Below, one piece after another: positions 1 to 64,000 of a stretch of 64,000 bases of DNA; the first letter of the stretch is position 1; each line of letters opens with the position of its first letter. The DNA is from Klebsormidium nitens (Eukaryota; Plantae; Klebsormidiophyceae): the NCBI GenBank assembly GCA_000708835.1, contig DF237363.1, forward strand, positions 1 to 64,000, in the 5' to 3' direction. The notes beneath the pieces were generated by a model that was not told the DNA's origin, made no database searches, and worked only from the letters and a program-made list of their open reading frames with translations. The position numbers and the translations under genes are program-made.

Positions 1-639
1 GCTCGCCCCAGTGTAAAAAATATTGTTCCCCGGGCGCTGCCGGCCCGACCCTTACCGCGCGCAGTCGCAGTCTGCTGGCAGTGGCAAACCGTTCTCAGCT
101 TGGATGCGAGCAACCGCGCCTAGTTGCCAGCTTTGAGCTTCTGCAAGAGCTGCCAGGAAGAAGATCAAGAGCTGGCATTGGCGGCCATTGGCGAAAACTC
201 GCAATCATGGCGGCCCTTGGTGGATATCAGCACATCTTGGCGCTCCTTGGCGAACCTCTGCAGTCCACGATGCCCCTGGCTGCCATGTGGCTAAGCAGAG
301 TCCTTGACAGCTTGACATGGTTCCAGATACATCTTGAGATGCTTTCAGAGACATCTTGGCAAGGCAGTGGGCTTTGGCGCCCCTTGGCCAAGTGGCGTCG
401 CTGGTTTTCACTTGGGCAAGCTGACGACGCAACTCTCTTGTCATAGCTTGCAATCTAGAGAAACAGAACTTGAAGAGAAGGAGGCGGGCCAACCGGGAAA
501 GCAGGGTCTCCACAAAGGGGAGTCCACCTTTTGTGCACGTTTTGTGTGCAGGCAGCCGGAAGTTTTGGTGCTTGTATTTGAGCTGTACCCCTAAGTGGCC
601 TGAGCATCAACCTAAAATGAGCCTGCTGTCCGTGAAATC

Positions 640-830
640 AGCGGGCGTCCGCTGAAGTCAGCGGGCATACACTGAGCTCAGCTGGCGTTCTGGTTCGCTT
701 AACAGCTGGCGTTTAAAACGCTGAATCAGCGGGGGTTTGCTGAGGTCAGCGGGCGTGCTGGTCTGCTGGACAGCGGGGACCTGTTCCGCTGATCTTAGCG
801 GGCGCTCTGGTCCGGTGAAAATCAGCGGGG
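640..830 (+). repeat. Cluster of about seven (C/T)AGCGGG motifs upstream of the element gene, with a matching cluster at ~7435-7605
   Basis: cagcgggcgt, cagcgggcat, cagcgggggt, cagcgggcgt, cagcggggac, tagcgggcgc and cagcgggggt within ~190 bp; the cluster is retained in copy 2. Confidence 0.6.
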
Positions 831-1254
831 GTCTGCGGTAATCGATGCCCCTCTGTTGCAAAAGTTGTGCTTAGGGCTGATTTCAGCTTCGCCTCCTGCG
901 GCTTTTAGGATAGTTCTAGGGAGGGGCTGATTTGCATGCATGCGTTTGGAGGTTTTAAATCAGACCCAAAGAAGAGAGCTGCCTGCTGGGGGACCAATTG
1001 AGAGGCCACCGTTGTAGGGTCATGGTCGGGGCTCTTTTGCAGCCCTGGAAGTTTCTGTCAGGTGTGGAGTTGGTGGGTCTTGTTTGGGGAAAACCCATCG
1101 CTATTTGCATGACTTCAAGGCGTTTTGGAAAGGTGTTGCGAGGCACTGACGCAATTTGCATGCATTGACTTTGCAGATCATGATTTCAGATTAGGCTTCA
1201 AGCGTGAGCGACCAGCACAAGGTCACCTAAGAGGAGTTAACTAAGCGAACGGCA

Positions 1255-2813
1255 GAGTGGCGGACAGTGGCGAGGAGCGGCGACTCACCATATGCCGAGA
1301 TGCAAGTGAGTGGGTGCTTTGGTTGCTACAACGAAGTCTGTCAGTATGCACGATTTGAAGAGCTGATTGTCTGCACAAAATGTGTGTTTGATTGCGCCCC
1401 TCAGCCGCCGTGGCCACCACTGCGCTCCCTCTGTGGTTGTAGAACTGATTTAGTCAATCTGCACGTTTAAGAGAAATCTTTTGTTTAGATTGATTGTGCA
1501 TTCTGGCTACGTCTCCGGCTGTGGGCACACCTTCACTCAATCTGCAGTATGCTGAAATACTCAATGTATAGATTCTCTGACAATGCGTGTTTGGTGTTGC
1601 AGGAAGTTCAAGTATCTAGGCGGGCGCGTCCTGATCGGGTTGCGCCACTGGAGTTCCACAACGAATTGAGGGTCGGACACGAGCACGTGAGTGAGATGGT
1701 CTAGTCATCGCCAGAACCCACTGTACTAGTTGTCATAATTCGTCAAGGCAGTCAATCTGCATGTTTCAGAGAAGCTGAGTGTCTAGATCAGACATGCATT
1801 TTGACTGCGTATCCAGCCATGCCCCCAACTCTGCGCTTTCTTGTGATTGATCGCAAGAAGGCAGTCAATTTGCACTGCCTTCGAAGCTCAAATGTTTAGT
1901 ACTTTGGTGCATTTTGACTGCGTCTCTCAGTCGTCGCCCCACCTGCGTGCCTCTCTGGTGGATAGAAGCAGAGGCAGTCAATCTGCACGTTTATGAAAAG
2001 CTATGTAGAGACTAACCGTGCATTTTGACTGCACCCTCCAGCCTTGCCCTCCCTCCACTTCGGCTGTGGTTGATTGAAAGGTTCAGTCAAAATGCATTCT
2101 TCTACAAGCTCATATGTAAAGATTGCTGGTGCCTTTTGACTGTGCTTCTCAGCCAATCCCTGCCTGTGGTGGATTTAAGGGGACAGTCTGTGCACTTGTT
2201 GAGATGCGCAAGTGTGAGCAAAGGTCGGTGCGAATTGACTGATCCTCATGGGACGCCTCACTTGCTGTCGCACTCGGGTTTGAGTTGTCTGCTTCATGCG
2301 ACATGAGGATTCCTAATGTGTTGCTGCACTCTCCTGCAGGATACTTCCAATGCATCCCGCAGGGATGCTCTTCCGAGGTCTGCAATCAAGCTCGTGGCGC
2401 GCGCGTCGCGAGGCTTTCTCACCAACTCGAAGAGAGACCACCGCATTTTTTGAAAGGTGGCGGGGTTCGTGTGCCGGCATGCCAAGAAGGAGCACGGGCC
2501 CGTCGGCCTTCTCTGGACAAAGGCGGCCTGGGTTGGGGACATGCATGCAGCTATGGCAGGGCTCGAGGGTCTGGCGAGCATTCTAGATGCGGGCCTGCAA
2601 CACGGTTTCGAGAAGGTTCTGACGTTGATCAAGCAGGCCCACCAGGAGGGGCTGCAGCAACCAGCGAGGGCCTCCTATGGAGCGAGCAGGACTACCGCAA
2701 GCCTTGCGCCTGCGAGCCCAGCTGTACACGATGAGGCCCGGCCCTTAGCTGGTGGCTAAGGGCCCCCAAGAAAGCGAGGGAGCGACTGACCAGCTATCAC
2801 TTTGGGGACAAAG
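1255..2813 (+). pseudogene. Decayed duplicate of exons 1-3 of the giant replicase gene
   Basis: Same splice sites as copy 2 (atgcaa|gtgagt, gttgcag|gaagtt, gagcac|gtgagt, ctgcag|gat, gacaaag|gtatta). The third exon has an in-frame TGA near 2451 (copy 2 has CGG) and a frameshift/TAA at 2757; LTSYHFGDK is in a shifted frame relative to LASYLFGDE of copy 2. Confidence 0.75.
1440..2200 (+). repeat. Intronic array of degenerate ~110 bp hairpin repeats
   Basis: Recurring gcagtcaat(c/t)tgcac ... ~30 nt ... gtgcattttgactgc inverted arms. Confidence 0.8.
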
Positions 2814-2899
2814 GTATTAGTGACACATTGATCAGGCCAACTTTGATCGACGCACTTGATCGGCCCTTTGCAGAAGTCAGACCGTAAACTTTGTCCGTG

Positions 2900-3460
2900 G
2901 CACTTTGGCTCTTGCCCGAGGTTTTCTGGCACGTTGATAGCAGACACGAGTCAAAATGCACGCTTTGAAGGTCTAACGTATAGGCAAGTAGTGCAAATTG
3001 ACTGCCGACCATGTCCCGAGGTTTTCTGGCACGTTTCAGCCGATAGCAGACTCGAGTCGAAATGCACGCGCTTTGAAGTGTTAATGTACAATTACTTGTT
3101 GCAAATTGACTGACACTGCCAGCGCACGAAGCTTTGGGGACAACGAGTCGAAATGCACGCGCTTTGAAGCTTCGATGTATAGTCAGTTGGTGCAAATTGA
3201 CTGCCGACCATGCATGAGACTTTCTGGCACGTTCGTGACCTTCTGGCACATTATAGACGGTCGAAAGCAGACGCGAGTCAAAATGTACGGGCTTTGAAAC
3301 TTCGATGTATAGTGAACTGCAGTGCGAATTGACTGCATGCATGCCAACCCTGCCCAAGACTTTCTGCTTTCAGGACTTTATGGCACGTTGTAGTCAATAG
3401 CGAACGCGAGTCAAAATGCATCCAGCCTTTGAAGCTCCGATGTACAGTCGATTCGCACTG
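2900..3460 (+). repeat. Array of ~106 bp hairpin repeats (about 5 units)
   Basis: Repeated gagtcaaaatgcacgctttgaag...tatag...gtgcaaattgactgccgaccatg units. Confidence 0.85.
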
Positions 3461-4966
3461 TTAATCAGCAAAATTGCAGACAATTATCTAATATGCGACA
3501 TACAAGCACTGCAGTCCAGAATGCTGGCTGCTGCCAATACATTGTGCATGATGCAAGCGTACAGTGGCTTTTAGTAGCACGACTGTAAAGATCCATGCAG
3601 TCAAGGACCCAACCAAGCGGACATAGAATGTATGTATACAAAGAATGTCAGCTGGGCGGAAAAAACTAAACAATTTGGAATGCTCCTTGAGACATGTCCC
3701 GAAAGTGCGTCTACTAGTGAGAGCACTACCTTGGCATCGACTTGCCCTCCATTCCCCATTTGCGTCGTACATTGAATCCGCACTAAGCTGCACCGTCCTA
3801 GTCCGCTTCTGCCATGAAAGTAACTCACTCCGAACTTGGATACCTGCAAGACCGAGAGCTGTGAATGTGCATCTTTTTTGTGACTTTGGTTGCAAGATCT
3901 AGTCAATGGACCACACTAAGCAGCAACTCTAACAGAGAAGTCCGCCAACAGCATGTCAAGAGACACAAATGTCTGACTAGGCAACAAAGAGCTTCTGGTC
4001 ACAAGAGAGAAAGAGTGCACATGAAGTGTGAAGGGTGACAGCAAGTGAGCAGGGTTTTGCAAACAGAAGCTCTCTCAGGCCGGTAACAAACTGCCAAGAG
4101 CAGGCATTGCAGGCCATTTGCACCAACGTGGAAATCCGTCATTCTTTAAGGGTCGAACAGCAGAATGGCTCAGAAGAAAGACATGTGCCTGCAGCCAGTT
4201 CTCTCTCAATACGACCCCTCAGTCGCCCTCAAATGCAAGAATAGCATTAGGAAATCCACCCTGCCATTTTCTGTCAATACCACTGATCTGCAGACAAGAC
4301 TTGTGCCATCCGAAACAGCTTCAAACAAAGGACGCGGTGGTCTCCTTTAGAGCTTGCCAAGGAAGGGCATCCACAGGACTGCCACAAGGATCGCTCTTGC
4401 AATCCGGACATAGGATTGTCCTGCTGCAACAGTGTCCTTCAGAAGATTGTTGATGGGTGGGCCTTGCGGTGATCAAATGTCTGGAGCACCCTCCAGACAG
4501 GGAGGGCACCTTGAGCTCTTGCAGCAAACTCTGAAGTCTTTCGATAGCTCTTCTTTTGTTTCTTCTCCTTGTTCCTCCCCACCCCCCCTTACCCATCCTT
4601 TTCAGACAGAAGACTGCGGCCTAAAAACATGTCTTCAGCCTTGACTATCCTAGGCCTTGCGTACTCACTGCTGGACCCCTTTGTTAGAAAAGGAAAATCA
4701 CACATGGAGTTCCAGAGTTTGACAAAGGAGTCAAATATGCATCAGAACGAGACAGGTCAACGTCAGCTCTGCAGCGTTCTTATACTTATGTGAGCACAAG
4801 AAAAGAAGCCACCAAGGTCAGAACTGCAGTGCAATTGCACAATAACTCCACGGAAATCACAGGATTTACCTATGAAGCAGGAGATTTCGAATTCCAAACA
4901 GCAGCCAGTAACACCAACTGCAATCGGCTGCCACTAAACAGGCTCCACTGAAGCAAACTTACTGCG

Positions 4967-6124
4967 TCAGATCCGATCCAAGTCCAGCTCGGGGTACCGC
5001 TTCAGCCGTATTGTCCGGTCCTCCAGCACCAACGCCTGCGTGCCAAAGTCGTCCAGCCTGGAGAACTCCCTCACAAGCTCTGCGCTGGACTCGTCACTCA
5101 GACCAATCTTGCGTGCCACCTCTTGCAACTGCTCCAGGTTCGTTGCGACCACAAGATCGGAGGGCTGCAGGTCCCCATAGGCTGAGAGGAGGAACTTGAA
5201 GTGCGCGATTGCTGAATCCAGCAGGAGCTCAAAGAGAGGGATGGGCGCGGTCTGAGCATCGGAGGCTCTGTCACCTTCCTCCAGAACCTTCCTGTAGGTA
5301 TTCCTGTCCAGAAACATTGGGAATGGGACAGGCAACACCCACTCCAGCAGCTTCTTGCTCAAAAGCCGACAGATGCGGCCGTTCCCATCCTCAAAGGGAT
5401 GCAGGCTAACAAAATGGTACTGCGCGAACGCCGCTAGCGCAAAACACATGCCCATGCGCGCCTCGTGTCCCTGAATTTGGTTGGGGATGCTCTTGAGCAA
5501 ACTGTGCACGATCTGGCACAAGCGTTGAACTGACCATTCCTGTATATCATGGTGCGGGAAGAAGTGCTGCGTCCCGTCCAGCCTTGTCGTGAAGCGACCA
5601 TCTTGCCGAAACTCCCCAACGTGGCCGTCAACAGAGTCAACCAATTTGAGATGCCAGGTTTTGATGCGGAGCGGATCAAATGAGACAAAAAGCGATGGCT
5701 GCTTTGCCCGAAAGCTTGTGGGAGAGTACCCCTGCAGGAGGCTAAAGGTCCGCATCACTGCTTTCTCCTCCTTTGTCGAGAGCGACGGCAGTCTGCTTGC
5801 AATGATAGCCTCCGTATCTCCCAGAGACTCAGTTCCAACGTGCTCGAGCTTATTCGTGTGGAACACCCAAGACGCAACGCTCTTTGCCACCATCGCAGAC
5901 TCGACTCCCTCAAGCCTGGCCGCCAGCGACAAGTAATCTTCAATCAGTGTGGTAAGTTCCTTGAGGAGCGGCGAGTACTTGTCAGCAAGGGCGAAGCGAA
6001 GAGGACTGAGAGGATCAGTCTCCAGGCTGCGAAGCTCCTCCAGTCTGCTTTGAGATGGGCCTGCGTCCAGCTTTGCGAGAGCCTCCCTCACGTCCCTTGC
6101 ACCCATCCTGAGGTGCAACGCCAT
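4967..6124 (-). CDS. Intronless Fic-domain (AMP-transferase) protein, ~385 aa, class II-like
   Basis: Canonical Fic catalytic motif HPFEDGNGRICR. Upstream HTNKLEHV resembles the (S/T)xxxE(G/N) autoinhibitory helix. GEFR motif precedes the flap. First ATG at 6124; the ORF is open from 6202. Confidence 0.9.
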   Translation of the reverse strand: MALHLRMGARDVREALAKLDAGPSQSRLEELRSLETDPLSPLRFALADKYSPLLKELTTLIEDYLSLAARLEGVESAMVAKSVASWVFHTNKLEHVGTESLGDTEAIIASRLPSLSTKEEKAVMRTFSLLQGYSPTSFRAKQPSLFVSFDPLRIKTWHLKLVDSVDGHVGEFRQDGRFTTRLDGTQHFFPHHDIQEWSVQRLCQIVHSLLKSIPNQIQGHEARMGMCFALAAFAQYHFVSLHPFEDGNGRICRLLSKKLLEWVLPVPFPMFLDRNTYRKVLEEGDRASDAQTAPIPLFELLLDSAIAHFKFLLSAYGDLQPSDLVVATNLEQLQEVARKIGLSDESSAELVREFSRLDDFGTQALVLEDRTIRLKRYPELDLDRI

Positions 6125-6340
6125 AGCGACTTTGCTTGCCTGTTCTGAACGATAAGCTGATAAATTTGGACTCAGCAAGCCCCGGTGCTGAATCTGGGCC
6201 ACTCCCAGGCCGCCATGTCATTACCCCCTGGGCAGGCCGGCCATACCGTCACCCAGCACTCTTTGGGTCTTGGTACCGTTGGTTCGTTACCTGCCGAAAT
6301 GTTCAAGAAGTTCCCAAGGCGCTGCCTGCCCGACCCTTAG

Positions 6341-6747
6341 NNNNNNNNNNNNNNNNNNNNNNNNNNNNNNNNNNNNNNNNNNNNNNNNNNNNNNNNNNNN
6401 NNNNNNNNNNNNNNNNNNNNNNNNNNNNNNNNNNNNNNNNNNNNNNNNNNNNNNNNNNNNNNNNNNNNNNNNNNNNNNNNNNNNNNNNNNNNNNNNNNNN
6501 NNNNNNNNNNNNNNNNNNNNNNNNNNNNNNNNNNNNNNNNNNNNNNNNNNNNNNNNNNNNNNNNNNNNNNNNNNNNNNNNNNNNNNNNNNNNNNNNNNNN
6601 NNNNNNNNNNNNNNNNNNNNNNNNNNNNNNNNNNNNNNNNNNNNNNNNNNNNNNNNNNNNNNNNNNNNNNNNNNNNNNNNNNNNNNNNNNNNNNNNNNNN
6701 NNNNNNNNNNNNNNNNNNNNNNNNNNNNNNNNNNNNNNNNNNNNNNN
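6341..6747. other. Assembly gap (N run)
   Basis: Run of N inside repeat copy 2. Confidence 1.
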
Positions 6748-8269
6748 TCTTCGGACTGTTGGCGTTGCCGACCCATTTATACCGGGCTCGTGTGTGTGTG
6801 TTAACGCGCCGCAGTTTCAAGTTGCAGTCTGCTGGCAAACCGTTCTCAACTTGGATGCGAGCAACCCTGCCTAGTTGCCAGCTTTGAGCTTCCAAGAGCT
6901 GCCAGAGAAGAAGTTGAGCTGGCAGTGGCGGCCATTGGCGGCATTTCGCAGTCATGGCGGCGCTTGGCGGATATCAGCACATCTTGGCGCTCCTTGGCAA
7001 ACCTCAGCAGTCCATGATGCCCCTAGCCGCCACGTTGCCAAGCATCCTTAACGGCTTGAGATGTTTCCAAAGACATCTTCCGATGTTTCCAGAGACATCT
7101 TGGCAAGGCAGCGGGCTTTGGCGCCCCTTGGCCAATTGGCGTGGCTGCTTCTCACTTGGGAAAGCTTACAGAGCGGCTCTCAACCCCGCTCGCAACATTG
7201 TCAGAGCTCGCAAATTAGAGAAAGAGGATCGAAGAGAAGGAGGCAGGCCAGAAGAAAGCAGGGTCTCCGTAAAGATAAGGTGAGTCCACTTTCTGTGCAC
7301 ATTTTATGCCCAGGCAGCTGGGGACGCGATCTGGTGCTTGTTTTTCAGTTGTACACCTAAGTGGCCTGAAAATCAACCTAGATTGACCTTGCTTTCATGG
7401 CGTTCTGGTCTGGATAATCAGCAGGCGTCTGCTAAAGTCAGCGGGCATACGCTGAGCTCAGCGGGTATTCTTGTTTGCTTAACAACCGGGGATCCAGCAT
7501 GCTGTATCAGCGGGGGTCCGCTGGAATCAGCGGGCGTGCTGGTCTGCAGAACAGCGGGGGACCTGGAACGCTGAAGTAGCGGGGTCCACCAATTTCTTAG
7601 CGGTCTTTCTGGTCCATTGATTTCAAGGGGGGTCCGAGCTGACTGACGTCCCTATGTTGCAAAAGTTGTCCCTTTGCTTTGCGTCCTGCCGGCTTCAGGA
7701 AAGTTCAAGGAGGGGGCTGACTCTAATGCATTTGGAGGTTTCAAATTAGACCTAAAGAAGGGAGCTTCCTGCTGGAGGACCAGTTGAGGGCCCAGCGTTT
7801 TAGGGTCACGGTCAGGATTTTTTTGCTGCCCGCAGTGGAAGTTTCTTACCAGGTGTGGAGTTGGTGGGACTTGTTTGGGGAAAATCCACCGCTGATTGCA
7901 CGACCGCAAGGCGTTTGAAAAGGTGTTGCGAGGCACTGACGCAATGTTCCATGCATTGATGAAATGCAGATCATGATTTCGGGTGAGGCTTCAAACGTGA
8001 CTGACCAGCTCAAAGTCAGCTGAAGAGGGGTCAACGAAGCGAATGGTAGAGTGGCGGAAAGTGATGAATATTGACGACAGTTTGCTGTGGCAAGACGAAG
8101 GAGCCATCGAGTCACCATACGCCGAGATGCAAGTGAGTGGGGGCTTTGGTTGCTACAACCAAGTCAGTCAGTATGCACGATTAAAAAAGCTGATTGTATA
8201 CATAACCTGTGCGTTTTGTTTGCACCCCTCAGCAGTGGCCGCCGCTGCGCTCCCTCTGTGGTTGTAGAA

Positions 8270-9340
8270 ATGATTCAGTTGATTTGCACGATAAGAAAAA
8301 ACCTTCTGTTAAGATTGAATGTGCGTTTTGACTACGTTTCCGGCTGTGGGCAAACCTTCACTCAATCTCAGCGCGTATTTTGAAGAGCTGAATGTATAGA
8401 TTCTCTGACTGCGCGTTCTAGTGGTGCAGGAAGTTAAAGAATTCACGCGGGCGCGTACTGATCGGGTTGCGCCATTGGAGTTCCTCAACAGATTGAGGGT
8501 CGGACACGAGCACGTGAGTGAGAGATCGTGTAGTCGATGCCAGGACCCACTGTAGTTGTGTGAATCCGTCAGGTCAGTCAATTTGCACGTTTCAGGAAGG
8601 CTGCTTGTCTAGATGAAGTATGCATTTTGACTGCGTCTCAGCCGTGCCCCCGACTCAGCGCTATGTTGTGATTGATCGCAAGAAGATAGTCAATTTGCAC
8701 TGCCCTTGAAGCTCAAATGTATAGTACTGTGGTTGCCTCTCGACTGCGTCTCAGCCGTGCCCCCGACTCTGCGCTTTCTTGTAATTGATTGCAAGATGGC
8801 AGTCAATTTGCGCTGCCTTTGGAGCTCAGATGTGTATCACCTTGGTGCATTTTGACTGCGTCCCAAGTCGCGCCGTCCTTGCGCTCCAATGTACAGTTGA
8901 TTGAAAGTAGGCTTTGAAAGAAGGCAGTCAATCTGCCTTCGTTGAAAAAGCTGATTGTCTAGTATGACCGTGCATTTTGACTGCATCTCTCAGCCGTTGC
9001 CCAATCTGCGCGCCTCTGCATTGAATAGAAGCAAAGGCAGTCAATCTGCACTTTCCTGAAAAGCTGTGTGTTAAGACTGACCTTGCATTTTGACTGCTTC
9101 TCTCAGCCGTGGCCCCCCAGCATGCCTCTGTGGTGGTTAGAAATGAAGGCAGTCAATCTGCACGTTCCTGAGAAGCTGTGTGTAAAGACTGACCTTGCAT
9201 TTTGACTGCGCCCCCCCAGCCTTTCCCCTGCCTCCGCTTTTGCCACACATGGGTGATTGAAAAGGGTCAATATGCGTAATTTAACAAGCTCAGATGTAAA
9301 GATTGCCGGTGCATTTTGTCTGTGCTTCTCAGGCAATCCC
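8270..9340 (+). repeat. Intronic array of degenerate ~110 bp hairpin repeats (about 9 units)
   Basis: Recurring gcagtcaatctgcac...gcattttgactgcgtctcagccgtg units, mostly in the intron between exons 2 and 3, with one unit in intron 1. Confidence 0.85.
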
Positions 9341-9959
9341 TGCCTGTGGTGGATTGTAGGGGGCATGGGGGTTCCTGATGTATTGCTGCATTTTCCTGCA
9401 GGATGCTCTTCTTTTCAATGCATCCCGCAGCGATGCTCTTCCGATGTCTGCAATCAGAGCTCTCGTGGCGAGCGCGTCGCGCGGCTTCCTCACGAAGTCA
9501 AAGAGGGGCCACCGGATCCTCCGGAAGGTGGCGGGGCTCGTGTGCCGGTGTGCCAAGAAGGAGCTCGGGCCCGTCGGCCTTCTCTGGACAAAGGCGGCCT
9601 GGGTTGGGGGCCTGCGTGCAGCTGTGGCAGGGCTCGAGGGTCTGGCGAGCACTCCAGATGCGGGCCTGCAATACGTCTTCGAGAATGTTCTAACGTCGAT
9701 CAAGCAGGCCCACCTTGAGGGGCTGCAGCAACCAGCAAGCGCCTCCCATGAAGCTCACAGGACCACTGCGAGCCCAACGCCCGCGAGCCCTGCTGCCACG
9801 AATGAGGCCCGACCCCCAGCTGGTGGCGCATCTGGGAAAGCGAGGAGAGGGAGGGAGGAGCTGGCCAGCTACCTCTTTGGGGACGAAGGTATGAGTGACG
9901 CATTGATCAGGCCAACTTTGATCGAAGCTCCTGATCGGCCCTTTGCGAGAGTCAGACTG

Positions 9960-10560
9960 TAAGCTTTGTCCGGGGCTTTGGCCTATGCCCGAGACATACC
10001 GGCAGGTTGCACAAGTCAAAATGCACGCTTTTAAAGGTCTGGTGTATAGTCAACTGGTGCAGATTGACTGCCGACCATGGCCGAGACTTTCTGGCACGTT
10101 GTAGTTGATAGCAGACACAAATCAAAATGCACGCTTTCAAAGGTCTGTTGTATAGTCAAGTGGTGCCGATTGACTGCCGACTATGGCCGAGACTCTCTGG
10201 CACGTTGTAGTTGATAGCAGACACAAGTCAAAATGCACGCTTTTAAAGGTCTGTTGTATAGTCAAGTGGTGCAGATTGGCTGCCGACCATGGCCGAGACT
10301 CTCTGGCACGTTGTAGTTGATAGCAGACACAAGTCAAAATGCACGCTTTTAAAGGTCTGGTGTATAGTCAACTGGTGCAGATTGACTGCCGACCATGGCC
10401 GAGACTCTCTGGCACGTTGTAGTTGATCGCAGACTTTGTGGCACGTTGTAATTGATAGCAGACGCAAGTCAAAATGCACGCTTTCAAAGGTTTGAATGTA
10501 TAGTCAAGTGGTGCAGATTGACTGCCGACCATGCCCGAGACTTTCTGGCACGTTGTAGTT
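9960..10560 (+). repeat. Intronic tandem array of 106 bp hairpin repeats
   Basis: Unit starts at 10015, 10121, 10227 and 10333 (period 106), then 10468; units are near-identical. Confidence 0.95.
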
Positions 10561-13500
10561 AGCAAAAGGGTCCTTGAGTCTGCAACCGTACAGTTTCTCA
10601 GAGCTCTCGTGCATATGTTTAGAGGTATGAGAAGGCAAGCGTCTATGCCCACACGAGTCAACCAGGACTTCACCCGTTTTCGTTTCTAATCCCAGCTCTT
10701 CATGCTTTTCTTTTTCAGTTCCACACGGCTTCCTCTGCGGAGAATGCAGCAACCCCGCGACCTTTGCAATACGCGGGAGCAGGGCAGGGAGCAACCTCCA
10801 GTACTTCTGTGGTGTGCATCGCGAGGTCACGGGCTGCTTCAAATTCGAGAAAACCCGGGCAGGTGCGCCTTGTGCAACTGCCGGAGTGCAGGCGTGTGAC
10901 GGCGCTCAGAGACGATTGTATTGATCACTCGACCAGGAGCTGCACCAGCCCCAAGCATGCAAGTATGCAGAGTCTGTAGACATGTTGGCGGGAATTAGCC
11001 GGCCAATGTGTCCCGCAAGTGAGCACTCATAATAAAGACCTTCGCGTCTTGTTTCCCAGAATGGGCACGTGACCGTGTAGTGTACGGATTGAAGGCAGAG
11101 CTGGCGCGAGCGCTTGACGAGGAGTCGCTTCTGAGAGGCATTCGGGGTGAGGGTTTGTTTGAGGCAAAAAATGTGCTCTGACTTTTGGTTTCATTGGACA
11201 GCACAAGATACCCTACTTTGCCAAGGCTATCGTCAAGTTGCACTTGACCTCTATTAATGCAGCTGTTTCAATCTTGTCGATCACGAACTTCTGTCAACCT
11301 TTCGAGCTGTTTGCTCACACCTCAGTTCGATGGGACCTTTCTACTCGCATGCAGAACATGATCGCTTTTCCTCCACAGGTTGGGACAAATGGCAGGAAAG
11401 TGGATACTGGGGAGATGCAACACCAAAAAGCAGAATCCTGATAGGTAAGTCGGTCGGATTATCAGGTTTTGGGTGATAAGACTCGGCTCACATCTGGTTC
11501 TCAAATCATAGATGTTGCGCTCAGCATCTTTTGAAACTTGGATGTCGGACGGTGGTTCTGAGAAGGCCTCAACTTGTGCGCAAGATGGGGTTCGAAGCTC
11601 AAAAACGGCAGCTTGAGCCCTGACCCTTCAAAACTTCGGGCCTATATCGGCGCCTGCTCTCGATTTGTTGACTCTATTCAATTACTGCGGTCGTGAATGA
11701 AGGTCTGCCTATTTGCGTCAATAGCTAATGCTGTCCGGCCGACCATTTGCAGTAAAGCTCCTGATCATGGGCGGAATCGAGAGCAACCCGGGATGGTCAC
11801 CGTCAAATGAAGCTTGCCCGGAAGGAGAGCGTCCTTCAGCATCAGGAGGAGACGCACCAGCATCTGACGGCGGCGGCGCTGCAGTACCGCATCCTCTTCA
11901 TGTGAGCAACCTTTGATGTGTTTTAGTCAACTGCGAGGGGTGGCATTGCTGCGTCGGAACTAGTTGATCAGGCCCTGCAGGCGTTTGTCACGGAAATCAA
12001 GGAGACTCATGGGCTCCGAACACTTTTGGGGGCTTTGGGTATCGACTTTGCAGTCGGACCAATCCAAAATGTTATCAAAACCAATGCATTGATTGCTCCC
12101 AGCCACGTGGACTGATTGCCAACGACGCTGTGTGCTGTTTCAAGTTAGCGCGCAGAGTGATCATCTTGCGTTGGCTTGAAAATCAACCCGGCAAGTCGCA
12201 CCTTCTCACTCTTGACCGTGTAGAACAAGAGGTGCAGATTACAGGGTGAGTCAATCTGCACTAGCGTGAAGAATCGACTGTATAGAACCCGAGGTGCAAA
12301 TTGACAGCCTCTGTCCAAGGGCTTTCTGGGCACTGAGAAGACAACAGGAAAGGGGTTGAGTCAATCTGCACTGGCGTCAAGAATCGACTGTGTGGAACCT
12401 CAGGTGCAGATTGACAGCTCACGCACCTCGCGCTGCCCCCTACGACCTTGAGGTTTAATGCGAGCAGATTGACTGGCCCCGAGCGCGCCATCGTACCTCA
12501 CTCAACCCACCCCCTGCATGATTGCTCTCTTCAAAGCGTACGTATGTTATCAGGCCGCTTCAGATCATTCAACAAAAGCTTGCAAGGCAGGGGCCGCCAC
12601 ACCATCAAAGCTCCAGAAGGTAACTTTCTATCTCTGCTTGCAGGCCGCGACCATTGCCCCTGAAGCCCTGACCGCACTTGCGGAGGTGCGGATGGATTTG
12701 CCTGCATCCTGTGCGAGCACAAAGAGGCCGCTGGAGCAGGCAAGAGCCCTCTGCTCTCCCTCCTCTTCTTCAGCACTTTCCTTCACGAGTTGGATAGTTA
12801 TTCACGCTGCGCTTCATGACCAGAAGGAGCGCTCGGGTTGACCAGAGACTTCTTTCTTCTGCTTGTTCCAAGCCGAGGCGGCGGCCGCAAGCAGCGAAGA
12901 TTGCCAGGGTCCGGCAAAACCTCTTTCGCAACAACCAGGCGTCGACTGTTTTTGCCGTCTTACTAGCTTTTGGCCGTTGCTTCAAAAGGCTGGTCAGCTG
13001 GGCCTGAAATGATCATCCACTTTCCTGATCAAGTGACATGGTGCGCAGGTGCTTCCACAAGCAGGACCGTCGGGGGGGAGGAGGAGGAGACTCTTCAAGG
13101 TCTCGGAACTCGCGAGCAGAGCCCAAGTGGACCATGCTGCAGACAACGTGGACGAACCAGCTCCTGATGTCCGTGCACGGTAAGCTTCCCCCACCGTGCC
13201 ACACGCATTGCATAAGAGCTCGCGCATTTTCCCCCGTAAATTGCTTCTAATAGAAACTGTGCGCGTTCATGTCAATAGCAGTTGCTACTCAGTGCTTGCG
13301 TTGCTCAATAGAACGACTCAAGAATCCAGGAGCATAAGCCAACTCTGTTCCTGTTCTCCTTCTCCCCAACATCCAGGGAAGGAGGAGAGCTGGAGGAAGA
13401 CCTCGGTCAAAGGTCCGAGCGGGGTGCGGGGAGCCGGCGTGATGGGCGCAAGGCCAGGAAGGACCGAGTGGTTGCCGCGTTCTTTGCGCACTGCGAGCAG

Positions 13501-15517
13501 CGGAGAGCTGCATGGGCTGCCCACGAAGAAGAGGAGATGTGTGGCCCACCCTCTTCAACAACGCAACACGATTCTGCTATTAATCTGGCACATCTTTTGA
13601 GAGCAACAAACCAATTTCTTTTCCGTTTTTGACTCGGACGTGCATGCTTCTACATTGGGGTCTTTAGCCGTGTCGTTCGTCTCTGCACATGCTTTTACAA
13701 GATTGTGAGGCCAGGGGTCAACCGACAGCTTCTTGCCACTGCAGCGAGGATGGCGAGGCCCAAGAACGTGAGTCCCGTCCCGGAGCTGCACATCCCAATA
13801 CTTCCCTCGAAGACGTAAGGATGCCTCCGCCCATCCCAAACCTTGCCTTCCGTCACTGAAACAATAGCAGGTCTGGAACGTACAACGTTCTGGTGAAGCT
13901 AATTCGAAGTGGATGAGCACTTTAAGAGTGAGCTGCAACACAGATGTTCTATTGTGCTTTCGGCTTGACATTGCTTACAAGCTGACCTCTACCCGCTTGA
14001 CTATCTTGCGGGATCCTGACAGATTTTAACATTTGCTTGCTGCTGGTGACCAGGTGCCTCTTGGAGGAGAACCCCGGGCGCAAGCGGATGTCCCGCTGCA
14101 TGACGTGCACCGGACAAGGGCTGCTATGGAGTTGACGGCGGTCGCATCTGCTGGAGACATTGGGTTAACGGTGAGTTTACCTGAATCTGCCGGAGAATCA
14201 TTGTGCGCACATGTTGCCAAGCTCGCCAGAAAAGTACCACTCGCATGCCCCTCATGTCTATTGCTTCATGGGCTGGTTCTTGGCATCGTGTTTTACAAAC
14301 CACGTTGGCCAGCTCAAGTGGATTACAATCTGCTTTCACTTTCCTGAGATCCAGCTTATTACACAAACCAGCGGCGGTTTACTGCGACGATTGCGGATGC
14401 TCTCCTTTTACCAATTTTACCCGTTTGCCAACCCGGTCGCCTTTGGGTACAGAACGAGGGCGGCGAAGCAAGGGCGTCGACGTCTGCGGCGCCAAAGACT
14501 GGTCGGCCGGTTCAGAAGAAGCGACGGTGAGCTCGTTGGCCCAGTGTCGCTTGTCTCCATTCTTTCGTGTGCAAAAGTGACTCTTCTGCCATCAGGTGGT
14601 GCTTCCTGAATATTGCACATAGCGAGGGCACTCTTTTAGATCATGGCGGGATTCATCAGACTGCGCTAGATCATCTGATGCTTTTCCCAGCAGCAATCCA
14701 ACCAGTTCTGTCCAGTGCTGCGAGAACTTCCGTGCTGACCTGAATTCATTTACTCTGCAGCAAATGCGCGAAATCGAATCCGGTCCTCAGGGACGAGGCG
14801 GCTCGAGAGGCCGGTCGAGCGGCTGCGGCAGCTCATCTCCAAGCTGTGGGGGCATTGAGGCCCTCGAGAACGCAGTGCAAGGGGCAAATCGTTCATTAAA
14901 CGGAGCTGGGTGATTTTCAAGGCGCGACTCATGCACGGTCCCCCCTCGTAAGTTGCCATGCCTTCTTCCTGCAGAGGTTGGAGTAGACTTATGTGTCCGT
15001 ATCTGATTGCCGCTATTGACCTCGCTTGATTTTTTGTGCAAGTTCAATTCAGACTTTTAAGCTCCACCAGATCTAGGCTGTTTTTGAGGGCGCGATTAGG
15101 TTGTTTTTTGGTTCTGCTCTGGGCACCCGTTTTGGGGCCGTGGTCAAGCTGATCAGGGGTTGCAGGCAGGCTTTTCTTGGGGAGGGGGGCGTGATTAGGT
15201 TGGCTTCAGGTCTGCTGCACATGGGCCTGGTTTCTGGGGCCGCCGCTCACGTTGGGTTCGGAGGCCACGGTCAGGCTGGTTCCGGGTTTGTTGGTTTGCT
15301 CTGGGGCTGGTTTGGGGCTGATTTGGGGCTGTTCTCAAGCTGATTTGGAGACGCAGTCAGGCTTGTCTTGGGTAGGCAAGCAGCCCGGTGTAGCTAGAGC
15401 GCTTTCTTCTGAAATTGAGTTGCTGTCAAAGATGCGGCCCGGCTGGCAACAGGGGCGTTGTAGGGTGCAAGCCTCAAGCCTCTTTGACCCTTTCTAATGA
15501 TTGGTTCTTTGGCGCAG

Positions 15518-17331
15518 GCGCTGGTGACGGACGCTCCCATCTCAAACGTCGGGACCCTGGTCGACCGTCTGAAGGCCAAGCGGGACGCTGAAGAGGCAGC
15601 CGCGCGAGAGGAGCGGCTCAAACGGTATGGGCGCACGCAACCCCTAGGGGTTCCACGTAGGACGGGAGATGCCTCGGCCCACACCATGGACCAGGACTCG
15701 AGCCCCTCTTCCCCTCTGCGCTCTTCCGTCCTCCCTTCCCAGGGTGAAGACCCCGCCCCGAGCGCAGCGCAGCCCCCCACAGCAGCCCCCTCTCCACAGG
15801 TCGTGGAAGACGAACGGGCCCCGCCGTCGCCGCCGGCCGACCAGCCGCCTGTGGATGTGGATGCGGGTTTGCCTCCCTCCCTCTCGGAAACCCATGATGC
15901 GCCCCCCTTCCCCGCTGGGCGCCCACCCTCTCCGCCCCCCGCTGACCAGCCCCAGGAGCCCCTCGTCATAGCCCCGCTCCCGGAAGAAAACCCACTGCCC
16001 GAGGTCCCCGGTCAGCTCCCTTCAGTCACCCCTTCCCCTTCCCACGCCCACCAGGAGCAAGCGCTTGCGTCCGTCGACCAGGGGCTTGCGCCTGACCTGC
16101 CAAATCAGCCCTCGGCAACGGAGGCAAGACGACCCACTGCAGCCGAGCCGTCCGTAGAGCCGTCGTCTGCGCTTCCGCCCACCGAGCCACTCACGCAGCT
16201 GCCTGGGGATCCCCCTCAGGCTGCGTCGGTCGAGGACAGCGGGCCCGGCTGGTTGAAGAAGCTTGAGTTGGCGCTCCGGCAGCAGCGAGCGAAGGGCCAT
16301 GCGATCGTTGTGGCTCAGGACATAAACGAGGAAGGGGCAAAGCGCTGGGGCAGTTTCAAGGACGTCGCAGCCCTGGCAGCGTTTCGGGGGCCGCTCGCGC
16401 GACCCGCTCACCTGTATGAAGTCATTCAGGACGACGCCCGCTGGCGCGTCTACTTTGACCTGGACTTCTCGATCGCCACCGAGGATTTCAACGACTTTGA
16501 GCGGCGCCTGGCAGCATTCCACCTCGTCAGAGACCGGTTCCTGACCTCGGTGCTCAACGTTCCCAGGGGTGCGCTTCGTTTTCAAGCGTGCAAGGCGCAC
16601 GGGCCGGCGCGGCCCCCGAAGCAGGGTTTTAAGTTCAGCGTGCACGAGGTTCTGGAGGGGTTTTATCTGAGGGGATCGGACGCCAGGAGGGCGTTCGGGA
16701 AGGCCTTTGGGTCCTTCTTGGAGGATCCCCCAGACGATCTGAAAGCGAGTGTCGAGCTCATGCGGAAAGTGGGCGGGTCCGACTATATCTGGGACGGATC
16801 GGTCTATGGGCGGCGCCGTTGCTTCCGGTTGCTAAGGTCGTCTAAGTTTGGGGACAATTTCCGTCCCCTCGTCCCATTGGAGGGCAGCTCCGAGGCGATT
16901 GCGGACCACCTGGTCTGCTTGTACTCGGAAGCGGAAGTGGCTGGTTCCACCGAGGTCAGCGCCGCCCTCCTCGGGGAGTGGGCGATCGCGAGGCCTGCCC
17001 CCCTGGCCCCGCCCCGCGTGGGGCCCTTCCGACAGAGGGCGCTCACCCTCGAAGAGGCGAGCACCTCACAGGGCCCCGGCGCCGAGGACCTTTCGGAGCA
17101 GGAGCGGGCCATTCTCCTCGCCCGCTACCAGGAGGACCACGCAGGGGCCGAAATCAGCCGGGTGGTCCAGGAGCGGCCGGTGGTGTTCTTCGTTCTCTTC
17201 CAAGCGCCGGAGCCCACGTGCTGCATTGCGGGAAGGCGTCACACATCCTTGGGCAACCAGAATCCGTACCTCATCTACAGAAGGAACGAGCCGCGCATCG
17301 CACGCTATCAGTGCTTTGCAAACAGCTGCAG
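15518..17331 (+). CDS. Exon encoding a Pro-rich linker, a PrimPol (CCDC111/NCLDV-herpes clade) AEP primase and a Zn ribbon
   Basis: LYEVIQDDARWRVYFDLD (motif I DxD), KFSVH (motif II SxH), WDGSVYGRRRCFRLLRSSK (motif III), then CCIAGRRHTS...YQCFANSC (UL52/PrimPol-type Zn finger). Ends at ag|gtgagt, in phase with tttgcag|g at 18348. Confidence 0.85.
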
Positions 17332-17499
17332 GTGAGTCCTCTGGCAGTAAGCTGCAGGTGAATTTCTGGCGGTGAGCAGAGACTTAGAAGCGCTTCCCAA
17401 ATGCCGTCAATTTGCGCAACCGGTTTTCAGAGAAACAGACATCAAGAAGGTGCAGATTGTCGAGTCCGGAGTCTGTACGGCAACCTGTCAGTTTCAAGT

Positions 17500-18270
17500 G
17501 CGATCGAGCTAACAAAGCCCCTTTCTGGGCTGGTTTTAGGGCGCGCTCTGATTTGTTTGCAAGGTGCGGTCAGGTCGACCAGACGTTTTGCTATCGTTTG
17601 GGTTGGGTCAATTCTGTTTTCGGGGTCTGTGCAAGCAGTCAGACTGGTTCTTGGTGCAAAGTCAAACGCTGTTCTTTCATTTCTTTGGGGCCAGTCTCAG
17701 GGCTGCGGTCCATCTGTTTGGTGTGCAATCAGGTTGACTCGTACGGCCAGAAGTCAAGCTGCTTTAGAGCCTGATGTGAGTTTTGCCGTGGGTGTGTCGG
17801 GGGGCCTGCTTTTGGGGTTGTTTCAGGGGCAGCAGCCGATCAGCTTTGGGTGTTCTTAACAACGCTGTATTTGGGCGCGAGATTAGATTGACGTTAGGAT
17901 CTGTCTTCAGGGCAACTTTCATTGTTCGGTTGTGTTTTAGGGTTGATTTGCTTCAGAAGTTAGGCCGGTTCAGGGGCTCCTGCACCTGGGCCTCTTGTGG
18001 GCCTCCTTTTGGGTTTGGATCAGGGGTTCAGGGGCCAGAAAGAGTTGGGACGCACCTCATCTGCCTTGCTCGGAATCGGGCTGATTTCGTGTGAGTGAGT
18101 AGGGCTGACCAGTCCGATGCTTGGTGCGAGCCTGATGTACTTCCTAGACCACGGTCACAGCGTCGGTTTACATGAGGCTTGGTCGAGGAGATTTTGGGGG
18201 CACATCAGGCTGGATCTGGGCCTTAACAGATTGAGCGGCCGGAAAGTACTTCAGCGTGGGCCTAAGGGGG
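17500..18270 (+). repeat. G/T-rich low-complexity intronic repeats (similar tracts at ~15070-15480 and ~19240-19540)
   Basis: Recurring tttggg / ggctgattt / atcagg motifs filling introns of the replicase gene. Confidence 0.55.
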
Positions 18271-18347
18271 TGTTCAAGCTGAGCCGCCCGAGTCTTCTCG
18301 GAAAATTCTACACGTTCTCAAGCGCACCTTACGCTTCCTTTTTGCAG

Positions 18348-20224
18348 GGGCGAGTGCCGGATGCTGCCCCTGGACATGCTCACCACGTTCGGCTGGACGG
18401 AAGACTACGAGGAGAATCTGGGAATGCGACCCTACCCCGTCTTTGAGATCGAGCACGTCCGCAAGCGGACCATGCTGATTTCCGCCAAGAAGGGGGTGGG
18501 AAAATCAAAAGCGTTCATGGATTGGGCAGTGGCCATGGTCGGGAAGAATCCCGGCCTTTCTTTCCTCCTCATCGGAGCTAACATCTCTCTTTCCCGAAAG
18601 TATCACCAGGACTTAGTCGACGCGGGCGTGAAGGACGTCGTGCTCTACCAGGAGGCGCCTCCGGGGCCTATCAACGGTCCCCGTGTCGTCTGCTGCATCA
18701 ACTCTATCCACCGCGTGCAATTCAAGATGGACGTCGTGGGGATGGACGAGATGGACATGGTGCTCACGAACCTCAACTCCGAGGTCATGACCCAACGGGG
18801 CAGGGTGCTGTCCTGCCTCGAGGCGTTCGTGGCGGGCGCGAAGGTTGTCATTGGCATGGACGCCAACATCGATTGCGCGCGGGTCATGGAATACCTCTTC
18901 ATGGCACGCCCGGATGCGGCTCTCCACACCATTCGAAATAGAGGCTTGTATCCAGCGGCGAGGCGTGCGACCATCCGGGTCTTCTCGCAAGCGAGCGAGT
19001 CGCTCGAATGTATCGGCACCGCCGTGCAGGATGTGTTGGACCGTGTCGCCCGAGGCACGAAAGTTGTTGTGAGTTGTCTCTGAGTTTTTTGGGAACTAAT
19101 CAGCCGCTCTCGCTGTTAACAGCGGAACGAGCTGGCCTATGATCTCGAAAGGGCATATCTTCGTGCTGCTCCCAAGTTTGTTGCACGAGGTTGAGTAGGC
19201 ATTCAAGCTGCTTGGAGTGTGGTCACGCTGAAATGGGCTTGTGGGTCTGTACTTGGGGCTGTGGTCAGACTGATTTGCGGCTGCAATCAGCCTTGATTTT
19301 CACCATTGTGGTAGGCCTGGGTTTGGAGGCTGGGTTTCGAGCTGCAATCAGGCTATTCGGGGATGCATATGCGATCGATTGGGCCCACGAACAGGCTCTT
19401 TCCAGGCTGCTGTTGAAGAGTTGTGGGCCCAACTTCTTTGAGCTGCCTCCAAAGGCTGTGGTCAAGACCATTCTCAGATTGCGGCCGGACTATTGGGGTC
19501 CGCTTATTCGGGGCTTGGTTTGCGATGAGTCTTTGTTAGACAAATGCACATCCCCTTTTTGTCCAAGCCAACAACTTGCTCCGCCCTCCTTATGCAGTGC
19601 CCTTCGACCTCCAAGCGCTTCGTGAAACACCTTGAACATCATTTCAACGTCGAGTTCCCGCCCGCCGAGCCCCAAAAGCGCGGCATCTTTCTTCATGCCG
19701 ACAAGAGGTCGAAGGCCGATGAGGACTTCTTCCAGAAGGCAATGGCCGAGCCAGACACCTTCTTGGAGGCGGACTGCGTGGCCTTCTCTCCAAAACTCGG
19801 CCCCGGCGTTTCAAAAGAGAAGCCGTACGCCGAGGAGACGGTCGCTTTCGCTCTTAACAGCCTCAACGGGCCTGATGTTGAGACGCTTCTCCAGCAGCAC
19901 GCTCGCTTCCGGACGGTCACCAACTCCACCATCGACTACAAGCAGGTGGTCTCGTCAGCAGTGGATCTGCCGCGCTCTACCGAGGCGGTCTTCCAGGCGA
20001 TCGAGCGGGACGACAGACAGATTGTCAAGATGCTCGGCGACGCCTCAGGCTTCCATTTCCTGAGGGGCTCGCGTGGCATCTGTGACCGATCCTCAGCGAG
20101 CTGCGTCTTGTACGCAAACAACATCCTCGCAAAGGTGGAAAGCTATCTGGAGTTCGTGCCGAAGCTGAAGGCCGACCTAGAGAAGCAGGGCTACGAGGTG
20201 ACGGTTGAGCACATCGAACCAAGG
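18348..20224 (+). CDS. Exons encoding a UL9/origin-binding-protein-like SF2 helicase
   Basis: Walker A ISAKKGVGKS, Ia GANISLS, CCINSIHRV, Walker B GMDEMD, motif III GMDANID, spliced KVV|CPSTSK, motif V FSPKLGPGVS, motif VI QQHARFR. Splice 19068->19598 is in frame. Confidence 0.82.
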
Positions 20225-21949
20225 GTGAGATTGCCGAACGTTCGAAGCAGCTTCAGCTTCCTTGTGTTGCAAACTCATTCGGTTTTGAAGTGCTTAGTCG
20301 AGATCAAGAGGTTGAGTCGATTCGCACTAGGGCGACTGTATAGAACCGGAGATGCAATTGACAGCCTCTGTCCAAGGGCTTTCTGGGCACCGGAACGACA
20401 AGAGGAAAGGGGTCGAGTCAATTTGCACTGGCGTCAAGAATTGACTAGGCTGCTTCAGTTCATTGGAAAAAAGCTTGCAAGGCAGGGGCCACCGGATAAT
20501 CAAAGCTTCCAGAAGGTGACTGGACGTTTCAGACATGTTATTTTGTTATGTGATCCATTGTCATATACCTTTCAGAGATCAAGATTTCAAGACAAGTTAT
20601 GGCTCGATTTGAGAGTAAGGAGACATGCATACCAATCCTTTGAGGCTATATCGCGTTTGCGTCTGCAAGAGAATCAAACTCTCACCCTTTTACTTTCCAG
20701 GGCAACCTTGGGCGTCCACCTCCAGAGGTGCCTCTCGGCTTTGATCCGGACCCAGAGCTTCTGAATGACGAAGACTGGCGCGCCAGATACATCATCAACG
20801 TGGACCAGTACGAGCGTTTGTGCGAGAGGCCGGAGGAGTTGAGTCAGAGGGAGCAGCTCCAGGAGTATCTGCTCGAGATGGTTACAAATGAGTACAAGGT
20901 CGACCCTAGGCGGGTTGATCACAGCTTCTACCTTCGCTCCTGCGCTGATACGGACGAAGCAGAGAAGACGAAAGAGGCTCACGCAAACTACCTTAGGTGA
21001 GCTTCTCAAGCGGCCGCGCGTTGCCGCTCGAGCAAATGTCAAAACTCTTCTGCACCCTTCACTTCGGCTAAATGTGGACGTTTGGGTTTGAAGAGTGTAG
21101 CACATGTCTGAAGCCAGAGCGTCTTTCTGTGCCCTCACTGCAATGAGTCGAATCTTTCTATTTGCTGCCCCCTAACGATGATTGCGCTATGCAGATTTCG
21201 TGAGCACCGCTTCGCCACCCTCGCCGGCGATCTGGACAGAGCGCTGGGCCAAGTCAACGAGTTCGGCGTGGTCCAGGAGTACGTCAAGGTCGTCCGCGAC
21301 CCCCTCAACCGCGTGCCGTTTGCGGCCCGCATCCTTGCCTTCCTAGTCGGTTGCGAAGAGGAGCAGCTAGACCATGGAGCGGAGCTGTGGGAGGTCTCGG
21401 AGGAAAGCGTGCAGGCCGCCTATGCGAGGTTCATCGGATTCAGCAAAGAGCAGCTGAAGACCATCTTCAACCTGTACGGCTTTGTGCAGCAGATCTCCAG
21501 GCGCTCCTCAAAAACGGCCGAAACAGGGAACAATGAGAGAAAGGCTCAAAAGCGTAATGCAGTGGGGAAAGTTCTTAGAGCGGGCCTCGGAGTTGAGCTC
21601 CAGCTGGCAAAAAAGAGCAACAACAAATTCATCTCTCCCCACCTCTTGACGCCTGCAATCTATAGGGGCTTGCATGAGCGATACGGTTCATACGATCCAG
21701 GAGTAGGGGCTGCAGAGGAGTGCATAATTAGGTTGTAAAGGTGGTGATTTTTGGAGAGAAGCTGCATAGATCCAGACACTTTCATTATGTATTTTAGGAG
21801 TGTACATATGATTCAATTGTCAGTCTCTTGTAGACCTTGGTAGTGTCTGGATTACGCACCGGTTGCTTTTTTTTCCATCTAACCGCGTTGCTTGCCGTGT
21901 CCGCAAATAGTTCTTTGCCTCTTTAAAGCATGCCCTCTTTGTGGCATGT

Positions 21950-24290
21950 TGTAATCGCTTGCACGAGTCAATATGCACGGGCTTTCAAGCTTTAATGTAT
22001 AGTCAATGGGTGCAATTTGACTGCCGACCATGCCCCCGAGTCACTCGTTCTGGCATGTTGTAGTGAAAAGCTCACGTGAGTCAATATGCACGCTTTTGGA
22101 GGTTTGATGTATAGTCGATTGGTGCAACTTGACTGCTGACCATACCCGAGACTTTTTGGCATGTAGGAATCGAGTAGAATTGCGCGGGCTTTGAAGCGAG
22201 TCTACTATATAGTCGATGGGTGCAAATTGACTGCCGACCATGCCCGAGACTGTCTGGCATATTCTGGCAACGTAGTGGATAGCTCACGCGAGTCAATATG
22301 CACGCTTTTGGATGACTGATGTATAGTCAATTGGTGCAAATTGACTGCCGACCATGCCTGGGACCTTTCCTGGCACGTTGTAGTTAACAGCAGAAACAAG
22401 TTAAAATGCATGGGCTTTCAAGCTCTGATGCATAGTCAATTGGTGCAAATTGACGGGCAACCATGTCCGGGACCTTTCCTGGCACGTTGTAGTTGATAGC
22501 AGAAGCGAGTAGAAATGCACGGGTTTTGAAGCTCTGATGTATAGTCAAAGGGTGCAAATTGCCTGACGACCATGGCCGAGACTTTCTGGCATGTTGTAGT
22601 AGATATAGCTCACGCAAGTCAATATGCACGCTTTTAGAGGTCTGATGTATAGTCAATGGATGCAGATTGACTGACGACCATGGCCGAGACTTTCTGGCAT
22701 GTTGTAGTAGATATAGCTCACGCAAGTCAATATGCACGCTTTCAGAGGTCTGATGTATAGTCAATTGGTGCATATTGATTGCCGACCATACCCGAGACTG
22801 TCTGGGCATGTTGTAGTTGATAGTCTATGCGGGTCAATACATGCACGCTTTGGAGGCCNNNNNNNNNNNNNNNNNNNNNNNNNNNNNNNNNNNNNNNNNN
22901 NNNNNNNNNNNNNNNNNNNNNNNNNNNNNNNNNNNNNNNNNNNNNNNNNNNNNNNNNNNNNNNNNNNNNNNNNNNNNNNNNNNNNNNNNNNNNNNNNNNN
23001 NNNNNNNNNNNNNNNNNNNNNNNNNNNNNNNNNNNNNNNNNNNNNNNNNNNNNNNNNNNNNNNNNNNNNNNNNNNNNNNNNNNNNNNNNNNNNNNNNNNN
23101 NNNNNNNNNNNNNNNNNNNNNNNNNNNNNNNNNNNNNNNNNNNNNNNNNNNNNNNNNNNNNNNNNNNNNNNNNNNNNNNNNNNNNNNNNNNNNNNNNNNN
23201 NNNNNNNNNNNNNNNNNNNNNNNNNNNNNNNNNNNNNNNNNNNNNNNNNNNNNNNNNNNNNNNNNNNNNNNNNNNNNNNNNNNNNNNNNNNNNNNNNNNN
23301 NNNNNNNNNNNNNNNNNNNNNNNNNNNNNNNNNNNNNNNNNNNNNNNNNNNNNNNNNNNNNNNNNNNNNNNNNNNNNNNNNNNNNNNNNNNNNNNNNNNN
23401 NNNNNNNNNNNNNNNTAAACGTGCACGGGCTTTGAAGCTTTAATGTATAGTCAATGGGTGCAGATTGACTGACGACCATGGCCGAGACTTTCTGGCATGT
23501 TGTAGTAGATATAACTCATGCAAGTCAATATGCACGCTTTCAAGGGTCTGGTGTATAGTCAATTGGTGCAAATAGACTGCCGACCATACCTGAGACTTTC
23601 TGAACATGTTGTAGTTGATAGATCATGCGAGTCAATACATGCACGCTTTGGAGGTCGATTTGATGTATAGTCAATTAGTGCAAATAGACCGCCGACCATG
23701 CCCGAGATTTTGAAGCGTTGTACTTGATAGCAGGGACGAGTGAAAATGCACGTGGCTTGATCTAATGTATAGTCGATTGGTGCAAATTGACTGCCAACCA
23801 TGCCCGAGACTTTCTGGCACGTTGTATATACTAGCAAAGACGAGTAAACGTGCACGGACTTTGAAGCTTTAATGTATAGTCAATGGGTGCAAATTGACTG
23901 TCAACCATGCCCAAGACTTTTTGGCATGTTCAATGTAGTGGATAGCTCATGCGAGCCAATATGCATGCTTTTGGAGGTCTGATGTATAGCCCACTGGTGC
24001 AAATTGACTGCCGACCATGCCCGAGATTTGTTGGCACGTTGGAGTTAATAGCAGAGACGAGTCAAAATGCACGGGCTTCAAAGCTTAGATGTATGGTCAA
24101 TGGGTGCAGATTGACTGCTGACCATGCCAAAGACTTTCCAACTGGGCACGTTGTGATTGATAGCAGACATGATGGCAAAACGCACGGACTTCGAAACTAT
24201 AATGTATAGTCAATGGGTGCAGATTGGCTGTCGACCATTGCCATAACGGAGACTTTCTGGCGCGTTGTGATTGATAGCAAAAAATTGGCA
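21950..24290 (+). repeat. Large tandem array of ~106-113 bp hairpin repeats (at least 17 visible units plus an N gap), two subtypes
   Basis: Units at ~21967, 22080, 22174, 22292, 22400, 22509, 22618, 22726 and 22833, and about 8 after the gap. Consensus GAGTCAATATGCAC-~30 nt-GTGCAAATTGACTG-CCGACCATGCCCGAGACTTTCTGGCA(C/T)GTTGTAGTTGATAGC. Confidence 0.95.
22859..23415. other. Assembly gap (N run) inside the hairpin array
   Basis: Run of N flanked by repeat units on both sides. Confidence 1.
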
Positions 24291-24349
24291 TTTCGTCTAA
24301 GCAATCAGCAAATTTTTGCTCGGACATAATAAGTTGGTTGAATTTGCGA

Positions 24350-24862
24350 ATGGACACAATCATCCGTTATCCACCAAAAGACCGAGTTGCCATTAATGAC
24401 ATGGACGAAAAGGTCTACAAGTCAGTGAGGTCTGCTATCACGCGGTGCTATATTGAGTTTGGTTGTATGCACACTTACCTTGATATCGGATCCTTGGCCG
24501 GCTTGCGAGCCTTGACTCACCCCTATAACCTCTCCCATATCACCCGGAAAGTTGTGAGATCCTTAATTGCAGAAGGATTTCACGCTTTTTGGGACAAGTC
24601 TCACCTACACAGCAGCTCAACGTACACAATCTTTGTCGATTGGAGACGTGCATTGAAGTACGCCCAGAATGGGGAAAAGGCGGCCCGCCACCGGTCTCAA
24701 AACGTATGCGTAGATAACTCTGAGCGGAGAAGGGGCCTTTCAAGCCGTCTTGAGAACGTGGCAGCCGGCAGAAGCACCGATGACTCGGAGACAGAGAATG
24801 TCGAAGTGCCCTTCTTGGAAATGCTCGCGAATCCATCGAAGCGGCCGTCTTCACCGGAATAA
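24350..24862 (+). CDS. Hypothetical protein (~170 aa) of the virus-like element
   Basis: Intronless ORF MDTIIRYPPKD... with protein-like composition; no motif recognised. Confidence 0.5.
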   Translation: MDTIIRYPPKDRVAINDMDEKVYKSVRSAITRCYIEFGCMHTYLDIGSLAGLRALTHPYNLSHITRKVVRSLIAEGFHAFWDKSHLHSSSTYTIFVDWRRALKYAQNGEKAARHRSQNVCVDNSERRRGLSSRLENVAAGRSTDDSETENVEVPFLEMLANPSKRPSSPE

Positions 24863-25153
24863 CTAGAGAATGTGCACTTTTAAAGAAATGGATGGCCGTG
24901 ATAGGCTTGATAAAGAAAAGATGTACAGCCATATTCACGTTTTCTAGCTTAGTCACATTTGCCTGCAAATGTGATGTTTGATAACTTTTTGAACATGGGT
25001 GCTACAACCTTTTCTGGACTGGAAAACATGCAAGAGCATTCAAGGAACTCAGAAAGTGCAGAAAATTCCGAACAGCCATATTCACTTATCTGAGGGCCTG
25101 ATCTCGTTTGGTGGTCAGATATATTTTCCAAGATTATGTGAGATAAAGAGGTC

Positions 25154-26212
25154 ATGGATCGAAAAGGGAACGAACGTTCTGTAACCGTTCCAAGGACGCT
25201 CGAGTTGCTTGAAGCGGTTTTTGACGACGGCTCTAGAAAAGCAATAACGGTGAAGCAGTACGTAGCACATGTTAGCCGTCTCTACAAGGGAATGTTTGGC
25301 CCAGAGGCGGAAATCTCTAATTTTGATTGGCTTAGAGATGCAACAAAAGTGATTAATTACTTTGCCAACACGTATCCAGACAAGCTATCGATGCAAGCAA
25401 CGGGCCTGACCCCGCTCCTCATTGTTGTGAAGAAGGAGTTTCCAAAAGACAACGAGCTATATCAAGCGCTCTATAGAAGGTACCAAGAGGTTCGAGAACT
25501 GATGGACAAAGCACGTCCTCCGCCTCAAGTGATGACCGAATCCGAGTTCCGAAATTGGAAGACAGTCTCGCAGATCAATGAGCGTCGCGTGGAGCTGCAG
25601 AGGAAGGTTAACCGCAACATTTTAACCAAGTCTCCCGGACAATTAACAACGGGAGACAAGGTAATCTTGATTCGCTATTTGGTGCTTTGTTTGTACAGTC
25701 AGAGCCCCACGTTGCGAAATGATTACTCCAACCTGCCAATCATACGTTTTGAGGAAATGCACGCGCCTTCGGCAAAAGCCCTGATGAGCGGGGGCGGCAA
25801 CTATCTTCTGGAGCATTCAAAGGGCCAATATAGGATCGTCTTGAAAGAATACAAGACTTCAAAAGCCTACGGAGAGCAGAAGATCGACCTCCCATTGCGC
25901 ACATGCAATGTGATTGCGGAGAGTCTACAGATCTTTCCCAGAAAGTACCTTCTGAGCCGGATGCGCACACCGGATGAACCAATGAGCCGCAATTACCTTA
26001 CAAAGTTCTGCTCCCAAATTTTTGAAGATGCGAGGGTGGGCACATGTCTTCTCAGGAAAATCTGCGTCTCGACTGCAATGAAAGATGCACCCAGCATTGT
26101 TGATCGGGAGGAGCTTGCAAAGAAGATGCTCCACTCGAGCACCATGCAGATGTACACCTATGAGAAAAAGTACAATCCAGACGGGTCGAGGATCCAATTT
26201 GCTGATGCTTAA
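25154..26212 (+). CDS. Tyrosine recombinase/integrase, virophage/PLV (OLV11-like) type, 352 aa
   Basis: LYSQSPTLRNDY (catalytic R), KEYKTSKAYG (catalytic K), LLRKICVS (second R), LAKKMLHS (H) and MQMYTY (Tyr nucleophile). The ORF is intact. Confidence 0.85.
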   Translation: MDRKGNERSVTVPRTLELLEAVFDDGSRKAITVKQYVAHVSRLYKGMFGPEAEISNFDWLRDATKVINYFANTYPDKLSMQATGLTPLLIVVKKEFPKDNELYQALYRRYQEVRELMDKARPPPQVMTESEFRNWKTVSQINERRVELQRKVNRNILTKSPGQLTTGDKVILIRYLVLCLYSQSPTLRNDYSNLPIIRFEEMHAPSAKALMSGGGNYLLEHSKGQYRIVLKEYKTSKAYGEQKIDLPLRTCNVIAESLQIFPRKYLLSRMRTPDEPMSRNYLTKFCSQIFEDARVGTCLLRKICVSTAMKDAPSIVDREELAKKMLHSSTMQMYTYEKKYNPDGSRIQFADA

Positions 26213-26263
26213 GCCTCGATGTACCTTTCGCAAGTTGAGCATAGTTGCGGCGTATGAGGAGAT

Positions 26264-26599
26264 TCAGCAGGCCTCACCGACCATATACGACGAGATCTCT
26301 CCCGAAACGTGATCATCGGCAACGGATGGCAAGATTGCGGCTGGCGGTATTAAATATCCTGCCTTTTTCAGCCTCTCGAGAGTCTGATTGTGAAACTTCT
26401 TGGTATGGCCTGCAATATAACGCGCATACGCTCTTTGCATCAGAATCCTTTCTTGATTGCGGCCATAATAGGCCCTCACGTGCGCTTTGTGCCTCTCTGG
26501 ATGCATTTGCTGGTGACGTCTATGGTTTGTGCAAGCGCGGCATGGACATGGTCGGGTGTAGTCCTCAAAGCTACCAGCATCTTCAAAGGCCATGGACAT
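26264..26599 (-). CDS. Small basic protein with a CxCxxC motif and a viral-type RAYYxRNxERI helix
   Basis: MSMAFEDAG...CPCRAC...HVRAYYGRNQERILMQRAYARY; divergent from the primase ATG across ~100 bp and convergent with the recombinase. Confidence 0.5.
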   Translation of the reverse strand: MSMAFEDAGSFEDYTRPCPCRACTNHRRHQQMHPERHKAHVRAYYGRNQERILMQRAYARYIAGHTKKFHNQTLERLKKAGYLIPPAAILPSVADDHVSGEISSYMVGEAC

Positions 26600-26700
26600 T
26601 GTCCCTATGTTATTGCTAGGAAAAAAAGCTCGCCGTTCAACCGCAGAAAACAACAAGGTGCGTTCGGATCCATTGGTTTTTTTCTGATGATCATGACAGA

Positions 26701-29467
26701 ATGGCTGCACCAGGCCACCAGCACGCTATTGTCGATCCCAAGGCCTCGATCAAAAGTATTAGAGATGAGATCCAACGGCTTTGCGACAGAGGGCTATATG
26801 CAATTCCCGTACACCTCAGCTGGGATGCAAAGCAGGCCAGGAAGATTGCAGTGTTTCCCCCTACATACAAACATATCACGACCCCAGAGCTGTGGGGGGA
26901 TTCTATCAATGACGCACTGAAGCAGATAAGGCAAGACGCCAATGCGATAGGAATCCTCTGTGGCCCCAGTGGTATCTTTGCAATCGATGTAGATGTGGCC
27001 AGTACAAAACAAAAACGAGCGGGAATGGAGCTCTGGCGCAAGCTTGTCGAGAAGCACGGTGATCCTCAGACTCTCAAAGCAAAGACGGGCTCGGGTGGAC
27101 TTCATCTGTATTTTAGGGCAGACTCGCCGGGTCTAACGCAAACCAAAAATTTTGCAACAATCTTGGTGGATAGCATCGTATATGCACTGGATGGCCGAGG
27201 TGTTGGAGGTTGCGTCTTTGTTCCACCTTCAAGCTACATTGATGGCCAGGGCAGGCTTGCAGAATATGAGTGGATCAATGGGCCCCCAAGCTATGAAGCC
27301 TGTCAAAACATGCCCGAGTGGTTGGTGCAATTGACAAATAATCATGATAGTGACAACCCAGTGACGGACGTGGAGGACAAAATACAGGTGAATTGGGGTT
27401 TAGAAGACAGCGCATTAAACTGCAAACAAAGTGTTTCGTCGATTAAGACCACACCAATTCAAGCAAGACCGTCCCCAGACCTGCGCAACGCAGTTGCATT
27501 GCCGAGATTAAAGCATACAATCCAGGAGATTGAGAGGCTCTTGCGTGATCAAATGCCAAATGATATGAGCATCTTCAACGGTGTGGGAGAAAAAACTTCA
27601 AATGGGTGGCAGATTCTCAAGTTTAAAACCAACGGTGTGCGCACTTGCTTGAATGGCCACCAACACGTCTCAAATCAGTTCAGCATTCTGAGCAACGGGG
27701 GCATACTCGTATATCGTTGTTTGAGTGCCGAATGCATTGACAAGCCCAAGCGATTGTTGAGCATCTATTTTTGGCCTGAGTGCCTTCCTCTTAGAGCCGA
27801 AGGGGGGCTCTTTATAGCTTGCGAACGCTACGTGCTCTCTTTTGAGCCATCCACAGGCAATGGCAACGAAATAGAAAACAAAAAAAAAGATGGCACTGAA
27901 CGGTCAAAGAAAGCCAAATTGGATCTGCAAGATCTTGTATTGCGCATCATGAACCACTAATTTGCCGTCGTCCGCTCAACAAAGGCTGTCTATCTCGAGA
28001 CAATCTACTCAAAGGATGCCAACGGTTGGCTTCAGCCTGAGGAGACCATTGACCGGTCCGGCCGCGACTTCCTAGAGGTATGCAGGAACTTCCAGCTCCA
28101 AAGCCTGCCGGGAAAGAGCAAGGAGATTGCCAAATTTTGGGAGAGCAGCTCTAAACGGCGGGAGTATGATCAGATTGTGTTTGAACCGGACACATCAAAG
28201 GTGTCTTTGCGGCAATTCAACATGTTCTGCGGATTAAACTTCCAACCAGTCGACCGCAAACTTTCAACACCGGAGCTTCTACAATGCAAGGAACGGATGC
28301 CGAAGCTCTTATGGCACATCCGCCACATTTTATGTGATGGCTCGGATGAGCGGTTTGACTACAATATTCGGTGGATTGCGCATTGCGTTCAGAGGCCTTG
28401 GAGAAAGATTCAAGTGGCCCTTGTCTTTCGCGGACCCCAAGGGTGCGGCAAGTCAATATTGTTTGACTTCCTTGGAACCATGATCATTGGCATAAAAAAC
28501 TACTTGTATTGCAATGAGATTGAAAAGATCATTGGCAAGTTTAATTCTTTGGGTGCCAACAAGCTTCTCATTGTCTTTGACGAGGCGGGAAACTGGGGAG
28601 GAGCGTACAGAATGAATGATCGGATGAAGTCTCTAATAACGCAAGAAACGACGTGCTTGGAGCGAAAAGGAAGAGACCCGATCACCGTGCAAGATAAGAG
28701 CAATATCGTGTTCACGACAAATAATGCATGGCCGGTGAAACGAGAGGCTGATGATCGACGGTACTCTTGCCAAGAATGCTCCGGTACCAAGGTGGGAGAC
28801 AAACGGTACTTTGATGAGCTTTTGGAAGAGTTGCGGAATCCAGACATTGCTTTCAATTTCCACCAATACCTATCGTCTCTTGACCTCTCTAAGTGGGATC
28901 CTCGAAGAATTCCACTTACGGCGTGGGGAGAGGGTCTCAAGGATCACTCAATTCCATCACATGTGATGATGATGCAAGCGCTGCTTGAGAATGGATGCTT
29001 TCATCCTTCTTTGGAGACGTGGGTAGCATCAAACGACATTAAGCGGACGTATGATAAAGTTTTGCTGCAGATGGACATCAAAGAAGATCGCCAAACGAAC
29101 CTAAACTTACGTCTTGGTGAGCTCTCTAAGCGCCATTTTCAAGATGCGGCCGCAAGCGCGCAGCATTCAACATATACGAACGCACAAGGGCTGGTACTTC
29201 CCTCCACAAGACGCCATATGCGAGGCACTTCATGTTGGAAAGTTGCGAAGTACAACCGTGGAGTGGCTCGGCATATGGGAGCGGGTTGAGTACATCGAGG
29301 ACGAGCAAGGGCCATGGATTGCGGAAAGAAGGGATGACAATAAAGAGGTGCAATTGTCTGAAAAGGACCGCGTGTGCACGCATTGCTCAGACAGTCATGT
29401 GTGTGAGGGATGGAAGGAGCTCCGAGATGAGAAATTGTTGCGTTTCAAAACCCAATGGGTGTCATAG
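26701..29467 (+). pseudogene. Bifunctional Prim-Pol primase/polymerase, Zn finger and D5-like SF3 helicase fusion, disrupted
   Basis: NAIGILCG..FAIDVD, KTGSGGLHLYF, DGRGVGGCVFVPPS and MPEWL (Prim-Pol); CLNGHQHVSN..YRCLSAEC; Walker A GPQGCGKS, Walker B LIVFDE, motif C FTTN. A TAA at 27958-27960 is followed by an open in-frame continuation (FAVVRSTK...) into ORF 28177. A frameshift near 29110-29140 leads into ...RTHKGWYFPPQDAICEAL. Confidence 0.85.
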
Positions 29468-29753
29468 AGGTTCCACATGGCTTGTTACCTTTTCATTACC
29501 CACACACACACACACATACACACATGACTATACCCATGAACAAACCCGCAAGACACATAGTCTATTACCCTATTACCGTATTACCTATGGTATCTTGCAA
29601 TACCACTTTCTTGCGAGAGCACCACATGACAAAAAAACATATGAAACATGTAAGATTTGAATGAGTGGGTAATAAGGTAACGCGTAATACAGAGTTTTTA
29701 TCTGGGGCCAACTCCCCTTTGAGTGGGAACCAAAAGCACGGCGAATGTTTCAA

Positions 29754-32700
29754 TTATTGTTGCAACAATCGAGTTCGCACCCCAGCCGTCCACACGGCTG
29801 CTGCTATTGCAATTGCAAGCTTGGAATCGTCGACCCTCTTGAGCGTCTGGTTGTAGCCGCCGAGGAGCAGAGGCAATATGACCATGAAACTTTCGAGCCC
29901 CGAGTACCAACCTAGACTCCTGAACCCCTTCAGAAAGGAGTTCACCGACTCCACTGCACTAGTGTTCACCCAGTGAAGGAACGGGTAGGTGTCCGGGCAA
30001 TTCGAGGGACCACACTTGTGTACCTCCTGGCCAGCCTTTGAGAAGTGAAATCTGTAAAACATGAAGATATACATCAATCCTGAGATGAGAATCGATGTAC
30101 AACATTTCAAATTAACATTCACAGCTTTGGAGCCGCTCTGTCCAACTCCAGAATGAATCCCAATGTACACGCAACGGCAGATGACCACAACTCCACTCAA
30201 TGTTATGCAACAAAGCCCACGGCTAGAGGCAGCTCTTTACACAGATTGTCCAGCCATGCAATTATGTGAAAGCACGCACCTGTCGACGACGAATCGAACC
30301 TTGGCAAAATGCGCCCCTTCCCGCCGCATGCAGTAGTTGCGCAAGGCACAACCATTGTCGTGAACCACGACCTCTGGCAAGTCCTCCCGCCTCAGCCGAG
30401 TGTAGAGCACAACAAACGCGTCCCTTGGGCTCTCTCCGCGTAGCATCACGTGGAAGCCATAGATGCACCTGTGGGGGCACGCGAACACATAGCCCCCCCT
30501 GCTCCTCTTTGGCCGCTTACTGGCACTTCCCTTCTTCCCCGAGAGCTTTCCGGCCCCTTTCACCAATCCGGGAACATTCTCAACGTCCCACTCCGTCATC
30601 GACTTCCCCGTTGCGCACTTGTTCTCCTCCGAGCTTCTACTGCGGCCGCCCGGATGCTCGAAGCTGCTATACCAGGGCAATCCCCGTTTCTGCTCCCATC
30701 CGGGAAACGAGTAGCACGCCAGGGCGTCCTGTTCGGCTCGGAAGGCATGCCCCGTTGGCAGCGGGTGAAGCTCTTCCCCGTTCTCATCTTGCCCCAGCCT
30801 CTCTCTCAGAAGCGAGCGCTCATGAGCGCTCATGTCCTCCCATTGCTGGGGGCTTGGCTCCAACCTTTCGACCCCTGGCAGCAATTTGTTTGCCAGCCCG
30901 CGCGCCTCGTCCAACTGCCGTCGCTCCTCGATGCTAAGGGGACGTGCTCGAGCCTTCGTAAGAAGGTTGACAGCTCGGTTAAAGGGGTCGAGCGCCTCGT
31001 GCACCCAGCCGCGCCGCCCATCGGCATCGAAACCCGTTGCACCCCTTAAAAAGACGGTGATGAGGTAGAGATGGTAGAGGGTGCGCGTGGAGAAGGCCGG
31101 AAACGTGAGGCCGCCGTACGCGTCTAGGATGCGTCGCAAGATGGGCGCGTCCCTTGCCAAGTCTCGCCTGTCCTCGAGAGTTGCCTCGCTCCCCAGCAAA
31201 AGCCTCCGGATCACGTGCAATGCGCCAGGTCCGATCAGATCCTCGTCGCTGTCATGCGCGCCCAGGCAATAGAGGATTTCCGTCCACTCTCCAACCCAGT
31301 GCTGCCACAGGTCTGGGCTCAACCCTCGCCTCTCAAAGTCACCCTGGATCCCCGTCAGCAACTTGAAGACGGCCAGGTTCCGGTCTCGCACCATCGTGCG
31401 CTGCTCAGTAAGCATGCGCCGTCTGCCGTCCTCGGGAAGCGACCTCTCCGCCTCATCCGGCCCGAAACGCTTCACGGTCTGGGGGTCCTCGTGAGCCAGC
31501 CCGTTCAGGAGCGCATTGAACTCCGTCTTTGACAACCTCTCCCCGAGCTTTCCGTCCCGCGGCCTGTGTTGAGAGAGGCGTGCAAGCGCTTCTCGCAACT
31601 CGGGTAGCAGCAAGAGCTTGCGCTTCAAGCCGCCTCCTCGGAGACTTGCCCCGCAGTAGTCGCGACCGGAGATGGGCCGCTTCTCAAGGAGCTCCCCCGC
31701 AGAGGTGCGGCTAGGATGGCAAAACGTCCTTCACGCGTCAAGCAAAGAGCTCCCAAGACCCCCCGGCTTCTGCGCGCCGTCCGCGCTGGCTAAGCCCACT
31801 ATGCCGTCGCAGATGAGCACCTTGAAGAGGAGTGAGTAAACGAGTATGAGTCAACGGGTATGTAGAGCGGATATTGGATCAAAAGTGCATGACACATGAT
31901 CGACCACTCAATTAGGAGATTGAAATCTCAATGAATGTCGATTGAATATTGTTGAATCTACACGCATTGATGTCATTGGGTGTGCACTCACTATCAGCAA
32001 ATGTACACTGATTGTGAAAGAATGTACACTCATCATCGTCAGACATCGACATCGCTACGGTCACAAAATTGGACAGACAGCAAAGACAGGACAGACAGAA
32101 GAATCTTGTGACCGCCAGCCATGTGGCTCACATTTGGATGTGGTCCACAGAGCGAGCAGCAATCCCGAAGCCCCAGCCCAACCAGCTTGAAGAAGTCGAG
32201 GCTCGCCCGACGCCACGTCTCCTCGCTCAGAACCGCCGCGGTTGGGGTGTACTCGAACGCGGCCTGATCGCGCGCGAGCACGGCTCTGAAAGATTGGCCG
32301 CTTTGCATGCCTCGCAGGAGGAGCTGAAGGCTTTGTTGATGAAAAAGCGTACGTTTTGACCAGACGTAGAGCCCGAAATGCTCCCCGTCAAAGTGGACGG
32401 CATGGGCCCGGTCCAGGCACGAACAATGGTACAGCCGTACTCGCACCTTCTTGCTCCACGCCGACGCCTCAACGGTGGCCTCTACCCAGGCCTCCACCCA
32501 TTGAGTTCCGCAAGGGGGTGCTTCAATTGGGCAAGGGGCGCTCAGGAGGCCGCGTCGGGAGAGCTCGGCAAAGTGGCAGTCTCTGAGCTCGCTCAGGGGC
32601 ACGGGGGATTGGAGGCACGTGACCAGAGGGTCGTGGACAGTTGAGGCGTCGCTGGGCCTTGCCAACTTTGGTTTGGAAACCTGAATGGCTTCCGTAGTCA

Positions 32701-34850
32701 GCAGCATCACAGGACATTGGGCCCGTTCGTGAACCGCGTGCGCGCAAGCGCCTTCGGCCTTTAGCGAGCTCAGCGTACAGCTCGAGCAGGCCGCAACCCA
32801 GCCGTGGATGGCCTCCTTCCCGCGAGCGTCTAACGGCGGCACCGTCCCCTCAGGTTCCGCCGGTCGGCCCTGCCCTAAGATGGGCGCACGTGCTTGCTTC
32901 TCCCAGAAACTCTTGCCCCTTCTCCTCCGCTTGCCTGCAGGCGGCTCATGAGCACCCCCTTCTTCCTCTCGTCCCATGACTCGGGTTTCGTGACCCTCCG
33001 TCTCCATTGGGCGTGCCTCGCCGAACAAGGCCGCGTGCCGTTTGCAAAAGCACCCCTCTCCTGCACACGCCGCCCCTTCGTGTGGCCGCCTCTGAAGCAG
33101 CCCCAACAAGTATTGCTGCTCACCTGTGAGCTCCCCTCCTTCTCGAGGCACGAGGCTTTCCTGCGAGGCAACCTCTGCCGGTACCGCCTTTCCACCCCCG
33201 ATTTGCGGCAACTCCCCTTCGATCCATTTCTCTAACCAAGCAATTGCTGCCTTGGCAAATGGGGCCAATCCAAACGCCAGCCTCGCGCAGTCCGGCACAT
33301 CCCCTTTTGCAAGAGCAGCCCGCGCCGTGCTTATGTGGACGCACTCTGTTAGCGATGGGCAACCGTCCCTCTTCCCTTCGCAGTACCAATTTCCGGCAAC
33401 ACTGTGAAAGAGCATGCGCCGCTTGGGGCACGAGGGGCTTCTGGGGTTGTCGACCACCGCATAGTACGACCCCTTGCCGTCCCATGAGACCCGCTCGACG
33501 CTCACTCCCTGCCCAAGGGCCTCACTGGTCGGCAGCTCTCCGTTTGGAGCCCAGCTCTCGCTCAACGCCGCTAGAACCAGCTTGTGAACACACGGAGCGC
33601 TCTCCGTTAACCTTCCTCGATGACACGTGCAGCAGAGCACCCCAAGAGCGTTCCACCTCGCCATCTCCTGCAGCGCGTGGCTCTTGTCCGGCTTTCCCAG
33701 GGGTTTTGGCCGGCCAACTCCGTTATGGTCCCAAGCGCCCATGTACATCGACAGCAACGGTGCTCGAATGCTTCCGACTGGCAGGAAGATCTGGCAGTCC
33801 TTCCCCTCATCCACTCTCCTCAGGTAGCTCAACGCTTGAGCTTTTATGCTAGTTGCGGGTGCGCGCTCCTCTCCATTTGTTTCCTGCATGGGCCCAGAAG
33901 GTCGACAAATGATGCATATGCTCCATTGGGCAGCTCAAACGTAATGTTTCCAAATCGATCAAAATCACGCGTCTTGAAGAGGTCCTTAAGCTTGTGACCC
34001 CCCAAAATACAATCAGGTTTTCTATCGATAACTCTCAGGAGCACGTCAAAATTTCTGTCAGGCCTCTTCCTATTGATATTCCGAATGCACTGGCAAGTGT
34101 AACAATTCTCATGGAATTTGCAAAGCTCGGAGCTCCCTTTCAATCTGGCTTGCTGGGCCGCAGCTGTCATTTTGTCCTGATGCTACTAATGAAAGAAAAG
34201 AAGTTTGATGTCATTTGTCCTCACCGGCGCTTCAGGCTCGCGCACTCTTGGTTGCAATCCCTTGGCGCCACCTTTGTTGATAACCTGCTCAGCAGCCGTG
34301 AGCTGACGCTTTTTACGCTCTACGGTGCCCTCGTTCTGGCCTCTGAGAAACGAGATCAACGCGTCATCTAGCGCCAATACCTGCGTCCAGTAGCCAGCGG
34401 GATGCTGCTGTAGAATTGATGTGTTGGCACCATCATCCAGCCGCTCGCTTAACGCAATGGTCCTGCCGTCGGCTGCTTCCACAACCTTGCCAAGTAGCTT
34501 CCCTATGCAGCTGAGGCAAACAAGAGACCTGGCCTGCTTTGCTCGGGGCACCTTTGCGCTGATGAGATAGCCTCTCTGCACTCCATTGGATTGCTGTCCT
34601 TTCCGAAACGCCAGCCGCAAGCAGCCCTCTTCGTCCTTAACCCATAGCTGTTGTCTACATGTCAGGCACTTGACCGCAACGCGCTCTTGGCAGCTGGGGG
34701 AGTCAACCCTAAAGTGACCTGAAGCTATATGGTCGAATGTAGGTTTGTCTAACCTTATTCGTTCACCACTGCTAACCAAATCCACCTCTACTACAGCCAT
34801 TTCCAACCCCCACTGCCTCAGATGGGATGCCAAAGGGCGGCGGCCTCTCC
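29754..34850 (-). mobile_element. KDZ (Kyakuja-Dileera-Zisupton)-type DNA transposase gene with SWIM fingers and a CxC domain, spliced, one in-frame TGA at 31731-31733
   Basis: SWIM-like CCTCHRG..PCVH and WYCEGKRDGC..CVH; CSC..FDGEHFGL..TLF CxC domain; spliced CCSLCGPHPN|VLICDG (first D); GGYVFACPHRCIYG..GESPRD; VVHDNGCAL; FVVD|RFH; VNTSAVESVNS (E). Exons ~33886-32132, 31820-30280 and 30051-29754, plus an upstream exon at ~34850-34215. TIR/TSD not identified. Confidence 0.85.
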
Positions 34851-37800
34851 CTAAGTGCCTCTCTCTCCTCGGTCCGAACTTCCCGGGGCCTCGGTCCTAC
34901 CCTTTCAGCTTGGTCTCTTACCTCTAAGCCCCTCAACCGACCACTACCGTGACATGCCTCAAGGGGCCCCGGTCGCTTGTCCCTAAGTTCCGACCGATTC
35001 GATGCGCGGGTGATCGAACCTGTCCAGAATACTGCTGGGGGTGTGCTGACGTGGCGTCCTCTCCAGGTCATGTCACCAAACTTACCGTCACGGCAGAACC
35101 CGGCAGCATCGGTAACCGTCCCGTCACCGTCCGATTCTTCTGGAACGATCGTCACCGTCGAGAGAATGCCAAACACCCCTTGGTAGGCCCAGTGTGCTTC
35201 GCAAAGACTGAAGGATACCCAAAGTTGACGGCCCAGCCACGTGGGAGTGCGCGCGCGACACGTCGGCCGAAGTAGTTAATATTACTAGTGTCACGCGGCA
35301 GCTCAGTAACCATGCCAGATAGCATAAGCCGCAAGCATAAACGATGCAGATTCGCCAGACTACGGACAAGTTCCGACCAGCTACAGATTACGTCATACTC
35401 GGTTTCTGTTTGTTGTTTGCTAATAGCTGGCAGGATTCAGAGTAGCCACGCTTGACACGGGCTTAGAATCATTGGCATAAGCAAGGTCACGGTCACGTTA
35501 CAAACAACCTTGCTGCAAGCTGCCTAGCTAGCTGCAGTCCGTAGGTAGAAGCAGTCATATAAAGTTCAGCCCATGATAGACTAGATAAGAGTGCATCTCA
35601 GACTTAATTGAGGCCTGCGCGCCTTCAGAAACTGCTAGTATAAAAGGCCAGAACTTGGAACATTCCATTTTAATTCCTACTTCCAGCAATCCACGTTTGC
35701 CTAGGGCTAGGAATTCCCACTCAAGACGTTTCCTTACTACGATCAAACAAGCAGCTTTCAGCTCTCGTTGTCCTTTCACAGTCATCTTGCAGCATTCTTT
35801 GTCATAGCAAGGCAGTGGCCAGAGTGCATGACTTATATGAGCCCGACGGCGGGCGTTTGCATATGCAAATGACAAAGTGTGAATTGAAACGAAGCACTGA
35901 GCGTGCTCTTTGCAATTGAGATTGCAATGCTGATTTGAAACGAGTGGTACACCTATGGTGGTCACTGAACAATCACAGAGCTGATTGTTATACCATCAAA
36001 ACTTGGGTCCAGCGCGGCACAGCGCCGCGCTTGGACAAGCCCTCTGCTTTTCAGCAGATTTGAACCAACTGTGAGTTTATCAGTCGTGGCCATTGCATAT
36101 GACCTGACTGCCACCAATCCGACAGAAACGTGAACCCTTGATGTGATTCATGGGCGTTGTCTGAAAGCGTGAGCTAGAAATAGCAAGGAGGAAAGGAGCA
36201 GCTTCAGGGCTGCACCTCCAAACTTGACTCTTCCTTCACTGGAACATTAGCAGACCTATTGTTCCAACCCGACTGGTATGGGACAGTCCGGGGATAGTGA
36301 CTGAACGAGTATGCATGATTGATTTGCCAGAGCTTCCGCAATCTGATCTAAGTTGCAGCTGCACGCCGACCAGCGCGGCCGCAGCGCGCTGCCCGGTTTC
36401 ACAAAAGTTGAAGACTGAGCAACTAACTGAGCATACGCGCATAGAGTTTATCGACGGTCCAAAGGCCGGGACACGTCACCCGGCAGGATTAGCGGACCCG
36501 TCCTCTCTGGTGAAGCACACCAGGCACTGATTAGGTAACCATTTATTATACCTAAACGCCCCTAAAAGTGTGCATGACTACGTTGATCATAGCCTATGGG
36601 ACGTCGCCTGAAGCGGCACAGCACTGAGATTTCCGGTCGAGTTTTGTCGGGTTTGTACAGGATAATCGCTGAACAAACCCGCCTGCGCGCGCCGCGCAGT
36701 GGAGCGGTGTTCAATGCTTTTCTGACCGTCCAATTTGTAAAATCCGCTGTAGACGGCCAGCTTCCGCCACATTCGGCAAGCCAGGAGGCTATATGAGCCG
36801 CCGTTGATGTGGACACCAGCCATCCGTATAATCGGACGGACCGAAACAAGCCGTTGTGGCTTGATACGCTCTAGGTACCTGGAATCTCGGCGCACCGTGC
36901 ACCAGGACAACCACACTCGAGTTCAAATCCCCGGTTCACGGATGATGGATTCCAGATCGACGTGAACCGGGAGCTCCCGTGCTATTTGCAGGAAAACCCT
37001 TCGGGGATACCTCTAGCTTTCCTCAACGAAAGTAGGACTACAGAATATGGCAGGAGAACATCTAGCAAAAGACCAGCGGGGAAATATTTGCTTCCAGCGG
37101 TACCCGGTTCAATTGACGCCAGCTCCAGCTGACTCAGCCGATCGAATCAGGAGCCGCCGAGTACAAATTCGGATCAGGAAGAATCTCCGCAGTTCATGTG
37201 GCTTGTGCCTTCGACCCGGGGCAGGGCGAGACTACCACGCTATAGTGACTTTTATCCATAGCATGACACTTTCTTATTGTCTACGCGTCAAGACCACAAT
37301 TGTGTCAAGCACGTGGCTGATACTGGGAACGAAAAGTGCAACGCCTTGCCCGGGATCGTCCGACGTGGCTTTCTTGGCGGAACCTTTTCCGTGCAAGGTT
37401 CTTCACGCAGGCGAACTCCCCTCAATGCCATCGTTCAGCTCCTTCAGCTCCTTCAGCTCCTTCAGCTTCTTGCTACAGAGCGACGGTTTACGGAGCCCTT
37501 GTTTTTCTCTTGCCTCCACGCCTCCTGGGTGTCACCTACAGATTCCCAATTCCCTGCATGTTACGCAGAGCCCTTCTCGCAAATCAAGCGGAGCTGTCCA
37601 GCTGTTTACAATGGTGGACGCGGCAATGATCGCCCTCCTGTGGACGCAGCGTGGCCAGAACAAGCAAAAGTTGTAAGGGGCGACAATCTGATACTGAGCT
37701 ATTCTCCACAGCTTGGCAAGCCCTGCAGACGCGAGGAAGTTGAGCAAGTCGCTGTCAAATGAAAGACCGAATTTTCAATATAGATAATTCCTGCGGTCCT

Positions 37801-38122
37801 CCGAGTTTGTTTGACATTCTGGTTGTACAAAATGTCGCCAGATCATGGCAACGGCAATGGGTATTCGGCCTCAGGGTATACAGAGCTGGTTCACATCGCC
37901 TGCAATGGCCACAAGCACGATAGAACCTCTGGAGAAGGGACCTGAGAGCACAACCGATTGTCTCCTTTGTACAGTACAGTAACTAACAGGGACTTCCTGA
38001 TAACAGTTACATAGACGGGCAATCCTCAAGTACGAACTGTTTGAGCGGGACAGTTTTGTCAAAGAGAGTCCCAACCGCAAAGAATCGAGTTTGTACAAAT
38101 AGAAGACATTGTACTCATTAAC

Positions 38123-39163
38123 ATGGGTCACAGGCTGCTGTATATCTTTTTGGTAGCGATAGTGCTGGCCACTGCAATTCCGGCCAGGGCAGTGGAGGGG
38201 AGAGTGGATGGGCGGCTCTGTCCTTTTGAATTGGGCTTTGCCCCGTGCAACAATGCGAGCCGCCTCGTGTGCTGCCTGGGTAAGCTATTTTCACTGTGGA
38301 TTCAAAGTTGTTTTTGAAGCCGCTTTCTTTTCTGCGACGTTGACCTGCTCAAGGGGACGACTCTTTCTTGTTAACTGGCTTGTTTGTTTACTATGTGACC
38401 AAAAGGAGCTCTCCCTTATGTTTCTGTCCTGGTTAGGTGCATCTAATAACCCTTTTGGCAGATTGAGCATGTCCAGTCTCTGGCATTTTGTGTTAGCATG
38501 TCGCCTCCTGATTGTGCGTTGAACCCTGTCGTAGATTGCCATGGGTGTTTATTGGTCATTGATCTCTCAGCTTTTGGACCAAGTGCGTAATGTTGTCGTA
38601 TTGCATCACAAGCAGTTCTAGGAGTTGAACTTGTTGTGCAAGCAATCCTAGTATCATGGGAAGGGAGTTACAGGCGGCCACGTTGAATCTGGAATTGCCC
38701 TTGTGCAGGATCATGCGGTTCCCAGAACTGCTTTGAGGTTGACCAGCCTGACGCCATGAAAGCAAAGTCGCTGCGCAACACGGGTGTCACCATCTTCAAT
38801 CTCATAAAAGCCTTCAGCCAAGGCGACTGGGAGGCGGTAACCTCGCTGATGGCCGAAGGAGCCACGAGTAGCGGGCCAGGGTTTGAGGGGGGCTTGTCAG
38901 CTAAGAGCCCCCGAGCGCTGCAGTTGCAGCAGGCAGCGTTCACATATCAACCTGGCCAAGACTTGAGCTCGTCATTTCAAGTGCTGCAGTATGACCTTCT
39001 GGGGGGCAGCCCCCTCAAGAGCAGAGTGGTCGCGAGGCATCACACCAAGGCTTTTCAGTTTGAGGTGGATGGAACGTTTGAGTTAACCGATGTGGAGCCC
39101 GGGAAGAGGAAGTGGTTGATCAGGGAAGCTCATTTGAAGAACTTCCGGCCTTCCGGTTTTTGA
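38123..39163 (+). CDS. Secreted protein: signal peptide, small Cys-rich segment and SnoaL/NTF2-like domain (2 exons: 38123-38279, 38709-39163)
   Basis: MGHRLLYIFLVAIVLATAIPARA hydrophobic leader; in-frame junction ctgg|gtaag...gtgcag|ga; IFNLIKAFSQGDWEAVTSLMAEGA is a typical NTF2/SnoaL first helix. Confidence 0.65.
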
Positions 39164-40262
39164 GCCCATGGCGGGGCATCAGTTTTGTATGGTAGCTTTT
39201 TAGAACATTCTTGCGTGAACCTAGTGAGCATTCTTGGTTCATCCTTGTAATAAGGAGGTTCCTGAGCAGACCGCCTTGCGAGTCTTGAGGACTTGAGATT
39301 GCTGCGGCCATCTAGAAGGTTTGTAAGAAGTTTTGGTTTAAAACCGCTTTAGATCTATTGGTCTAGTGAGTGAGTGTAAAACATATGAGTTGCGTTGATG
39401 GAGTTTTGTTGGCCAGAGAGTTGAGGGGCTCGTGCCCTTTCCGGACCAAAGTGAGTGTAGCCGAAGTCTTCAAGTGTTAGTCTGAATAGTCGAGGCGAAG
39501 GTTGGAAGAAGATCAGTTGCACATTTTTGAGGCCCGTGCAAGTCTCTAGAGTAGTGAGAACGTTGTGGGATCCTTTCGTACCGAGTCTAATCTTTCAATG
39601 TGACCATCGCTTTGATGGCGCTTAGCATTGTGACAACTCAAAGGCAGTACCCCCCATGTGCTGATCATTGGCAAGTGCTTACCAGCTCATGCACTGAAGA
39701 ACGTTCTCTGACCTCCTGGTCAAATGAAATTCGAAAGCAAACAAAACCCCGACAGCATTTCAGACACTGAGTCAAGCCCATAGTTGGTCATCCTTGATCA
39801 GCATGAGACAATGGATAAAAGATTTGGCATGTTACAAATGTTAGGCCATTAAACAAGCATGGCGCCCATGATGCTGGACATGTGTCCCTTATAGGTCGCT
39901 GCAATATGACTAAATGAAGCCCAGTGGGTCCTCCCCTTGAATGTATTGTACATGCCATGGCGGCGTACTGCCTAATGATGCGTGACATGTGAATTTGGAA
40001 AAGTCACAGTGCGAATAGGATATACTTGCAGCTCTAGCTTATATCGTGCACAATCAGGTAAGTTATGCAAAGTTGGAATCATTAGGATCACATATTCGCA
40101 CAAGCTATACCGAGAGAATCAGTAATAGGTGCACTGACGGTGCAAATGATCTGGATTTCGATGGTACAGATTAGATAACATGATATCAATCAGCCCAATA
40201 TTATCTGCACTTGGCCGGGAGCTATTGGGTGAACATGCAAGCAAAGGTCAGAGGAAGATGCG

Positions 40263-42186
<1,924 letters not shown>

Positions 42187-42967
42187 CTATATTAGGTAGG
42201 TACAAAACGTGTCAAAGGGGGCAAAAAGCCTGGGGTAGGGCAATGCCAGGGCAATGCTCTCAAAAATCATGCACTCATGCACAATAAGCAAGACACCATC
42301 GCAGAAGAAGCAACTACCGTACCTAGGTCCTAGGTGAGGCCCTGAGGGCAAGGTCAAAGCAGTGCAAGGCAAAGTTTGCGTACGGTACCTATATCGACGG
42401 ATATAAGATCGTGACACAACATCTGACGGTCAGCACTCAGCAATTCTGCAGCTTGCATGCAACCTCGATCCTTCTATCGTCAAATCCGATGGACGAGATT
42501 GCATCAGGGCAGTTGAGTCAGTGCCTTGAAGGAGGCGGCCGGGCCACTTCTTGGCCCTTGCACATGACGTGATATTCATGAAGTGTCTAGTATCTACCAT
42601 CTTGACAAACCGGCCAAACCGGCGCCCTTCGTTGGGCTGCCAGATTGGATGCATGAATCTGTGCGTGCTAATAGAGATACTAAGGGCTGCAATTTTCAAC
42701 GTGATCAGATTGTTTGGAGATCAAGAGCGCAGTACTTCTAGTAATTTTGCCGGCATAAAAATTTGAGAAGCTGGTGCAACACCAAGAGTCCTTTCGAGCG
42801 AGCGTTCAAATGAGATAAGCCTTACACAACTGATTAGAAAGGCGAGAATTTGCTGACACTAGCCCATGGCTGATCGTACGATTGGAGCTTTCGTTTGCCA
42901 AACCCCCGGGTATCTCGACTCATGATCAGCAACTAAAGAATGTATTTGTTGATAACCTAGTAAATGA

Positions 42968-44990
<2,023 letters not shown>

Positions 44991-47561
44991 CTGTGCTAGA
45001 GAGCAAGTATACCTGCGGTTAGGGCCAGACAGTCATTGTGGCAACAACCTGATGGGAAGCTACAACAAAGTCGAATCAACTTCGTTGGAGAAGGAAGCGC
45101 AAATAGTGAAAGATGTTTTCTTCGTCGATGTTTTACTCGTACTGAAGAGTATTCATTGTCGACTATTATGCACTTTCGCCGAACTGCCAGTCAGTGAGCA
45201 GTCACCAGGCGCTTGGTCTGATTTACCAATCAATCAGATCCTCGTGTCAGATCGTGGAGGGAAAGGCTCGAATCTTCAACGATGCTTTACCCAATCTCGT
45301 CCCATGCTCTGGACTAGACTGTGGATCCTTTCAGCAATATTTGTTTAAACGACAATATTGAGAGGGGCATCTGGGGGCCTGGTACTCACAAACAGCCTGT
45401 ATTCAGGTCACCGGAACTTCTGATCAAGAGAAGCCGTTGGGCCGAGATGGTGACCCATCTCCAGCGTAGGCTGTGAGGGGTCCCTCTCATCATGTGCAAC
45501 AGCAACTTGAGTGAGTCGAGGGCCAACTTCAAGAAGGTCGACAGAAAGTCAGAGAGCACTTTCTTGTACTCATCTCAAAGGCTTACCAAGCTCGAAGGCT
45601 TTGACATGGCCCGACGGTGTCAGCGCCTCCCCATGCCCATCTTCTGCAGCCCGCACCTCGACTGCAGGATGTCCTGTGCGAAGAAGAGACTTTGAGACGA
45701 GGCAACTTTGTCTGTGAGCTTTCCAGACAGCTGCACCAGAGAATCGAAAAGCTACCCCTTGGTAGAATGTTGGAATTGTTGTGACGCCCTGATGCACGAT
45801 AAGGTGGCGCCAAGCAGGCCATCACAGATCGCACCCCGTGCGTTGCCCTAAAGAGACCTCTTTTTTCAAACTTGGCTATTGCTTAGAGGCGTCCACAATC
45901 CAATTTCATCAAGGTTACCATACTGATCTCCTGGACTCCTTAGGAGCATAGACGACCAACGTCTTGCAGAAACCCTTGGTGGTAAAAAGCGCCACAGCAT
46001 GGGGCTGACACCATGCTAAGCAGTGAACTTCTTCTACATGGGTAGAAACATATGGCTTTTTAAATTACCTTCCAGACAGGATTCTCGTGGATCAACTTGT
46101 GCAATCGAGCTTCTTTGTAGTCCTATGAGCTGAATTCACAGCTTAGAAGTGCCTGGAAGCTTTGATAGCATGAAGCGCCCCCGCATGAATGGAACTTAGC
46201 AAATCACAGGGACTGACCGAGGTGTATACAGAAAGGAGTTGCTCTCAAATATTGCTTTTTGGGTTCCCTAACTCAGCATTCCTAGCTCAGATTATATTTA
46301 TATGCGATCTTTTCTACAGGATCCATACGTACAACTTTTTGATTGATGTGATAGTCCTTGTCTCAGAATGACACCTACAAATAGCAACCAAACAAAGGTT
46401 TTCTTCTCATCGCAGCCTGCTTTGAAACAGTGCCCTTGAAGAATCTGCCACCAGATTGCTGATCCACACAAACAGCTCGCATGATCAAAGGGCCATTACA
46501 GCACGACTGCATTCAAGTGCAGGGTTTCCAGGAGGTCTATGAAGAGCAAATGCAGAGATCAGCACATGTGGGCGACACTAATGATTTGGTCTGTCCCCCC
46601 AACAACCTCAGAACTTGCATTGGTGCAGATAATTCTTCGAGATTTACCTTCATCACCCATCTGTTCCGCCACCTCCCTTCAGCCCCTTCTGCTCCAGCAC
46701 AGGCCCTTCTACAGAGAAGTAATGCAGCCCTGTGCGGACGACTTTCAGCTTGAGCAGCTCTTGGCAGCGACGCGACGTTCTCAATGCCAAAACTCTTCAC
46801 AGAAGGATTAGGTAATCAACTCATGACCCTTGATCCTAACATTGACAATCACAGCACGGGCATGCAGCTCCTCTGATCTGCGGTATCCTGGTGCCAATCT
46901 GACCTGAAGCCGGAGCTAGAAGGAACCGCAGGGTGGGAGCCAGGTGGGTGCACACTGTGCACAGTGTGGGAGGGTGCCTAAAATTTGTATACCGGTACGG
47001 CGAAACTGCATGACACTCTTTCACCCCCCTCCTTGCAAGGCTTCCCATAACATTCAATCGACGCGCGCGTTGAAACACCAGTGTCACTCAAGACCGGCGT
47101 CGGTTAAGGAGAAGAAAGACGAGAAGCTTGTTTGAGAGAGAATCGAAGTTGGAGCATCCGGTTTGCGTTTCAAGTTTGCCGCCGTGACCATTCGAATGAA
47201 ACGCGCACTTGTGCCAATAAAGCTCCTGTGCCAGTGGGGGGGCGTTGGGAAAAGAACTTTTAGTTGCTTCCAGAACGAGCTAGCAAGGAAACATTCCACC
47301 AGTTGTCTTTGAATTGCATCGCCTTTCCATGGCCATGGCCGGCTCAGCATCATTGGTGTTGCAGTTGAGACGATAATTGTGCTGCGCCGATGCTAAACAA
47401 GCTGAATCGTGTTTGGTGGCGTCGAAGAAAGTGCTGCTGATTCTCCGGCTGTGTTGCCCCTCTAGTCCCCACCTTTTTGGGGCATTGCTAATTTCAAATT
47501 GCAGCATTTCTGCGGTGATTTTTAGGTGAGATTAGAGAAGTCCTTGTTCTGCAGCCTTGAG

Positions 47562-50500
47562 ATGGGGTCAGCAAACGTTGCGGACCTTGACAAGGTATGG
47601 GAGATCAAGGTGTTGAAGAAAGAGAGAGCGGAGGAGGCTCGCAAGATGCTCGAAGCGGTGGCCAAGCAGGTGCAGCCAATCATGAGGAAAAGGAAGTGGA
47701 AAGTTAGAATGCTTTCAGAGTTCAGGTGTGTGTCGCCATTCGCTCTCTGCTGTCTGCTTCCTGACTTACATGTACATCCCAGTTTAAGGTTTTTCTTGTT
47801 CACAGTTGTTGAAATGTTTACAGTTGTTGAAGTTGTTGGGAAATTGCTAAGTGGAAAGGTTGGCACTTCCGTGCTCTGCATCTAGGATCCCTGTTGCATC
47901 CGTCATCTATCATCAAACTGATCAGTCCTCCTAGCTCAGTAACTTGGGGGCAAACTGGGGTGGTTCGTGCATGCTCTTCTCTAGGGCTAGAGGTGGTGGA
48001 GCATCTGACCCTGCAACACTGTAGTGAACTGGCTTTCAAAAGTCCGGAAAGATTACACTATGCAGAAACGCATGGGTTGTGCTGCAGCGGAGTGCGCACT
48101 CCTGTCAAATCCGCCTGATTGGCTCATTACACAGACCCCAATATCCTGCAGCTTCTAATACTGGCGTGATTGAGTGACCCTTTCCTCTTAGAAGAGAGTT
48201 AAAAACTGTCTTGACCTTATTCGTTGAGCTGAGTGATTGATTGTCTGAAACGGTGAACGGGCTGCGAGACTGAGTAAACGCATGAGTGGCCCCTTGAGTT
48301 TGTCACTGAGTCAGTGAGTGAGCCACCCTGAAGTTCCTCAGGCACGCAGAATTCATATATGTCAGATTATCAGAGCTTTGTAGTAATTGATCGTGACTCC
48401 CCTGCAGTCCCACCAACCCCGCCCTCCTGGGGCTGAACGTCAACCGCGGCCAGGAAGTGAAGATCCGGCTGCGTCCCCACAAGCGCGACTCCGAGTTCTA
48501 CCCTTGGGAACACGTGTTGGGAACCATGTTGCATGAACTCACGCATAACGAGGTCGGCCCTCACAACGCAAACTTCTACAAGTTGCTGGATGAGATTACG
48601 AAGGAGTGCGAGGATCTGATGGCCAAGGGGATATCGGGGTCGGGACAAGGGTTCGATGCGCGGGGGGTGCGGCTGGGAGGCGTGACGCACAACCCGCCAC
48701 CGACGAACCTGCGCTCGGTTGCGGCGAGGGCAGCGGAGAAGCGGCTCAAGGCGACGCAGGTTGGTTGATGTCTCTGTGGGTTGTTTTTGCTGGAGGGGTT
48801 TTCTGCACGCCATTCCAATCCGTAAACGCCAAACAAATAGACTGTGCTATCCCTGCGATTCAAAAGCATTCCTTCGCTGAACTGCGAGTGGCTTCTGAAA
48901 CGGTTGCTGCAAATCATCTTCCGAAGAGGAGAATGGCTTAGAGCGGTAAAGTCGACGGAGTTGATATGGTGTATCGTTTTTCTTATGAGTTTGGAAGCTT
49001 GTCTCAGGAGAATTCATGCCTGGCTGGTGGTTCCCGTTGATATCGTGAAAGTCGAAGTTTTGTTGTGAAGCTGCCATTTATTGTATAATCCCTCCCTTAT
49101 TACAGGTTTTTTCCACCCGTTGGGTTATATCGTGTAGACACACGTGTAGACGCACAGGAAGAGCTGTTTCGACGATGACAATCCCGTTATCCAGATCCGG
49201 CCAACGTACGGGGCCTTGCTCTTGATCCGACCACAGACTTTGCTAACACATATCCTTGACATTTACCCCCCCCCAGAAATAGCAGATGGACTTCCAGCGT
49301 CAGACCACGAGAAATCCTGGCTTTCAGAGAACTAGTGCTTTCAAAACACGGCTCAAAAGGTTCCGAAGATGTCTCTCTCAAAGAAGCCAAGAGTTGGTTT
49401 TGAGGATTTCCAACTTTTTTCAAGATTATGGACATGTCGTGTTTACAGGTGATGCCAAGCGGACCCCGCAAGCTGGGCGGCGACCGTGGCCTGATGCGCG
49501 ACCTTCCTCCGGGCGTAGCTGCCGCAATGGCCGCCGAGCGCCGCGCCGCTGACGACAAGTGGTGCGCAGGAGCTGCCACCGCGCAGAACGAGTCGGACGA
49601 GGCAGGGGTCCGGGCGACGCAAGAGGCGGAGCGGGGAGGAGGGAGTGCTGGCGAGACGAGTGGCTCGGGCGGGGGCGATGCTCAGCAAAGAAGAGGGGTG
49701 ATGTCTGCAGTGAACGGCAATGTGAATGGTGCTAGTGGGGCGAGTACGAGCGGGTCGGGAAGGGTGGGACTGGGCGGTTTGGAACGGGGGAATGGTTTGG
49801 GCGGGGCTCGACAAGCATCACGACCAGGGGAGATGGCGAGAAAGGACGTTGGTATTGACGGGAAGACGGAAAGAGTGGGGGCCGTGCAACGTGCGGGCAA
49901 AGAGGTGGAGAACGGGGGAGGAGGAGTGGCGGAAGCGTTGGCAGCGGCGGCGGAAAGGAGGAAGCGGAAGCAGGCGGGCGAAGACTGGGAGGCGGGACGT
50001 GGCTGGGCCTGCTCGGTTTGCACGCTTGAAAACAACGTGAGTCCGATGTTTCGCCGTTGCTGTTTGTCGTCGTCTTTGAATTGCCTCTTCTTTTTTTGCC
50101 CTATCTTGCTTCACATTCCGGCAGGACGTTGATTTGCGACTGCATTCTGCACGACTCGAAAGCTTGTTCTGATCGTCCTGGACTTTCTGATTCTTTGAAG
50201 GGCGTCGATGATGGTGTGATCAAAGTCGATCCTTGTGATGGGGCTTTTCGCTTGCTGATTTGGCGCTTGGTCGCTTCCGCTGCATTTGTGAACCAGCCAA
50301 TATGCATCTAATTCGATATCGGGCAGACTTGGTGTGGTTGGGAGATGCAAAACATCTATTTTGCTTGGTCCTGATAAGCGCATTATTTCGGTTGAGAAAG
50401 AGTGGTTCCAAGCCTTGGCTTTCCCGAGACAGTACTCCTCCGTTCGTTTTGGGCCATTTTCGATGCTTTGATCTTCCCATTTTACCTTTGATTTGAAGCG

Positions 50501-51136
50501 GAGCCTGGCAAATCTTGCCGATAGTTTTCGTTCCCGTCTCTCTGTTCCAGAGGTGCAAAAAAATGTGCCGTGTGGACAATGGCTCAGAGCTTATTCGTTG
50601 CCATGCACGAAACTTTTTGACAAACTACAACGGCTCGTAAGACAACGACGAGCGCTTTCCTGTGCCTGCAGTCGTTGGCCCTTCAATGTGGTGCGTGCGG
50701 AGCCCTCCGAAGCGCTGCGGCCAGTTCCCCGACTTTGGATACCTTCTGGCACTGCCAAGCTTGCACGTTGCAGAATCCCGCCGGCGCAACCACTTGCAGC
50801 GCATGCGGCGCTCAGCGGGACGTAGTTGGCGGAACGGAAGAAGACGCGGACACAGTGATGCTACCAGCGGATGGGTTGGACGGCCCAGCTTCGACCAGCA
50901 GGAAAGGAAAAGAGAGCGTCACGGATGGGGGATCAGTACAAATGGATCAAGGGCGAGTGGTCCAAGGTGTGATTGATTTAGAAGGCGCCGGGCCCGGAAG
51001 TCAGCAGCAGAAGGGATGGGCGTGCAAGTTTTGCACTTTGATGAACGAGCCGCGTTCGTCCAAGTGCGCAGCTTGCGAAGAGTGGCGGTACTCCTTTGGA
51101 GCACCCCTGACGCATAGACCAGTTACTGAGACCTGA
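47562..51136 (+). CDS. WSS1: WLM-domain (Wss1-like) DNA-protein crosslink metalloprotease with three RanBP2-type Zn fingers
   Basis: Exons 47562-47725, 48408-48759, 49449-50036 and 50672-51136; VAKQVQPIMRKRKWKV, LLGLNVNRG, TMLHELTHN (HExxH); WACSVCTLEN, WHCQACTLQN and WACKFCTLMN. Confidence 0.92.
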
Positions 51137-52635
51137 ACGCCATGTCATAAGGTTGCCGGTTTAGTGAAGAGATACGAGACAGGTAACTTGTGTACTTTGA
51201 GAAGGCTATGAGGCTCACAATCAACGGGCGTTTCTACCTAGTCTGGATACGAACCAAGTAGGACTGGAACCTGTTTATACATACTAACGACTTGCAAACA
51301 TTGTATCACGATACTCATACACGCTGTGCAGCCTACGGTCTAATTTCTATATCAACTTGAAATACATTCCCGGTCGAGATTTCAAACAGCATGACTGTCC
51401 GATTTGGTACGTCTCTCCATGGCACAGCGTTTCGTTGGAATGAAGGCGATATGTATGAAATCGATCTGTCATCAGTGCTAGCTAGACAAATATGAGGCAT
51501 GATTAAGCTGGCACGTGCATATACGTATGTACAGGGGCCCCGGGGCGCGCGCGTGCGGCTGACGGCCCTCAACAAGTTCAGACGGTGGTCACGTTAAATT
51601 GTCGAGAAGAGCATGTACGGTACATGCAAGCATGGAATTTCTCACCCTCGTCACTTGCACCATGGCATGCATTGTGGATCCGAATCTGAGGGGATTATGG
51701 ATTGTCAAGCGAATTCGCTTGACAATCCATAATCCACTTAACTTAAGTCAATGGTTGGCTAGAACGCCATTGAAAGCTTGCTCTGCGGGTAAAATACAAA
51801 AAATGCTTCAAAAAAGCTCGTATTTAAAAGACTCTCGGAGAATCGTTAATCTTCTGCACGTAAAAGGAGCTCGTATTGGCAATATTTTACATTAAGAAAA
51901 GCAGCCATACGCTGCTTACTATACATGTCGTTCTTGAAGGGTTAAAGCGCAGCTCGCATCAGATTGTCTTACAAACCTGCTACTGAAGCAACACAATGAG
52001 CCGCTTACTTCAAATGCTTATCAGGTTAGCACGTCCTATTTCAAGCATACCAATGCCCGGAGGACCCGTGGCTCCAACGTCTGGAGAGCACCTCGGAGCT
52101 TCCTTCCCCCGAGATTGGTCTATGGCTAGACGACTTGGTCACTTGGAGTCCTTTGTTGGAGGACGCCGCGCCTGGTAGAAAAGAAACGTCGCCTTAATGG
52201 ACGGACTCGAAATGAGATCGTCAGCCCAGATTTGTAGGTGTCTTTGAACTGCAGTTGAATTTGCGTACTCTATTAGCAACTTCTTTTCTTTCAAGCGGGC
52301 CTTGGAGCACGCGAAAGACGGGAATGTCAATCAGACGGATGCACAATGTTTTCCGAAATGTTTGAGCTTCACATCTTCCTCTTGATCTTAGTCAGCAGAC
52401 GCCCCCGACCCTTTAAACTAAACAATTCTGACCTGCTTCCACAATAAGCACTCTAGCCAGTCAGCTTACAGTTGGCTAACTAAGAGCCAGCTTGGCTCCC
52501 CAATCTTGCCACTTGACCGATATATACCTGTCCTTAAGTCAGATCCAGGTCCCCGGAGTTCTTAGGGTACAAAGTATGCTTTTGCAGCAGCACAACCAAC
52601 TGCAAAGGCTTAGGATACCACAGAACTTGCTCAAG

Positions 52636-55600
52636 TCACTTACCCGCACTCTCCGCGCCCCCGTCCTTCCCCTCGGCCAGCCGCTGCACGATCTCGCTCA
52701 GCCCGCGCAGCTTCTCCTCCAGCCCATCTAGTTGCTTCAGCACCTGCTCCTTCTCCCGCTTCTTCGACCTGCTCCGCTGCAAACTAGGTCGGGGGGCTTC
52801 CCCCGGGCGCTTCCTCAGGGTCATGTCACGTGGCACCAGGACGTGCAGCCACGCGGGGAACCACTCCGGGTTGCACCGCTCGGCGGTCGACATATTGGTT
52901 TCGATGAGGAAGAGCATCTGGGCGCGGCCTCGGAGAAAGTGAACCTCCGCTTGCTTGCGCATCTTTTCGAACGTGCGGCTGATGATAGCGATGAGCACCG
53001 TCAGCATGATGATGGCCACGACTGCACGAGAAGAGGGGAGAGACGTCAGCATGACGTTAGCCACGACTGCACGAGCAGAGTGGAGCGACGGGGTCCAGAA
53101 GTTGCAAACGGGATTCCGAAAAGAGGGCCTACGGGTTCGCTTGCGAACGGGTCGAACGCGGCGAGATTGGACACACAGTGCCGTCGGAACGATGATAACC
53201 ACCCCTGCGGGTTTGACTGGGCGAGAGACGTAAAAACAGACCTTGACACAAAGCTGCGTGCGCACTGGAAATAAGTAGAGAGGGAACGGAACAATGGAAC
53301 AGCTTTTACAGGGCAAGGCTACCAACAGGGCCTCATACGTCAGGCGTGCGGCAAACATGGCACGGAGAGGTACGGCAAGCAAGAGTACAAGCCCTAAACT
53401 CACTAACGATGGACGACGGTCCACCAAAAGAACGGATAGCCAAACTTCGGCAACATGAAGACAGCAACGCCGGTTAGATTTACGGCAGGCCGACGGCAGA
53501 CACGGTGGCAGGAACGGCGGCAAAACACGAAACCAAACTGGCAGAATGGGATTGAGGCAGCATCAATTGTGACCGGAAGGCCGGAACGAGAGCGGAACAG
53601 CGGGATTAGAGCGGAACGCCGGAGCCGGACCGGGCCTTACTGAGCATGAAGACGAGGAAGAGCGCGGTGGATGCCCAGCGGATTGTCTGCGGCTTTGCGT
53701 TGATGAAGGGGCACATGTCGACCTGGCCGAACATGGACTGGAACAGGAACACCGCGCTGCGGGGCCAGCTCGAGAACGGGTCGTACGACACGCCGCAGCG
53801 CTCTTGCACGCGCGTCGAGAGCCCGTCCGCATAGAGAAGCGTGTACGCGAGCGAGAAGGAGAGGAGAACTAGAAGGAGGACTACGAGGAAGGCTTTTATG
53901 TCGGCGACCACTTCGAGGAGCAGTGAAACGAGCGGACCGAACATGGAGAATGAAGTAAAGATCCAGAGGCCGCGCATGCAGATGAGGAGCGCGGACGCGG
54001 CGGAGACGATGTTGGTTGCGGAAACTAGGTTGGGGGGCACGGCGCCGAGGCCGCCCGCGCCGCGGTATGAGATTTGCGCCCAGATGAGGCCGACGGTGGC
54101 GGTGGTCATGAAGTTGTTGAGGAACCACACGAGCGCAATTGTGCGCGGCTGGCCCTGCTTGGAGAACCAGGTGCGGCGGTACCTGGAGGAAGGAAGAAGA
54201 AAGAGCAGGGTTCTAGACTGAGATCTAGGCCGGTGATTTCTGAGTTACAATCAGGCAGACATGTGCATTCTGGTCTTGCTTGGAGAACCAGGTGCGGCGA
54301 TACCTGGGGGAGGGAGGAAGAGAGAGCCGGGTTCTAACTCAAGATCTGGCGGTTCTTTCTGGTTTACAATCTGGGCAGACATGTGTGCTGGCCCTGCTTG
54401 GAGAACCAGGTGCGGCGGTCCCTGGGAGAAGGTGAAAGAGAAAGAGCCCAGTTCTAGACTGCGACCTGGGCTGGTTCTTTCTGATTTACAATATGGGCAG
54501 ACGTGTGTTGTTTTGGTCCTGTTTGAAGGACCAAGTGCGCGGTACTTGAGGGAAGGAGGGAGAGAGAGCGGGTTCTAGACTGGAAACTGGGCCGGTGGTT
54601 CCTGAGGTACAAACTAGGCAGACATGTGTGCTGGCCCTGCTTTGTGAGGCAGATGCGGGGTATTGGAGGAAGAGAGAGCCGACTTTTTAATGTCGCGACA
54701 CTTAGGAATAGTAAGCTCAAGGAATAGTGAGCTCAACCAAACACTAAAACCCTAACCCATTGAATCTACCCGCTCCGCACCCGTACCCACCCTAAACCCC
54801 CAAACTAACCCTACCCGTCCCAGGCCGGTGATCTTACTATTCCTTGAGCTTACTATTCCTGAAGTGCTACGGTATGACTTTTAAGACCTGGGCTGAGATG
54901 TGTGGTGGCCCAGCATTGACAACCAGGTGCAACAGGATATTGGGGGAAACAATACGGAACAACCTATCCTACTCAGACGTGAAAGAACTAGACACGATAC
55001 ATGGAAAGACACGGACGAACTCTGCATCGAAATTGATTACCAGAGGGCTGATGAATTGATCTGTCTTCCAATCATGGATGTGATCGATAGGGAACGCAAG
55101 GGCATTGCTCACATAGAGCAAGAGGACAGGAAAAAAGAAGCAGATAAACAAATTTTGGTCATCTTCTATCAAAACCAGAGATGGAACACCGACTCCAATG
55201 ACAGAAAAAAGGGGGTTAATGAGTCAGCAGCGACAATCAAGAACAAACAGTATGCAAGGTATGTCCTTCAAGATAAGGAGGATTTGGAACAGGAGCAGAG
55301 AAAGGATCTCACTTGATGAGGATCCCCAGGTGAAACACCACGAGCGTCGCGCCCGAGACATACGTCGCGCGCCCGGCGGCAGAATCCGTGCCCATGTTGG
55401 GCGACGATGTCGGAACCAGGACCACGATCAGAAACAGCAGCAGGTAGATCGTGTAGAGGACGACGGTCTTGGTAACAATCCAACGGCCGTAGGCGTTCCA
55501 CTTGTGGTTCAGCAGCGCGCGCATGATGGCCGTCGTGAACACGTCGCGCGCCGTCTCGCGCGTGCAGTAGCGCACGATCGCCCAGAAGAGGTTCACTCTG

Positions 55601-58600
55601 CGGGGGGAAGGTCTGGTTAGTGGCCAGAAAAGCTTGTTGCGCGTTAGGCAACGAAGCTTCTGACTGGCAGTCCCGTGAAAGTGATTGAGCTGCCAAAAAG
55701 TGAATCCTTCTGCAGGCGCAGAAACTCAAAGCCTTGAGATCCCAATGACGTCAGGGGTGAAATGCTCAAGCAGACGAACAGATCCAGAGGCGTCTTTCCA
55801 AGTCAAATTTCTCTCTTCCGGCTTCCAAAGAGGACATAACGTGCTTGCCTGCTGTACCCCTCCATTTGATATTCCAACAGCACTTGCTATAAGCAAATAG
55901 ACACCTCCTAGACTCCCGGGACTCTCAGGCTCTCGGAAATGCCAGACTCCCTTTCAGGTCGAAATTATGCACCAATCCTGCTCACCGGTAATCCGCCAAA
56001 GACAGCGTCCTCAACCGCACCATCTCACCTTTTGCGTGTGACAACTGTGCCAAAAGCCTCAACTCTTTCACGTCATTTATTCTGAAAACTCTCGATTCCG
56101 CTTGTGATTTCCGGACAGATTCTAGCACCAATCCTGCTTACCGGTAATCCGCCAACGACAGCGTCCGCAGCCGTACCATCCGCGCCTCCACAGGCTGACC
56201 CCCCCCTTGCCGCCCGCCCCCCATCGGGTTCCCAAACTCCGCCCGGCACTCCTCGCTCCTCCTAAACATGCACTTCACCCGCCGTATGAGACACCCCCGG
56301 CAATGACAACCGTGGGGGTGTCGCTGAATGAGGCCTTCCAGGTCTTGGATGTAGACTTCCCAGAGGCCCCGTTGGGAGATGCGGTCGCTCGGGAGCGTGA
56401 GGGAGTCGTCGTTCAGAACTGCCCACTCGACGCCTTCCGCAACCTGGGGAAGGCTGGGGCCCAGGCCGAGGGTGTCCAACAGGGGGGCCATCTGCGCCAG
56501 AAAGTTCGAAGGCTCAGAGATTCTGAAAAGTTACAAGCTTCTGAATAGACAACCCTTTTAAACCGAGCAAAATGTAAAAAAATTGCCGCGGAAAAAGATA
56601 GGGCCTAGGCCTACGGTGTCCAACAGAGGGGCCATCTGCGTGTGGAAAACCGGCAATTTCTGAGCAAATTTGACAGGGTTCTAGAAGCGAGTCAACAGAT
56701 CACACGGATCCGTATTAAGGGCGCTCTCTTTGTCCATAGTAAACGAAGTAGACAAGGGCTAAAGAAAGGGGCCTAGATCAGAGAGGAATCAGAGATAGTC
56801 CTGTTTCGTGGCACGGGATCTCCAACGCTTGTAGATGCTTCACCCAATCAATTTGGTTGCTCCAAAGGTTGCTTCCCAACTCTTTCTCGCGATTAGTTTC
56901 CAAAGATGCTTTTGCGGGCCGTCTACCGCAAGGAGGAGATGGCGGTCTGGGAAGTTGGCTTCTTCGCAACGCACAGCGGGAAATCTCGACACGCTCAGCC
57001 GAGAGTTGGCCAATGACGGGCAACGAGTACAAGGAACCCACAAACGCGTTTGTCGACTCTGTGAAACCTTCCGATGTAAGCGCTGACCTCTTCTCCAGTC
57101 CACAGGCATCTCGTCAGATCGCACTCAGAAGTCAAAGTCCTCGGAGACAGACAAGCCACTCACCATGCTGGGGTATGCCCCCGCCACCGCAATGAGCCCC
57201 CGCACGAGCCCCCCCCGCGAGTACGCGCTCGTCCTCGTCGGGATCGCCTCCAGCAACTTTGACACCGCCTGCAGATCTCCTCGATCCACCGCCAATTCCA
57301 ACACGTCACCCGTCCGTTCCCGTCCGTGCCAATCAACCCACGCGATCCTCCCCAGGTCCAGTGCTACCGGGGGGGCCACTCTCTGCGCCTTTTCGTGCCC
57401 CCTGTCTGGGAGGAGCTCCCCCGAGTTGAACGACGTGCTGCGGAGGCCGTCGTCGGTCCCCCCGTTCGCGAAGCGGTGCTCCTCCAGAAGGACCTCCAAA
57501 ATGTCGCCCCCTCGGAGCGCGACCGCGACTGCAATTAGTGTCAAATGGTCGCCCCTAGTGGGCGACCCCTGCTGGAGTAAGTCCATCAGGCTGCACACCC
57601 CCCCGGGACTGACACCACTCGGGGGATCCCTCTCAGCGCTCTTGCTGGAAGCGTTCCGAGACCCCCGGCTGTTGTTCGAACTGGCGGCGCGCGCGCTGAA
57701 GCTCATACTGGGGGGCAGGCGCCAGGACACGATCCCCTTTTCGCGCAGGTTTACGATGCAGGGATAGCGCGCCAGCAGCTGCCGCATGAAGTCCATCTCG
57801 CGGGGGGGTAGCTGGCCGCTCTGCAGGGGGGCCGGGCTGGCCCCGTTTGCAGCCCCCTGGAGCGAACCCAAACTGCTGGCAGAGTACGCAAACTTCGACC
57901 CCTGGGGCTGGAGCGAGCGGAGCCCCCGTAACACATCGGAGAAAGACGGCTGCTGACTCGACAGAAACGTAATGTCGATCATCTTTATGAGCGACGTGCC
58001 CGGGATGGGCACCGCCACAAAGGATGACGTGGCGCGATCCTCGCCGTCGAACGTGCCGTAGCGCTTGTAGATGGCGTTGGAGGCGCTGATGATGTGTCTG
58101 GCGATGGGGGGGGGATCATGGGCGAGAACCAGAGGGGTTCGAGCGTGTGGATGTCGTAAGCTTGCGCCTCGCCGGGGCCGAGACAGACGACGGCATCGCC
58201 AGTAGGAGTGACGACGACGCGATTGAAACGTGTACTGCGATCACAGAAAAGATCAGTAAGGGAGCAAGTTCTCTCGTGTCCAGCGCCTTCCCTACTTCCG
58301 TCGTATTCCGCTCTGAACGGCTGAACCGGACTAGTGTAGAAAGCAGGCAAACAGTACTTCTGGAGGCGACGAGGGCTTCTCGATTGTGAACCAGAAGTGG
58401 GCATCCTTTGTCTCTACACTCGGACGACCCGCTTGGCCTGACCCTTCTTCCCTCTCTCCCTCGACACACTGACTAGCAGATTGACAGAGCCCAATCCGTT
58501 CTTGAAGCGCAATGAACTCTCATGCATAATATTTTCCAGCGCAGCTGCACAGCTTCAAAACGCCCCACCCACATCAACCTACCCCACGACGACGCGATGA

Positions 58601-61600
58601 TAACGTCACTCACTTGAGCCGCGCCCGCTGCATCGTCCCGATGAAAGGCCCCCCTCCCGGGCCCTCCTCCGCCGAGTGCGGTCCCATAACCCACAGCTTG
58701 CTGCTCTTGCAACTCGTTTCCGTCACCAGCAGTGCGGTCGAGCCCTTGATCCCGTCTGCCGCGGCGCAGCTAATCACCTTTTGGTGCGCGCCCAGGCAGA
58801 GCAGCTCGAATGGCGTCCAAATGAGGGGGCCCTCTTCCTGGTACAGGGTGACCTTGTGCTCGCCGTTGAGGCAGATCAGCTCCGGGCCTGAAGAAACGGG
58901 TTTTTGAATGTCAGCCCGCCAAGATCAGCTCTTCGGGGGAAGCGCGCAACCGCTCAATCGTTTAGAGCTGCGAAGGTTCGGTCTCATGAACCAAGGTGCA
59001 AGATGGTTTTGCTTATCCTGAGTAAAAACTCTTTCATCACTGTAGAACGCCAAGAATTTCTGCCAGCATGCAAAGCCGCTGTAGCAGTCACAGGACATCC
59101 TTGAACACCCTGACTTCTTCCTTAGGTTGATTGTTCATCTATGGGGTAGATTAATTTCACCCCGACGAAAACCAAGTGCATCTCACAATGAGCATGTAAC
59201 ACAGTCAAGTTCACCCCATCTTGCGCAAGCCCCCATCCTCACCCTACGCGAACCGAACTTGGGCTCAGCGGCATCATTGAATCTAAAGAGAACCCACCTG
59301 TCGGACCCTGTCGGAAGCTTGCCGACTGAAACCCATCCTCGTGTTTCAGCACCACGCTCGGCGGCTGCGTCGACATCGTAAACAGGGCCTCGCTCGCGTC
59401 GCTTCCGTTCTCGCTCCCGTTCTCGCTGCTCCCGGGTTGCCCTGCGGACGTCCGCGAGCCGACCGACGGACTCTCCGAAGAACGGTCGGACCGTCCGGCG
59501 GGCCATGCGGACACCGCCCACAGGTGGACTTCCGTTCGGAGGGCCGGAAGGGCGGAATCCGGTTCGAGGACGGTGGCAAGGCCCTGCTTGACGATGACGG
59601 ACGCGAGGCGGCCGTCGTGCGAGAACTGGATGCGCGTCACCTCGCCGTCCAGCTTCTTGGCCCACCTGCAGGGGGATAAGCTGATGTCAACAACCGCGGG
59701 AACAGTCACGTCAGCGTGCTTAGCGAAAAAGAAGGGGCCTAATAATGTTAGAATCAGCTTTTCGCTGGTTCACAATCATTTTGGCAAACCCTTACCGACA
59801 CTGCCACCGTTTGCAAATCAACGACAGTAAAGCCTTTTGTATCGACCAAAAGCAGCGGATGCAACAAGCGACCGGCAAAGAGGACTCCAACGCCTACTCC
59901 AAGGTGGAGAACATTCTCGAGACAGGAGAAATACAATCAGCAACTGTGCTCTACGTGGAAAGAGTCGATATGCAACGCAGACGGCCTTGAACGTCCTCTC
60001 AAAGTCACGCTAGCAAAAAATAAGATGACCAAACCAGTGCACTTTACAACAGAAATGCTGACCTTAGGTCACAGCGGCCGCCCTTGATCCACCACGCCGC
60101 AATCGCGTCATCCCGCGTGCTGCCGCTGCCCGAGTGTGACGTCAGCAGCCAGCGCCCGTCCGGGGACAGCTCTAGGTGCTCTATGCTGTCCAGATGAGGT
60201 GGCAGCACCGTGATGCGCTCAGCCCACCGCCGCTCTTCCTCCACCCATCTGAACAAAATTGATTGTCTCATCTGTAAGTGCTGATCTGCTCTACGAAAGT
60301 GGCGCACAGCCTCGTGTCTGTTTGCTAGGAATTTTGGGCTTTTTGAAACGACTGGGATGCCTGCACATCTGCATCCAGCAAGCGACTGTAACGAAGTGGT
60401 GCCGACAGCGCCAAAAGTTAGCAACTGACATGGAAGCGGTACGAACGTCTGTGAAGGAGATGCAAGGTTAACTGTTTGAGATTGTAAGTGAAAGCCTACA
60501 ATGTCGTGGCACCAGTAGGGAAAAGGCTTTTTCCCTCGGGTTCAGGACAGATCAAACCAATCATTGCATTAACAAAACATCTCTGAAGAGTAGGCGTTAA
60601 CTTTTCAAACCACAAACAACTGCAGGGCAGGTTGACAGAAATGTATCACCCCCTGCCACGGTCCCGCTGAGCGTTCTCCAGGCCCGTCACAAATTCCAGA
60701 GACAGACCCGTTCCAGTAGACTGGTGATCAAAGCACCCTGACTGCCTCCATAGCCCAAACCACGTTGACGAGTCCGAGCCCGACGTTGTCAACCTACTGT
60801 CCCCGTGTACAATCGCCCGCTTCGACCGGTCACCATTCGAGCCCTCAAAAAGTTGGCACTGCGAGCATGTTGAGGCGCGGGAACCATCTTATGCGATCCA
60901 GAAACGCCCTCTCACCTGAACACGGCAACACACTTGATGATCTCCCTCGTGACGTCGTCGTTCCGCCAGCCCCCGCACGCCATGAAGTGTCCACACCACG
61001 AGACGCACGCGCCGCTCATTTGCATGCCAGCTGGCGCCTCGTACGTCATCGCCCCCCGGCCGTTCCAGGGAGCGAGCGTCACGTGGCCCCCGTCGTCGAT
61101 ACCGACGAAGTGATCGCCGTCGCTGGAGATCGCGCAGTGCTGCCAGGCGACGCGGCTGGACTGCAGCTCCTGCGAGAAGAAAAGCGGCTCGTATGTGAGA
61201 GCATGTTTGAAATTGACCGCCGGCCAAAACCCAGCCCGGTTGAGCGTAATTTGGGCTTGTCGGCCTGTGGCCAATACTTTTGAGTGTACTCAACGACAAA
61301 GGGATCGGGCAGGGACTTTGGGGTGAATCTCATCATCTGGTCGATTAGTATTTGGAGCCGCGGATTCATGGCAAACATCACGGGTATAAACGGTGCCTTA
61401 TCGGGCCCGGATGGTGATTCCTTTCGAACCAAGAAACTAGTGGGAACACGCTGCAGAATCTGGCATGCTTGAGCGAAAAACCAAAGGTCGCTGATTGCAA
61501 GTTAACATCTTGTAGGAGGAACAGGCAAGTCTCAGATCTTGAAGGAGATGCACAAACATGGCCCATACCTTGGTGTACAGTGGCGCCATGCTGTTTGCGT

Positions 61601-63471
61601 CCCACACCGTCAGCGTCGACCCCTCCTCCCCGATCGTCAACACCTTCCCCGACTCTGCCGCCAGACTGACAGCTGTCACGTCCTGCATGTAGTGCGCCTC
61701 CGACCAGGACCACAGGTTCTGGGTTAAACTGCGGGGGGCCCTCTCCCAGACTTTAACCTCTACTTGCGAGGCCTGTTCCCAGAGTGCGTCATAGCCCGCC
61801 AGCACCTGAACAGGGCCTCCTTCCAGAGAGCGGATGTGCACGGAAACGGGGAACTCGCCGTCAGCTCCGAGGGAGTGCACGGATGAGCGCTCGAGGCCCG
61901 TCTTGCGGTGGTCGCGCACCTCCCAAACCTGAAGGATTGGGACGAATGTCTGTGTTTAAAAGCGGGTTGCATGCTGGAATAGGATTGGCTTAGACAATTA
62001 TGTTGGACGAGCCCTCCTTAGGTCGCCCTTCATGACAGTCGGGTCGATTTGTTGGAAGCATGAATCACTTGTCAACATGGGAAACACTGAACTTCAACGG
62101 ATGCACACAGTCAAAGGAACAGACAAGGGACGTCATAGTTACTACTGTAGCGGCTGACTTTCGAATGAAGCCGTAAGCTTCTTCATGGGACCGGCAAGCA
62201 CTAACCTGCCTTCTCACTCGACCCAGTAGCAGCTGTCAAAAAGATTTTCGTGAAATTATCAAGTTTCAAAAGGCTCATGACCTTGTTATTAGGCATTCTT
62301 TCCATACTGTGCGCCAAGTTTCCAACAGCCCGCTAAGAGGTGGCCCGTTATCCATAGCTCATCAGAAGATGTCTTGAGAGTCCCTCATCCGACTATAAAC
62401 CTGCAGTTGACCCCTAGGAACCTTGTACAGCATCACCAGGAACGTGAGTTAGCGACTAACCTGCAGAACGTCCGCCTCCATCGCCACGCCAAACCAGTAC
62501 CCCCTCCCATCGGACATTGCATCGACGTCCAAACCCAGCACCGGCCGCCCCTCTCCCGCCCCCAACACTTTGGGTAACGTATTCTGCCCCTCGGGACTTA
62601 CGTCCCATAAGAGCACATCCCCAATGCCCCCTCCCGTCACCACATAGAAACCGTCCGGAGTGAAGCGCACCGCGGAGATGTTAGAAACTAGCCCCGCAGG
62701 GTTAACGAAAACCCGGGGCTTGCTCCCCTGCCAGAAGCGCTGCGTCTCGGCGGCGTCGGAGCCGAGGCTTTTCGGTGCGGGACTGACGAGACCGTCAACC
62801 GGAGGCGCATAAGGGACCACTTCGCCGTTCGCGCCACTGCTCTGCTCCTCCTTGATCGTGATCACAACGTCCTTCTTCCTGAGCCCCGTGAGCGACCCGA
62901 TCGGCGCGATGATCGTCGACTGAATCGTTTCTTTCGCCGTCATGAAGAAATCGGGCCGCGGTTCCTTGACCCCTTGGCTTGGCGCATTTCGGCTATTCTT
63001 CAAGAGAGACCGCACGACACACCGCCGCCGCCAGCCGACGTTCCCGATCCAGCTCGAAGTCCCGGTGCTCCTGGTAGACCCTCCGTACGAACTCCGACTG
63101 TATCTACTCCCCCCCTCGCCCTTGGCATCCAGATTCCAGACAAGCAGCTGACCCTTCTCCGTCCCTGCGGCCAGCAGGCACACGTGCGCGCTGTGCAACT
63201 GCGAGATCCACTGCTCCTTGGAGGGGTCAATCTCTTCCTCATCATCGTCCGAAAAGTCATTCGGACCATTGGAAGCGGCGTCCGAAGACGTGGAACTGAA
63301 CGAGCTGAGTTGGGTGAGCTCGGTGAGGCTCTCCTGAATGAGCGAGTCTTGGGGGGGGCACCAGAGGGCGATGCAGTTCACGTGGTGGCCGGCAGACCAA
63401 AGGGAGTGGACGGTGCCTTTGCCGGTGTTGTAGACTTGCACGATGCCAGAATGCAGTAGAATGACGATGTA
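52636..63471 (-). CDS. Large multi-exon WD40-repeat plus TRP-like 6-TM cation channel; 5' end upstream of 63471, possibly outside the window
   Basis: WD40-like strands (AVRFTPDGFYVVTGG..VLLWDV, ELSPDGRWLLT, IQFSHDGRL, TLTVWD); ankyrin-like helices (GDVLELAVDRGDLQAVSKLL); ALLNHKWNAYG before S1; FGPLVSLLLEVVADIKAFLVV (S4-S5); pore FQSMFGQVD; S6 IIMLTVLIAIISRTFEK; TRP-box-like FLRGRAQML; C-terminal coiled coil. Apparent frameshift at a G9 run (58106-58114). Confidence 0.8.
54146..54680. repeat. About five tandem ~120 bp repeats, each copying the splice acceptor and first ~35 nt of a TRP exon
   Basis: Units start at ~54146, 54270, 54389, 54514 and 54632 (tggccctgcttggagaaccaggtgcggcggtacctgg...gttctagact...ggcagacatgtg). 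Confidence 0.85.
54699..54866. mobile_element. Small foldback/MITE-like element with ~33 bp terminal inverted repeats
   Basis: Left arm cactt-aggaatagtaagctcaaggaatagtgag; the right arm read as reverse complement is cacttcaggaatagtaagctcaaggaatagtaag. C-rich telomere-like interior; no TSD seen. Confidence 0.7.
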
Positions 63472-64000
63472 CCTGGTTGTAAGACGACGGGAGAGATCTG
63501 TATGTGGCGTGTGAAATGTTGTGGCTTGTGAGGCTGACGTGGCTTGAGACAGATGCTTCAGAGGAGGATGACGACATACGACATTCAGAGAATCTTCAGA
63601 TGGAGAGGAAGATGCGAAACAGCAGATGACAAAAAGTCCAAACAAGGGGGGAAAAGTAGTATTGCGGCTTGAGAGTCCTAAAATGACGGTGGTGTCAATT
63701 TCAGTATGTTCTTCCCCCTTCCCATCCGTGATATGACCACTATGTCTTCACATAACGCTGGTAAGATTGATCACTGGTATACATGTGGTTTAGCAACACA
63801 AAACAGGCATACAGTTTGCTATCTCTTCAATTTTAAGCGGTGGTGACAAGTGGGGTTTTCTCAAATCTGGATGGCCTATCAGACTTCTCACCTGGCATCG
63901 AGGTTTTGGTGCACATAAGCAATGTACAAGTTTGCTTTACTTTCAGATGACGATAGACTCTCCAAAGACAGCCCAGCGTAAGCAATACTGCCATATTGGA

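Follow-up and report, generated by a model that had tools for sequence, protein, structure and literature searches.

The 64,000-nt window analysed here (positions 1 to 64,000 of contig DF237363.1 of Klebsormidium nitens) carries an intron-rich replicase gene on its + strand (8043..21738; model P0186, KFL_004140030), whose large exons match P0186 at 99-100%. This open model encodes 1,945 aa comprising, in order, an unassigned segment with a 2A-like motif, a long Pro-rich linker, an AEP/PrimPol domain, a Cys/His cluster, a UL9-like SF2 helicase and a predicted OBP-like C-terminal domain at about aa 1690-1935. A truncated second copy of the 5′ part of the gene (upstream region and first exons) occupies 25..3465 on the same strand: positions 63-3420 are 72-78% identical to 6820-10478, a match of 30 bp extends the similarity leftward to position 25, and the copy's exon at 2349-2756 shares 76% identity with P0186 aa 64-200. 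Between the two copies lies a Fic-domain ORF (4970..6217, - strand; PF02661, E 6e-10), divergent from the replicase gene.

To the right lies an intronless block of lower GC content (25154..29289, + strand; 48% GC), probably a separate inserted element, with a tyrosine-recombinase-like ORF (motifs judged by eye, without a Pfam match) and a Prim-Pol plus DUF5906 helicase reading frame broken by an in-frame stop at 27958-27960. It is followed by a CxC4/KDZ-like transposase gene (29757..34900, - strand), which is interrupted by an in-frame stop at 31731-31733 and has its nearest paralog in KFL_001560190 (87%). Its domain matches (CxC4, E 0.001; KDZ, E 0.17), like those of its paralogs (CxC4, E 7e-5 to 8e-3; KDZ, E 0.024-0.17), all fall below the curated cut-offs, and we regard the gene as a candidate partner of the replicase gene.

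The replicase helicase matches PF02399 (E 2.4e-16; 59.5 bits against a cut-off of 20), its Walker B motif is DEMD, as in HSV-1 UL9, and the PrimPol domain resembles human PrimPol at E 0.004 from a single sequence and 8e-13 by family profile. The AlphaFold model of the paralog P0003 (pLDDT 85) has HSV-1 OBP as its top PDB match (E 3.5e-18), aligning over 546-559 residues and reaching OBP residues 807-812, compared with at most 351 residues for the other helicases among the matches listed. A model of the C-terminal domain of the window protein itself (pLDDT 93) ranked OBP first of 48,161 chains (Z 6.2 over 187 residues, rmsd 5.9; next chain, Z 3.4), where a Z under 8 may reflect merely a common arrangement; Foldseek returned no match for this model at E<=0.001, and a second look gave a best Z of 2.6. 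The OBP recognition motif, RVKNL, is placed in the SAP subdomain in passages of the published account (PMC12543377). That motif is not visible in the replicase family alignment and Pfam SAP matched none of 41 proteins at E<=0.5, while a conserved basic KRN motif lies in a helix-loop-helix near the family C-terminus. The replicase helicase is predicted, from modelled structures, to be HSV-OBP-like and to end in an OBP-like C-terminal domain.

Within and around this gene family we find a repeat with cores of about 57 bp, each consisting of an arm (AGTCAAnnTGCAC), a spacer of 30-31 nt and an inverted arm (n = 44 in the window). The exact pattern GTCAAnnTGCAC-N28-32-GTGCAnnTTGAC occurs 12 times in the window and not once in any of 100 shuffles, and the repeat, which the first-pass annotation had described as a ~106-110 bp inverted-arm unit, is real and far above chance. 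Its unit length proved less uniform than claimed, with periods of 104-113 bp in clusters 4 and 7, 91-130 bp in cluster 2 and mostly 109-114 bp in clusters 1 and 3. A profile trained on 38 of the window's own cores (threshold E<1e-3), which is circular within the arrays and has a fair control in the region right of 24.3 kb, recovered all seven clusters with 6, 5, 9, 5, 2, 1 and 8+8 units. All 44 lie on the + strand, the rightmost ends at 24236 and the best profile match right of 24,300 has E = 2.0, bearing out both the single orientation and the absence of the repeat from the right side that had been noted from the sequence alone.

The arm is 13 bp long, with 11 fixed and two free positions, and the arm centres lie ~44 bp apart, roughly four helical turns. 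The spacer measures 30-31 nt in 31 of 39 cores, is 60% A+T (window, 47%), and contains a TGTATAG-like word that runs forward in 34 of the 39 and in reverse in 2; this word rules out the reversed orientation of clusters 1 and 3 that their arms suggest. A reading as recombinase or attC-like sites was dropped because the spacer is longer than is known for a recombinase core site. The sole K. nitens match among 30 relatives of the recombinase-like ORF lies on a scaffold without a listed replicase paralog, and no repeat is present at four viral loci that encode a 25-26% relative of this ORF.

Clusters 1 (1334..2245, six units, in introns) and 2 (2911..3465, five units, the last a half) belong to the truncated copy, which breaks off within cluster 2; because 63-3420 duplicates 6820-10478, these two repeat clusters 3 and 4 and are not independent of them. 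In the full gene, cluster 3 (8161..9360, nine units) fills introns 1 and 2 and is split by the exon at 8424-8513, cluster 4 (9981..10561, five units, 94% alike) lies in intron 3, cluster 5 (12246..12478, two units and a lone arm) in the intron from about 11913 to 12638, and cluster 6 (20312..20444, a shortened unit and a half unit) in the intron 20234-20697. Cluster 7 (21930..24277, 16 units) follows the stop codon and is interrupted by a 557-base N gap at 22859-23415. A GT-AG joint 9886-10717 around cluster 4 appears in contigs of both of two putative RNA runs (RNA status is guessed, no run with this stretch being on record as RNA), and a splice joint in read contigs, 20223-20700, spans the intron of cluster 6. 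The proposed placement in introns or just 3′ of the replicase gene therefore holds for clusters 3-6 and cluster 7 respectively, whereas clusters 1 and 2 sit in the second copy; the seven clusters stand as described, except that the third starts at 8161 and is exon-split. Recombination between clusters 4 and 7 as the origin of the truncated copy was not supported: the cores of cluster 2 are about equally like both, and the flanks beyond the arrays share nothing.

The units fall into three subfamilies, A-type (clusters 1 and 3), B-type (clusters 2, 4 and 7) and C-type (clusters 5 and 6), which reveal where the repeat is constrained. Across subfamilies, identity is 87-90% at the 11 fixed arm positions, compared with 53-58% in spacers, 49-52% in linkers and 47-49% in random sequence. 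The two free arm positions are swapped between clusters 1 and 3 and clusters 2, 4 and 7, such that an A arm reads there as the reverse complement of a B arm, with spacer and linker remaining forward; they pair in only 9 of 42 and 8 of 42 cores. Covariation between arms is nearly absent, with two double changes, one of them compensatory, in 429 cells. Arm transitions yielding G·T outnumber those yielding A·C on the + strand by 27:8 (19:7 counted once per cluster group), compared with 62:73 (30:42) outside the arms (Fisher p 0.001 and 0.011, with units that are not independent), a strand bias that a symmetric double-strand site does not predict.

Inside the window the repeat is confined to the gene family: 44 of 44 units lie within replicase-family sequence and none in the window's other 39.7 kb. 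There are 11 K. nitens models of the replicase gene, the nearest paralog being GAQ83650 (95% on the helicase exon). Summed DNA contig depth, which is not copy number, is 29-100 over clusters 3-5 and 91-94 over the helicase exons, against a baseline of ~20 and 812 in a high-copy insert bin used for comparison. Read at >=85% identity, this depth of at most ~5x baseline does not point to a dispersed family in high copy number, with the proviso that the arrays are only ~65-84% alike, so that diverged dispersed copies would be missed at that level. Three DNA contigs with a C-type unit continue into a variant of the cluster 5 intron (loose end at 12309). Scans for the exact pattern gave 0 and 1 matches in viral contigs, 0 in genome contigs and 18 in metagenome contigs, all 19 being single copies with unrelated spacers and without a replicase or BLASTN match to the window; no related replicase loci were found in the viral, metagenome or genome contigs scanned.

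The closest known counterpart in layout is HSV-1 oriS with UL9 (PF02399; PDB 9HGI, 9HGJ), where two inverted boxes flank a spacer and a single UL9 dimer is able to span a pair of boxes (PMC13483431). The algal cores have this layout of two inverted boxes at fixed spacing: in both systems boxes ending in GCAC face a spacer of ~30 nt, the distance from GCAC to GTGC being 33 nt in oriS (counted by eye on the printed substrate) and 30-31 nt in the alga. At least 5 of 8 bases agree with HSV Box 1 in 46 of 78 arms, a likeness seen post hoc that amounts to one ancestral motif. On the protein side the two share an SF2 helicase with DEMD, and the modelled algal C-terminal domain finds its best structural match in OBP. 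The differences are equally clear. The window has ~44 units in tandem where HSV-1 has a few origins, and the algal spacer is far from strongly A+T-rich, whereas the oriS core is given as an 18-nt pure A+T run in passages that also describe the isolated UL9 C-terminal domain as monomeric (PMC13483431). The algal protein, unlike UL9, lacks a visible RVKNL, has a primase fused in the same chain and is encoded by an intron-rich nuclear gene.

Giant-virus primase-OBP helicases in BFVD provide the best predicted-structure matches (E down to 1e-29), including those of Pyramimonas orientalis virus, Marseillevirus, Samba virus, Bodo saltans virus and Clandestinovirus; unnamed relatives of 1,000-1,200 aa (23-31% identity) share the helicase and C-terminal domain with the algal protein. 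The algal gene differs in being spliced and multicopy and in about 840 extra N-terminal residues, and none of the papers listed by our literature searches concerns binding sites of these viral helicases. Baculovirus hrs, the origins and enhancers to which the repeat had first been likened, are dispersed arrays of a 24-bp palindrome within a 64-bp unit (PMC4535591). The likeness holds for layout only, in that both have an imperfect inverted repeat set in a longer unit and arrayed at several separate places; with 13-bp arms and a 30-nt spacer in 106-113-bp units, the algal repeat makes a weaker analogy with hrs than with oriS in arm polarity and spacing. The protein that binds hrs is IE1, unrelated to the algal UL9-like protein. 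Finally, KDZ (Kyakuja-Dileera-Zisupton) DNA transposons, whose weak CxC4 and KDZ matches adjoin the replicase gene, carry cargo genes (PMC12730594) and reach 31.7 kb in Chlamydomonas (PMC9977147), according to passages in which neither a primase-helicase cargo nor two-arm arrays inside the element are mentioned; the algal Pfam matches are below cut-offs, and no termini or 7-8 bp target duplication were found.

We tentatively favour the reading that the repeats are cis sites specific to the element, its own UL9-like protein being the likeliest binder, in line with the first-pass proposal of cis-acting origins or UL9-like binding sites. This reading draws on the constraint on arms and spacer length, the arms without covariation, the resemblance of the predicted helicase and C-terminal domain to HSV OBP, the oriS-like two-box geometry, the confinement of the window's units to family sequence and the multicopy nature of the gene. 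A dimer of the UL9-like protein would grip both arms and then open the spacer with ATP, whereupon the fused PrimPol could prime synthesis. As iterated origins, the arrays would serve a mobile unit in which gene and repeats together are self-copying, and they might also form an autoregulatory sink within the gene's introns. The modest A+T content of the spacer, the missing RVKNL, the G·T bias of the arms on the + strand and the lack of a Foldseek match count against this reading, as does the failure to find a shared right end or inverted termini for the repeat-bearing unit.

A different protein might instead bind the arms, be it the KDZ-like transposase, the replicase N-terminal Cys/His domain or host WRKY factors, with the repeats serving as sites inside or near the ends of a large transposon or as paired W-boxes in an intronic enhancer driving the element. 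We consider this unlikely. It accounts for the same constraint on sequence and spacing. The outer 6 bp of the arm form a W-box, which makes a host factor possible, and an intronic position suits an enhancer; TTGACY occurs at 4.7 per kb on the left of 24.3 kb and at 1.0 per kb on the right, a difference due to the arrays lying on the left. A W-box leaves the equally conserved TGCAC and the fixed spacer unexplained. As for the transposase, its nearest KDZ-like paralog, GAQ83652, is found on the same 170-kb scaffold as GAQ83650, two tags away, but this is the only one of 11 K. nitens KDZ-like matches to share a scaffold with a listed replicase paralog (five of these scaffolds being under 13 kb). 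No array occurs near the transposase; all are within or around the replicase gene, at distances of 5-34 kb.

An equally improbable alternative is that a neutral minisatellite was carried along as the gene family spread, its arms kept alike by quasi-palindrome conversion. The number of units differs between the two gene copies, cluster 4 has expanded recently, and the reverse-complement relationship of A and B arms suggests arm-to-arm exchange. Conversion, however, would perfect the pairing and let the sequence drift, whereas all three subfamilies keep the arm sequence, both central mismatches are retained and the spacer has a fixed length; nor is this a uniformly decaying minisatellite, because the arms remain 87-90% identical while the linkers are at chance level. 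Least probable of all is a single-stranded motif, in which the + strand (pre-mRNA or displaced DNA) would fold on itself, the stem interrupted by a 2x2 internal loop, and signal splicing, export or priming by the PrimPol: the arm-specific G·T bias, the sense orientation of all units and an RNA folding energy favouring the + strand in 32 of 39 cores point that way, and passages reporting that HSV OBP binds a hairpin form, mini-OriS* (PMC12543377), would make it overlap with the own-protein reading, but there is only the single compensatory change, folding z-scores on the + strand (-0.4 to -4.3) fall below -2 in only three of six units, the window has no Rfam match at gathering score, and cluster 7 lies beyond the stop codon.

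Returning to element-specific sites for the UL9-like protein, the neighbouring KDZ-like transposase would be the best candidate for integrating the unit. The self-contained system envisaged earlier is unproven, as no ends were found and this transposase may belong to the unit. A self-synthesising eukaryotic DNA transposon, combining a giant-virus PrimPol-UL9 initiator, intronic oriS-like origins and a KDZ-like transposase for integration, is a bolder proposal that we hold to be rather doubtful; if true, it would provide the first cognate DNA site, as far as our searches show, for giant-virus OBP-like helicases.

OBP-like helicases are common in giant viruses and their naming rests on likeness to herpes UL9; here a spliced member of the family sits amid dozens of natural candidate-site variants. 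Should binding fail, the multicopy virus-derived gene still contains an intronic repeat under unusual constraint. If binding is true, origin recognition by the OBP fold would reach beyond the herpesviruses, and a replicative mobile element would be defined in a relative of land plants.

The repeat family described by the first-pass annotation is present where it was placed, the two-arm pattern matching 12 times in the window and not once in each of 100 shuffles. A profile built from 38 window cores recovered 44 units at E<1e-3 in seven clusters, all 44 on the + strand as had been claimed, and 0 units in the remaining 39.7 kb of window sequence; to the right of 24.3 kb, where the annotation had likewise seen none, the best profile E was 2.0. 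In each core AGTCAAnnTGCAC is followed by a spacer and then by the arm in inverted form. Of 42 cores extracted, 39 retain 18 or more of the 22 fixed arm bases and underlie most counts; the spacer is 30-31 nt long in 31 of these 39. The linker and two free arm positions distinguish three subfamilies: A (clusters 1 and 3, numbered from the left), B (clusters 2, 4 and 7) and C (clusters 5 and 6). Because window 63-3420 is a duplicate of 6820-10478 (identity 72-78%), about five clusters are independent. At the two free positions the arms of A are the reverse complement of those of B (clusters 1/3 vs 2/4/7), while spacer and linker stay forward; this suggests arm-to-arm exchange.

Homolog names place the organism as Klebsormidium nitens, and large exons from 8043 to 21735 are 99-100% identical to the replicase gene KFL_004140030 (P0186, 1,945 aa). 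The proposed placement in introns or just 3' of this gene held: clusters 3-6 lie inside P0186 introns and cluster 7 begins about 190 bp past the stop codon, with clusters 1-2 inside a truncated gene copy (copy 1, 25-3465) whose break falls within cluster 2. GT-AG joints span clusters 4 and 6 and four further introns in contigs from two putative RNA runs (three of four runs read), the RNA status of these runs being a guess and many joint-bearing contigs deriving from paralogs. The AEP motifs of P0186 match human PrimPol at E 0.004 alone and 8e-13 with the family profile, and its helicase matches PF02399. The family counts 11 models on ten K. nitens scaffolds (one model lacks a helicase match) and has relatives in K. 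subtile. A G(V/I)ESNPG motif at about 11770-11790 (aa 327), present in four family members, is presumably of the 2A-like class; if it works, ribosome skipping would separate the N-terminal part from the replicase. A short CAGCGGG-containing repeat of about 20-bp period lies upstream of both gene copies (620-840 and 7400-7650), and a Fic-domain ORF (4970-6217), covered by putative RNA contigs, is divergent from the replicase gene. Giant-virus core genes are reported in Klebsormidium (PMC5294986). Literature searches found nothing on Klebsormidium with UL9, and titles and abstract openings described neither the element nor the repeat; supplement libraries, Repbase and subscription journals may hold the element.

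At 85% identity, DNA contig depth summed to 29-100 over clusters 3-5 and 91-94 over the helicase exons, with a baseline of about 20; since contig depth is not copy number and diverged repeat copies escape at this identity, it speaks against a dispersed family only if that family were both young and abundant. Three contigs contain a C unit and continue into a variant of the intron in which it lies in the window. Depth reached 812 in the bin of a high-copy insert with a (GT)n end at an N gap (6341-6802), absent from copy 1. Pattern scans of public viral, metagenome and genome contigs found no related arrays. Of the 18 metagenome hits, 10 are single, bacterial-looking palindromes GTCAAnnTGCACAAA...TTTGTGCAnnTTGAC, as is the sole viral hit (L005, L010-L016, L018, L019, L021); three are one identical sequence, the spacers are unrelated, Rfam found nothing at the palindrome site in 12 loci scanned, and they are probably convergent. 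One such locus carries a type II hammerhead ribozyme (L014:533-597, 57.4 bits). Elsewhere in the window lie a 50-bp palindrome (51689-51738) and an unrelated 121-bp tandem array (54148-54642).

To the right, the block at 24350-29289 is intronless, with 48% GC; it holds a recombinase-like ORF (30 relatives, 28 at 51-79%) and a Prim-Pol/DUF5906 gene that is broken, and it has the look of an integrating element in its own right. At 29757-34900 lies a CxC4/KDZ-like gene that contains an in-frame stop. The nearest paralogs of the replicase (GAQ83650) and the KDZ-like gene (GAQ83652) lie two tags apart on K. nitens scaffold 00156; because this neighbourhood recurs for only one of 11 K. nitens KDZ-like hits, either a shared element or a segmental duplication could account for the pairing. 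A search for element termini found none. For one recombinase-like hit (P0032) and one KDZ-like hit (P0222), the longest contig listed is 41,549 bp in each case.

The suggestion of a UL9-like protein stood as far as predicted structure goes: the model of the paralog P0003 (pLDDT 85, 99 sequences in the alignment) has the origin-binding protein (OBP) of HSV-1 as best PDB match, over 546-559 residues (rmsd 13), about 200 more than any other helicase listed, and matches giant-virus OBP-like proteins in BFVD. The OBP motif RVKNL was not seen in the replicase family, and Foldseek returned no match for the isolated C-terminal domain model (pLDDT 93). This domain is common to 130 of 200 proteins examined, fragments counted, and a wide structural search ranked OBP top of 48,161 chains (Z 6.2; runner-up 3.4); on these models it is likely homologous to that of OBP. 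The C-terminal SAP subdomain of HSV OBP is described as binding the boxes, two of which one dimer can bridge (PMC13483431); oriS Box 1 is GTTCGCAC, and the hairpin form is likewise bound (PMC12543377). The repeat resembles oriS in arm polarity and spacing (GCAC-to-GTGC 33 nt in oriS vs 30-31 nt here) and differs in a spacer of only 60% A+T; the arrays are oriS-like in layout, yet neither oriS nor hr by membership. Tentatively, we favour the arrays as repeated sites for the OBP-like protein that the element itself encodes; this protein would bind them and open the spacer, and its fused PrimPol would prime synthesis. The unit may be mobile.

Identity between subfamilies is 87-90% in arms, 53-58% in spacers and 49-52% in linkers (random 47-49%). 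With arms conserved, changes uncompensated (one compensatory change in 429 cells) and the two free positions mostly mismatched between arms, the constraint is, at the sequence level, what a bipartite protein site with fixed spacing would show. That the arms are instead sites for the KDZ-like transposase, for the gene's N-terminal domain or for WRKY factors of the host is unlikely, and it is improbable, set beside this constraint, that the repeat is a neutral minisatellite. Arm transitions on the + strand point the other way, favouring G·T over A·C by 27:8 (19:7 once per cluster group), with no such bias in spacers and linkers (62:73; 30:42); the p values of 0.001 and 0.011 are overstated because units are related. 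This bias would suit a single-strand signal, partly compatible with sites for the OBP-like protein and quite improbable as the explanation; folding strength of the units is uneven and Rfam gave no match to the repeat. The repeat is real, constrained and associated with a replicase gene that is virus-like and multicopy, and predicted structures support the annotation's UL9 idea, under which its arrays would be candidate sites.
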